From contig NW_024704783.1 of assembly GCF_018977255.1 (NCBI RefSeq), positions 124,001 to 188,000 of the forward strand: DNA of 64,000 nucleotides, in the 5' to 3' direction. Origin of the DNA: Callorhinchus milii. Taxonomy: Eukaryota. Below are positions 1-64,000 of the stretch, one piece after another (the stretch's first letter is position 1; each line of letters opens with the position of its first letter). Position numbers and translations under genes: made by a program. The notes under the pieces were generated by a model. It did not search any database, was not told where the DNA came from, and saw nothing but the letters and a program-made list of their open reading frames with translations.

Positions 1-180
1 GAGTAAAGTCTCATGTTGATTATAAACGTTCTCCCGACGTGAAAGCCTCTGTGCAAGTGTAATCTTAATGTTGTTGTTGTAAACAACAGTACCGACTTGT
101 TGATCCGATTGCCCTGTTTCAGTGCTGTACATTCTTTGTTAATATTTCTAATATTCAAATATTTCTAATATTCTAATATT

Positions 181-1706
181 CAGTCCCTAACCGCTGCCTT
201 TGAGTCCTCTGAACTCCACTCCCTCTGGCCTTCAACCCTCACTGATCACTCTTCACCTATCACCCACTCCTCCACACTCGATACTCTTGCCCCCATCACC
301 TCCCGTACTGCCTCCTACTCCCGCTCCTCCCCCTGGTTCACCACCCACCTCTTCTCACTGAAGAGCCAGGCGCGGGCTGCTGAACACACCTGCGTCAAAT
401 CTGCCCTAACGGTCCACAGACAAATCTGGCTGTACCTCCCCCAAATCTACCGCTCCACTCTAACCTCGGCCAAGTGGTCCTTCTACTCCAGGATAATCAT
501 GGAGTCGAAGAACAACCCCAGGCTATTGTTTTCTGCCACATCCCGACTCCTCCGTCCACCCCGCCACCACTTGCTGATCATCTGGTCATCTTCTTCAACC
601 TTCACTGCGAGGAGATGCTGGATTTCCTTGAATCGAAAATCAAGGGAATCCGCTCCGCGGTCACACTCCCTCCAACTTCCAGCCATCCGCTCACCGCCTT
701 TCTCCCACACTCCGACTCCTACCCTCCTGCACTGCACACCTTCGTTCCCTTTTCCCCACCCTCTGTCACCAAACTCATCCTGTTCCTGAAATCCACCACC
801 TGCTCCCCACGTCACTACTTATCTCTCAGCTCCACCTCCCTGCCCCACATATCACTGACATCATCAACTTATCCCATTCCTCTTGCTCTTTTCCCATTCC
901 CATAAAAACTGCCATCATCACTCACAATTTGAAAACACCCTCCCTGGATACGTCGCAGCTATCAAGCTACCGGCCCACCTCCAACCTACCCGTCCTTTCC
1001 CAGGTCCTTGAAATAGTTGTCGCCTCCCAGCTGCTCTCTTTCCTCTCCACCCATGCAATATACGCCCTGGTCAAGATCACCAATGACATCTTGACCATCT
1101 GCGACCAGGGCTCCCGCTGCAGTTCGTGTTCTATCACGCACCAGGCTTCGGGACAACATCACTCCTACCCTCGCCCTCCTTCGCCTACACTGGCTCCCCA
1201 TCCCGCAGAGATCGAATTCATGATCCTCATCCTCACCTACCTGGCCATTCAACGCCTTGCTCCCTCCTACCACACCAACCTACTATTCCCCTATCTACCT
1301 GCCCGTACCCTCCGTTCCTCTGGCACCAGTCTGCTCCACAAACCCCGCCCCAAACGCCCTACCATCGGTGGCTGGGCCTTCAGCCTCTCAGCCCCTCGGC
1401 TCTGGAACACTATCCCCCAGTGCCTTCGCCTTGCTTCCTCCCTTTCCTCCTTCAAGGCCGGTCTCAAGACCTTTCTCCTTGACCGTGCCTTCAGCTCCCC
1501 TCTCGATTCTCTGTCCACTCCTAGCCCACGCCCTTCGCTTCCATCACCCTGACCATTTCCCCCCTCCTCGCTCCCTCCCTTCCCTCCCCTCACCCTGACC
1601 ATTTCCCCACTGATCGGTTCCTGATCCAACTGTCCATCGCTTTGGGACGTCCTCCCGTCGTGGAAGGTGCTCCATGAATGGAATATTCTTGTTGCTTTTG
1701 TTATTG
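181..1706 (+). mobile_element. L2-clade LINE, internally deleted and 5'-truncated copy
   Basis: Fragments translate to the L2 ORF2 motifs KTPSLD..SYRPTSNLP and ALVKITNDIL, and to the C-terminal GWAFSLSAPRLWN. It ends in GGACGTCCTCCCG..GAAGG plus a TTG-type tail. Colinear with the longer copy at 32.1-34.9 kb, with deletions. Confidence 0.9.
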
Positions 1707-1983
1707 ACTGTTTGCGTTAGACTGCTGTGAGCAATTGGCTTCCGTGCGTCGTCCAAGAACATTCAGAGCAATTGGCTTCACATTATCTTCTGTGGCGCTT
1801 TGATATGTCTCAAAGACGTGGTAATGTACTACACAAAATATTGATTATTATTATTATTTTAATATTTACAAATGACGTATGTGTAGGGCGTTTGCCGTCG
1901 GCAGGAAGTCCCATAGCGACGGAAAAATAATTGATTCGAAAATAAAATAATACATTGCCGTCCATTTTCCATGTTTATTAAAG

Positions 1984-2296
1984 AACACTGTGATGGAGAC
2001 TCCGTTAATCAGAAAGCTGCCACAATGGCTAAGGACGAAAGAGAATCTGTGATTTTACAGTGTGCCTATTCCACGACTGGAAGATATTACTCTCTCTACT
2101 GATACCAACATTACCCAAGCACACAGCCGGAGTTTATAGTTCAGAGCGAATCATGGAGTGAAAGTGATGTCAAACGTATAGGATTTGGGAAACGTTTCTC
2201 TGCTCAACTACAGAAATCCGGTTCTTCCACCATTTTATCCAATTCTGAGCTGGTGGTGTCTGGCAGTGCTATGTATTACTGTGCCTTTAGTCTCAC
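1984..2296 (+). pseudogene. TCR alpha/delta-type V exon, pseudogene (V1)
   Basis: After an AG acceptor at 1982-1983 it reads HCDGDSVNQ...VILQCAYSTTGRYYSLY*YQHYP...RFSAQL...AMYYCAFS. Cys23 is at 2061 and Cys104 at 2280. The conserved Trp41 codon is TGA (2100-2102). No leader exon found. Confidence 0.9.
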
Positions 2297-2335
2297 CACA
2301 GTAATAGACTGCACTGCAAGTCTCGTACAAAAACT
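2297..2335 (+). promoter_or_regulatory. 23-RSS of V1
   Basis: Heptamer CACAGTA (2297-2303), 23-nt spacer, nonamer ACAAAAACT (2327-2335). Confidence 0.92.
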
Positions 2336-2833
2336 GACTTCACTTTGTACATAGGTAGGACCGTCTGCTGAAATGTGTGGGAAACTTTGGTAAGGCCTTG
2401 AGGCAATAAGGGGAACAGATATGTATGTAGCTAGATACCGAGGAAATCTCACACACCTCCCATAAACTTGTCAGCTTTTATATTATCGATATCTTATAAT
2501 CATTCGCATCATTAACTCGCAATGAATGCAGACAGAAATTGATGAACAAGTTAGTTGTTACCGTTTAGGTTGCGGTTCATTTGAATCGGTTTCCAAATAT
2601 AATAAAAACATATTTTTTTTATGACAAAACATATACGTTTTTGTCACATCTGAGAATCGATTTTAAAAAATGGTCACTTAATCCAAGACTTTTTGTGGGA
2701 GACTGCTCTGCTCAATGGGCTGTCGTCTTTCGGCCAAAATATATAATATTAATTTCGCTTTACAGTATATTCTATGATTTGCTTTGATTTCGAAGAAGTA
2801 ATTAGGCGCTATATCAAATGAAAGGATTATTAT

Positions 2834-2956
2834 TGCTTCGAAGTGTGTGGAATTTGGGACTTCACTATCTGTGCCGTCACAGTGACTGACAGCGGGGTGA
2901 GTTACTGTACTATGAGCCTCAGGTAATATAAGCCAATGGAAACCACGACAAATTGT
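2834..2956 (+). pseudogene. 3' remnant of a V segment with degenerate 23-RSS
   Basis: FTICAVTVTDSGVSYCTMSL resembles FR3 (LTISxxxxxDSAVYYC). It is followed by CTCAGGT (2918-2924), exactly 23 nt, then ACAAATTGT (2948-2956). The 5' part is replaced by a SINE tail. Confidence 0.6.
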
Positions 2957-3159
2957 TATTTCAATTATTGCTTTTATTCAAATTCTGCACCAAACATGAA
3001 GCAATGCCGAACTGTAGCATATTGGCCACTCGATGGCGAAAAGGTACTGCAATCACTCTTCGCTTATTACCTTGTTAAAATTAGTATGGAAAATCAACTT
3101 TTCTGTAAATTTTTGAAGCTCTTTAAGATGTCTCGAAGACATAGTAATAATAATAATCC

Positions 3160-3512
3160 TTGTATATGGAAAAGCGCCTTTTCACGTTTTTATGACTACA
3201 TAAAACTCTTCACGGAATATACTGTAAAGTGAATAGAGTAGTTATGTGAGTGAAACACAGCAGTCAATTGGACACAGCAGTGTTCCACAAACATTCTTTC
3301 ACTGAGTGAGAAAATTTTAGTTTTTTTTGATCAATTCTTAAATCCGATAAAGCGATCCGCCAATTAATTAACAGACGAATTCCTACATCCTGCTAGTTAA
3401 ACAGAGTAATGTGCCGTACGGAAAATTTCCCAACGATTCGCTCTTGGGGGGAATTGAATCCAGGTCTCCGGCTTGCGATGCAAGTGCTCTTACCATTGTG
3501 ATATATGACTCC
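3160..3512 (-). mobile_element. tRNA-derived SINE (L2-like tail)
   Basis: Reverse complement of the family head GGAGTC(C)TGTAGCTCAG..GTTCAATTCC, the conserved core (GCGCAATTGGCTGCCGCG) and an ATT-repeat tail. Confidence 0.8.
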
Positions 3513-4793
3513 AAAGGCATTGTAGGAAATGCAATAGTTATTTTTATTACTATTGTGATGTTATGATATTATTCCTTTGTGGGATAAATAAATTTTTCAG
3601 TTCGGTTTCGATATTCTAAAGCATGGTCATGAATTTCTGCATATGCTAGACGTACAGATGGCCCACACGCCCAAACCTGCCCCACACCCCCAAATCATGA
3701 GAGATTCGATCTTATTCAAATGGTGCTAACCAGCGTTTGTGGAGCAATTCGCACCAAGAAGCGCTTCACAGAATATGCTGTAATTGGAGTATTTTGTGGG
3801 TGAATTGTGGCAGCCATTCCCACCGACACTGAGTCCCACCTCATCATATCCAAAACGCAGCCCCTCTCATACTTCACCGACAACTAGCCGCTCCCCACCC
3901 TCAATTACACCCAGCCACAACACCTCCTCACCAAACAACCCCTCCTCATTTCACCAACACCCAGCTCCTCGCCATTCTCATCAACGTCCGGCCACTATCC
4001 GTCCTCAACCACTCCCAGCGCCTCCTGATCCTCACTGAAACCCACACGCATACCCTACCCATCCTCAACCCACCAAGCCCATTCCCATTCTTAGCCACAT
4101 CGCGCCCCTCCAAATTATCAAACATGATCATGTTCATTGGGGTACAGTAGCATCATTTTTAGAGCACGCATTGAAAGTAAATGCTCGGATGGTGTCAAAG
4201 GCTTCATTTTGTGTTTTTACCCAGTTTTATTAACAGCAGATGAAAGACATGCTGAGTACTGTACTTAAATGGACAGAGCATTTGCCTCGCAACCGAGAGG
4301 ACGTAAGCTTGATACATGGGCTGGGCTAAACATTAGGCATGTTTTCTTACTCCATACGATTCTTTTTATTATCGTTAAATTGTAAACAGATTTTCAGTCG
4401 ACAATTGGATCGCAATTCTGCGGTAATAATTCCTTTGAAAAAATGCGATAGTTATTACACTAATTTAAGTGGGACACTACTTCGTTCAATCGGCTGCTGC
4501 ATTTTATCCACAAATCAAAAGATTAATTAGTTTGTATTACATGCTGTGAGGTCGTTTGAGAATTTCAGAAGAAGTGATCATCTTCTATGAGAATTGCAAG
4601 GGTTATTATTGTAGATATCAGGAGCTGAACAGTCGAAACTGATGTTTATTGTGTGAAACGTGATTGATGTACAGGTTGTTCAGTATAAATTGGTTCCATA
4701 TTCGCTCCCATATGCAACCATCACTTTACGGTTGATCCCGAGAAAGACTTGAGCCGTGGGCCCGATGCAAAAGGTATAATATAAACTACAAGA

Positions 4794-4799
4794 TTTATT
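4794..4799 (-). terminator. Polyadenylation signal of the TRIM gene
   Basis: AATAAA on the minus strand about 85 nt after the TRIM stop codon. Confidence 0.6.
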
Positions 4800-4881
4800 G
4801 TATAAAGACACAAATGATAAAAGCTTCCAGTTGTTGACTTTGACGGCCAAACATAAGTCATGGCTGAGGGTTTGCTCCTCG

Positions 4882-7800
4882 TTAAACTGTTATTCTGCAG
4901 ATCCTCAGAGGCTCAGAATTTTTCCCGTTGTCATTATTACAGTGACTGAAGTAAGGATAAACTTTCTCAGTGAAAGTATGGGTGAAAGTGTGGAGATGAG
5001 ACATGTTATCAGCGTTGTAAAACGTCACCTGTCCCCCCTTATAATCCAAGTAAACTCCCAGCTTCTCTGGTCTCTCTCTCAGGAGCAGGCGGGTATGAGA
5101 TGAGGTACGTGCTTCATATACATCCCCGTTTCTTAGTGTCACAGCCCAGTATCCGTCGTTTGGTGACAGTGAGATTGAACCTTTCCTGCTGACAGACTCG
5201 CTGGCCAATCCCACATCCCACTTTGTCTTGTTTGTCACCTGCACTTCCCAGTGGTGTCTCCCTGAATTGAAACCCTCAGACCCCAGTACGCAGACTACGC
5301 TATCAAACCTTTTCGGGGAGTAAGGGACCTGCTGCTGTTTGTCTCCTTGTCTCACACTGGTCAGCTTCTCAGACAGGATGAGCTTGGGATGGGCTGTGTC
5401 AGGATCCAGAGTCAGAGAGGCCGGGGCTGAGAGAGAAAATCACACAAAGTGGTGTGAGAGGAAGTCTGGGAGTTATATGGTGTGAAGACATCTATACTTG
5501 TGAACACAACAAATCTCAATGTGTCGCCGGCTGTATCTTCCAGGAGTATTACGGAGTTTGTTTGATGGTTGAATATGAAGGTGTGGCTGGGATGTGTGAC
5601 GTGTGTTTGTGAGGTGACTGTGTGTGTGAGGGTGTGTGCAAGTGTGTGTGTGCGGTAAGGTACGTGTGATAATGTGTGAGTGTGTGAAGATTAATTGTGA
5701 GAAGCGTCGATGACAGTGTGTGTGAGAGTTTATGTGTGCGAGTGTGAATGAGGAGTGTGAGTGAGAGTGTGTGTGAAACTTTGTTTGAGGAATGTATGTG
5801 ACTCATTCTGTGAGGATGTGTGAAATATATGTGGGTTGTGTTTGTGTGAGGTGTGTGTTTTGGTTATGTGTCGGGTTAGTGAGCGAGGGCTATGTGTGTG
5901 ATTTGTCTGTGAGGGGTTTATGTTTGGGCGAGAGCTGTTTGTGTGAGCGGTGGGTGTGTTGCGGGCGTGCATAAGACTTGTACTTCGTGGGCGTGTATGT
6001 GGTGGGTGTAAGTGGTGTGTTTCGATCGTTATTGGTGTGTGAGGCTGTGTGCTATCGGTGAGATTTTGTGCTTTGACATGTGTGTGTGTCAGTAATGTTT
6101 GTGTGATGTTTGAATGAGGCGTGTAGGTGAGTGTGTATGCGCGTGTGTGTGAAGGTGTAAGGATGTATGCATTCGAAACTAAATGAATATACTGCTATTA
6201 ACATTGCTTCAGGATGTGAATGGATGACATTTACCTGGGCTGATACTCTCTATCATGCGTCTCCAAACTGTATTCCTCGTAGGCCACTTGTACATGGCCA
6301 CAGGCAGCTCCACCTCACACACTGACACACTATAACCTTCGTTACTGAACCTGAAGTAAGAGTTGATCACATTACGAAATTAAATAACATTCCGTGGTTG
6401 ATTTGTGGGTTCCATTGTGGGATATTTGCAAAGATAATTTCATACCTTGTGTGGCCAGCAGTTTCCTCCTAATGAAATGAAACAGAGACAGATGTCAGAG
6501 CACGCCGAGAAACCACATTGGAAACTCAGTCACACACAGTAGAATTCGACATCAAACAGCTTGCTGCCATAATTACAGCAACTTTTCTCATTCCGTTTTG
6601 GATCCAAAGGATCCAAAGTTCATACACGCAGCAACAACAGTGGGGCGAGATCACCACCAAGAAAACCCCGATTACTTCCTGTTTTGGTGTGCGTGTGGGC
6701 GCGGTGTAGGTGGGAGTGGTGCGGGGGGGAAGGGGCGTACGTCGGGAGTTAGGGTCTCCTCAAAACTGAACTGGTTTCAGCGTATCAGGTCAGGCAATTG
6801 AATGTGGAATCCCTGGCCACTCACTGCTGATGACAGCTCCGGCTCATCTGTAGGAGCAGGAAGGGCCGACCTATCATTGCGGGGAGGGAATCCTTCCCTT
6901 AAGCACCTGTTAAAGCTGCAGCCAAAGACCTGATTAACTGCTGGGTTTGCCAAGATACCCAAGCTGCGGGAAGGCTTCACAAACAGTGATATAATTGCCA
7001 ATCTGTGTGGTTTAGCTGGTTAGACTCCAGAAATTAGACCATTACAAACTGATAAGCATTGGTGTGTCCAACCTGGACTTAAAACTTTGCAGAATCAGAT
7101 AAACAGGTTTGGTGTCTTCGAGCAGAGGGAGCACATTACGCTCCAACCATTTACCTCTGGCATTTCCCAGTGGAGGTGGAATTCTCATTGCGGTTTGTAT
7201 AAAGTTAACCGCGGTGATGGGTTTCCGAATGCATAATACATAGGACTGACCCAAACAATGATTAGATTCACAGTGCGACGGGCTTAAAAACAAACAACAG
7301 AACATATCAAGTAATCGATCGTTTAACTTTGTAACTGTCAGAATATGATTGTCTTCCCCAGACTGTATGTAACTGTCACTGAACTCAATTATGAAATATT
7401 CTCTTACCAGCAGGAAGGTGAGAGAGTCTTTCTCGATGTGTGTCTGTAACTCTTTGACTTCTTGTTGCACAGAATCTAGTTTGCACTGAATCTCTCGCAG
7501 ATTTGACTCCATACGTTGTAAAATCTCGTCCTCTAGCTGTCTGAGATCTCGCATCACTCGCTGCTCTCTGTCAGTCAGACTCTGGTGCATTTTAGCAAAC
7601 TCAGCCGTGACGTGGGTCTGCAAACTATTCACCTGTTCCTGCAAAATGTCAAATATCCAAACATGTACGGAAGGAAAACAGAGACAATTAACAGAGAAAG
7701 TAAGCAAACGGTAAAGCGAGACAAACTCAGACACCACACCTGTAGACACAGTAAACAGAGATACTGAGCCATCAAACCGTTCACAAAGAGTAAACGGAAA

Positions 7801-9123
7801 CACACTATAATAATAATAATCCTTGCATTTGGCACTGGGCATTACTCACAACACAAGCTCCAAACCTGAAGCTGTGTGCAGTACAATGAAGTGAACTCTG
7901 TCACAGGGTGCGACACACACAGCCTAGATAAACTGAAACTGAATACGTTTGGACCGGAAAACCCTGAAAGTGACACTGGCATCTCACCCTGTACACACAG
8001 GATAGAGAAACACACTGCGGCATCACACCGTTTACACTGTGTAAAGGGAAACTCACTGAGACATCACACCGTGTACACAGAGTAAATAGAGGCACATTGA
8101 GGCATCATATCATGCACACACGGTAAACGGGGACAAACTTAGACATCATAACGATTACAAACATTAAAGAGAAACAAAAGGCAGCATCACACCGTGTACA
8201 TAGAACAAACCTCGACTGACTGTGTCATTACAACTTGTATACAAAGTAAACAGATAAAACAAAGAGAATACACGTTGTGCATAGTGCAAACAGAGACACA
8301 CTAAGCCATCACACCGTGTACACACGGTAAGCAGAAACATAGATATCATACCGTGAACATGCAATAAAGAGAGAGAATGAGACATCACTCGTTGTACACG
8401 CAATAAAAGACACACACTGAGACATTACATCGTGTACACACAGGAAGCTGAGACAAACTGAGTCATCACACCGTGCACACAGAGTAAACAGAGACACACG
8501 GATGCCCAGACATCAGCCCCGACACAACTTACCTTAACTTGAGAAATCTTTTCTCTCTGTTTGGCTTCAGCGCGTAGCACATTTTCCTTCATTTGTGTGA
8601 GAGAAGCTAAGGAAGATTTCACTTGTTCCTGGAATAAACAGGCAAATTATAAGTGCTTGAACGCGAAAATATAAAGTGGAACGGAAAGAATCTCTCGTGA
8701 GTGTATGGTTACCTTGCAGATTTCAGCTGCTTCATCAAACGGCAGGAAGTTGTGACCTCTGTGTTCTCGCGCATCTCTGCAAATTAAACACAGCAATTTC
8801 TTGTCTGTTTGGCAGAAAACCTTCATTTCCTCCCGGTGTTTCTCACACTGATGTTTAATTCCCGTGTGTGTCGAGATCAGGCTGAATTCACGAGCTTTCT
8901 CCACCATTTTGACCAGGGTCCGATTAACCTTGAGGTTCTTGTTGGCAATAAGCTGGCGGCATTCCGGACAGAGTTGTGCCGCGTGTTTTTCCCAGCACAG
9001 GGTGATACAGAAGCGGCAGTAATTGTGGCCACATTCCAGGCTAACAGGATCAGTAAAAATATCCAAACAAATAGGACAGTTTAGCTCCTCGGTCAGACGC
9101 TGAACCTGATGTCTAAAAGCCAT
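4882..9123 (-). CDS. Intact TRIM E3 ligase (RING-B-box2-coiled coil-PRY/SPRY; TRIM39/TRIM35/TRIM69-like), 473 aa
   Basis: Six coding exons with GT-AG sites: 9123-8713 (411 nt; C3HC4 [22 protein letters not shown] and B-box CEKH..FC..C..C..H..H), 8628-8533 (96), 7638-7408 (231), 6468-6446 (23), 6350-6235 (116), 5426-4882 (545; [30 protein letters not shown]). Total 1422 nt, one open frame, TAA stop. The 96/231/23/116 exon sizes are typical of B30.2 TRIM genes. Confidence 0.95.
5480..6170. repeat. Degenerate (GT)n-rich simple repeat in TRIM intron 5
   Basis: Long imperfect GTGT/GTGA tract. Confidence 0.9.
7960..8515. repeat. Degenerate minisatellite (about 41-bp unit) in TRIM intron 2
   Basis: Recurring GACATCACACCGTGTACAC(A)..GTAAACAGAGACACACT units. 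Confidence 0.75.
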
Positions 9124-11044
9124 GTTCACTCTCAAGAATTTCCGGTCCAAACTTATTCAGTCTCAGTGTATCTGTGCTGTGTGTGTCCCACCCTGTTCAC
9201 TTCATTCTACTGCAATCAGCTTCTCGTTTGGAGCCAGTGTTGTGAGTAATGCCCAGAACTGGACGTAGAAAATATTGATATGGAAATGGAGTAAAGTGCA
9301 TCGTAATAAAAGTTCCAGTGTGGGCGTGGAGACAGAGGGAAAAGATAAGAAACACAGTAACTGTGGAACCAGGAATAGATAGTCAGATCAATTATCCCAA
9401 TCACTCTCCGGAACACCTGGACATTCTGTTTCTGAAAGTGTCCTGCTGTTTATTCTCCTGATTAACAACTTGCCATTAAGCGAACCGTTTACAATATCTC
9501 CATATTTCCACATTTGCAACATCGATCGAAGTTCTCTCCACTCCCCCATACAAGTTCCCCTCCACGCACGATCTCCCCTTCCCAAACAATATCCCCTTCA
9601 TACATAATCTCTCCCCTTACCACACAAACTCCTTTCACTGCACAATCTCCCCTCCCCACTCGATCTTCGCGCTCCACAGACAATCTCACCTCCGGCACAA
9701 TCTACCAAATCTCCGCACGATCTCTTACACCGACACAACCTCCCGGCACACAACACAACCTCCACTCACACGCAATCTCCCCTCCCCCCTTTCCACACAG
9801 ACTACCGTCCCCACACAAACAATGCTCCCCGCACAGTCTCCCTTCACCCCTCCCGAAACAGTCCCACCTCCTTCCGCCATACTCCATGATCCATACTGAT
9901 ATTTCAGAAAATGGTGACTTGTGTGTCACAAACGTAGTTCCAACCTTCAATTGGCTTTCTACCTGTTCCCCACCCTCCACCACACATCCACCACTATTTC
10001 TACCTCTCTGTGTGCTGAGTTCTTACAACCCTCCCCCACTCCTCCTCTCGTCTAGCATAACGTCACCATTCCCTCACCAAAATTAATATTGAACTTTCAG
10101 TCAATTTTCTCCCAGTTAGTTTAAGCTGATCTTTAATCAGTTCACTTTGTTTCCTCCCTGGCGACTGTCACAAGTAGTTTGTCTTTCAATATGCATTTGT
10201 CCAGTGAGCGAGAAATTTAATCGGGTTCTGCGAGGAGCTGGACACGTATGGCATAACCACTGCAGGTCATCAGAGCCCCTTGCCCTATTGTTGATGCATC
10301 ATACAACAGGAACGTAGCTGAGAACCACTAACACAACAGGTGATACAACTGAACACAAATTGTTTCCAGTAAGCCATAAAACACATCGTAAAAGTGTTGC
10401 AAGTTCGAAAACAACAAGTTCTAATCAGATAATTATTAACCTGTATCGTTCTCTCTGCCTTGTTACGAAAGACACCTTTGGCTAATAATCAAGGATATTG
10501 TCACCAGGTAAAATATTCGGTGAGAAATCACTAACTTGTACAGCTTTCTTACTCTTGTGATAAAAGTCAATAGCCCAGATGCCACGTCTATGATTATAAA
10601 ACCAATTTAACGTTTGTCAACTCCCACAGCGATTTTCCAATCGATTCCATGCGAATCACTTGAGCTCCGCCTCCCATCACATCTAATTAGTTCAGATCTC
10701 TCTAACTGTGTTCTCATAAACAAGTGACTCGGTCGCTCATCAGCCCAGTCAATACGCTGTTCCTCCGGCTCCATGTTTGCAGAATGGATTGATTTCACGA
10801 TTCTGACACTCCGTTATCAATCATTTGATGCTCTTGCGCCTACCAACTTCTCCGAACTTCTCGCTTTAGAGTACCAAACACGCTGAGTCGTGTCGAGTTT
10901 CTCATAAGGCGTCATATCAAATGCAAGGATTATTACCCATAATACTATTATTATTATACTCAGGTCCGGTCTATCTGTTGAACTGAACGCTAAAGTTACC
11001 ATGCAGTTATTCGAAAAGAGAAATCTAATGTCTTCTGTTATGAG

Positions 11045-11323
11045 AAGAAACAATAGCAATGGCTGCCGTAAATACCAATTTCTGAAGAATTATTGGTGCA
11101 TTGTTAGATACAGTTGGTATTTTGTATCAATACTACTTGAGAAACAAGTACAATACTTGTCAATACAATACAATACAGGTTTGTCATCGTCTGGACGTAC
11201 TAGTGATCCAATAAATACTGCTGTTTCAGCTTCCGTCTGTGATATTTTCTGGGTCAGCAAATGTGGAAACCATTCAACATGCTTATTACTATGGAAAACA
11301 AGCTGAGATTCCCATGCACCCAT
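11045..11323 (-). pseudogene. Possible highly decayed, inverted V exon
   Basis: Minus strand: TTTAG acceptor, DGCMG-like start, ATT TAT TGG (IYW) 113 nt after the acceptor (116 nt in V1 and V3), RPDDDKPVLY-like FR2, and GCAGCCATTGCTATTGT (AxxYC-like, Cys at 11052-11050). Needs several frameshifts, and the RSS is very weak. Confidence 0.35.
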
Positions 11324-11625
11324 CTAAACATACAAGTCACAGAGATAGGTTATTGGAATGGAATACAACAGTTTATCTAATTCTGTAGAGTATTAACGAC
11401 AGTTTGGGAAGAGCCAACATTTGGGGAAAATCCGATTTTGCGTTGGGATATCCGCTGCAGTCTATTCAGCTAAAACCATAAAGCTTGCCATTGATACTGC
11501 TACCTGGAAAGCTTGCCCGCTGTTTGTCCTGCGAGGACCACTATTCGCGTTAGGGTTTGGATTTTCCGGTTAACAAGTGTTGACTTGGAGGATTCCCTGT
11601 CCCCAGTCACTGGTGAAAGCCGCTG

Positions 11626-11754
11626 TATAAAAGCAATTGGTTGCAGTATTGAAACGCGGCTGAGATGCCAATGAGTTGACGTGAGACTGTGGCTCCGCCA
11701 ATGAGGACAGTCACGGCGGGTTATCATCAAACTGATGGCACAGAAACAACCACA
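11626..11754 (+). promoter_or_regulatory. Putative V-gene promoter
   Basis: TATAAAA 11626, CCAAT 11668 and 11698, CRE-like TGACGTGA 11677-11684 and RUNX-type AACCACA 11748-11754, just upstream of the leader ATG at 11772. Confidence 0.45.
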
Positions 11755-11771
11755 CAGACGGAAGAGCAGCA

Positions 11772-12707
11772 ATGAGGCTCTTTGCTGTCTGTCTTGTGCT
11801 GGGAACCTTTAAGTCAGGTGAGGCCGTGTTGAGATAATTCAGTGTTGCTGCTGATTGTCAGCTCCATTTCAGCAACAATTATTGGAGGGAGACCTGTAGC
11901 TCAGTGTTTAGTGCCTTCGACTCGTACGCGATAGTATGTGGGTTCCATTCCCGGACAGGATATAGCAGAAACATAGGCATATTTGCTTACACCATTCACT
12001 CGTCTCTGTTAATATGTCGGACTCTGGTGACTTCATTAGCCTTTGATCATATACTGTAATAAAAATTTTCAAATAACAATCATTTCTTAACCTTTTTCAG
12101 TGGATAACAGTCTCAAAGCGGTTCACAGTAAAGGGTAATGACTATGTATCTGGTGGATGTCCCTCAAATAATTATGGATTGACGGATCACATTATTATTG
12201 CCATTATGGTGAATGGATTATTATCCCCGGAAAAGCGATCCGCCAATCGACGGACAAGCTGGTTCCTACGTAATGCTGGGAAAGCAGAAGCGTGTGTGTG
12301 TGTCTGTGTGGAATAAGCAAACTTGCCTAAGTTTAACCATGTCCAGTCCGGGAATCGAACCCGGATCCTTTCGCTAACGAGGTGAACGCTATAATCACTG
12401 AGTTACAAGACTCCACGTTCTGGCCTTTCAGGTCACTGCCTTCCGTGACTGGGAAAGAAGCAGGAAATGTGACCATGGAATATCATTATGATACTTCTCT
12501 CAGCGGCTACTATTTATACTGGTATCGAGCACAAGAAACACACCCTGAGTATATACTTTGGAAGGTTTCTGATGGCGGCACTGATAAAGCAGACTTTGCT
12601 AAAAAGCGGTTCTCTGTTGAACTTCAGACCTCGACAAAGTTCACCACTTTAACCATCTCCCTGATGGAGCTGTTCGACAGCGCTGTGTATTACTGTGCTC
12701 TCAACCA
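11772..12707 (+). pseudogene. TCR alpha/delta-type V gene (V2), leader plus V exon, non-functional
   Basis: Leader 11772-11817 (MRLFAVCLVLGTFKS, 46 nt, G|GTGAG). The V exon reads SLPSVTGKEAGNVTMEYHYDTSLSGYYLYWY...RFSVEL...DSAVYYCALN. Cys23 is Tyr (TAT 12481), Trp41 is at 12520 and Cys104 at 12694. A SINE (about 12105-12415) sits at the exon start, and splicing to the AG at 12430-12431 is out of frame. Confidence 0.9.
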
Positions 12708-12746
12708 CACAGTGATGGGAACCAGTCAGAGACTCGTACAAAAACT
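12708..12746 (+). promoter_or_regulatory. Canonical 23-RSS of V2
   Basis: CACAGTG (12708-12714), 23 nt, ACAAAAACT (12738-12746). Confidence 0.95.
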
Positions 12747-12904
12747 GACGGTTTGTGGATCTGTCTCTCTGGGCCGCAGCAGCCTTTTCCTGTGGAAAGG
12801 GCGACGAAACAGATACACAAAGACAACAGCACATTAACAGCACAACTGATTGTCACACATAACAATCCATTATACCAAGAGAGAAGCATAGATCAACTGC
12901 TCAT

Positions 12905-13262
12905 ATTCCTGATTGATATTAAGACGTCTCAAAGCGCTTCACAAAATATATTGTAAAGTGAATTTATAGTATATTCAGCGTGCGAAATTGCTCACATCAG
13001 TGTCCCAGAAACAGTCATGGATTGAGTAATCATTATATTTTTTTNCATTTATTATTTTTGGAGGGATTATTACCCTGGAAAAGCAATATGGCATTCGATT
13101 ACCCACCAGGTTCCGACTTAACGTTAGTTAAACAGAGGCGTGTGTGGCGAAATGGTACTTGCTCAACCTCTCGCCCTGCTGGCAATCAAACCCGGTTCCT
13201 CTTGTTTGACTTGTAATATACCGTCAACCACTCTAACCACTGAGATACAGGACTACAGTAGA
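12905..13262 (-). mobile_element. tRNA-derived SINE
   Basis: Same family head, core and tail, diverged. Confidence 0.7.
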
Positions 13263-13971
13263 TATGCATTGCGTTTTGGGATGCAATGCTTTTAGTAGAA
13301 TCCATATTAGCTTTCAAAAGGATATAATACGAACACCTTAACAGGCCTCATGCTGGAAATAGTTGAAATTCACGCTATTTTCTGTTAACCCAAAGCCTAG
13401 CATTTGAAAATTGACCTGATTATATCATAGAGAAGAGTGGTCAAGCTTCGTACATTTTAGTCCCTTCCAAAAAATACTAGTCACTCAAGGCATGGCTGTT
13501 TGCGGGACACTGCTGTGCGTAATTGTCTGCCGCGTTTTCCCCGCAACATATACAGTCAACTCACTTTACAGTGTATTGGGTGAATCTCTTTGAGACGTCT
13601 CAGAGACGTGATCAGACGGTATATTACAAGAAAGTGTTAGTATCTCCAGGAGTATGGAGAAAGCGCAGGTAAGTGGGACTGAAATGGTTATTTAAACCGG
13701 AAGCAGCCCATAAGCAATGGGTTCTGTGTCCATCTTCTGTGCCTGAAACTGTTATTTTTCTGAGGCTGAAACTACAATGGCTGAATAGCTTTCTGTAACC
13801 GAAAATGTGTAGAGATATCTCGTCATATTTCCTGCCTGACGTGATTTCCTTTCTACTTCCCGTCTGGGATGTTGCAGTTATCTACCTCCAATGACTGATA
13901 AACTACATAAAGTTTAGCAACAGCTCGTGCCCTTCCTTTCTGCTTCATGTTGCATTGCAGGCAACGAAAAC

Positions 13972-15129
13972 ATGCTGCCGTCCAAGTCGATAGAATTCAA
14001 GTGTGTTGTCCTGTTTGCATGGACCTTCATTATAATCGGTAAGAGGTTTACATTTGTTACCGTGACACTGTATGAACCTGGCTCAGTGGTAAACACTCCA
14101 GCAGATGAGAGAAGGTTGTCAGTTGAAGACCGATCAGTGAGGCTTTGAGGTCACAGTCCAGGCTGACACACCAGTGCAGGTTTCATTCTCATGCTGGGTT
14201 TTACCCGGCATTGTCAAAGGCGCTGACCTATAATGAAAACCCTAAACAATTCTGATAGTTTGTTGAATCAGAAAGATCCCGGGATAGTAACAATCCTTGC
14301 ATTTGATACAGCGCCTTATCATGTATTCGAAACGTCTCAAAGCACTTCACGCAATATACTTTAAAATGAATTGGCTGTAAGCTTTTTAGGTCAAATACAG
14401 CAGCCAATTGGACACAGCTGTGTCCCACAAAGAGTCGTGGATTGAGTGACCAAATTATTATTATTCTCTTGAATGAATTATTACCCCCCGGAAAATCGAT
14501 CCGTGATTCAACCAAAATTTAATTCAAGGTAAAGATTCTTGTGGAGTAAGGAAACTTGCCCAACGTTTCGCCCTGCCGGGAATTGAACCCGTGTCCTCTC
14601 GCTGGCGAGTCGAGTGCTCTAATTTCTGAGCTACAGGACTCCGTTGCACTATTTTGACAGGGTATCGAGTTGCTCCTCATATCATGGGCAACCTTATACC
14701 AAAAAAGCAGGAACATTCACTTGCTTCACCGCTATTTATATGACTGATGGCTTCTGTCGTCTCCCATGGTCGTGCGAAACCACTAATGTTTGACACTCTT
14801 GTTCCAGGTATGAGCCGAGTAGATTCCGTATCTCAACAGTTTACATCGGTCAACATGAAAATGGGCTAAAGGTTTGAAGATAACTGTACCTGTTACAAAA
14901 CAGCTCAATTTTATGACTTGTACTGGTGCCAACAATATTCTGGCAGAACAGCCCAACTGGTTCTTTGGTGGAGTGCTTCAAACAGCAACGGCAAAGGGAA
15001 GGACATCAGCAACCGTTTTTCTTCCAAAATGAGTAAACCTGATAAAATAATCTTTATAACCATCACTGATGTTCAGCCGGGTGACTCTGCAATGTACTAC
15101 TGTGCTTTCGCTCGCTCGGTAAGGTACAC
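13972..15129 (+). pseudogene. TCR alpha/delta-type V gene (V3), pseudogene
   Basis: Leader 13972-14038 (MLPSKSIEFKCVVLFAWTFIII, G|GTAAGA, phase 1). The V exon from 14808 reads GMSRVDSVSQ..KMG*..NCTCY..DLYWCQQ..RFSSKM..DSAMYYCAFARSVRY, with an in-frame TAA at 14867-14869. A SINE lies in the intron (about 14290-14645). Confidence 0.9.
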
Positions 15130-15164
15130 CACAGTGATAAGAGTTACATTCTCGTACAAAAACT
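15130..15164 (+). promoter_or_regulatory. RSS of V3 with abnormal 19-nt spacer
   Basis: CACAGTG (15130-15136), 19 nt, ACAAAAACT (15156-15164). Confidence 0.85.
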
Positions 15165-16361
15165 GTCTTGGCTATAAGATAAAGGCATTCGTCCCGATGA
15201 GATGGGGGTTTCACTGCAGTATAAAAGCAACTCTGCTTCTGACTGGAAAGGAAACCGCATCAAGCTTACAATAAACTGTCCGCTAACTGATTAATCTCGG
15301 GAAATCTCTCCCTCAATCGCACCGTCTTCCAGCCTCCCTCATCTCTTCCAAATTCCACTTGAAGATTTTCCATTTTGATCGTGTTTACGGTCACCTCTCG
15401 CTCCCCGCCTCACTGACTCTGGGGTCACTGTCAAGCACTCGCTCCAGGGCGCTAAGATGTGCGCAGGGCGCAATATTCCAACACAAAACACCTAAACATT
15501 CTTTCCACTCCCTCCGCTTAGCGGGCTCCAGCCTGCTTCGCATCCCCCGACCAGCCCATATCTAGCCCCACAGTGTCCCTGCGCCCTGTTCGCCCCCTCT
15601 GTTGCCACAGTCAACATCCATGCAAGTTGTCGTTGTTGTTGTCAGCAAGCGGTAGGAACTTGTCCAGCCGAAATTACTCTATGAAAGTCCCAAGTTATTA
15701 ATTTTTTTGTTAGTCGGTTGCTTGGCACAAGAAGAAACCCATGACCGTTGCTTAAGAACATCCATACCCAACAATGAATTCCACGCAACCCACCTACATA
15801 TGGAAACTCCAGAGGTTGATTGTTCATAATAATAATAATAGTAATAATATTAAGCCTTGCACACCTTATCTCGTGGTTGCGATGTCTCCCCGCGCTTCAC
15901 AGAATACACTGTAAACCAGAGTGACTGTGTCATGGCTGTGTGGACTTGAGACTGATGTGGCCATCGGCATATTAAGATTGATCTGCATTGCTCGAAGGGC
16001 TCCCCTTGCCTTCTTTTGGGATACCGTGTAGAGGAAATCTGCTGCTGCACTTCCCTGGTTTCCTTTTGAAAATTGCACAGAATTATTATACTCCAACATA
16101 GTAGATTGAAGGGATCAAATTTTAACATCTCATTCGAAGTCTGACACCTCCCACACAACAGCGACGCATCAGAACACCATATTATAATATAGAGGTCCAA
16201 ATCCGGAGATGGGGCCCAGAAAACATATTTTGTTCTGCCTCAGAGGAGGTACCCATCAGAGGAGTGTTCAATATTGATTCCAATTTTTTTTACGCACATT
16301 CAGGACGTCACCTAATATCTCAAATCTTCACGTCAATTATTGTACTTACTCGCTTGGAAAG

Positions 16362-16785
16362 GTGGAGCTTATATACTTTGCGCTGTTCAATTGAATATTA
16401 TTGGGCCTAACTTATAAGTCAGTCTGACTCATCCCTGAAACGATTTGGGGATATAACTCTGTCCTTTGTGTAACAGCGAATAACATGTTCTCTTGCTATA
16501 GGAACAGCAATTGAATCAGATGGAAGTGTCTGTTATTAATAGCAAGAATATATCACCGAGCTTCACCTACTGCTGAATCCAACTATCTTTTAATACTCTT
16601 GTACTGTCCGCATCCAGTGGAGCCTCTACTGTACACACGGAGACATGATTATGATGGGGAAACTTTCAGTGCTCAATTGCACTGAAAGTGCAAATACTGA
16701 AACACAAACTTTCACCACTATTCTGGACAAGAGCAGGAATAGATCCATTGTAACTGTGCTCCCCTTTGCTCTATCTGACACGGAT
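16362..16785 (+). pseudogene. Highly decayed V gene (V4)
   Basis: Leader-like stretch ending TATAAGTCAG (16422; compare V2 TTTAAGTCAG) with the donor lost. Acceptor CTATAG at 16501. Fragments FTY..SNYL, LLYT, DYDGETFSAQL (compare V1 RFSAQL) and TTCACCACT..TGTGCT (16755). Multiple stops and frameshifts. Confidence 0.5.
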
Positions 16786-16786
16786 A

Positions 16787-17114
16787 GACCTGTGGAGTCC
16801 TGTAGCCCAGTGGGTAGAGGACTCGGTTTGCAAGCGGGAGACCGGAGTTCAATTCCAGGCAGGGCGAAACCTTGGGCAAGTTTCCGAACTACACACGCCT
16901 AATAATCATCCTCCAAAACCAAAAGCATTAATAATAATTTGGACATTTCCAATCTACGACTGTGTGTGGGACATTGCTGTGCGCAACTGGCTGCCGCGTT
17001 CGCCCACAAATATACAGTCAGTTAACTTTACAGTGTTTTCTGAGAAGCGTTTTGGGACGTCCTCCGGACTTGAATAAGCGCAATATCAAATACAAGGATT
17101 ATTAATATTATTAT
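16787..17114 (+). mobile_element. Full-length tRNA-derived SINE
   Basis: Head GGAGTCCTGTAGCCCAGTGG..GGAGTTCAATTCC (A and B boxes), core GCGCAACTGGCTGCCGCG, tail GGGACGTCCTCC..GGATTATT. Confidence 0.9.
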
Positions 17115-18412
17115 ACGTATCACTGTTCCATTACACAAACTATGTTTCTGTCAGAAAACAACGCTCTACAGAAACTTCCATAGAGGAGACAAAGGGATTC
17201 ATGCCTTCACAGAGGTTAGTGCTGACTTTGCTGCTTTTTTCTCTCTGATGAATCACTTCACTAATTCTTTTTCTTTCTTTTCTTTTTCAGCGAAGTTCAC
17301 TTTCTGACTGACTTCAATGGGGAGCTCAAGAATTCCAAAACGATATCTTGAAAGCGACCGAATGGCTTTAGGTTGTCTTTCAAAAGCGCACCGTTAATTG
17401 CAAGTTGATCTCGCTGCAGTAGTCGGAAGCCCATCTTCGCGAGATGGTCGGGATACATTGAACGATTCCTTTTGTTGATGTCAAACAACATCAGCTGTCT
17501 ATTTACTTTTATATAGTTTTCTTTTAGAAAATAGCATTATGGGATATGCTACATAGGTAGTATGGGACATATGATATGCGAGCGCCATGAGGTGGGAAGT
17601 GGAACGAGATGGACATTGATCTTTATCGTCTTGCATTTGGTATATTCTTATCAGTAAACAGTCAACATGGTGGGCAATTGCATACAGCAGTTTCCCACAA
17701 ACAGTATTGAAATGAGTGAACAGTGATTTCAAAAATGTATGTATATATTTTTGAAGGTATTATTAAGGGACTAATTTTGAAGGCTTTCCCTTATACATAC
17801 AATCAAGTCACTTTACAGCATAATCTATGAAGCGATTTGAGACGTCTACAATAAGTGAAAAGCGCGATATCAAATTTAAGCATTACATTACTATAATTGT
17901 CCTCGAAAAAGCTATCCGGCAATCGACTAGAAGCGAAATCCTAATTAACGTGAGATAAACGGAGGCGTGCGTAGTCAGGAAAATTGATGAGGACCTTCAG
18001 TTGTCATACGAAGGCTGGACAGGTGTTGGTGTGATCAAGGACGAGAGATAAAGGCAGGGAGTTCCACAGTTTTACAACGTAGTGCCTGAAAGCAAAGCCA
18101 CTGATTGTACTATGGGGGTGAGAGCGAGCGACATGCAGAAGATTGTGGCCGATAGAGCAAGGGGTGGTGGGAAATGGCTTGTGATGGATAGTGGTTCGGA
18201 TTGTATGAGAATTTAGGAGGTGATCGGCGGGAGATGGGAGATTGCTACCGTCTCACACAAAGAAGGAAAGTGCATTGGACGACTGGGTAATACCGACAAT
18301 ATTGTCGAAACGTATTAAGACCTAGAAATCCCCAAACTCTAATTTCATCACAAAATTGTCATAGAAATGAAGATTCGTGGAAAACGTAAGCATTCCACCA
18401 ACGTCTACAAAG

Positions 18413-18494
18413 CGACGAGGGTGGAATTCGAACCCACGCGTGCAGAGCTCAATGGATTAGCAGTCCATCGCCTTAACCACTCGACCACCTCGTC
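18413..18494 (-). tRNA. tRNA-Ser (GCT), variant copy
   Basis: Minus strand GACGAGGTGGTCGAGTGGTTAAGGCGATGGACTGCTAATCCATTGAGCTCTGCACGCGTGGGTTCGAATTCCACCCTCGTCG, 82 nt, anticodon GCT. It has T at the invariant C61 and a mismatch in the variable arm. Confidence 0.9.
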
Positions 18495-18989
18495 TCCTGC
18501 AGTAATTTTCAAAACTTGATTTAACAAACGACATCGCGGTATAACGATGAATCAATACAATGCATCAGAAATGCCATGATCAAAGGCAAGGATTATTGCT
18601 TCACCTTGTTAATGTCATGAAGTGGGATGTCCGCAAAGAAGTTAAATAATATTGAAACGGTAAGTATTTGAACTCGGACCCAATACGTTGTAAGAGGACG
18701 GCGGCCTGAACGCAGCACAATAAACCACCTTTCAGTTCTGACACAATCTCTTATCGACGGTTGACACAAAAATAATAACGGCCATTTGTTTGTGCCCAAC
18801 ACGCAGCTTAACGGACCGGATCACTTACAATGCATCACAAAGGAAGGGAAAGTGTTGCCACGATACGAAAATTTTCTACATGATAAAGGAAGTGAAACGG
18901 GAACAGCTCTCTTTGCATCCACTGCACAATTTCGTATGTTCAAATTTAAGCTTATCTGTTATATTGAACATTTGCAAATCTCTGGTTTG

Positions 18990-19290
18990 GCCTCAGCTGG
19001 AGCACATTGCCCAAATTGTGGAACCACTGTGTCCGGAAGGGCGGCAGAGCCTTGGAAAGCGTAGACAGGATTGACCAAAACATGCGCAAGAGCTGACGGA
19101 AGAAAGTTATATGAAGAGGCTATAGAAGTTAGGATAATTCCTCCTTTAGCAGGGACGGTGGAGGGAAGAATTAATAGAGTTTGATGAATGAAGTTTTATG
19201 TTTTTAAAATAATGAGGGTGTTTGACAGTGCAGATAGTGTGAAAGTGTTCCGTCTGACTGGTAGATTGTACCTTTTTAACTACACTGGAT
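18990..19290 (+). mobile_element. CR1 LINE 3' fragment, degenerate
   Basis: Similar to the CR1 RT C-terminus (RPQLEHCxQFW..ALE..RL..LG). Confidence 0.65.
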
Positions 19291-19735
19291 GTGTGTGGCT
19301 GCTACGCTTCTGTGGTATCATTTAGGCTTTGCGAATAAGGCATTTTGAAAGAAAACACAACGATCGAGTGTGTTACAATATCCTGTAGCAGAACGAAAAA
19401 TTTAAATGCTTTCTCGCACACTTCTCAGTTGAAAAAGCGTTGCACGTTAAATCGAAAGGTTTTCGCTTGAATCCGGAATAATATTTACTCAGTTATATTG
19501 TAAATCATAATTTCTGTCTTTCCCAACCATGGTTTTGCAAAATCTTACTAATGGAAAGCACTATTGGTAGAAATGAAAACAGAAGATTAATTACCACTAT
19601 ATTTAGCCTTTTTTATGGAAAATCTGATGTCATGCGAATACGGAGAATCCTTTCAATAAGATCTTTCCCCAAACTGCCATTTTAAGAACTCTTATAATTT
19701 AGAAATCGACCTTCACAATGCAACTGGCAACAGCT

Positions 19736-19817
19736 GCTGCGATGGCCGAGTGGTGAAGGCGTTGGACTTGAAATCCAATGGGAATTTCCCGCGCAGGTTC
19801 GAACCCTGCTCGCAGCG
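19736..19817 (+). tRNA. tRNA-Ser (TGA), intact
   Basis: GCTGCGATGGCCGAGTGGTGAAGGCGTTGGACTTGAAATCCAATGGGAATTTCCCGCGCAGGTTCGAACCCTGCTCGCAGCG, 82 nt, with a perfect 7-bp acceptor stem, anticodon TGA and a long variable arm. Confidence 0.95.
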
Positions 19818-19822
19818 TTTTT
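19818..19822 (+). terminator. Pol III terminator
   Basis: TTTTT immediately after tRNA-Ser(TGA). Confidence 0.85.
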
Positions 19823-20009
19823 GCGATGGAATCTCCTGCAGCCATGAAACGGAGATGTGATGATTGTGAAAACAAACATCACGTATCTTCTTCAATAATG
19901 CATCTTATTTGACCCGTTTAACTCACTTCAATGTAAAGCATTCTCCACGTCAACTTCTAATTAGTTGTGTTGATCATCTCATTGGCAACAAGGTTAGCGC
20001 ATTGCAGCA

Positions 20010-20455
20010 TTGATTTCAAGATTCTCTTCCTCACCTACAAGGCCATTCACGGCCTTGCTCCCTCCTACCATTCTGACCTACTATCCCCCTACCTACCTGC
20101 CCGTACCCTCCGTTCCTCTGGCTCTGGTCTGCTCCACAACCCCCGCCCCAACAGCCCTCCAATTTGTGGCCGGGCCTTCAGCCTCTCAGCCCCTAGGCTT
20201 TGGAACTCTATCCCCCAGTGCCTTCGCCTTGCCTCCTCCCTTTCCTCCTCCGAGGCCGGTCTCAAGACCTTTCTCTTTGACGGAGCCTTCGGCTCCCCTC
20301 TCGACTCTCTACCCCCTCCTCGCTCCCTCCCTTCCCTCACCTCACCCTGACCATTTCCCCCTGCTCGGGTCCTGACTCAACTGTACAGCGCCTTGGGACG
20401 TCCTCCTGACGTGAAAGGCGCTCTATAAATGGAATCTTGTTGTTGTTGTTGTTGT
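20010..20455 (+). mobile_element. L2 LINE 3' end
   Basis: IDFKILFLTYKAIHGLAPSY...SLSAPRLWNS, followed by the L2 tail and (TTG)n. Confidence 0.9.
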
Positions 20456-21448
20456 CAGACAAAACAACAACAACAAAAACAAAACGATTACATTTGAATA
20501 GCGCCTTTCCCTCGGGAGGACTTCTCAAGTATCTGGAAACTGTTAACATACGCAACTTGCGACGAATACCAAAAGAAGGAGAATCTTTGCGTCTGTTATA
20601 GTTTCCTTTTGGTTCGATAAGACACATCAAATCGCAGAAAAGGACACACTCACAAAGTCCCACATTTTTATCTGGCGAAGTTCCATGTCAATAAAATTAT
20701 ACAAACGATATAAGCAATGTCTCCGTCGCCGTTTGTTGGTGGAATAAGTAAGATCAACTTGCAAAATGTCACAAAGGCTGGACAGTCCAACCGATACGGC
20801 CATGTTTTAGGCACCCTAATACGTTTTTGCTATAAAATGTTCTCATGGCTAACACGATGCTATACGGATTGTATTATGGTAAATATGGATAGCATCTGCG
20901 GAAGGATAATGTCATTTGGAGGTTGACGAGAACCACGGGGCACGGCCCTTGAGCGCATGAGAGTAACTGAAGAACTTTTACAGCTCGACCCGCAGAGCTA
21001 ATCATTGCATTAAATGCTTCAAAATCTTTTGGCTGGGAAAAGTCTACGCATTCGAACTTTGCTGTGTTCAGCAGAGGCCAAGTGAAGAAGGATCATCGAT
21101 GTCAATGACCGGATGAAGCTACATTTCCTGCCGATGAGTCAATCTGGCAGTTCTGTCAAACACTGAGCCCTGAAGATTTGTGGACACGTCCTTTTCAGGA
21201 AAAGGACAACCGACATTGTCAGAGAGGATTGCCTTGATTACGTAATTTCATTGCAATGCAACAACCGTGGATCCAGCTCAGCTGCCAGAAGACTCCCTCA
21301 TACCCTTATCCCAGAAGAGTAATGTTTTGTTTAGTTGATTTAATCTTAGCCATTTCTAGATGATCGGCCTTTTGGGACTTTTCTATCTTACTGTATCAAA
21401 GCAAATCTATCCAATGTCTTGGATTCAGTACATCCTTTGCTTTTCAAC

Positions 21449-23988
21449 ATGATGAGATATCACAACTTTTCAGAAAAGGTGTATAAACCAGGCACACTAT
21501 TCAAGATAATGTACATTTACTATCCTTTACTGGCTGCTATTGGTGTTCCAGGAACGTCTTCAAAAAATAAATTCAAATCATGTGTTGCACTAGAATGAAA
21601 ATATACTCAAACTATTCTGGTTTGGCAGCTATTGTCACAAATGGAGAGGGAGAATATATACTACATGGAGATTTCTCTTACTTGGTTAGTTTATTTATTT
21701 TATTTGCATTTCAGTGGGAGCCAAGTTTGATTATTTTATAGATGATGATCTTAAAATAACTGACAGAAATTCGGCTCCTAATTGAAGAAACTAAGATTAC
21801 AGTTTGTCAAATTCTAAGTATCGAAACCACTGTCTACAAATACGGACCCAGCTACCAGATCTTCTCCGTTGTGGCTTTCATATTACCATATATATTTATA
21901 TCATAGGCGGAGAGCATTCCGTGTCTGCATTGTCTCTCAGCAATCTAATAACAACTGCCCGAAATTATATTCATACAGCTTGAAGACTTTTTTCGTCAGA
22001 TAGATATATTATATTAGTATTGTCCAAGACTCAAGTCATATCGGTGCATATTCTATATATGTGAATATACATGCTTTCATCATTTTGTTGGAGATTTTTC
22101 AAGCGCGTACATTGAAATTTGTTGTGTATGTGCAATCTGTAGGCGAAACGCAGCCAAATTGAGACATCAGAGTAACTTACAAATAGCCATGAATGAATGA
22201 TGAACAGTTGTTCTGGAAATGTTTGCCAAGAGACAGGGAGAAACTCCCTTTTATTTTCCAAAGTGTCGCAGTATACTTAAACGTTTACCTGAATAGACTT
22301 TAGCTTCTGTTGTTCATGTTACATGCGGAGGAGCGAACTTCTGAGAATACAACACCTCCTAAGCATCAAGCAGCATTTTTTTTTGCAGGTCATGCAGCAA
22401 CAATGCAGAGAGGAATGTGTGTTAAACATTCAGGTCGTCAGTACAAAGCCTGACTTGAGACTGAACTGAAGCTGAATAGAAATTGGAATTTTTTTTGCCA
22501 TATGATATTTTATCCGTAGAATAGAAACAGATTATTTTATTTCTGGGTAATATATATGAGGCTGATATTATCTTGTGGTTTATATATTGGAAGCGATACA
22601 GGTGTAAATGAAATAGACCAGTTTACATCATGTCAAAATTGTTGGATTCTTTACGAAGGATTGACCTATTTGTGGAGTCCTGTATCTCAGTGGTAAGAGC
22701 ACTCGCGTTGGAAGCGAGAGACCTGAGTTCAATTCCAGGCAGAGTGTGAAACCCTGGGCAAGTTTCCTTACTCCACACGCCTAATAATAATCCTTCCAAA
22801 AACCAAAAACAATAATAAAATTGGTCATTTTTCAATCTACGACTGTTTGTGGGACATTGCTGTGCGCAATTGGCTGCCGCTTTCGCACACAAATATACAG
22901 ACAATTCACTTCACAGTTTGTTCTGTGAAGCACTTTGTGACCTCCTCCCGACGTGAAAAGCGCTACATCAAATGCAAGGATAATTATAATTATTATATTA
23001 TTATTCTGCCATGATGCTACATTTGTGTCAATACCATGCTTCTGGTTTGAATTGGGCAGCAATTGACCTATTTCTTTCTTACAGTTTAGTTAATTGCGAT
23101 CGTAATCCTACGCTCGGGGAAGGTGGGGGAAGCTTTGGTCTCTCCAGATGTATCTCTCGCTACCTTCTGTCCGCGTCAGCAGCCGATCAACTCGTTATTG
23201 TCAGCCATGTGATATTGCCTCGACTAAATTATCTTTATTTCCCAATTTGCTTCCTGGAACTCACTCCCGTATGTTCGCTCGGAACTAGTCTGCTTTGTGC
23301 AGCCAGTTACTTATCTGTGTGGCTAACAGACGTCTTCACCTTTGATCGCTTTGTAGCCATTTGCTGTCAGAAGCTCAAAAAATATTGCACCGAGAGAACA
23401 GCGGCTGTGGTGATAGGAACAGTTTGTGCATGGAGCTGCTTCGGAAAAATTCACTGGTAATTTACTGATCAACCTTGGTAAATAATTGATAATTTGCCTT
23501 GGTTCTGCAAGACAATTGAAAGCGTTTATGGTTCATGGGCCTGTGAGGTTTTTTCCTGGTCTCACACCTTACTAACCCCTTTTGTTTCCTTCGTTCTGAT
23601 TTTGATGCTCAACACCCTGACAATCAATCACATATTAGCCGCTAATAGAGACCGCAGATCTTCTCGGCCACAAAAGCACCGAAAATTTTAATGACTCACA
23701 GATGTTCAACAGGAAAAAATCCATCGTAATTCTTTTCTCTATATCCGGGAGTTTTATAATTTTGTGGACAATCATTTTATATTTTTTCTACAGAAGATTG
23801 TAAATTATTATATTTACTCCGGCTACACTGATCCAATCTATGTTCTGTATGAAACTGGATGCATGCTGCATCTTCCCAGTAGCTGCACAAACACGTCTAT
23901 TTATGCTTCGGGCCCGGCAAAATTCCGAGATGAATTGAAAAATGGAGGAAAATATCCCTTAAAATTGATACGCAAATTGTTGCAATAA
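21449..23988 (+). pseudogene. GPR139/GPR142-like class A GPCR pseudogene (G1)
   Basis: Exon 1 21449-21551 (MMRYHNFSEKVYKPGTLFKIMYIYYPLLAAIGVP) has a mutated donor (GA). Exon 2 from 23085 contains GLSRCISRYL, FTFDRFVAICCQKL, LTPFVSFVLILMLN, RKKSIVILFSISG and SCTNTSIYA, with several frameshifts and stops. Confidence 0.9.
22663..23003 (+). mobile_element. Full-length tRNA-derived SINE in the G1 intron
   Basis: Family head, core and ATT tail. Confidence 0.9.
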
Positions 23989-24574
23989 TGAGAAAATGCT
24001 GCCCCAAATCATACCTGATTAGACAAATAGTTTGTGCGTATAAGTGCATTATGCCTTTGCTTCTGTCCAAAGGGCTGTGCAGCCCCTATGCACAACTCTG
24101 CTGCCCTGTCGGCGACCAGGAACGGCACCACGTCTTGGCTTGGCCTCAATGGCTCCCTATGGATTGAGTTCTCTCGTAAAGATCCCGCCCTTGTATTGAC
24201 CCACCGATCTCTGAAACGGCATTCCCTCACACTAACAGATATGTTCCTTTCGCTCACTCGGCACTGTTCGACTCCTTCGCACCCGCTCTGGCCGACCCAC
24301 TATAATCGTTTGACGTACCAGGAAATTTGCGCAAACTCTCTGTTACTTCTTTCCCAATTACCACCAAATTGCTCCCTCTCACTCCTCAATTTAAGTTTGT
24401 TCCCTAAAGGCAGTTTGACTGTTTAGATAAATAAGCAGATTTCAGAGTAATTCAAAGTAAATGTTTTAGATCTTACACTCAAACTGTCCATTGTATGTCC
24501 ACAGCATCTGACCAGGAGCTTGATGGTCCATTCTTTGCCATCATTTCCCGAAGTTCAGTCATATTCTACCTGCT

Positions 24575-25050
24575 ATTGATCGTTTCCATCCGCACGAAAG
24601 TCACTCCACTGACTCACCATCCGCCAAAGGATCGAGTTCAAGATCCTGGTCTTCACCTTTAACGTAATCGATGGCCTTGCCCCCACCCAACTCTCTGACC
24701 TACTGACTCTGTAACAACCTGATAACTCCCTCCGTTCAGCTGTCTCCGGCCTTCTGCATGTTTCTCGCCCGACTCGCCCCATCGGTAGCCGTGCTTTCAG
24801 CCCCCATAATCTGGAAGGCCATTCCATGGTCCCTCGCTTGCTTCCTCCCTGGCCTCCTTTGAAGACGGTCTGAAATGCCTCCTCTTCGATCGTGCCTTCG
24901 GTCGCACTCCCACCTCTCTGGCTCCCTCTCCCCTACACCACACCTGGCCCATGCTCGCTTCCTGAATCCTGACAGTCCAGCAACTTGCGACGTCCTCCCG
25001 ACGTGAAAGGCGCTCTATGAATGCAATTTTGTTGTTATTGTTGTTGTGTG
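24575..25050 (+). mobile_element. L2 LINE 3' end, diverged
   Basis: CACTCCACTGACTCACCATCC..GATCGAGTTCAAGATCC.., with tail GACGTCCTCCCGACGTGAAAGGCGCTC and TTG repeats. Confidence 0.8.
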
Positions 25051-26439
25051 ATTAATGATCCCTTCAAAAATTAACAATCATACATTGTTCACTCAATTCA
25101 CCGGAAACTACTGTGTGTAAATAGCAGCCACATTACTTCCACAATATACAGTGCATTTACGTTACAATATATGTTGTGAAACGCTTTGAGGAATGTGTAA
25201 GACGTGATAAAGCTCTATATCGTGGACTCCTGCTTCCTTAATCTGCCTTATATCTAGTACGCCTCACAGTGTCTCACCCCAAAAAACGGATATCGAAGTC
25301 CGGACTTGAGGGTTGGGTGGTCATTCATTCTTACAGTGTATTTCTTATCCAGTCTTAACCTCTATTGGAAAAGGGCCCTAATCTCATATGAGGGTAGCAG
25401 CCCGTCCTCTTTTTTTCCGGAGGGCGATCTTGTTTGATGTCATTGGCTCCTCGTACGAGACTGTTTTTGGGACACTGCTATGTGTTTAAGTCCAACCTGC
25501 GCTACTTAACGGCTTCCCACCGCGACATCAAGGCTTCCCTCTGCCTCTATACAATCATTCCCATTTGGCTCCAGTTCCAGGCCAATCTGAGCTCCCGCCA
25601 TATTACTTTCACTTCCCACTTTACCATTCTCTGCTATTTCTCCACTTTGCAACGCTGTCCTCCCCCTTTGCAACTCTATCCCGTAGACCCTCAGCCTCGC
25701 CCCCTACCTTGCATCCTTCAAGACCGATTTCAAAACACTATTCTTCGATGATCCTTTTCATCACCCTGTTTCCACACCCTCCCTTCACCCTTCCCTATTC
25801 CACCCCCAAGCTCGCGTCCGAAACGGTGACTGTCCAGCGACTTGGGCTGTCCTTCCGAGGTGATAGGCGCTGAACAAGTGTAATTCTTGCGTTGTTATTT
25901 ATATAAACTTTCTCACTTTTCTCCTCCTCACTTTTCCTCACCATTTTGTTTTCCTACTTTTCTCTCCTCTCCTCTTTTCAATCTCTTTGTCACGTCCCCT
26001 CGACGTGAAAGACGCTCTATAAATGTAATTTTTATTTGTTTTATCACCCTCCCTCTTCTTTCACTGCTCTTTTCTCGAAAACCATTCTACTCTCACTGTA
26101 ACCGTAACTTGTCCCCACTCCCCATTTCAACTTTACTGACATTTTCTCATTTACAGAGAAGGACACGAAAAGACGCACACATATGCACGAACAGACTGAT
26201 ACACATATACACAGGCTTACACAACCACCAACACACACAGAAATAAACATACGCGGGCACACACACGGGCATAAATAGCGACAGACATGCAGACAGGCAA
26301 ACAAACACACACAGTTAATATCACACACGATATATATGCTTAATGTTAAGATCATACAATACAGACGTGTGATATGATCAAACATATTAAATGCTGCCCA
26401 TGCGAGAGAAGTGGGCTAATGTTAGAAAATAAAATGAGC

Positions 26440-27155
26440 TGTAATCCGTTAGCAAACAGATATCTGACTGTTTTATTCTTATTCGTTCGTTATTCTCCAA
26501 TATCCCGATGGGTCAGACCAAAGGCCGGTGCAATCAACTGATCTTATAAGAGAACAATACCACTGCAGAAATCTGAATTTCAACACTGTGTCTTTACAGC
26601 ACACAAGCTTGATTTTCATGCTTTCAGTCTTATTGTTTACAGCTTTCAATTTTCCATCTGATATCCTCAGTCTGAGTGTTTCTAGCTCTCAGTCTTCCAT
26701 CTCCCGTACCCTTGTCTCCACAACCCGGGACGGCTCCATCTCCCGTATCTTTGTCTCCGCGATCGGTGACGGCCACGTACACAAAGTTATCGGAACACTT
26801 ATACCGAAGTTCGTCCAATCATGATGCGGACATTAGATCACCTGGTCGAAATCGTGCTGGGTTCAGGTGAACACCTCATGGGGTGTACGTGCCTCACCAC
26901 ACATACACCTTGTCCTTAAGTCCCCTCTTATCTGATGCTTGTTATTTTGTAAGGCGGGATCATTAGTACATTCCTTTTAAGTGACTGGTTATTTCTTATC
27001 AGTGTCACGGGATGGTAGCAGTGCCCTCTAGTTTAAGCAACTTGCCGGCTAGCTGCTATTCGTGCGGGTTGCCTATTGTTGCTCCAGAGTGTTACTCATG
27101 ATTGCCAGTCCGGTTGTCCCCCAAACTTAACTTAAAAGTTAAACTGTTCGCAACA
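26440..27155 (-). mobile_element. Probable solo LTR (about 716 bp)
   Basis: Minus strand starts TGTTGCG and ends GATTACA. Internal ATTGG followed by TATAA, a short direct repeat (GGAGACAA..TACGGGAGATGGA x2), and AATAAA about 35 nt before the end. No matching TSD found. Confidence 0.5.
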
Positions 27156-28046
27156 TCTATTATGATTCTAACATGATACAAAAAGTGTAAATTCTAACAA
27201 TACCTTTTAATGTGTAGACACCATCATTGTTTATTGTACAAAAATCTTGTTCCTTGAAATTCTGAAAAATGTTTGCACCCAAAGCAGATTTTAAACCGTA
27301 TTGCTCAATGCCACTGTATTGGCTCTTCCTCCCCACCTCATATTCTTGAAGACTACATTTCAGAAGCACAGAAAAGCAAATCGTGAACGGCCGATGGTGT
27401 TGTTTCTCTTGGGGAAGGCTGAAATGTTAGACAAATTTACTTACTCCATCCGCCTGTTTACATGTTCACTGGTTTACTCGAAATTTGGACCCCAGTTGCT
27501 TCGGTAAAAATCCTCCCAGACAAAAAATAATAATGATAATTTGGTCACTCAATCCATGACTTTGTCGGATACTGTTTTTGAGCAGTTGACTGCTGCGTTT
27601 CGTCCAAAACTTACAAGTGAATCCACTTTACAGTATATCCTGTGAACCGCTTTGAAAGTTTTGAAGAGGAATAAGATGCTGTATCAAATGCAAGAATTAC
27701 TATTATTATCGGACCTCCATATAATTTATTTAATACACATTCTACAAATACATTTCTTGCCAATATATACAAAACAGTTATTCGGATGACGGCAATGAAC
27801 ATACTTCACAATGTTTCGTAACATGTTTGTGATGAAAAATCTCATTTGATCCTCAATCAAACATTCCAACACCACAAGTTATCAGACGTTCAATGTTAAT
27901 GGTTCACAGAGCAGGCGCTTAAACGTTGCAGATAGTTATTCTATTGGAAAGGATACAGTGCATAATTGATAAGTGCTCATAATGATGTTAGGCTTGCATG
28001 GTTGTTGAGCGTTTCGGTGTGTTGCCGGGTGAAGCCAATTTCTTTG

Positions 28047-31000
28047 TTACCTTGTTTTTATGATGTTTTTCACCATTAATTTAGCAATGACATTAAGTGG
28101 ATAATCTAAACCTTTCTTCAGTTCCTCTCTGAATTTAGTCTGCGTCAATGCATAAATACAAGAGTTGGTAAAGCAACTCAAACTTGCAAGCATGATTCCG
28201 GTTTCCTCGACGATATACCGCACGTTGGTGACAAAAGTTTCGCTAACAGTATAATTGGAAAGTTGCCATTTCAAAGAAAATATAACATTTGTTATGCGTA
28301 ACAGTATAACACTGCCTGATACGGCGAAGAGTAAAACGATGGATTTTCTGCGGTTTTCCAACTCTGGATCAATTGTTTTCCCAGGATTTCTCTGAAACCG
28401 AAGGCTCCTGCGAACTTTACTGGCCATCAGAATGTGTCGGATAATAAGAGTATTGAACAGACAAATCAGTGCCAAACCAAAGACGGAACCAATAACACGG
28501 TGAAGCCTCTCAAACGCTTTCCAGGCTGCCAAGGTATAATAGTTTGATTTGAAGACACAGTACCACGGGTTATCGTTAATTATAACATAAGGATCAAATG
28601 TAAAGTACCAGGGAATGCTCACTGAACAGCTGAAAACAGACAGAGTTACAATAACCACTGTGGCCGTTCTCTCTGTGCAATATTTCGTTTTCAACATTTG
28701 ACAACAAATGGCTACAAATCTGTCGAAAGTGAAGGCAACAGTAAACCACACAGAGCAGTGGACTGTTGTAGATATCAACACAACAGTTAAGCTACACACT
28801 GGGGTATAGAATAAGAAATTTAATGGGAAATACAGGTTTTTAATTTTGTTCAACAACACATCTACAATGATAACGAGGAGATCCGCCGTTGCCATAGCTA
28901 TCATGTAGCGAGTGATGTTCTTGGAGAGACCGCACTTTCCTCTTGATAGGATCACAATCGCCAGAAAATTAACTGCGCGAAGCAATAGCAACAGAAAGCA
29001 TCATTTAGATTAATACAGTTTTTTTTCTAAGTGTAAAGCTGTAATACATTCCACTGAGTTGCCTTTGAATTGTCTCACACATGCTCTCACACAAAATACA
29101 GTAGGTGCAATTTAGATCGAATCATATCAAGCGTAAAATGTCGTCCTCAAAATATTTGTTGATTATTGAAAAGGGAAACTGTTAATTTGCATAAAATCGT
29201 GTGATTAGAAATGTAAATGTTGGGAAGTGTTTTTGCAACAGTTACTTCAATTACTTTCGAACTCTATAAATATCACATAATATTTGCACGTGTCATTCAC
29301 GTATGACGAATATCTTCACCTTTGGTAATTCGCTAAGCGGTATCGAATCACCAAAGCATTTGGGGATAGCAAATTTGGGCATAACTTTACTTGCCTCTTC
29401 TGATTTCTTCTCACCACGAAAAGCGCAGAATCATGCTATATTCTGAAAGATTGGTCACATCTGTCAAGTGCACAGTACCTCTACTAATCTACAGCAAGTG
29501 GCGCAATACTCAAAGTGAAAGGAGTTTCTTTTACTATTCATTAATTTAGACAGCATTTTAAATATTAGATGAAATATGTAAAGCAAGAAAAGTCGAATAA
29601 CATTTCGATAAGTTTGTGTGATTATTGGCCATCCGAAGTCCCGGCAGAGTGAAATCTTGGGCAAGGTTTCTTAACCCTCACGCCTGATAATATTCCCTTA
29701 TGGAAAAAAAATAGCAAATTTCTCACTTCAATCCAAGACTGTTTTTTGGATACTGTTGTGTGCCAATGGCTGTCGCGTTTCCCTCACGAATATATCGTCA
29801 ATTCAGTTTGAAGTATATTCTGTGAAGCGCTTTGAAACGTCTAGAAAACGCAATAAGGCGCATTCTCAAAAGCAAGCATTACTATTATTCTTGTTGTAAG
29901 CTCAACTGATCATTGAATTGTATGACTGAACGCTCGGAGAGTTATATATTATTGTCCACTATTGTTAATGTGACATGCAGTCCACAGTACTCTTCTCCAT
30001 ATATAATAGAGATGTAGAAGGCCAGAAATCACCAATATCAGCAAAGAGATTTGAAATATCCGTTTTGCAAGAATTTTTTTGACAAGACGGAAGCCAACGT
30101 GTTTGGCTCTCGTCATCGTCTGACTTGCCCTAAAACTCTCTGAACCTTGGCGTCAGGTTCGACCCCCAAATATCCTGTCTCCCACGCATGCGGTCCCTCA
30201 CCAGCATCGCTTTCTTCTACTTCCGACCCATCGCCCGTCTCCGCCAACACCTCGCTCCGAAAGCTGCTGAAACTCTCGTCCATGCCATTGTCACCTCTCG
30301 GCTGGACTATTCAAATGCCCTCCTCGCCGGCCTCCCAACCACCCCCACCCCACCCCTCCACCTCCAAATATCCTTAAAATCCAGATTACACAAACCTCTG
30401 CCGCCCGCATTCTCACCCGCACCAAATTCCGCTCCCCGATCATCCCAGTCCTCCCAGACTGCACTTTCTGCCTAACCCAGAGAGGATCGATTTCAAGCTC
30501 TGAAACCCTCCGACCTCTCTGACCGTCTCTCTCCTCAAAAAAGTACCCGCTTCCTTCGATTCACCGGGTCTGACCTCCTCCTTGTACCCCGAGTCCTCCG
30601 TTTCACCCTCGGCGGCCGATCCTCCAGCTACTGCGACCCTAGGCACTGGAAATGCCTTCCTCACTCATTTCGCCTGCTCACACTCTTCCTATTTCGGGTC
30701 TCGGCTGAAGACCTTTCTTTTCGACCGCGCCTTTGGTCATCTTCCTCCCCATCCCTCTGGCTCCTCCCCGGGATCCGTTACTGTGAATGACTCTGAATCG
30801 CCGTCCGGCGTGGAGGGCGCTATATAAATCCAAGTTGTTACTTGACGTATGTGGCATTTGCCATAAAGCTTCCAATATATGGCTCAATGTAACATGTTAG
30901 CGAAACGCAGAAATAATCAACTCCTCTCCAAACAACCCAACTGGTTGAAACACCACGAATGCTCAGTAAACTGTCTCCGTGATGCGCAATCGACGTAAAT

Positions 31001-31307
31001 CTTTCGAAATCATTTGAAATCTTTCATCGCAGCCCTTTCCGTTTCTGACGCAACTTTCATGTACTTGTGCACCGGCACTGTTCTGTACATTATCGTAAAC
31101 TGACAGTCAATATATACGCTTCAGCTTTTTTCTCTATCAACTTCAATAACCTGATATGTCACTTTAGAAAATGTCTTCCGCCACCCATTGCAGTAACTTG
31201 TTGAATATTGCTGGTAAATGCGACCAAATAGACCTACCAGGAATTCCAACTACTACAAGTGTGGGGTAGTACATAGCTTCTATTGCATACAGCGTTGCGC
31301 GTTCCAT
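28047..31307 (-). CDS. Intact GPR139/GPR142-like class A GPCR (G2), 331 aa
   Basis: Exon 1 31307-31238 (70 nt, MERATLYAIEAMYYPTLVVVGIP, G|GTAGG) plus exon 2 28972-28047 (926 nt) gives 996 nt open. Seven hydrophobic segments, with GxPVN, MATADLL, FTFDRFVAIC, RRKSIVLLF and CFTNSCIYA. AATAAA at 27725-27730. Confidence 0.92.
30130..30842 (+). mobile_element. L2 LINE 3' fragment (different subfamily) in the G2 intron
   Basis: PIARLRQHLAPKAAETLVHAIVTSRLDYSNALLAGLP, with an L2-type tail. Confidence 0.85.
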
Positions 31308-32124
31308 GATCAGTTTAACACATTTTTGCTGAAGGCAGAGTCTTCAATGATCATATTGAAATCAATTTGTACTTATAGGGAGCGTGAATCTACATCTTGC
31401 GTAATGAATACTATTAGTTCCAGACGAGTGAACAAACAAGATACCGTATTCACTTGAGAGTTACATAAGTTGTACCCGTTCTAAATTGGTTATTGTGTAT
31501 AGAAATACAAATACATAAAAAATACCTTAAACAAAAAACTTAGTGTAAAATATTTGCAGAAAAAGATGAAGCACATTACTCGAAATATTTTACATTAATT
31601 ACAAGACGGACAAATATAGCAACAACAAATTCCATTTGCCTAGTGCCATTCACGGCCAAACAATGTCCCAGGGAGCTGGACAATCAGGATTTGTTGGACC
31701 TTTGCATCCATAACTTGCATCTATAAAGCGCTGTTCACGCGCGGTAGTACATGTGACTTTTTAAAATTTAAAGATTGATTGATTTCACAAACTATTACAG
31801 AGAATATTGAGACACGAGACTTTGATGCTTACCAAGGGTGTGGAGCAGGGTAAGATAAACAAGAGTGTGGTCATTGAGGAACTCATTGATCTGGACCGTG
31901 AAAGAGGTATGTGGACGGGCAAGTTCTGGTTTAAAAACAATTTGCGATCACAAAATGCCTTTTGAAGGACGGCAGTAGGGCGTCCCAAAGCGCTCAACAA
32001 TCAGGTGTCTGGGCTCATAAAACATTCTGGGAGATAGGAGTAGACGAGGCACGATTGTTGGAGGAGCTCGCAGTGCTCAATTCAGATGGTACTATGAGGA
32101 CGTGGTGAGGACGTGGCTGCGTAC

Positions 32125-34893
32125 ATCTAAAGGACATCACTTGCCCTATCCCCTTAATCCACTGGCTCTTTCCCCTCCTTTGAGCACCTCACCTTCTCCC
32201 ACCCCTCATTCTTCTCCCTTAAAATCCTCCTCTTCTACAGGCCCCCTGAAAACTCTCCCCCCTTCATCTCCGACATTTCAACACTCCTCACATCTCTTTG
32301 CATCTGCTCTGATCGCCGCATCATCCTGGTCGACTTTAACCTACACTTCTCCCCCTCCTGCTCCATCTCCACAGACTTCTCTTCCCTGCTCTCCTCACTC
32401 AACCTCTCCTTACACATCAACTCCCCCACTCACAGTCACGGCCACCCACTCGATTTGGTGATCACCCGGGGCATCAGTGTCTCAGATGTGACTATTACAC
32501 ACAAAGCCATCTCAGACCAATACTTCATCTCCTTCTACACCTCCACCCCCCTCCCCACCTCCACCAGATCCACCACCATCTTCTACCGCCCTTGAAAGAA
32601 GTTACCCCCACAATCCCTACCCGATGCCTTGGAGTCCTCTGAACTCCTCTACCTCTGGCCTTCAACCCTCACCGACCCCTCTTCTCCTCTCTCCCTCCTC
32701 CACAATACCCTCTCCTCCACACTCGATACTCTTGCCCCATCACTTCCAGCACTGTCTCCTACTCCCGCTCCTCCCCCTGGTACACCACCCACCTCCGCTC
32801 ACTGAAAAGCCAGGTGCGGGCTGCTGAACGCACCTGTGTCAAATCTGGCCTAAAGGTCCACCGACAAATCTGGCTGGACCTCCTCAAAATTTACGGTTCC
32901 ACTCTAGCCTCGGCCAAGTCGTCCTTCCACTCCATGATAATCCTGGAGGCGAAAAACAACCCCAGGCTACTATTTTCCACCACAACCGGACTCCTCCGTC
33001 CCCCACGCCACCCCGCGCAGGTCATCTCCTCCAACCTTCACTGCGAGGAGATGCTGGATTTCCTTGAATCCAAGATCAAGGGAATTCGCTTCGCGGTCAC
33101 TTCCCCTCCGACATCCACCAACGCCCCACACGCTCACTCCCACACTACGACTGCTACCCATCCTCCCTATTCACTTTTGTACCCGTTTCCCCACCCTCTG
33201 TCACCAAACTCATCCTATCCCTAAAATCAACCACCTGCTCCCTTGACCCCATCCCCACTCCAATCCTTATCTCCCAGCTCCACTTTCGTGCCCCACATAT
33301 CAACGACATCATCAACCTGTCCCTCTCCTCTGTCTCTGTCCCCATTCCCTTAAAAACTGCCACCATCACGCTCAACCTGAAAAAACCCTCCCTTGATGCG
33401 TCGCAGCTACCAAGCTACCGGCCCATATCCAACATCCCCTTTATCTCCAAGGTCCTGGAAAGAATTGTCGCCTCCCAAATGCGCTCTTTCCTTTCCACCC
33501 ATTCTCTATTCGAACCCCTTCAGTCAGGTTTCCGTGCTGCCCATAGCACAGAAACTGCCCTGGTCAAGGTCACCAATGATATCCTGACCCTCTGTGACCA
33601 GGGCTCCCTCTGCCTCCTCGTCCTCCTCGACCTATCGGCAGCATTCGATACGGTCGACCACGCTATCCTACTCCACCGCTTTTCCTCCCACCCCAACCTT
33701 CAAGGCACTGTCCTTGAGTGGTTTAGGTCGTACCTTTCTCACCGTCTTCACTTTGTCTCGACAAATGGCTTCTCCTCCACCCCCCGCACTGTCTCATGTG
33801 GTGTCCCTCAGGGCTCTGTCCTCGGACCCCTCCTGTTCACCCTCTAAACGCTCCCCCTCGGTGACATCATCCGCAGACATGGAGTTAAATTCCACATGTA
33901 TGCGGTGACACCCAACTCTACCTTTCCTCCTCTACTCTCAACTCCACGACCACCGATGTCCTGACAGCTGCCTGTCCGACATCGAGTCCTGGACGAGAGA
34001 CAACTTTCTTCAGCTCAACGTGCGAAAAACCGAGGCCCTCCTGATTGGCTCACGTCAGCGCCTCCGCACCTCAGGCGCCGACACCATCAGCATCCAAGGC
34101 TGCACTCTCCACCACTCAAAGCCATCAGGAGCCTCAGCATTCTGTTCGACCCTGAGCTGTCCTTTCTCCCTCAGATACGCACCACAACTGGCACCGCCTT
34201 CCATCACCTCCGGAACATCGCCAGACTACGGCATTACCTCACCCCTCACACTGCTGAAATCCTGGTCCACGCCTTTGTCAACTCAAGGCTGGACTATGGA
34301 AACTCTCTCCTCGCCGGCCTTCCCCGCCACCTCCCTCCACAAGCTGCAGGTCATTCAGAACTCTGCAGCTTGTGTACTGTCCCGCACCAGACACCGCGAC
34401 CACATCACTCCCACCCTCGCTCGCTTCCACTGGCTCCCCATCCCCCAGAGGATTGATTTCAATATCCTCATCCTCAACTATAAGGCCATCCACGGCCTTG
34501 CTCCCTCCTACCTCTCCGACCTACTATCCCCCTACTTGCATGCCCGTACCTTCCGTTCCTCTGGCTCTGGTCTGCTCCACATCCCCCGCCCCAACCGCCC
34601 TACCATCGTTGGCCGGGCTTTCAGCCTCTCAGCCCCTCGGCTCTGGAACTCTATTCCCCAGTGCCTTCGGCTTGCTTCCTCCCTTTCCTTCTTCAAGGCC
34701 GGTCTCAAGACCTTTTTCTTTGATCGTGCCTTCAGCTCCCCTCTCGACTCTCTACCCCCTCCTACCTCGCTCCCTTCCCTTCCCTCACCCTGACCATTTC
34801 TCCCTTGCTCGGTTCCTCACCCAACTGTGCAGCGCCTTGGGACTTCCTCCCGACGTGAAAGGCGCTCAATAAATGGAATCTTGTTGTTGTTGT
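32125..34893 (+). mobile_element. L2 LINE, about 2.8 kb, inactive
   Basis: Endonuclease remnants (IILVDFN, HGHPLDLVIT, ISDQ) and RT motifs ([47 protein letters not shown]). The YADD codons carry a 1-nt deletion and there are further stops. Intact (TTG)n tail. Confidence 0.95.
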
Positions 34894-35329
34894 CTCTCTA
34901 TGTAATAGGCATTTAGAATACGATAAAACACGAATATCGGGAATAATATATTTAAAATCCATGTCACAAGAAATTATTTGATGTATGGAGATTTTGTTAC
35001 ATAACTTCCACAATATGGCTCAACGTGATACGACAGATTCACAAATAATCAGCTCCTGTCCAACTATCCCACCGTATTGAAAAGCATAAGTCGTATGTCA
35101 ATTTTGTGGTCTATTCAAATTTGGAGAACATACAACAGAATTAGAGAAAATTATAGCACAATGGAACCAATCGGCCAATACATTCTCACCAGCTCCCAGG
35201 TGTGGTCTGCATTCAGTTTTACTACGCTGGTTAGCCTAACACTTTTCAGGCTCTATTATTTACATATTTACCTAATTTCCTCTTTAATCCAAAAATTGGC
35301 TGTGCCTCAATCACACTACTGGGCAGGGC

Positions 35330-35720
35330 ATTTGAAATCCCAACAATATTATGTGTAAATGATCACGAAAAGCTCTCTATTCCTCTCTTCTTGTGACCGT
35401 TTTATAACTTTAGCCCAAAGTCAGCGAATATCCAATGGTACAATTAATTGCTCACTGTTCATCTTTCAAAATTCATATTAGGTTACCTCCATAATGTCCC
35501 TTCTCAAGCTTCTCTGTTCCAAATAAACTGGACCTAACTTTTTCTATATTTCTTCATAACCACAGGCTTTTATCAATTGTATAATTCTTGTAAAGCTTAA
35601 TTGAACTCTCCCAAGCCTTAACGTGTTTCCCTAAAAGAGGTGGCCAAGACTGAATGTAGAACTGTATCGAGGCCTTACGTTTGGATTTGTAAAAAGGTAG
35701 AATTTTTGATGGATTTTCCT
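35330..35720 (-). mobile_element. CR1 LINE 3' fragment
   Basis: The reverse complement resembles the CR1 RT C-terminal region (QFWSP...EQRSLRRD). Confidence 0.65.
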
Positions 35721-36514
35721 GCACTTTGCTCCTATGTAAATGCGGATTTATATATATTTATATTTATATATATTTATAAATATGGAGAGCAGATTGTATT
35801 TAAAAAACACCTTCAGTCTGGCAGAGTCTCAAAATGCTGAAGTGTGCCGGTACATGACCACAATTTGTTATGAGACTGTGTAAGTGACTGTAGGCGCCAT
35901 CGAAGAGGAAGGTATTCTGTTAAGATCTGAAGAGTGGTAAGCTGGGAACACAGTGCAGGCATTGAGGCAGACAATTATGGAGTTTAGGATTGCTGGGTAT
36001 GAAACCACGGCAGCCGGTATTGGAACCAAGAGGACAACAGGCATGTGGAAGGCAAGCCAGCTGAGTGAAAGCGGGGTATACGTGTGTGGACTAAGCAGAT
36101 CGGCAAGGTAGGAAGGAGAAGGAGATGCTCAGACTTCAATTGGTTTGTGAGTAATACTGAGGACATTGGAATCGATCTTCCATGAATCAGGGCTTAAGCT
36201 GTTGGGTATGAGACATGGTCTGAGAAGAACAACGTGTCGGTGGTGAAGTCGAACGATGCTGGTCCGGTATGAGTGATGCAGAATATAGTTGGGGATCAAT
36301 CCTTCATGGAGGTTGTGCTTCTCTTTTAGGGAGCCTGAAACTATGGGACACAAATATAAGATAGAGACGATGTGATAAAAAAATAGGAAATAGAAGGAAC
36401 AGCTTCACAAAGTGATATGATGGAAATTGCTGTCTCAATCAATAATTTTATTAGATGCGCTAAAGCGGAACACACCTTAAGGTAAGGGAAAGGGAAGAAG
36501 AAGGCTAAGTGAGG

Positions 36515-36907
36515 GAGTAAAGACTCATGTTGATTATAAACGTTCTCCCGACGTGAAAGGCTCTATGCAAGTGTAATCTTAATGTTGTTGTTGTAAACAC
36601 CAGCACCGACTTGTTGATCCGATTGCCTTGTTTCCGTGCTGTATATTCTTTGTTAATTTTCTAATATTCAAATATTTCTAATATTCTAATATTCAGTCCC
36701 TAACCGCTGCCTTTGAGTCCTCTGAACTCCACTCCCTCTGGCCTTCAACCCTCACTGATCACTCTTCACCTATCACCCACTCCTCCACACTCGATACTCT
36801 TGCCCCCATCACCTCCCGTACTGCCTCCTACTCCCGCTCCTCCCCCTGGTTCACCACCCACCTCTTCTCACTGAAGAGCCAGGCGCGGGCTGCTGAACAC
36901 ACCTGCG
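36515..36907 (+). repeat. Duplicate of positions 1-394
   Basis: By-eye alignment shows 8 substitutions and one 1-bp indel in the first ~145 bp, then about 250 bp identical, ending abruptly. Confidence 0.95.
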
Positions 36908-37303
36908 GACAAAGCGAACGAAGAGATGGACAGAGTGAGAGTGAGAGGCACACATAGAAAAAGAATACAGAGAAAGAGAAAGATGCAAACAGAGAGGGCG
37001 AGATACAAAGAAAAGCAGGGACAGTGACAGATACACAGAGATAACGTTTGAGATACAGAGCGAGATACGCAAAGAGTCTGAGAAACACACACACACACAA
37101 ACACACACACATATACACACATGGACACACACAATCCCTACAGTAAAAAAACTAAATAAAACACCCAAGTGGAGAGACAGATACTCACAGTCAGAGAGAG
37201 AATGAGTTATAGAAAGCGTGAGATGAAAGCATACGTACAGAGATAGAATGAAAGCGAGAGAAGGAAGAGGAGAAAGAGAGAAAGTGATAGAGAGAGAGAG
37301 AAG

Positions 37304-37338
<35 letters not shown>

Positions 37339-38040
37339 AGCGTCAAGAAATAGGCACAGATACAGAGAGAACGTTACACAGATACACACAGACACGAAGA
37401 GGTAAAACGTCAACAAGAGTTTGCATTTAAATAACGACCTACACACGGGGTAGCTGACACAGAAAGAGAGAGATACCGAGAGCCAGATGCAGCGATACAG
37501 AGACAGAGAGAGATGGAGAGAAAGGGAGACACATACATGTAGAGACACATATATATAAAGAGAGATATGGAGACAAACAGGTAGAGGAAATGTGAAAGAT
37601 AAAGGAATAAACATAGAGTGAGACAGACCAACAGACAGACAGATCCAGAGACACACAAAGATAGACAGAGACAGATTCCGACACACACTCACTGACACAC
37701 AGCGATATAGAGAGGAAGANNNNNNNNNNNNNNNNNNNNNNNNNNNNNNNNNNNNNNNNNNNNNNNNNNNNNNNNNNNNNNNNNNNNNNNNNNNNNNNNN
37801 NNNNNNNNNNNNNNNNNNNNNNNNNNNNNNNNNNNNNNNNNNNNNNNNNNNNNNNNNNNNNNNNAAAACCATGCAGATAGCGAGAGAGAGACTCAGACCG
37901 AGAGAGCGAGAGAGACAGACTGATAGAAAGAGATAGGAAGAGAGAGATGAGAGAAAGACAGAGAGAGAGAGCGAGAGAGAGAGAGAACGAGTAAGAGATA
38001 CATATACAGAGACACGTGAGAACAAAAAGACCTACGGAAA
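36908..38040. repeat. AG/GACA-rich low-complexity tract with N-gap (37720-37864)
   Basis: Imperfect (AG)n/(GACA)n. Paralogous to 60.9-62.0 kb, including the unique right flank. Confidence 0.9.
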
Positions 38041-38505
38041 CAAATACCTCGTCACACACTATTGAATTTTTGAAAATTTATATGAATTTGAACATTGCCC
38101 ATTGATATGTATCTCAAATATATAAAAGTAATTAACGCAGTTACAAAATTAAAAACATAGGATCTCTATACTATTATCGTGAGAATTGACACTGTGTATC
38201 AATTGAGGTCAGGTCTGATATGCTGCCTTGTGTGAAAGGAGCTGCACTTTAGCGCTGAATATAAACCACCTGTGCGGGGTACGTTGCAATCTTGCACTGG
38301 ATGTAAAATCTTACACGCTACCCTGTGTGAGCGACATGATACAAATGCCATTTGTTTTTCATTGTCAGCTTCCATTGTGGGGTAAATTTCCGGACATGAG
38401 ATTAACTCCATAACTCTCTGATTCAGATGGGAGTGAACTGAACAACTAAGTCGGCTGAAATTTTACTGCACGTGAAATTAAATTATGACTTGGTCAACCA
38501 CTTGC

Positions 38506-38575
38506 CAGGAACTCCAAGAGCAGCGAGAATCGGGTAGTAAATGTCTTCTATCAAAAAGATTACTGGATACGTCAT
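38506..38575 (-). pseudogene. Orphan 70-nt first exon of a GPR139-like gene
   Basis: ATG..MTYPVIFLIEDIYYPILAALGVP+G, the same length and phase as G2 and G3 exon 1, with a GC-type donor GCAAGT. No adjacent exon 2. Confidence 0.85.
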
Positions 38576-38854
38576 CTTCCCAGAGAAAGTACGGATTCCT
38601 CTTCTGCTTACAGACAGTAGCTCGTCCAAAAACTCTGAAGAGAATCAAATAGAGTCCTATTTAAAGCAAAGTGGAATGCTTGGTTGTACAAATACCATGT
38701 GTAAATGCAAATAGCTGTTAAAGTATTTAAATTACCTGAGAGATCTATTTATGTCCCCACATACATATGGAATTCTCCTGTCTGGAAAAGAAGGCACACG
38801 ATCTCAATGGGGACAAGCACACTGATAAACTAATTGGTGACAGCATGGGCAGAA

Positions 38855-39300
38855 CAACAACAACAACAGGATTCCATTTATAAAGCGCCTTTCACGTCAG
38901 GCGGACGTCCCAAGGCGCTGTACAGTTCGGTCATGACCCGAGCATTGGGGGAAAATGGTCAGGGTGAGGGGAGGGAAGGGAGGGAGTGAGGAGGAAGAGA
39001 GTCGAGATGGGAGCTGAAGGCTGGAGGTCAAAGAGAAAGGTTTTGAGACCGGCCTTGAAAGAGGAAAGGGAGGAAGCGACGAAGGCACTGGGGGATGGAG
39101 TTCCAGAGCCTGGGGGCTGAGAGGATGAAGGCCCGACCACCGATGGTACGGCGGTTGGGGCGGGGGACATGGAGCAGACCGGAGCAAGAGGAACGGAGGG
39201 TACGGGCAGGTAGGTAGGGGGATAGTAGGTTGGAGAGTTAGGAGGGAGCGAGGACGTGAATGGCCTTGTAGGTGAGGATGAGGATCTTGAAATCAATCCC
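38855..39300 (-). mobile_element. L2 LINE 3' end
   Basis: Reverse complement of the IDFKILILTYK..LWNS region with a (CAA)n tail. Confidence 0.9.
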
Positions 39301-39554
39301 AGTGTGGCTGCTGACGTTACTGTTAAATTTTAACCAGCGAAAAGTGAAATACTTGCCAGAGTAAATTATACTACATATATTTCAAAAGTGACTTCCTTAC
39401 GTTACGTACACCTGGTTATGAATTGCTCTATCAGCTGCGAAGGTATCAGCCTGACTCAGTGGCAACACTCTCTCCTCTGAGTCAGATGACTGTGGGACAA
39501 TATATTCCTGGGGATGCATGGCGTTGTCGGAGGTGACGACCTTTAATAAAAATA

Positions 39555-39840
39555 AAATAAAATAATCCTTGCATTTGATATAGCGCTTTTCACGTCGGGA
39601 GGGCGTCCCAAAGCGCTTCACAGAATATATTGTAAAGTGAATTGACTGAATATTTGTGGGCGAACGCGGCAGCCAATTGCGCACAGCAATGTCCCACAGA
39701 CAGTCGTGGATTGAAAATGATCGATTTATTATTGGTTTTCGTTTTCGAGGGATTATTATTAGGCTCTGTGTGGAGTAAGGAAACTTGCTCAAGGTTTCAC
39801 CCTCTGCCTGGAATTGAACTCAGGTCTCTCGCTTTGAATG
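39555..39840 (-). mobile_element. tRNA-derived SINE
   Basis: Family core and tail. Confidence 0.85.
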
Positions 39841-41399
39841 AGATGCTAAACTGGGGTGGCAGCTGGCTGTTGAGCTGGATGTTAAAATATCCCATGGCAA
39901 TATCCATACAAATGCAGGGATATTCTCCCAGTGTCGTGGCCTTCAAACCCACAGATACAATTAATCCCTCACTTCTTGAAATTTTCTCGGGGATTTGCTT
40001 TGTGCAATCGGTATGCAGGATTTTAAATCTACAGAAACACTATTTCAGCGATTGACTAAACCTGTGCAACAGTTTCCATCGGGAGACGGTTGAACCACTG
40101 CATACTGATTTGTTCAAAAACAGATTAGACAGTTCTCTTTTAGGAAATACCATGATGCAACACAGCACACAGGCAGTTCGGGGCCTATGTGCTTGCGATT
40201 GCCAGGTAGATGGAAGGCGAAGTAAATGTCCTTGCTCTCGCGTTTAGTATGTTCTGATGTTTCATCCAATAGTAATGTGTTACATTGTACAGGTTATACT
40301 GTGAGATTCGGTGACTTCGAAGACCTGATGAGGAATTATATCAATAGGAATGGTTACTCATTTTACATTACTATTATTCAAATTCCTTATTGAAATATTT
40401 GTATCTGGATGTAACCTTGTATAACTATTACCGATTCCTACGGCCTCCACGCTCGCCTTTCTTGCGATTAAATGTTTATCCTCTGCATGTAGATCCATTA
40501 CATGTTCCTTTACACGACATGCAGCGCAACAACAGCAACAACTTGTAATTACACAGTGTCCATCACGTATGTTACTGTTGCAAGCAATTTGCGGTTGCAG
40601 AGAAAGAGGTCGTGACTCTGGCCACGGACACAGAAAGTTCAGGTCTGATCTGAAGTCAAGCAAACAGTGACAAGGAGGAAGCCTCCTCGAGGGCAACACA
40701 TTTGCTATGAAATTCAAGAAACTAATGAAACCATCTTCCTTCGCTCAGCGGCACACATCCCTTCCCACAGAGCGATCATTCCAATAGTTGTAGGTGCAGA
40801 GTTGAGCATCAATGGTTAGGTCTTAGAAAACCAATTAAAGTGTATTCCTCAATACACAAACATTGATTCATATCACGGTTCCTAGTAATACTTTCCAGCT
40901 GCTATCTGCAGGGCAGCGTTGTTCAGAGTGGTGGGATCACATTTACCGGATCTCTTGTGATCTGCCTGCCATCTTGTTATACTTAAGGTCTATGTTCTAT
41001 GCCACATACCATGTATCCATGTTTCTATGGGTTTCCCGAGTGAAAAGGACTCCACATACAAGATAACTATCCACTCTTTGAAATATTGTTCGTCTAGGTC
41101 ACCTTATGGTTATCTACCCACCCCACCCCCAGCAACTCCACCGCCGCCCCCGCCCCCACCCGTAGTCAGTCTCCGGCATGGTTAAGCCCTCTGATTCGCT
41201 ACCCTGCGTGTTGAGCGTTAAGCAATTGCTATGTGTTGTATCTATTATTTCAAGGAGAAAGTTAAAATTTGGAACTTTGTAGGTCAATAATGTGATATAT
41301 CTATACAAGCAAACTTAATATTACATGCGGTAAATACATTCCTACTGCAACGTATTCGATCGCAATGTAATGTTTCAAGATAAAAGAAGACTGCAACTA

Positions 41400-41600
41400 T
41401 CTGAAGCAGGCTGACACCCAATCCTGAGGCAGGTTGATACCAAACGACTGATCCATGCTGACATATAGCGACTGAGCCAGGATAGTATGGCTCTATCGTA
41501 CGGGATCGTATGGGTAACGCTGACACACACACAGTGACTGCGCTAGGTTGGCATACAGACTGGAAATGAATACTAACCAGGCAATAGTGACACTCAAGGA
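41400..41600. repeat. Degenerate 23-bp minisatellite (copy 1)
   Basis: CTGA(G/A)GCAGGCTGACAC-type units, related to 46.1-46.5 kb. Confidence 0.6.
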
Positions 41601-41869
41601 AACTCCAAAAATCAAGGAAGATGTGGATGGCTTAATCTTAGAAATAGACCAACAACAACATTTCAAGATACTACCATGGACAAACTACCTGGATGCGAAC
41701 TGAATGTTTATCTGTCCTATCTGTATTTTTCACCGATCTGTCAATTTGCGATGTTGACGGTTAATATATTTTCCATTTTCTATTAATTCTATCCTCAGAT
41801 TAATTAAATTATTGTGCGCGTGGCACACGTAGTTCAGAGCTGGAGTATATGAAGGCATTGCATGATAAT

Positions 41870-42185
41870 AATGTTAATAATAATAATCCTTGCATTTGAT
41901 ATAGCGCTTTTCACGGCGGGAGGACGTCCCAAAGTGCTTCACAGAACACACTTTAAAGTGAATTGCCTGCATATTTTTGACGAACGCGGAGCCAATTGCG
42001 CACAGCAGTGTCCCACAAAAAGTCATGGATTGAAAATGACCGATTTATTATTGATTTTTTCTTGAGGAATTTTTATTAGGCGTGTGGAGTAAGGAAACTT
42101 GCCAAAGGTTTCGCCCTGCCTGGAATTGAATTCAGTTCTCTCGCTTGCAAAACCAGTGCTCTATGCACTGAGCTACAGCGCTCCA
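41870..42185 (-). mobile_element. Full-length tRNA-derived SINE
   Basis: Family head, core and tail. Confidence 0.9.
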
Positions 42186-42774
42186 ACGATCTCAAGAGAA
42201 CGGTCTCAACTTGCCCATTTGAAGCTGCAGAAGCTGGTGCTCAGCCAGAAATGATGTCCCACAACTAACTGTGGAGAAAATCAGTGTGTGTTCTATAACT
42301 TGAAATGGAAAAGTAGATAATAATATAATAATCCTAGCATTTGAAAATCGCCTTATCGAGTCGTATAGACGTATCACAAGGCTTTTCCGGAATTATGGTA
42401 AAGTACATATCCTGCATATTTTGCGTGCGAAACGCAACTGCCAATTGCACAAAGCAGTAACACATAAAGAGTCGTAGATTGAGTGGCCATAATTTTCGTT
42501 TTGGCAGGGAATTTTAACCTCGCAAATCAATCCACCAATCGCCTAACAAGCAGGATCTCACATACTGCCATGTGAACAAAGGTTGAGGAGCATGCAAAAG
42601 TGGTTAACGTTTTACGCTGCCCTGGTGTCAAACCCAGGTATTCGCGCTGGCGGGGAAAATGCTCTAAATACAAAGTGACAGGAAATATATGTGGCTTCCC
42701 CATGCAAGTGGAGGTTGACACCATGTCTGTAGATGATGATACCATGTGAAAGCATGTAAGTGGAGAAGGAAGGA

Positions 42775-43035
42775 GAACAAATAATAATAATAATAATCCT
42801 TGCATTTGATATAGCGCTTTTCACGTCGGGAGGACGTCCCAAAGCGCTTCACAGAATATACTGTAAAGTGAATTGACTGTATATTTGTGGGCGAACGCGG
42901 CAGCCAATTGCGCACAGCAATGTCCCACAAACAGTCGTAGATTGAAAATGACCAATTTATTATTGTTTTTTGTTTTGGAGGGATTATTATTAGGCGTGTG
43001 GAGTAAGGAAACTTGCCCAAGGTTTCGCCCCTGAC
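42775..43035 (-). mobile_element. tRNA-derived SINE, 5'-truncated, close to family consensus
   Basis: Family core and (ATT)n tail. Confidence 0.9.
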
Positions 43036-43849
43036 GTACACCAGAGATGACTGAGCAAGAGTAGTAGGAGAATATGTTTGAACAGATGAGGTGGAGATGG
43101 TGTGTCATGGACGAGGATGACGAAAGAGTTCCGATCAAAGAGGAAGGAACGCTTCCGTGACAAAAGCCTCAAGCATTCCAACTTATGGACATAATTCGGA
43201 CAAGAAATTTATTTTGCAAATGAGAGAAGTTGAATGAGTTTTGTTCTTACATGGCTTTCAGTTCTCGAGTCACAAGTGTCTGCACCACCAATGTTGAATA
43301 AATAGCGACCAGTTGATTGTTTTCTTTGCTGCTTTGATCGCTGTAATTTATATCAGCTATCGGAATTCCCTCATTAATCAATCTGATTCATAGCTTCCCA
43401 TGTCAGCATGGTGACTCATTGCCTTACAGAATGTTGTCAAATGTGTTGATATGTTTGGCCACGCCAACCTAGATGAACGCCTCGCCAAAGAGTGCATAAT
43501 ATCTGCAGAACATTACTCTGCACTGATATGAAATCTCAGATTATTGTTGCACAACATTCAAGAATTCCAAAGAGTGTTAATCGACTCAAATCAACTAAAC
43601 CATCATCAAATGAAATACAAGAAAAATTTAATCTCAAAAAACTATCCGACAGATGCTATTATAATGTGTTAGGAATTCTATAATGAACTTAGATTTACAC
43701 AATCATAATTGATATTGCAAAGGTGAAATTGCTTTTATTTCAGCTCAAATCCCACGGTAAAAATTTAATGACGTCATATAATATTGTACCAACAACCAAA
43801 TATTATGCATTTATTCCTACCCCTTTCCTACCCCTCAACATACTCCCAG

Positions 43850-44800
43850 CTCCTGCTCCTCGCCCCCTACTCACAGACTTCATAAATCTCTCCATGTTAA
43901 CGAGCACCGTTCGCACAAGTTTTAAAATGGCCGTCATAACTCCCACCGTTAAATCATCCTTCCTGGACTCATCTGTACTCTCAAACTACGGCCCCAACTT
44001 CAACTTTCCTTTGCTATCCAAGATCTGGAACGAGTTGTTAGTTCCCAGCTTCACTCCTCTGTCTTGCTCCAATCCTTCACGAACCCCTCCAATCGGGTTT
44101 CTGTGCCGCCGCAACAGAAATAATTTTGGTCAAAATGCCAACTTACTTATTGTTCATCTTCGACCAGGGCTCCCTCTGTCGCCTTGTCTGCATTCACCTC
44201 TCTGCTGCCGTTGATACCATTGATCATTCCATCCTACTCCACCGCCCCTGCACTTACCTCAAACTTGATGGCTCTTTCCTTAAATGGTTCTGTTCCTACC
44301 ATTCATTCCTTCTCCACTTCATCTCCACAAAGGCCTTCTGCTTTGACCACCGCAACGTCTCGAGCTCCGACCGGTTTTATAACATACACATATTTAATTT
44401 TTTGTCAGTCAGTTATCGTTCAGTGAATCAGCTGGAATCTTCCTCAGTTGAACCGCAACAGTACAGGGCCTCACCTCTTTGGTTCCCATAAGCGCCTCAG
44501 GAATCGACTATGTCAAACTGCTTGGAGGTTCAATGCACATGACAAAGATTATGCTGAACTTCGGACACTTGCTTGATTCCCAAATGTCATTGGAACGCCA
44601 GATCAAAAAGTTGACCTGTTCAGCTTTCTGTCATAAAATGTCCCAGTCCATTATTAACTCTGCATCTGAGCCACTAGGCACACAACCCATCCCTTTATCT
44701 TGTTGGCATTGAATTCACCACTGTTCTGACAGTGGGTTTCTCCAATTTTACTTTGCATAAAGTTTAGATTATCCAGACCCCTGTAGCCCATGCACTGGAG
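43850..44800 (+). mobile_element. Old L2 RT fragment
   Basis: FKMAVITPTVK..LDSSVLSNYGPNFNFP and DQGSLCRLVCIHLSAAVDTIDHSILL. Confidence 0.75.
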
Positions 44801-46126
44801 GCTGGTTTTAAGAGTTTTCTAAATATAAATTCTTCTGGTTAAGGCGATGATAAATCTCTTCTTTGAGATGTTTCTATGTTCATATGTTCCTATGCCATAT
44901 AAACCATTTTCGTAGGCGCCGTACTTTGAATGAGACCTTAAACTGAGCTTTCGCCTTCAGTTGGATGTTAAAAAATCAATTGACACTATTCAAAATGTGC
45001 AAGGTGCTTCTCTGGGTGTCCTGGCCAACAACTCCCCATGTACAATAATTACTCACTTCATGATTTTCTCGGATATTGCTGTGCGCAAACGGTTGTGTTT
45101 CGAATCTACAGAAACATCATTTCAGTGATCAAACAGTAAATATATGGAACAGGTTCCCGAGGGAGACGGTTGAAGCACTCAGTGTTGATTTGTTCAAAAA
45201 CAGACTGGAAAGTTTGTTTTATAATGTAACATTTGGGAATCAAATACTTAGGTAGTTCTGGGCATATGTGCTTGCGAACGCCAGGAATGTGGAAGGCGAA
45301 CTAAATGGACCTCGATCACTTTCATCGAATATTTCTTATGTTCTTATGTTTTAATCACAAATACACAGAAATTCCACTTTGCAGTTTACACTCTGAGTTC
45401 CTGTGACGTTGAAGACTTGATGTAGAACTGCATCAAATGCAACGGTTACTATTACATTACTATTATTATATCGCATCATTTGTTCAGACTTTTGTGGTTG
45501 AAAGTAACGTTACAGAGCTATTTTTGATTCCTACGGTTTCCAGCGTCGCTTTTCTCACCTTTGAATGTTTTATTCACTGTCTGTAGATTTATAGATTACA
45601 GATTTATAGATTATCACAAAAAAGGCAAGGCAACAATTCTCAGCATGTCTGCCGTTAAATCTGATAAGTTTATGATTTACAACATTCAATTGGGACTTCA
45701 TTGAGTGGAACAAAACTGCAACAACTTGCATTGATATTGCGCTTAACAGAGCGCTCCAACATAGCCATAGATGCTTATACCCATTGCACGGCGCCGATAA
45801 CTGATTATACAATTGCAAACCACAGAGCGCATTTTCAAGTCAAAATATTAAACATTTTAATGTTCATTATAATGTCTCGTGACTCTACGTTTGCCGACGA
45901 ACATGGACAAAGTCATGGTAAGCTACATTATCGCCTGCCCTTTGCCTGATGAAATCAAGCATACCTCAATCCAGGACAAATTTTAAACTGGTATCTTTGG
46001 AAGGTTGGAATATCAGGCAATATTTCAACACAAACCCGCTGTGTATTACAAGTGGCAATGTTTTCCTTAAGCAACATGTTGAATTCAAACTTTCAACGTA
46101 AAGAGGGAAGACTGCTCCCATTTAAG

Positions 46127-46527
46127 CGAGGCTGACACTCAGACGTAGTCAGATAAACATCCAGACCTGAGCCAGGCTAACACACAGAGCAGAGCCAGCG
46201 TGTCTACCAGAATTGAACCAGGCGGGTACCGAAAGCTGAGCCAAGCTGACACCGGAACTCAGCTCGGTTGATACACAGGGAGAGACCCAAGCTGAATTAA
46301 AGTGAATGAGTCCGGCTGACACTCAGACCTGAGCCAGACGGTCAACCCAACTTAAGCTAGGCTAACTCCCCGGTGTGAATCCAGACTGACATTAAGACCT
46401 GACCGAAGCTGTTATCCAGATCTGAGCCAGCCTAACACCTATACCTGAGTGAAGCTTAGTCATGAGACAGGCTAACATCCAGACTTGTGCTAGGTTAACA
46501 TCGAGTCACTGAGCCAGGCTGACATCT
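46127..46527. repeat. Degenerate 23-bp minisatellite (copy 2)
   Basis: Consensus about CCAGACCTGAGCCAGGCTRACAC, roughly 17 units. Confidence 0.8.
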
Positions 46528-48799
46528 AGAACGGAAAGGAATACTTACCTTTATAGAGTAACATTCCAGTGAAAGTATCAAGGAATTTCAAAAATCAAAA
46601 GAGGCATGGGTCGTACTTCAGAACAGAACAGAATCAACAGGAACCCGATTTACTATTAAAAAGAGAATTTGTCATTGCGACATTCATGCTTCTCTGTCCT
46701 TTCTGTGTTTGTAGCCGACGTGTTTGTAAGCTGTTATGGTTTCTATTTTCTATTCATTTATTATTTATTATTCATTTTTATTTTTGACTAGCACAAAACA
46801 TCTCAATGAGCTTCACATTGATGGGGTTGAACACTGAGCATCGGGGAAATGAAGGTGACCATACGCATTGTCGAAATGGTAAGTTTTCAGATGGGAATTA
46901 AATATTGCTAGAGACGGGAAAAAGTGGCGAATACAGACATTGAGATCCAGAGATTGATAATGAATGAAGACTTGGTCATTGATGATGTTAGAGAGTGTGC
47001 CGGTGACGGACAACAGGACCGGGTTTATCTGAGGCGACGTAATTGGCACCGATGTACAATATTGGCTGATTAGAGAGAGAGCGAGTTCCTACAGTGTGAA
47101 AGAATATAGATGTGAGGGTAAGCATTTTGATGTCAATTCGTTCTGAGTCAAGTCCCCAATGGAACCCGGAAAGGGTGATTTATGAGTGGGTGAATTTTAT
47201 TAGAAGTGAAGATATGGCCGGTGGGATTTTTAAAATTAAATAGACCGTGTGGAACGTGGAACTGACTGAGAGCACTACGAATGAGTGTGCAAGTGGTTTC
47301 AAGGAATGAAGTGATTTTCATTGGTTAAGATTTTCGAGTAAATTTGGTGAGAATTAGGGTACAAGCAAACAGCAACAGATTACATTTGTAAAGCGCCTTT
47401 GATGCTGGGAGAACGACACAAGTTGCTGGAAAGTCAGAGATTTGAAACCGAGGAGGCGGTAGCGAACTGGAGGGCTGCAGGGCACAGAGGGTGGCCGAAT
47501 ATGCTGCCGAAGAGAAATGTCTCTAGATGTGCTTTGAAGGAGGCCCGGGAGGCAGAATGATGAAGGGACTTTCATGGCAGAGGTGAATCGGCCGAATATC
47601 AGCAAATCGATGCCTTCTGTTTGTCTCATGTCAGCGCCTCCATACATCGAGTCCTGACAGCATCACCCTTCTTGGATTTACTCGTTCTACAATTCTTGTG
47701 GCCGATATGGAACCGCGTAGACCCGCTTGACCCTCAAACGTGCTTCAGCACCCACATCCGCGCCATGACCCGATCCTGCTTTCCACCCCTCCGCAAAGTT
47801 GCACCGCTACACCACTATCTCGCAGCGAGACCCCCGAGACCCTCATCAACGTGTTCAGTACATCCAGGCTGAACTGTACAAATTCCCTCCGTCCTCAAAA
47901 TGCTGCAGAACATTCAGAACTCTGCATCCCGTCGCTCTCCCGCACCAGGCTCCATACCTTGAGTCCTGAAACCATCTCCCTTTTTGGATGCACTCACTCT
48001 ACGCTTCACGAGGCCCATATGGAACCTCGTCGTCCTGTTCGCCTCTCAACCGTACTTCATCCGTGCCATGACACGATCCTCCTTTACCTTGCGTTTCGAG
48101 TAGCGACATATCACGTCTTGGAGACGTCTGAAAGCGCTTAACAGAATATACTGTAAAGTGGATTGACTCTATATTTTGTGGGCGAAACTCAGCAGCCAAT
48201 TGCACACAGCCGTGTCCAGCAAATACCTGTGGATTGAGTGACCGATATATTATTATTATTTTTTGGTAAGAATTGTTTTCCCAAGAAAAGAAATACGCCA
48301 ATCGATAAAGAGGTGAAGCGGGATCCAACTTACTGTTAGGTAAGCAGAGGCGTGTGGCGCAGGAAAACTTGCAAATGTTTCACCTTGCCGAAATCTAACT
48401 TGTTTCTCTCGCCTGTGAGACGTGTGCTCAAATCAATGATTCACGTGATTCCACGAAGAGACTGCTGGAAATTGGAAACGGTTAAAAAATGGCATCATCG
48501 CAGATTTAAGTTTAGGAAATGGCGATAAATATGGTGAGAGAATGTCGAAGTTGATGCAATGCTACAGGAGACTTAAGGGCATGATACCAAGAATCTGGGT
48601 ATTGGAGGAAATAACATTGTTGAATGAAAAATTATGATTTATATCCTGACTCATGGTCAACAGACACAAACCTATTGGCCTTCTATTGGCTCGATTCCAC
48701 ATCATCCGGGAGGTAAGGACAGCCTGAGGCTCCTCTTCGCCAGAACCAACCATCTCCATCACCCAAGGTCCGTTGACTTATACACCGTCTCATCCAATT

Positions 48800-49480
48800 A
48801 CAAATGCAAAACTGTGATTGATATTCTCGTGTCCAACATGCAGATAATCCAGTCTGTTGCCAACACTATCCCCTTCCCCTCACAGTCTGCACCGAATTCT
48901 GCTTATTTACCTTCAGCCCGCCTCTGCTTATCTCTCTAGTTACTAGTCTCTCAAATGAAACTCGGCATGTGCTCTCTCAACATCATTTTATCTCCTGGAT
49001 TATACTCCTTCCGCGCACCAAATTCAGCTCCACGTTTACCCCAGTCCTTGCCACATTGCACTGGCTCTCTCTCCCAGAGCTGATCGATTTAAAGATCCTC
49101 ACGACTCTCATCAAATACCTCCCCTCCTCTGCGCATACATACCACTCTGACCTCGTCTCTCCTCAAAACTGTGCCCGTTGCATTCTTTCCTCCGGGTCTC
49201 GCCTCCTCCTTGTCGGCAGAGTCCTCCGTTCCACCTTCGGCGGCCGTGCCTTCAGCAACTTTGCTCCGAGAATCTGTAAGTCTCTTCCTAACTCCCTTAG
49301 CCTCGCCCCCTCTCTTCCTATTTTCAGGTCTCTGCTGAAGACTTTTATTTTCGACGGCGCCTTTGGTCACCTTCCTACCCCGTCCCGTAGCTTGGCCCCG
49401 GGATCCGTTAGAGTGAAAGGCTCTCAGACGCCGACTGCCTTGGAGAGCGCTATGTAAATCCAAGTTGTTGTTGTTGTTAG
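48800..49480 (+). mobile_element. L2 LINE 3' fragment
   Basis: TPVLATLHWLSLPELIDLKILT...FGGRAFSNFAPRI, with a (TTG)n tail. Confidence 0.85.
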
Positions 49481-51457
49481 CAACATTGTGATTCTCAATC
49501 CTTCCATTGGTACACTGTGCACTTGCTTCAAAAGCGCTGCCTTCACTCCCTCCCTAAAGAAATTGACTTATCGATGTTCCCAAATTAACATTCCCTCTAA
49601 ACCCTGTCATTCTTTCAAAGTGCAATCCTGTTGCTCAGTGGTTTGAGCACTTGCCTCACAAGCGAGAGACCAGTGTTCGATTCCCGTTTAGCCGCTTTGC
49701 TTACTCTCCACGCGTCTGTTTATCTTCTAAAAATACGGAAACCAGTTGCTAGTCGATCAGCGAATTTTTTTTCTGGGGCTTTCTTTCACAAGAAAAACAT
49801 TATATTAATACTAATTTGGTCGCTCATTCCACGGATGTTTGTGCAACACTGCTGTGTACAAAATGTTAACAATAAAATGTTGTGGCTAACTCAGTTTATT
49901 CAAATATAAGACAACAATTATACGTAAAACATATACTCCCCGGTTCTGGAGCAGTCAGCGTGCTTTGACCCTTCACCTCTGCCTGCCTCGTTCTCTTCCG
50001 ATTCTGCTGCTTTATGTCAACAAACTTCCAGCTTTATAACTTTTTGGCCATCCAATCTGTTGTGAGGCACGTAGGCCTTTCGCTACTGGGCAAAGAGTCA
50101 AGTTCGGTGTTACGTCTGTTTATCCCAAGAACCAGACATTTTGACTAAAAACAGATTGTATCATCCCAAGGCCAATGGTTTCTTAATGCCAAATGTCATG
50201 TTGACCATTTCTTCTTGACCAGAAAAAGCAGCTTATGTTATTGACAGATGTTGAGTGATGGTTCGAGTACAAAATGGTGTTATCCGCCACTTTGATTCAT
50301 ATCAACAAGAATAGCAGCTTAACATTTCAATTTCATATAAACAAGAAAACAATTGCCTCTCTTTTGTTCTCTTTCTTCCATTGTGCTTCTGGCAATTTTT
50401 ACAAGACGGACACGATAAGAAAATGATATATGGCAGTGTAAGTATGAGGCTAGCGACTATATAAAATTACGAGCCCAATGTTGAGTCGAACCTTGGATAA
50501 CGAGTGTACAGGTCGGGAAATGGCTTATTCTGATTGGTTGCCGTACAGTGTAGTGGAACGTCTCTATGTCTGCAAAGTACATGCTCTACACACATGTTTT
50601 TTGCTTCTTGTCCAACAATCCATTGCTGGAGGTTTGCCAATGATAATCGTGTGAAGTTGCCATCCAGATTTGATAAATTGATTCACAATCCAGATTAATG
50701 ACAATTACACGATGCAACTGAATTCATTCATAGAATCAATGCTGGAATTTTACAAGTTATTTCCAGATCATGAGTTTGGCTTTACGTTTGTAGTACGTTT
50801 ACGTGCTGATCCAGGCTGGTAATTGTCAGCGATTGTACATAATGATTATATATCAAAATTAATAATATGTTTATGACATCGTCAACAACAAGTTCTCTTT
50901 GCAGAATAGATTTTTTTTTTGGCATTTATGATCTTATCAAAAGCTGTATAGAAATGTTGTCTTCAGACTATTAGTCTGGAATTTTTCAGGTGCAGGAGAG
51001 ATATGAGTACCGCTTCCAAAATTAAACTGCATTGCTCAAATTTGATGAGCAAACAATCAACCACTGTGATCAACGAAACTCAAATGAAACGAGAAACTGT
51101 GGGGAAAACGGATTTAATGGTCATCACTGCACTGCTACGTAACAGTTACAGCATTGCTTGAACATTTTCTCAGGGAAGTCAATCTTCTCCTTGAATGGTA
51201 CGATCGAACTGAATAATGATTTTCCTTTACAGTTTAAAACGGAGCAGACTTCAAGAGCAAAGTTACATCGAGAATACATTCTGTGCAATAACGTTTCCCA
51301 ATATCATCTCAACTCTCCAACCATATAAAACTACATCTTGTGAATATGTTCTTTCTCTTCCAGTGTCAAACGGATTGGTATAGTTGGAATATAAGGAGTG
51401 AAATGTCATGTGATGATTGTGCTGCGGCAACGTTTTACAATCAATCAGTATAAATAA

Positions 51458-53192
51458 TCAAATTTTCTTAACCAATTGAAGCAACAGAGCAAATGGATAT
51501 TGAAGAATCTTCTTCATTTCCTTTCTAAACTTGACCTGAGTTACCGCATAGATGCAAGTGTTTGTACAGGAGCTCAAAAGCTGAAGCATGAATCCAGTCT
51601 GTTGGATTGTATTACGAATGCTACTTTCTTTATTTTGATAGTTGTAGTTTGCAACCGACCAATTTATCGAATAGACAACATGTGTCATCCACAAAAGTAG
51701 AAAAGTGCCCGAAATAACGAAGAGCAAAATGATGGATTTCCTGCGTTTCATCATTTCGGGATCATTCGTTTTATTAGAACTGCTGTCACCTCGGATTCTC
51801 TTGCGCGCTCTGCTGGCTACGAGAATATGTCCGACAGTCAAAGCATTGATAAAGATAATGATAACGGATACACCTACAGGATTGAACGTACGGATCAACC
51901 ATTCGTACGCTCTCCAATATGGTTAAGTGTGATAACTGGGTTTTGGTCTGCAGTATTTCGGTATATTATTAATTATCACACCAGGAATCAACATGAAATA
52001 TAATGGAATGCATTGCGCACAGCTGAGCGCACACACTGCGGTTATCACCAAACTCGCCGATTTTACAGAGCAAAATCTGTGTTTTATTTTCTGACAACAA
52101 TTGGCGACATGGCGATCAAAAGTAAAACGACTGTCAGCCAGATAGAACATCGAGTCACGGAAGCGAGCAGAACATTTCGTAGCTGACACACAGAAATGAA
52201 GTACAAGAAGCTGAAACGGAAATACATATTATTAACTCGATTCAGTAAAACATCATTGAAAATAACCATTAGATCCGCCGCTGCCATGGCCACCAGGAAG
52301 AGAGTGTCGACATTGGATTGCCCGCACCTTCCCCGGGACAGGATTACAATCGCCAACAAGTTCACTGAAAAGATGAAAAATACTGGGTTCACGTCCCAGG
52401 AGAATTGCGCCAAATCTTTCAGATATGATTGAAGATCACAGGTTCACGGACACCACCACACAAGAACAGCGGAGGAGAGCAGGCACCTGGTCTAGTGTGT
52501 GATAACTGCCAGTCACCTTATAGGCCCACACACTCGTAAAACCTCCCTCATCTTACCAATAATGCGCGGCCATGTGGCATTAGCCTCTTGTTGGCTTGCC
52601 AGGGGCCAGGCGATAGTCTCCACTGATCTCAGCCCGGCCACAATCATAGCAAAACGGAGAGATGTGGAAGTCGGCATCTCCTTAAGAAGGCAAACTAGAC
52701 TTATCCACCGAAGCCTTAAAGACGTGATGTCCAAGTGTCCACAGTACATATATATGTAAGGTACGGGGAAGTCTGCAAAATGTGAATCAAGATAAATAAA
52801 CGAAACTGGGATCTGCCCCATTCTGGAAACTAATTGACATCCAGGTCTAATGATTGTCTGTGAGAAGTTCCTCTGCACGGATGAGCTGCTTTATTCGACA
52901 ACAAAATGTACAACAACTGCATTTTACAGCACAACAAGTGAGACGTTCGGAGACAACCTGCTGATTTTAACGGCGTTATTTCAAACATAATGATTATTTT
53001 CCCAATGACTAATTTAGCAAACAGGTAAAATTGAATAACTGAAATAAACGATAGGTATGGATATGTTCGCATATTACGAGACTTTGATTTCTGTAACGCG
53101 TAGAGAACTGTTAATAACCTACCTTGTACTCCAACCAATGCAAGAAACGGGTAGGAAATTGCTTCTATTTCATATAATTTTGAAGATGACAT
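51458..53192 (-). pseudogene. GPR139/GPR142-like GPCR pseudogene (G3), recently inactivated
   Basis: Exon 1 53192-53123 (70 nt, MSSSKLYEIEAISYPFLALVGVQ, G|GTAGG). Exon 2 52364-51458 has a 1-nt deletion just before FTFDRH and an in-frame TAA at 51925-51923, and is otherwise complete (RRKSIILLF, SSCTNTCIYA). Confidence 0.92.
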
Positions 53193-53410
53193 GGCAAGAT
53201 ATGAGGAGGAGCGTTATTGCCGAACACAGCGTCTCCAACTAACAGTTTGAAATAACGCATTGAGAGGCAATATTATTCATTCTAATGGGAAAACTCTGGG
53301 GAACCTTTATCATGTGTATTGTCAGTCACCGTCCCTGGATAGCAAGTCAGGGAACCCTCATCTCTATGACAGATGGATATCGAGCCAAGTAATCTTCATT
53401 TCTATGTCAC

Positions 53411-53725
53411 GGGGAGACCTGTAGCTCAGAGGCTAAAGTGTTCGCCTCCCAAGTGAGAGATGTGGTTCGATTCCTGCCAGGGCAAAACCTAGCGCAAGTT
53501 TTCTTACTTCCAACCCATGATAATAATCCCTCAAGAATATAAAATAAATAAACTGGTCACTTAAATCCATGTCCGTTTGCGGGCACTGCTGTGGTTAATT
53601 AGGTGCTGCAGTTCACCCACAATTATACAGCTAATACACTGTTCAATATATTCTGTGATGCTGTGGCTTCCAGAAGACACAAAAAGCGCTATTTCAAATG
53701 CATGGATTCGGATTTTAATTATTAT
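53411..53725 (+). mobile_element. Full-length tRNA-derived SINE
   Basis: Head GGGGAGACCTGTAGCTCAG..GGTTCGATTCC, core and tail. Confidence 0.85.
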
Positions 53726-54764
53726 TTCACACAGATTATAGGAGAAATATTCACTTTGAATGATAAGCGTCAACACGGTTTAATCACTACAATCCATTGA
53801 GATATTCTGCGTCTTGTTAAAATCGTTTCGTGAAATAAATCATTTCTAACTTACTTTGTTTTTGATGTTAGTTCGCTAGAATGCAACTCAATAGCAAACA
53901 TGAATCTAAAATACTTAGCAATGAAGCGAAGCGGAGACTCGAAGCTTTTGATTTTATTATTGGATGTTTATCGTTGAACATCCAATGGAGTGCAACAAAC
54001 AAGAATAGATCCATGGTGTCTTTCAAAATAAAATTATTAATCTTTAAATTTGATACAGCGGAAGTCGTGTCGGGAGGGAATCTAAAATCGTTGGACAGCA
54101 TATGTTGTAAATATACTTGGTGTCACAAGCATCCCAGCTCAATATGGCAATCTCTCTCTCAGAGTATGTCCTTTGTACCCGATTCCCGAGAGCTGTTGGT
54201 ACAGGTTCGCAGGAGTGCTGTGGACACTGATCTTAAAATCTGAAATTCCAAAGCTTGCCATTGAAATCACTGTTTGTCAAGCTTTCGTGCTGATTACAGA
54301 CGTACCTCTGCGTTATTGTTTTGACTTAGAGGGTTAAATGAAGCTCATTGTGAAAATCAATGACCCTATGACGAGACAGCCCTTCGAATTCCTGTCGAAG
54401 AGTCAGATTTGCTGACCTGTTATCGGCAGTAACTGGAGTCGTGGGTACACGTGGCCATCACGGACGGTTGTCTAGATTCTGCAAGCTCGACACCCTGGAG
54501 CCATTTCTGCTCTTAGTGTCCCCGCTCGTTTACTCTCCCAAGGATGATGCACACTATTAAAACGCATGACGTTCGACAGAGCGGGTTTTGATCAGCCACT
54601 CGATGGATGGCCATAAACACCGGGAGGAAAAACAAAGTGAACACAAAGCGGCTGCGTCAAGTCACCATTATTTTTCCTGACGCTCAGCTTTTAGTACAAT
54701 TGGATACAGCAGTTGTAACCGTTTGATTGATACTTTGAATCAACAATCACTTTAATTTCCGATA

Positions 54765-56490
54765 AACAACAACAACAACAACAACAACAAGATTCCATTT
54801 ATAAAGCGCCTTTCACGTCAGGAGGACGTCCCACGGCGCTGCACAGTTGGGTCATGACCCGAGCAGGGGAAATGGTCAGGGTGAGGGGAGGGAAGGGAGG
54901 GAGCGAGGAGGGGGGAAATGGTCAGGGTGATGGGAGGGAAGGGAGGGAGCGAGGAGGGGGGAAATGGTCAGGGTGAGCGGAGGGAGGGGAGGGAAGGGAG
55001 GGAGCGAGGAGGGGGAAGAGAGTCGAGAGGGGAGCTGAAGGCACGGTAAAAGAGAAAGGTTTTGAGACCGGCCTTGAAGGAGGAAAGGGAGGAAGCGGCG
55101 AAGGCACTGGGGGATAGAGTTCCAGAGCCTGGGAGCTAAGGCTGAAGGCCCGACCACCGATGGTAGGGCGGTTGGGGCGGGGGACGTGGAGCACACCGGA
55201 GACAGAGGAACGGAGGGTAAGGGCAGGTAGGTAGGGGGATATTAGGTTGGAGAGGTAGGAGGGAGCAAGGCCGTGAATGGCCTTGTAGGTGAGGATGAGG
55301 ATCTTGAAATCAATCCTCTGGGGGATGGGGAGCCAGTGGAGGCTAGCGAGGGTGGGAGTGATGTGGTCCCGAAGCCTGGTGCTGGACAGTACACGAGCTG
55401 CAGAGTTCTGAATAACCTGCAGCTTGTGGAGGGATGTGCCGGGAAGGCCGGCGAGTAGAGAGTTCCCATAGTCCAGCCTTGAGGTGACAAAGGCGGGGAC
55501 CAGGGTTTCAGCAGCGTGAGGGATGAGGTAATGCCGTAGTCTGGCGATGTTTCGGATGTGATGGAAGGCGGTGCCAGTTGTGGTGCGGATGTGCGGGAGA
55601 AAGGATAGCTCAGGGTCGAACAAAACGCCGAGGTTCCTGACCGGCTTTGAGAGGTGGAGAGTGCAGCATTGGATGCTAATGGTGTCGGCGCCTGAGGTGC
55701 GGAGGCGCTGACCTGAGCCAATCAGGAGGGCCTCGGTTTTTCGCACGTTGAGCTGAAGCAAGTTGTCTCTCGTCCAGGACTCGATATCGGACAGACAGAT
55801 GTCAGGACCTCAGTGGTCGTGGAGTTGAGAGTAGAGGAGGAAAGGTAGAGTTGTGTGTCATGCGCATACATGTGGAAGTTATCTCCATGTCTGCGGATGA
55901 TGTCACCAAGGGGGAGCATGTAGACGGTGAAGAGGAGGGGACCGAGGACAGAGCCCTGAGGGACACCACATGAGACAGTACGGTGGGTGGAGGAGAAGCC
56001 ATTCGTCGAGACAAAGTGAAGACGGTGAGAAATGTACGACCTAAACCACTCAAGGACAGTGCCTTGAAGGTTGAGGTGGGAGGACAAGCGGTGGAGTAGG
56101 ATAGCGTGGTCGACCTTATCGAATGCTGCCAATAGGTCGAGGAGGACGAGGAGGCAGAGGGAGCCCTGGTCACAGATGGTCAGGATATCATTGGTGACCT
56201 TGACCAAGGCAGTTTCTGTGCTATGGGCAGCACGGAATCCTGACTGAAGGGGTTCGAAAAGAGAATGGGTGGAAAGGAAGGAGCGCAGTTGGGAGGCGAC
56301 AACTCTTTCCAGGACCTTGGAGAGAAAGGGGAGGTTGGAGATGGGCCGGTAGCTTGATAGCTGCGACGCATCAAGGGAGGGTTTTTTCAGGGTGGGCGTG
56401 ATGGTGGTAGTTTTTAAGGTAATGGGGACAGAGCCAGAGGAGAGGGACAGGTTGTTGATGTCGGTGATATGGGACAGGTTGATGATGTCG
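54765..56490 (-). mobile_element. Relatively young 5'-truncated L2 LINE (about 1.7 kb)
   Basis: Long ORF2 pieces: [42 protein letters not shown] and [24 protein letters not shown]. (TTG)n tail. Confidence 0.95.
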
Positions 56491-56499
56491 GTGATATAG

Positions 56500-57920
56500 C
56501 ACATTGGACTCTGCGTAACAGCCTGTTCGCTGCAAAACAATCTGGTCTATAAATAAGATGCCTGTTCCCTGTATAACCGTCTGATCTCCATATAAAATGC
56601 CAGGTCTGCCTGGTCTCTGCAATAATGGCTTGATGTTTGTAGAACAGTGCAGGTCTCTAGATAACATCAATGGTCACTGTATAACAGGCTCGCTGTATAT
56701 CTGCCTGAACTCAGTAAAACAAGTCTGGTATCTGTATAACCGACTGGTCTCTGTATAACATGTATAGAGGCCTGGTTTGTTTACATTACGCCTGTTTTCT
56801 GCATAACAGGACTGGTCTTTTTATAATAGGCCTGGTCTAAGTTACACTGTCCTAGTATCTGTGTAAAAGGCTGCTCTTTGTCCGTTAGCCTTGTTTAATA
56901 GTCCTTGTGTATGTGTCAAAGTATCTGGCATAGTCTCTGTATATATCGTCTGGTCTCTGCATAAAAGCCTGGTCTCTGTATAACAGACTGATCTCTGTAA
57001 AACAAGCCTGGTCAGTGTATAACAGGCCTCGACTTTGTATAACACCCTGGTCTATCTATGAAAGAGCTTGTCTACGTATGAAAGGCTTGACTCATGTGTT
57101 CCCGTCCTTGTCTCAGTATAGCAACTAGTCTGTGTATAGCTGGCCTGGTCTCTCTATAACAGGCCTTTTCTGCGTATAATGGGCCTAATATCTGTATGAA
57201 TGCCTGGTCTCTGTATAAGAGCCCTGTTCTCTCCATAGCAAACTGTTCAACTGCAGTTTGCTAGACAGAGACCAACATGCCTGTAAAACAGGTCTGGTCT
57301 GTGTATAAAATGCATGACCTTATCATAATAATAATAATCTTTGCATTCGATGTAGCGCTTTTCACGTCTTCTGGACATCCCAAAGTGCTTCACATAATAT
57401 ACTGTAAAGTGAATTGACTTTACATTTGTAGGAGAACGCGGCAGCCAATTGCGCACAGCAGTGTCCCACAAACAGTCGTGGATTGAAAATGACCAATTTA
57501 TTATTGTTTTGTTTTTTTGGAGCGATTATTATTAGGCATGTGGAGTAAGGAAACTTGCCAAAGGTTTCACCTGGCCTGGAATTGAACTCAGGTCTCTCGC
57601 TTGCAAAACGAGTGCTCTAATCATATAACAGCCCTGGTTTATATATAACAGACCTGGTCTCAGTTTAACAGACGTGGTCTATGTATGACAGTCCTGGTCT
57701 TTGTATGACAACTTGGATTCGGTGTAACAGGCCAGTTCTCTCTATAACAAGCCTTGACTATGTATAAAGTGCCTGGTCTCTGTATAAATTACCTGGTCTT
57801 TTTACAAGGATACTGGTCTTCTTTTAACAACCTGGACCCTGTATAACCGGCCTGATCTATGTATAATATGTATGGCCTCTCTATAAAAGCCTCGTCTCTG
57901 TAAAAGAGGCCTTGTCTGTG
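56500..57920. repeat. Degenerate ~21-bp minisatellite, interrupted by a SINE at about 57320-57620
   Basis: Recurring CCTGGTCTCTGTATAACAGG units over about 1.4 kb. Confidence 0.85.
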
Positions 57921-57996
57921 TATATACAGGGCAGGTTTCTGAATAACACCACTGACACCACAATCGCAATCCTGGGCAGTTACACCGATCACGAAA

Positions 57997-58100
57997 ACTA
58001 CAAGTCCCAGAATGCTTCACGGCTCAGTGCCCTCTGGTGCCGTGCCCGGGCCACGCGGGGCATCCTGGGAGCTGTAGACAGTGTACCCGAGTGACAGGGT
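57997..58100. promoter_or_regulatory. Paired inverted ZNF143/Staf (ACTACAnnTCCCA) motifs in a GC-rich patch, followed by a splice donor
   Basis: ACTACAAGTCCCAGAATGC at 57997-58015 (+). GTCTACAGCTCCCAGGATGC at 58079-58060 (-). CAGG|GTGAGA donor at 58098/58099. Confidence 0.65.
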
Positions 58101-59289
58101 GAGAGGTACATGTCCACACATCTGTGTCTCTGTGTCTGTGTCTCTCACTGACTGAGCTGTGAATATGGGACATGTCTTGACTCTCTGATATTGATCTGTA
58201 ATGTTTGTGCCCCTGTAAGATGAGGGTGGATCAACTCAAATATAGATTTGCTGACCTTTGATTTTGCCTTTCAATAGATTATGACACATTTTAGGTGGGA
58301 ATAAGGAGGAAATTAGGAAGCATTTTTCACATGAAAATCGTCGTTTCACTGATGTGTAGAGAAACAAGTCTTCTTGTATTTTTTGTATTCACCAAAAAAA
58401 CACAAAACCGCAGAACAATGTATCTCTCTTTCTGTCTCTGAAAAACTCACACACTCACTCTCTAACAAAGTACATACTGCAAAGCGCTTTAGAAGCCTCG
58501 ATGACATGAATAAGCTCCACACGACTAAAAGTAATAGCTCGAAAACCAAACAAAAATATGTTTGTCATTTTCAATGGCTGTCCACGACTGTTTGTGTGAC
58601 ACTGCTGTGCGCAATTGGCTGCCGGGTTTTCGCCCACAACTATACAGTCATTTCACTTTGCAGTCTATTCTGTGAAGCGCTTTGCGATGTCACGAAGGAG
58701 TGAAAAGCGCTATAGCAAATGCAAGGATTATTATTATTATTAACTTTGATTAGTATCATCAAAATTACACCGAGGCCTTCTCGGAAGTGGAAAGTAATGT
58801 CAAGCTCCTATAATAATAAAAATAATTATTTTATTTGGTATAGCGCCTTGTCACGCTTTCGAGATATCTGAAAACGCTTCAAAGGATAAACTCTAAAGTG
58901 AATTGACTGTACATTTTGCGGGCGAAATGCGTTTAGAAGTGTGTTTTATTATTTTTATGTGTTTGTGCATTATCAAGTAAATTAAAGTGAGAATATATCA
59001 AGTTGTTAATTTACTATTGCTGTGGATTGAGAATCGTTATGTGAACTGTCATGAAATTGAAAAATTATTGCTTGTTGTGCGAAGCAATGCGTGAAGAACT
59101 GTGTGCAGAAAGGCTCCTTGACTTATTCTTCTAATTGGGAAAACGTTAAGAATATTAAGCGTAATAAATCGTTGCATTTTCACAACGCCGTATCCCGTCT
59201 TCGAGATATCTCAAAGCGCTTCACAGAATAGAGTGTCATGTGAAATGATTGTATATTTTAGAGGCGAAACGCGGCAGCCACTTGCGCAC

Positions 59290-59470
59290 TCCTTCACTCG
59301 CACCTTTATTCCTGTCCGCATTGCAGCTCCACAACAATGTACGGTTGGCTCGACTGGCAACGAGAATATGACTGACAGTCAGAGCATTGAGCAGCAAAAG
59401 CAGAGAGAATGGAAAACTCGAGAGTGCCTTAAAATCAAACAATTTAAATGCTGAACATACGAGAAAAATG
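59290..59470 (-). pseudogene. GPCR fragment (TM5-ICL3) paralogous to G4
   Basis: FPFSLLLLLNALTVSHILVASRANRTL..DRNKGASE matches G4 LLLNALTVSHILVASRARSRL..DRNRGASD. Confidence 0.85.
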
Positions 59471-59965
59471 TGTTGGCTCGTTTTATTGACAACATCGTTG
59501 TATACCGTACAAACTCCCAATCGGTTATCTGTACAGCGCTTTGGGAAATCCTCCAGACGGGAAAGACGCTATTCAAATGTAAGTTTGTTAATGTTGTTGT
59601 TGAAAAGTGATATCCGACACAACGAAGTCACACACACCATCTCACACACGCATTCGCACACACACACGACACAGAAAGTATTATCCCCCACAGAAGTATG
59701 TGATTAAGGCAATTTTGCGGCTCCCAAGTACCCTTCACTCCCACAAGCAATCACAGACACATACACGGACACACAGTCAAACACAAGTAAACATATACAC
59801 ACAGATGCTGATACACACACACACAGACAATCACATACGCACATGCACAAACTCACACCCACACGCAGACACAGACAATAACCTGCACACACACAATCAC
59901 ACATACAGACAAACGCAGTGAATATAAACAGAGACGCTCACAAAGGAACACAATGGACCCATTGT

Positions 59966-60918
59966 CTATCCAGTTACACTGGTTAACCACTGGCAAGTTT
60001 GTCGTCGAACTAATCTAACAATTAGAATAAAAGGAAGTGTCACCGCTTTCTTAAGTTCCTCTCTAAATTTAGTCTGGGTTCCCGCATAAATACACGTGTT
60101 TGTGCAAGAGCTCAAAAGCTGCAGCATGTAGCCAGTTCGCCAGAAAATAAACAAAGGATCATAAGGCCCTGTGGCGTAATATATTTTTGAAACCCTCCAA
60201 TATAAGAAAAATAAAACAAATGTTATCCATAATAATATAAAATTGGCAGAAACAGCAAATAGTAAAATGATGGATTTCCTTCTGTTCCTCATCTCTGGAT
60301 CACTGTCACTCGCTCCTCTATTCCTGTCCCCATTGCTGTGTCCCCGCAATCTACTGCGGGCTCGACTGGCCACCAGTATGTGGCTGACAGTCAGGGCGTT
60401 CAGCAGCAAAATCAAAACAAATGGGAGAAACGGAGTTAAAATAATGTTGAGCGTGTCAAATACTATCCATGGGAGAGACGTATAATAGTTTGTTTTATAT
60501 TGACAACCCCACGGTATGTTATTAACTATGTTATATGGTTCATATGCAAAGTACCAGGGAAAGTTTTGCACAAGGAAGAATACACTGAATACCGCTATCA
60601 TTGTACAAGCTGTTTTTTCAGTGCAATATTTAGCTTTCAGTTTTTGGCAACAGATGGCGACGTATCGATCAAAGGTGAAAGCCACAGTTAACCAGACAGA
60701 AATTGCCCTTGTTGCACAAACCAGTGCGTTTACCAGACGGCAAACGTGAGTGATGTACACGAATGAATATGGGAAGTAAAAAGAAACTATGCGATTGGAA
60801 ATCACCCCGACAATAACCACCATCAGATCAGCCACTGACATGGTCACCAAATAGAGAGAGATACATTTGGAGAGACCGCACGTCCCTCCAGCCAGGATCA
60901 CAATCGCCACTAGGTTAG
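59966..60918 (-). CDS. Intact exon 2 of a GPR139/GPR142-like GPCR (G4); exon 1 not located
   Basis: 953-nt open phase-1 exon after an AG acceptor: ANLVAIVIL..CGLSKC..ADLMV..FTFDRYVAICC..LTPFLPF..RRKSIILLF..FILLWIT..SSCTNTCIYA, then a stop. Confidence 0.88.
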
Positions 60919-60929
60919 CTACAGAGAGA

Positions 60930-61257
60930 ATGAGAGGGAGAGAAAGAGAGAGAGAGAGAGAGAGAGACATGATCAGTCATAATGATCCATTTGTACAGTT
61001 TACATAGTGTTGATGAAATGGAAGCTGTGCGCATTCTGCTGGAGCAACAGTCGCCTTTTCCAAATCAAGTCGCAATTGTGTAGATTGAAAGGGAGAAGGA
61101 ACAAATCCTACTTCGCTCTCGGAAGCTCTCCGTCCGTTGTATGCATAGTGGTAAAGAGTTACAGTGACAAAGCTTGCGGTACAGAGAGAGATGCACTCTG
61201 TCACTTAAAGAGAGAAAGACATATATATATATATGCTTTGAGAGAGAGTGACAGAGT

Positions 61258-61288
<31 letters not shown>

Positions 61289-61960
61289 GGAGACGCAGAT
61301 GGAGTGTAATACAGGCGGAAAGAGAAAAGGAGCGAGGGGCGTTAGACACAGAGAAAGGAAGAAATACGCACAGAAGCAAAGAGGGATTGAGAAGAATGCA
61401 CACAGACCGAGAAAAGATGCAGAGCGAGAAACACGCACGCACACACACACACACAAAATCACAAAGATATTTAAAGCTAGATCCAGATAGAAAGGGAGAA
61501 AGAGGACGAGAATTTGAGACAGAAACCCAAAGACAAAGAGAGTAAAGACAACGAGCGATATAGAGACACAGTTGCAAAGACACGGAGAGGTACAGGAAAA
61601 GTGAGACAGATATATACTGAGTCCGACACAGATATACACAGAGATAGAGAGACACACACAGATATATACAGAGATGCAGTGACACACAAACATATATGCA
61701 GAGAGATATAAGGATGGCCCGACAGAGAAAGTGATACAGATCCAGGTACAACGCATACATACAGATAGATATAGAGACACAGAGAGGCACACAGAGAGGC
61801 ACACAGACAGAGCGAGATACAGAATCACCAACAGAAAGAGGTTTAAGGAGACACAGACATAAAGAGGCACAGAGAGAGAGAGCGAGAGAGATGCAGAGCT
61901 ATGCAAACAGAGTGAGACACATAAGCAGGGGCACACAGAGAGAAAGACACCTGGAGAAAA
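60930..61960. repeat. (AG)n and AG/GACA-rich low-complexity tract (G4 intron)
   Basis: Perfect (AG)n near 60940-60968 and 61255-61280, embedded in an imperfect tract. Confidence 0.9.
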
Positions 61961-62999
61961 ATACCTCTGTTATTGTTCAAAATTTGTCGAAATTTTCAAA
62001 ATATCCTTCTACATGTAATTAAAATGGAGTGAGTTTACGTAATGCAGTTACAACATTAAAAATATAGCATTTCTGTGTTACTATTGCAGGTTATATTTTC
62101 GGACGGGAAACACCAAAATACTGCTTATGTGTCCCCAGGAACCTTCTCAAATGTCGCGTCCGGCAGTCAGTTGCTAAAAGAGGGTGGATCACCCAGGCTC
62201 AAGATAATTCTTTGGACTTCAATCGACAACCTTAATCATAATAATCCTTGGATTTAAAATGGCGCCGTACCATGTCTTTGAGACGGCTCGAAGCACTTCA
62301 CAAAATATGCCAAAGTGTACATTATGCGGGTTAAACGCGTCAGCTAATATAGCCCTGCAGTAAATTTAGACTGATCAATCTGAAGGCGCGTGTTTAATGA
62401 CATTACAAATCACAGGTTGTCAATCACAAATATTTCCGTGCGTCTTCCAATAATGGAGACTGGCTCATCTGCCGTATGTAATGTTCATACAATTGCTGCA
62501 TTTTAATTGCATTATTTCTCTGGTAACGAGATACAATCTAACAAACCCTGTTGATTTCAATAACATATATTTCTCTTTTGCAATAAACATTTTTTCAGTC
62601 GCATTTAAGGCTAACAGAACGATATTAATACCTGCTTATTAACTCAATGTCAAACAGCCTTGCACTTGATAAAGCGACATCTGGGGTCGTTCAAACCTCT
62701 CAACGTGCAAGAAAGGCATTTACTGCAATGACTGTATTTTATACCAACACTGCAGGTAAACGGCTCACAGCCAGCCATAAAGTGGGTGATCATTTTTTTC
62801 CCGCAGATTTTTGTCCAGGACACCTATAAAAAACTGCTTTTCTTTTCGAGACGTCATGAAGAATTGAAGAGGCGCTACATCAAGTGGACTTAATATTAAT
62901 ATTACTACAAGACCTTAAAAAAAAGCAACAAGCCTCTCTTTTCGTTTCAAGTTTTATTTCTCATGACGGCACCACCAACAATCACCAACAATCACCAAC

Positions 63000-63320
63000 A
63001 ATCACCCTCCATCGCTGTGTGTAAGGTCTGAGATGCTACCCTATGTCAGGAGCACCGTACAAATATACTTTGATTTTGTTGTCATTCTCCATTGTGAAGT
63101 CTGGACATGGGACTGTACTCCACGATTCTCCAATTGAGAGANNNNNNNNNNNNNNNNNNNNNNNNNACAGAGTCAGGGCATTGAGGATTAAATTATGAAT
63201 TAGCGGAAGCATCGACGTTGAAATAAGGGTGATATGGTCAAACAATGCCAATCCGAGACAAGTCAAAGCTATCTTTACGTTTACATTCCCATGGTATTAT
63301 ACTAACTATGTATTCTTTTT
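63000..63320 (-). pseudogene. Decayed GPCR exon-2 remnant (G5) spanning an N-gap (63142-63166)
   Basis: LFDHITLISTSMLPLIHNLILNALTL resembles TM5 (LPFVLILLLNALTV), and MENDNKIKVYLYG resembles MENRRKSIILLF. Confidence 0.55.
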
Positions 63321-63324
63321 CAAA

Positions 63325-64000
63325 TATAGGAGGAACTTGGGATTAAATCTGGGTGTAATTCTTCTACTTGAGGCAGGGGGAATGGCTGGTGTACTAAATA
63401 AGTACTTTGAAACTGTCTTCAGAAAAGGAGAGGATGTAACCAATGCAACAATATCGTAGGCGCGTGAAGAGAAATTAGATATGAAAAAAATCAACAGAGA
63501 GGAGGTACTAAAAGTGCTGTCGGTGCTCAAATTAGGAAAATCACTTGGTCCGAAAGGGGATGCCTCCTGGGGTACTGAGGGAGGTAAGGATAGAAATAGC
63601 TGAGGCTTTGGCCACAAACTTCCAATACTCTTTGGACACTGGAGTGGTGCCAGAGGACTTCAAGCTTACAAATAATACTCCATGTACAAAACTTCAGAAA
63701 GACAAACCTGATAACCACAGGCCAAAAACCTTACTTCAGTAGGGAAACTTCTGGAAACTGCAATTGGGGATAATATAAATTCTCACTGAAAAATGCGATT
63801 TCATAAGGGAACGTCGACAAGGATGTGTTAAAGGCAAGTCGCGCAGGACAAACCTAATAGAATTGTTTGAAGAAGAGGCTGAGTTGGAGATTGAATGTAC
63901 AGCAGACGTTGTTTAACAAGGCATTGGACAAAGTGCCACATAAGACAATTATATGCAATAACAACCACTTGGATATATATAGCGCATTCCACACCGGACG
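63325..64000 (+). mobile_element. CR1 LINE ORF2 fragment
   Basis: KSLGPKG..PGVLREV..EIAEAL..FQYSLDTGVVPED..KPDNHRP..TSV.GKLLE is the typical CR1 pre-RT region. Confidence 0.9.

Follow-up and report, generated by a model that had tools for sequence, protein, structure and literature searches.

Part of a probable decaying tandem array of orphan class-A receptors in Callorhinchus milii, related to yet distinct from GPR139/GPR142

The GPR139 gene consists of two exons (PMC7318219). For activation of GPR139 by Trp/Phe and surrogate agonists, residues F109, H187, R244, and N271 are either necessary or implicated (PMC5430874). A vertebrate GPCR cartography proposed two orphan clades, GPR210A and GPR210B, with members in coelacanth, gar, and teleosts, as neighbours of GPR139/GPR142; its data set contains no sharks, and no chondrichthyan radiation is described there (PMC6504862). 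Here, we analysed a window of 64,000 nucleotides of Callorhinchus milii (contig NW_024704783.1), numbered from its first letter. Very probably, it holds part of a decaying array of tandem genes for orphan class-A GPCRs, whose family is hugely expanded in cartilaginous fishes and is related to yet distinct from GPR139/GPR142.

The window was searched by tblastn and with a family HMM of 87 homologues, run on all six frames. The initial annotation had described at least seven loci of divergent receptors evolving by birth and death; this reading holds, and tblastn and HMM refound all seven loci that it listed. Two TM5-region fragments and one spare exon 1 accompany four class-A GPCR genes of two exons each (G1 to G4), which lie on both strands, and every copy matches Pfam 7tm_1. 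A weak tblastn match at 41.4 kb lacked HMM support and was rejected. The features are as follows.

21482 to 21551, plus strand: relic of G1 exon 1 (YKPGTLFKIMYIYYPLLAAIGVP); N-terminus HMM score 23.4, E 3e-6
23090 to 23988, plus strand: exon 2 of the old pseudogene G1; HMM match broken into four pieces in alternating frames, tblastn E 1e-57 to 7e-63
28047 to 28972, minus strand: G2 exon 2, an open reading frame of 308 codons plus stop; acceptor cgcgcag/TT
31238 to 31307, minus strand: G2 proximal exon 1 (MERATLYAIEAMYYPTLVVVGIP plus 1 nt), donor G/GTAGGT; HMM and splice sites
34972 to 36224, minus strand: blocks 36224-35877, 35636-35250, and 35029-34972 between the distal exon 1 and G2; blastn
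37720 to 37864, no strand: assembly gap, 640 bp downstream of the distal exon 1, within low-complexity intron DNA rich in GA/CT
38506 to 38575, minus strand: distal or "orphan" exon 1 (MTYPVIFLIEDIYYPILAALGVP plus 1 nt), GC donor (G/GCAAGT); HMM score 47.7
51458 to 52364, minus strand: G3 exon 2, a pseudogene; tblastn, HMM, and three-frame translation
53123 to 53192, minus strand: G3 exon 1 (MSSSKLYEIEAISYPFLALVGVQ plus 1 nt), donor G/GTAGGT; N-terminus HMM
59305 to 59487, minus strand: TM5-ICL3 fragment of G4 type (..LLLLLNALTVSHILVASRAN..NADRNKGAS..); HMM positions 164-224, i-E 2.9e-10
59966 to 60918, minus strand: G4 exon 2, open to the stop, acceptor ctctctgtag/CT after a (CT)n tract; ORF and HMM
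63167 to 63327, minus strand: G5 remnant, 5'-truncated, ECL2-TM5 only; two collinear HMM pieces

Genes of the family have two coding exons. Exon 1 (70 nt in the window copies) carries the start codon and codes for about 10 extracellular residues and for TM1 as far as its middle; exon 2 codes for the remainder. A phase-1 intron splits the codon just before N1.50, and the splice sites in the window agree with this position. The exact two-exon model fits nine of nine horn-shark paralogues, eight of which have a 73-nt exon 1. The very short N-terminus and the conserved scaffold (CGLSK, FTFDR, RRKSI.LLF, and C.TN.CIY) attributed to these receptors in the initial annotation were confirmed, the scaffold columns being invariant or nearly so in alignments A1 and A2. 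The window copies are 64-72% identical in DNA and have no common flanks, and are therefore old duplicates rather than an assembly artefact. The array would have evolved by duplication and decay, with G2 complete, exon 2 of G4 intact, and G1 and G3 reduced to pseudogenes. The spare exon 1 and the two TM5 fragments would be debris from dead or rearranged copies among LINE and SINE insertions, the load of which is heavy in the window.

The degree of decay differs among the loci. In G1, exon 1 has lost the ATG at the expected position and its donor GT reads GA, and three-frame translations of exon 2 reveal at least four in-frame stops, at least three frameshifts, and one codon deletion. G3, with an intron of about 760 bp, carries exactly two lesions, a 1-nt deletion near 52127 (WLTV/FTFDR) and a TAA at 51923-51925. 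The TM5 fragment follows the G4 stop codon at a distance of about 480 bp, shows 69% tblastn identity, and contains the "DRN.GAS" insert specific to the G4 clade. The two HMM pieces of G5 cover positions 148-171 (i-E 0.013) and 172-202 (i-E 0.0022) with a frameshift between them. G5 ends exactly at a second assembly gap, 63142-63166 ("...LILNALTL", then N), and the flank on the far side of this gap holds no homology that carries it on.

G2 was also considered as an exon 2 standing alone, which is ruled out by its own proximal exon 1; the two join in frame into a complete gene of 331 codons (331 aa). Homology to Callorhinchus P0242 covers both the proximal exon 1 and its 5' flank, which match the same two parts of that gene. 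The distal exon 1 would join G2 exon 2 in frame as well, and the three blocks between it and G2 are collinear by blastn with the intron of the P0242 gene at 69-79% identity. No receptor coding sequence spans the gap at 37720-37864 according to tblastn and the flanking sequence; an unassembled exon may sit in this gap, whose true length is not given by the assembly. Two substitutions are private to G2, W6.48>R (CGC at 28296-28298) and F6.44>V; Trp occupies 6.48 in 90 of 92 family homologues and Phe 6.44 in all 92. Judged by Arg 6.48 and Val 6.44, G2, the sole complete gene here, may be inactive or atypical. For G4, the N-terminus HMM detected no exon 1 between 60919 and 64000, the 3 kb upstream of exon 2. 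Its exon 1 may lie outside the window or have been lost; since shark introns reach 10 kb, it may lie beyond position 64000.

These features bear on whether anything in the window is alive. It is unlikely, though to be taken seriously, that the whole window is dead, a receptor graveyard in a TE-rich region with the functional members elsewhere; that G2 is a cryptic pseudogene through W6.48R and F6.44V and G4 an exon 2 without exon 1 is similarly doubtful. Two clear pseudogenes, two fragments, a spare exon 1, the heavy LINE/SINE load, the missing G4 exon 1, and the private G2 substitutions all speak for such a graveyard, as does the count of deviations at 103 near-invariant family columns, which is 20 in G2 and 24 in the pseudogene G3 (family median 3). 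However, G4 deviates at only 6 of these columns and its exon 1 may still lie past the window's end, and in G2 a start codon opens 331 uninterrupted codons, donor and acceptor both fit the consensus, and the 5' flank is conserved with Callorhinchus. Many of the G2 deviations are common to its Callorhinchus subclade and are thus lineage features, and its terminal branch in the ML tree (0.22) is not longer than those of its relatives (0.18-0.27). Moreover, the CGC codon is two steps from TGG and is therefore not a fresh lesion.

Beyond the window, searches at E<=1e-3 returned 2,270 and 2,475 database clusters for the family. Among the matches listed, 197 of 197 distinct clusters are chondrichthyan, and at least 60 come from Heterodontus francisci alone, spread over many chromosomes, per-genome copy numbers from these match lists being lower bounds rather than a census. 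Nine paralogues share one strand inside 1.3 Mb. No published description of this chondrichthyan expansion was found in the literature, and with more than 2,200 clusters the earlier proposal of a large uncharacterised receptor repertoire stands. NCBI names genes of the family "probable GPR139".

Divergence is concentrated on the ligand-facing side of the receptors, as had been proposed from the window alone. Family-wide, generic pocket positions are more variable than other TM positions (1.78 vs 1.00 bits, p=1.4e-4), and no segment varies more than ECL2. Across horn-shark paralogues of recent origin, the ratio of dN to global dS reaches 1.7 in ECL2 and 1.2 in ECL3, compared with 0.18 in TM7 and 0.05 in helix 8; the tree-wide omega of horn-shark paralogues is 0.56, ECL2 and ECL3 having values of 1 or more and helix 8, TM7, and ICL1 values of 0.3 or less. 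Pairwise dN/dS of 0.2-0.4 indicates purifying selection on average. At generic pocket positions of the recent paralogues, a permutation test gave no significant nonsynonymous enrichment (p=0.29), so the data do not establish diversifying selection on the pocket itself. Conservation marks the intracellular face, including CGLSK in ICL1, D-R-F/Y, DPEMENRRKSI in ICL3/TM6, NT..Y, and TQTKFREELK in helix 8. The receptors are most likely ordinary G-protein-coupled receptors. As the N-terminus is minimal, ligand recognition would sit in the TM bundle and beneath an ECL2 beta-hairpin. The varied outer face against the conserved intracellular face suggests that many ligand specificities feed one signalling output. 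Variable pocket and ECL positions together with a constrained intracellular face thus make a diversified ligand-sensing repertoire plausible at the sequence level, and the arrangement would suit receptors that between them detect varied chemical cues, external or internal. The expanded vertebrate chemoreceptor families OR, TAAR, ORA/V1R, and T2R, which evolve by birth-and-death, likewise form tandem arrays of many paralogues with numerous pseudogenes and fragments, vary at ligand-facing positions while their intracellular face is conserved, and show an omega of about 0.5 in recent duplicates. The present family is a different class-A lineage, however. The coding region of its genes is split by an intron, whereas in OR and TAAR genes it is typically uninterrupted.

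We consider it rather improbable that the family is instead an immune-cell repertoire of chemoattractant or danger-signal receptors. The cluster adjoins a TRIM (RING-B-box-PRY/SPRY) gene and two germline V segments of TCR alpha/delta-like type that carry RSS, and one paralogue is automatically named "C-C chemokine receptor type 3-like". The linkage to V segments is weak evidence, however, because olfactory receptor genes not known to have an immune role also flank the TRA/TRD loci of mammals. The AlphaFold model of G4 exon 2 (pLDDT 87.6, pTM 0.80) has seven helices plus helix 8 and an ECL2 hairpin, the first helix being short because exon 1 is missing. Its Foldseek matches are peptide-type class-A receptors. 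C3aR and CXCR2 are among the best, but the top 50 are nearly flat among class-A receptors (E 2.5e-7 to 1.8e-6).

The array family is related to GPR139/GPR142, as the initial annotation had recognised. In the PDB profile search, GPR139 ranked first at 62.8 bits (next 46). Like GPR139/GPR142, family members have two-exon genes in which a phase-1 intron interrupts the codon preceding N1.50, and a true GPR139 gene of stingray agrees with them exactly in both intron position and phase; the TM1 motif YY..L...G.P.N is common to both groups and Pro7.50 is absent from both. In contrast, Pro6.50 is present in GPR139/GPR142 and missing in the family, and human GPR139 has 43 residues before N1.50 compared with about 24. 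In the ML tree, the chondrichthyan family is monophyletic (100/99), with salamander (100/99), coelacanth plus teleost (100/98), and amphioxus genes (95/87) as successive sisters. This whole clade is sister to GPR139+GPR142, a node of moderate support (92/77) in a tree with only four outgroup receptors, TRHR, PRLHR, ADRB2, and RHO, which are set apart from both (100/95). TRHR is the best single-sequence PDB match, the fold is matched mostly by peptide receptors, and ECL2 forms a beta-hairpin in the model; TRHR and PRLHR nevertheless fall outside the GPR139-type superclade by profile search and tree. The low-copy coelacanth P0419, teleost P0426/P0448, and salamander P0409 group with the chondrichthyan family (100/98) and have its short N-terminus and FT.[DE]R and KFR.EL motifs, but they share 23-30% identity with the window genes and are few per genome. 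P0419 is only a candidate for the Ensembl entries in the GPR210 paper (PMC6504862).

The aromatic amino-acid (Trp, Phe) ligands suggested in the initial annotation are not supported by this comparison. That the window genes are GPR139/GPR142 co-orthologues sensing Trp and Phe or related peptides is very improbable, even though GPR139 is the closest solved receptor, intron position and phase coincide, both groups lack Pro7.50, and NCBI applies the GPR139 name. Sharks and rays keep a separate, true, single-copy GPR139 that is 82-83% identical to the human protein, in contrast to the many fast-evolving copies of the family. The window genes are 19-24% identical to GPR139/GPR142 and share their clade with amphioxus and bony-vertebrate genes instead. 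Residues F109, H187, R244, and N271 are invariant in GPR139 and GPR142 and are replaced and variable in the family. On the tree, identity, and agonist-site residues, the family is a separate ancient lineage and not GPR139/GPR142, and the ligands of GPR139 give no basis for predicting those of the family.

A mis-assembly, with copies collapsed or falsely joined around the two N gaps, one beside the spare exon 1 and the other truncating G5, can be set aside as extremely improbable, since the copies differ by 28-36% in DNA without common flanks, each pairs with a different Callorhinchus gene in the ML tree, the complete genes and pseudogenes all lie far from the gaps, and order and orientation across the gap at 37720-37864 agree by blastn with an independent Callorhinchus paralogous locus.

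The receptor genes of the window are members of a lineage-expanded class-A GPCR family, which databases already contain under an automatically assigned and misleading name. The window is vertebrate DNA with many LINE and SINE copies, and between 21.4 and 61 kb it carries four substantial copies of one such gene with smaller pieces around them. The copies were located by tblastn with two long open reading frames and by a family HMM (87 database homologues) run against all six frames, and four exon-1 sequences were found with an HMM of 74 N-termini. The tblastn and family HMM searches recovered the seven loci described in the initial annotation, which are refined here to two open genes, two pseudogenes, and three partial relics in 42 kb. 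A further tblastn match at 41411-41509 (E 0.14) was dropped because the family HMM did not reproduce it. The features are listed below.

Receptor copies and fragments in the window
21482-21551, plus strand: G1 exon 1; ATG lost, donor GA
23090-23988, plus strand: G1 exon 2; at least 4 stops and at least 3 frameshifts
28047-28972, minus strand: G2 exon 2
31238-31307, minus strand: G2 exon 1 (proximal exon 1); MERATLYAIEAMYYPTLVVVGIP, donor G/GTAGGT
38506-38575, minus strand: distal exon 1, an exon-1 sequence upstream of G2; encodes a perfect family N-terminus, MTYPVIFLIEDIYYPILAALGVP, with a GC donor (G/GCAAGT)
51458-52364, minus strand: G3 exon 2; just two lesions, a 1-nt deletion (~52127) and a TAA (51923-51925)
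53123-53192, minus strand: G3 exon 1
59305-59487: TM5 fragment; has the insert 'DRN.GAS', which is peculiar to the G4 clade
59966-60918, minus strand: G4 exon 2; open, with a good acceptor preceded by a (CT)n tract
63167-63327: G5; ECL2-TM5 only, with an internal frameshift and nothing 5' of that segment

On the horn shark (Heterodontus francisci) genome, the homologue P0018 has two coding exons. Exon 1 comprises 73 nt (24 codons plus one base), the intron is 5.95 kb long and in phase 1, and exon 2 begins within the codon before N1.50 of TM1. Exact two-exon models also fit 8 further horn-shark paralogues, with introns of 1.7-10 kb. The paralogue P0016 has an annotated exon 1 of 49 nt, compared with 73 nt in the others of the group on CM071044.1. 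Inspecting the splice junctions base by base, we found the same intron position and phase in the horn-shark family gene and in G2, G3, and G4 of the window. By this check G2 is a complete two-exon gene with a product of 331 residues, and its intron of ~2.26 kb contains LINE and SINE pieces. G2 had initially been described without an exon 1, the proximal copy at 31238-31307 having been missed. For G4, the ATG-initiated start 'MSLSLSLSL' of the reading frame is intron read-through and not the true N-terminus. Neither a regular expression nor the N-terminus HMM found G4 exon 1 in 60919-64000, and it may lie outside the window, because shark introns reach 10 kb. The gain for the window is therefore a corrected gene model, with a complete two-exon G2 bearing an unusual Arg6.48 and a G4 without exon 1 in the window.

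G1 is an old pseudogene, and the presence of only two lesions in G3 fits a comparatively recent death. Its G4-clade insert identifies the TM5 fragment as a partial copy of a G4-type gene. Tandem paralogues accompanied by pseudogenes and fragments agree with the birth-and-death receptor cluster proposed at the outset, and the horn-shark copies are grouped too. GA/CT-rich low-complexity tracts at 36828-38059 and 61065-61936, the latter in the intron upstream of G4 exon 2, yield spurious long open reading frames rich in S, L, C, and V.

The Callorhinchus milii contig WEZY01002705.1 (L003), which bears the G2-like gene P0242, is collinear with the window, as listed below.

Matches of L003 to the window
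L003 exon 1: window 38542-38500, 84% identity
L003 intron block 1: window 36224-35877, 69%
L003 intron block 2: window 35636-35250, 70%
L003 intron block 3: window 35029-34972, 79%
L003 exon 2: window 29015-28075, 78.7%
L003 5' flank and exon 1: window 31941-31129 (the proximal G2 exon 1 region), 70.8%

Given this collinearity, the distal exon 1 and the DNA downstream of it resemble the first half of a gene of the G2 type. Between the distal exon 1 and G2 exon 2 lie a LINE and a second promoter/exon-1 copy. The distal exon 1 would be either what remains of a tandem copy whose exon 2 was lost or an alternative start exon of G2, with which it could be joined in frame. A family HMM search for a separate exon 2 in 34.9-38.5 kb returned only noise matches. 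Two assembly gaps touch the cluster. The first (37720-37864) lies in GA/CT-rich low-complexity DNA, within the tract at 36828-38059 and 640 bp downstream of the distal exon 1. G5 stops exactly at the second (63142-63166), beyond which no homologous sequence continuing G5 was found. Because the gap sizes are estimates, the gaps possibly hide an exon that follows the distal exon 1, or the missing part of G5. Neither gap breaks a receptor reading frame relied on here.

P0242 (L003 8073-11415), annotated as 'probable G-protein coupled receptor 142', has a frameshift in exon 2 that the annotation spans by an artificial intron, deleting 23 residues; either a pseudogene or a fault in the assembly is the probable explanation. 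The end of the same contig (21199-21415, minus strand) is the 3' part of a G4-like gene with 79.7% nucleotide identity to window 60007-60223, so that G2-like and G4-like genes are neighbours there too, in the opposite relative orientation.

The receptor copies of the window share 64-72% DNA identity without flanking similarity, and the other repeated DNA in the window consists of transposable elements, copies of which are 91-96% identical to those on L003. The top protein matches are from Callorhinchus (74%). In the maximum-likelihood (ML) tree each copy has its own Callorhinchus partners: P0002 and P0009 for G4 (99/94), P0241, P0242, and P0307 for G2 (100/100), and P0277 for G3 (93/62). The low DNA identity, the unshared flanks, and the separate partners argue that the duplications are old and that the cluster is not an assembly artefact.

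Class-A membership was assessed by domain and structure searches. Pfam 7tm_1 scored 65.8 bits for G2 and 71.4 bits for G4 (gathering score 30.5), with lower scores for the G3 and G1 pieces. An AlphaFold2 model of G4 exon 2, built with 43 homologues (pLDDT 87.6, pTM 0.80), has a seven-helix bundle, helix 8, and an ECL2 beta-hairpin; its TM1 is truncated because exon 1 is absent from the model. Foldseek returned 981 PDB matches to this model at E<=1e-3, the best 50 of which are all GPCRs. Together, the predicted model and the Foldseek matches confidently support a class-A fold. The Foldseek ranking, nearly flat among class-A peptide receptors and with GPR139 at rank 27, was rejected as a means of placement. 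The D-R-F/Y motif is kept (FTFDRF/Y), position 6.50 is Thr and not Pro family-wide, and NPxxY takes the form N-T-x-I-Y, with Thr and no Pro at 7.50; GPR139 also lacks Pro7.50 (Phe). The extracellular N-terminus of the family is only ~10 residues long.

Database searches at E<=1e-3 returned 2,270 clusters (90% identity) with G4 as query and 2,475 with G2. Among the matches listed, all 197 distinct clusters come from chimaeras, sharks, skates, and rays, and most of them carry the NCBI name 'probable G-protein coupled receptor 139'. At least 60 of these listed clusters belong to Heterodontus francisci alone and are spread over many chromosomes, and nine paralogues of this shark, 81-92% identical and all two-exon, lie on one strand at 109.11-110.38 Mb of CM071044.1. 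Searched with the profile, 1.84 billion representatives (50% identity) yielded 138 clusters at E<=1e-30. The lower-scoring full-length matches of this search were proteins of salamanders (Pleurodeles, Ambystoma, Lissotriton), coelacanth, two teleosts, and amphioxus. The copy number per chondrichthyan genome is put at dozens to probably more than 100. A description of the family was not found in the literature searched on GPR139/GPR142 and the chondrichthyan expansion, within an incomplete coverage of journals, and neither a catshark sensory-genomics paper (PMC11979771) nor the whale-shark genome paper mentions it. The suggestion of an uncharacterised repertoire stands.

We then placed the family relative to GPR139, GPR142, and other receptors. 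Against solved structures, the family profile matched GPR139 first (62.8 bits, E 2.4e-16), followed by PRLHR (46.3) and TRHR (44.1). A single-sequence PDB ranking, in which TRHR and V2R came first and GPR139 was unlisted at E<=1e-3, was discarded, since the profile search reversed its order. GPR139 of the stingray Hypanus sabinus has its sole coding intron at the same site and in the same phase as the family (..CLGLP+G/gtgagt...cag/CT AAC), and the TM1 motif YY..L...G.P.N is common to GPR139 and the family. An ML tree (LG+C20, 59 rows) included chondrichthyan GPR139, bovine rhodopsin, human ADRB2, and human GPR139, together with PRLHR and TRHR from PDB alignments; the human GPR139 sequence used is 100% identical to database entries. 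In this tree a GPR139-type superclade stands apart from TRHR, PRLHR, ADRB2, and rhodopsin (100/95). Within it the chondrichthyan family is monophyletic (100/99) and sister to a salamander gene (100/99). The vertebrate clade adds the coelacanth P0419 and the teleost P0426 and P0448 (100/98), amphioxus genes join (95/87), and GPR139+GPR142 form the sister group of all these together (92/77). The profile match, the intron and TM1 motif, and the ML tree are three independent lines supporting a relationship of the family to GPR139/142.

Orthology with GPR139/142 was rejected. The family forms a separate clade, and rays and sharks possess genuine GPR139 genes that group with human GPR139 in the ML tree and are 82-83% identical to it, whereas the window genes are only 19-24% identical to GPR139/142. 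The phylogeny called for in the initial annotation, with TRHR falling outside, therefore upholds its label 'GPR139/142-like' as far as kinship goes, since the two are sister groups, but the genes are not GPR139/142 themselves. A survey of vertebrate GPCRs that did not include sharks named orphans of coelacanth, gar, and teleosts beside GPR139/142 as GPR210A/B (PMC6504862). They probably correspond to the bony-vertebrate relatives in our tree, although their Ensembl identifiers were unmatched to P0419, P0426, and P0448. The separate-lineage status clarifies the evolutionary history of GPR139/GPR142, and it cleanly delimits the targets for expression and deorphanisation studies, with single-copy relatives in salamanders, coelacanth, some teleosts, and amphioxus.

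The residues that bind GPR139 agonists were compared across the family. According to mutagenesis of GPR139, F109(3x33), H187(5x43), and W241(6x48) form the pocket for Trp, Phe, and surrogate agonists, while N271(7x38) and R244(6x51) provide polar contacts (PMC5430874). All five residues are invariant in our alignment of 13 GPR139/142 sequences, and only W6.48 is kept across 94 family sequences. The other four are replaced as follows.

GPR139 agonist-site residues in the family
F109(3x33): Y/S/F/R/H in the family; S in G2, C in G4
H187(5x43): D/H/S/N in the family; H in G2, N in G4
R244(6x51): Y/N/F/Q/H in the family; N in G2, F in G4
N271(7x38): Y/N/F/K in the family; I in G2, Y in G4

With these residues replaced, the sequences lend no support to aromatic-amino-acid sensing by the family. 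The ligand inference initially drawn from mammalian GPR139 and GPR142 is wrong, or at least unsupported, and the name 'probable GPR139' both hides the family and invites this inference.

Variation in the family is concentrated on the ligand-facing side, in line with the divergence first noticed there. Family-wide, 23 generic class-A pocket positions average 1.78 bits versus 1.00 bits at other TM positions (Mann-Whitney p=1.4e-4), whereas GPR139/142 have no such contrast (0.57 versus 0.60 bits). By segment, variability peaks in ECL2 (2.12 bits) and is lowest in ICL1, ECL1, helix 8, and ICL2. For the nine horn-shark paralogues, substitutions were counted on an ML tree by codon parsimony, giving an overall omega of 0.56 and the following regional values.

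dN relative to global dS in nine horn-shark paralogues
ECL2: 1.70
ECL3: 1.18
N-terminus/TM1: 1.06
ICL1: 0.28
TM7: 0.18
ICL3: 0.14
helix 8: 0.05

In these paralogues dN exceeds global dS in ECL2, ECL3, and N-terminus/TM1, but the excess of nonsynonymous change at the 23 generic pocket codons is not significant (p=0.29). Pairwise dN/dS between window copies and relatives is 0.2-0.4, but for the window copies such values tell little, since dS is saturated (1.5-1.9) in every comparison save that with P0242, which is itself frameshifted. Selection is purifying on average; the signalling face is tightly conserved, and the extracellular face changes fast. This pattern is compatible with diversified ligand recognition, short of a formal demonstration of positive selection.

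Canonical odorant receptor genes are very scarce in sharks, rays, and chimaeras, whose known repertoire is dominated by V2Rs; in the catshark, no GPCRs were among the 50 most abundant and specific genes of a brain-and-olfactory-epithelium library (PMC11979771). The family would be an obvious candidate for the missing chemosensory or other ligand-sensing capacity of cartilaginous fishes. We tentatively raise the idea, which we regard as rather unlikely, that cartilaginous fishes, whose classical OR, TAAR, and ORA genes are few, derived a large repertoire for sensing chemicals or other features of the environment from a GPR139-related orphan lineage, which most bony vertebrates retain in one or a few copies or have lost. 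If true, the family would be a previously unrecognised class of vertebrate chemoreceptors, and the window one decaying edge of it in a holocephalan.

As to the open genes themselves, G2 has Arg at 6.48 (CGC, 28296-28298), where 90 of 92 family homologues and G4 have Trp, and Val at 6.44, where all 92 have Phe. Both changes are private to G2, and CGC is two steps from TGG. G2 departs from the family at 20 of 103 near-invariant columns, the pseudogene G3 at 24, and G4 at 6 (family median 3, maximum 20). Many G2 deviations are common to its Callorhinchus subclade, and its branch in the ML tree is no longer than those of its relatives. Judged from its sequence, G2 would be either an atypical receptor or an open-frame gene that has lost canonical activation. 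That nothing in the window is functional seems improbable to us.

The receptor cluster adjoins a T cell receptor (TCR) V-segment region, as indicated by two germline V gene segments on the plus strand (12382-12746 and 14918-15170), which most resemble TCR alpha/delta V domains. In the first, a canonical RSS lies at 12708-12746 (CACAGTG, 23-nt spacer, ACAAAAACT), and the second has a heptamer and a nonamer with a 19-nt spacer. A TRIM-type gene lies at 4882-9150 on the minus strand, with a RING and B-box exon (8647-9150), a coiled-coil ORF (7042-7842), and a PRY/SPRY (B30.2) exon (4882-5355). Young LINE copies occur at 1-394 and 36515-36907 (97.7% identity over 394 nt) and at 33296-34818 and 54943-56471 (91.5% over 1.5 kb), with reverse-transcriptase ORFs (RVT_1) at 33479-33847 and 55722-56540. 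One young LINE copy sits between both exon-1 sequences upstream of G2.
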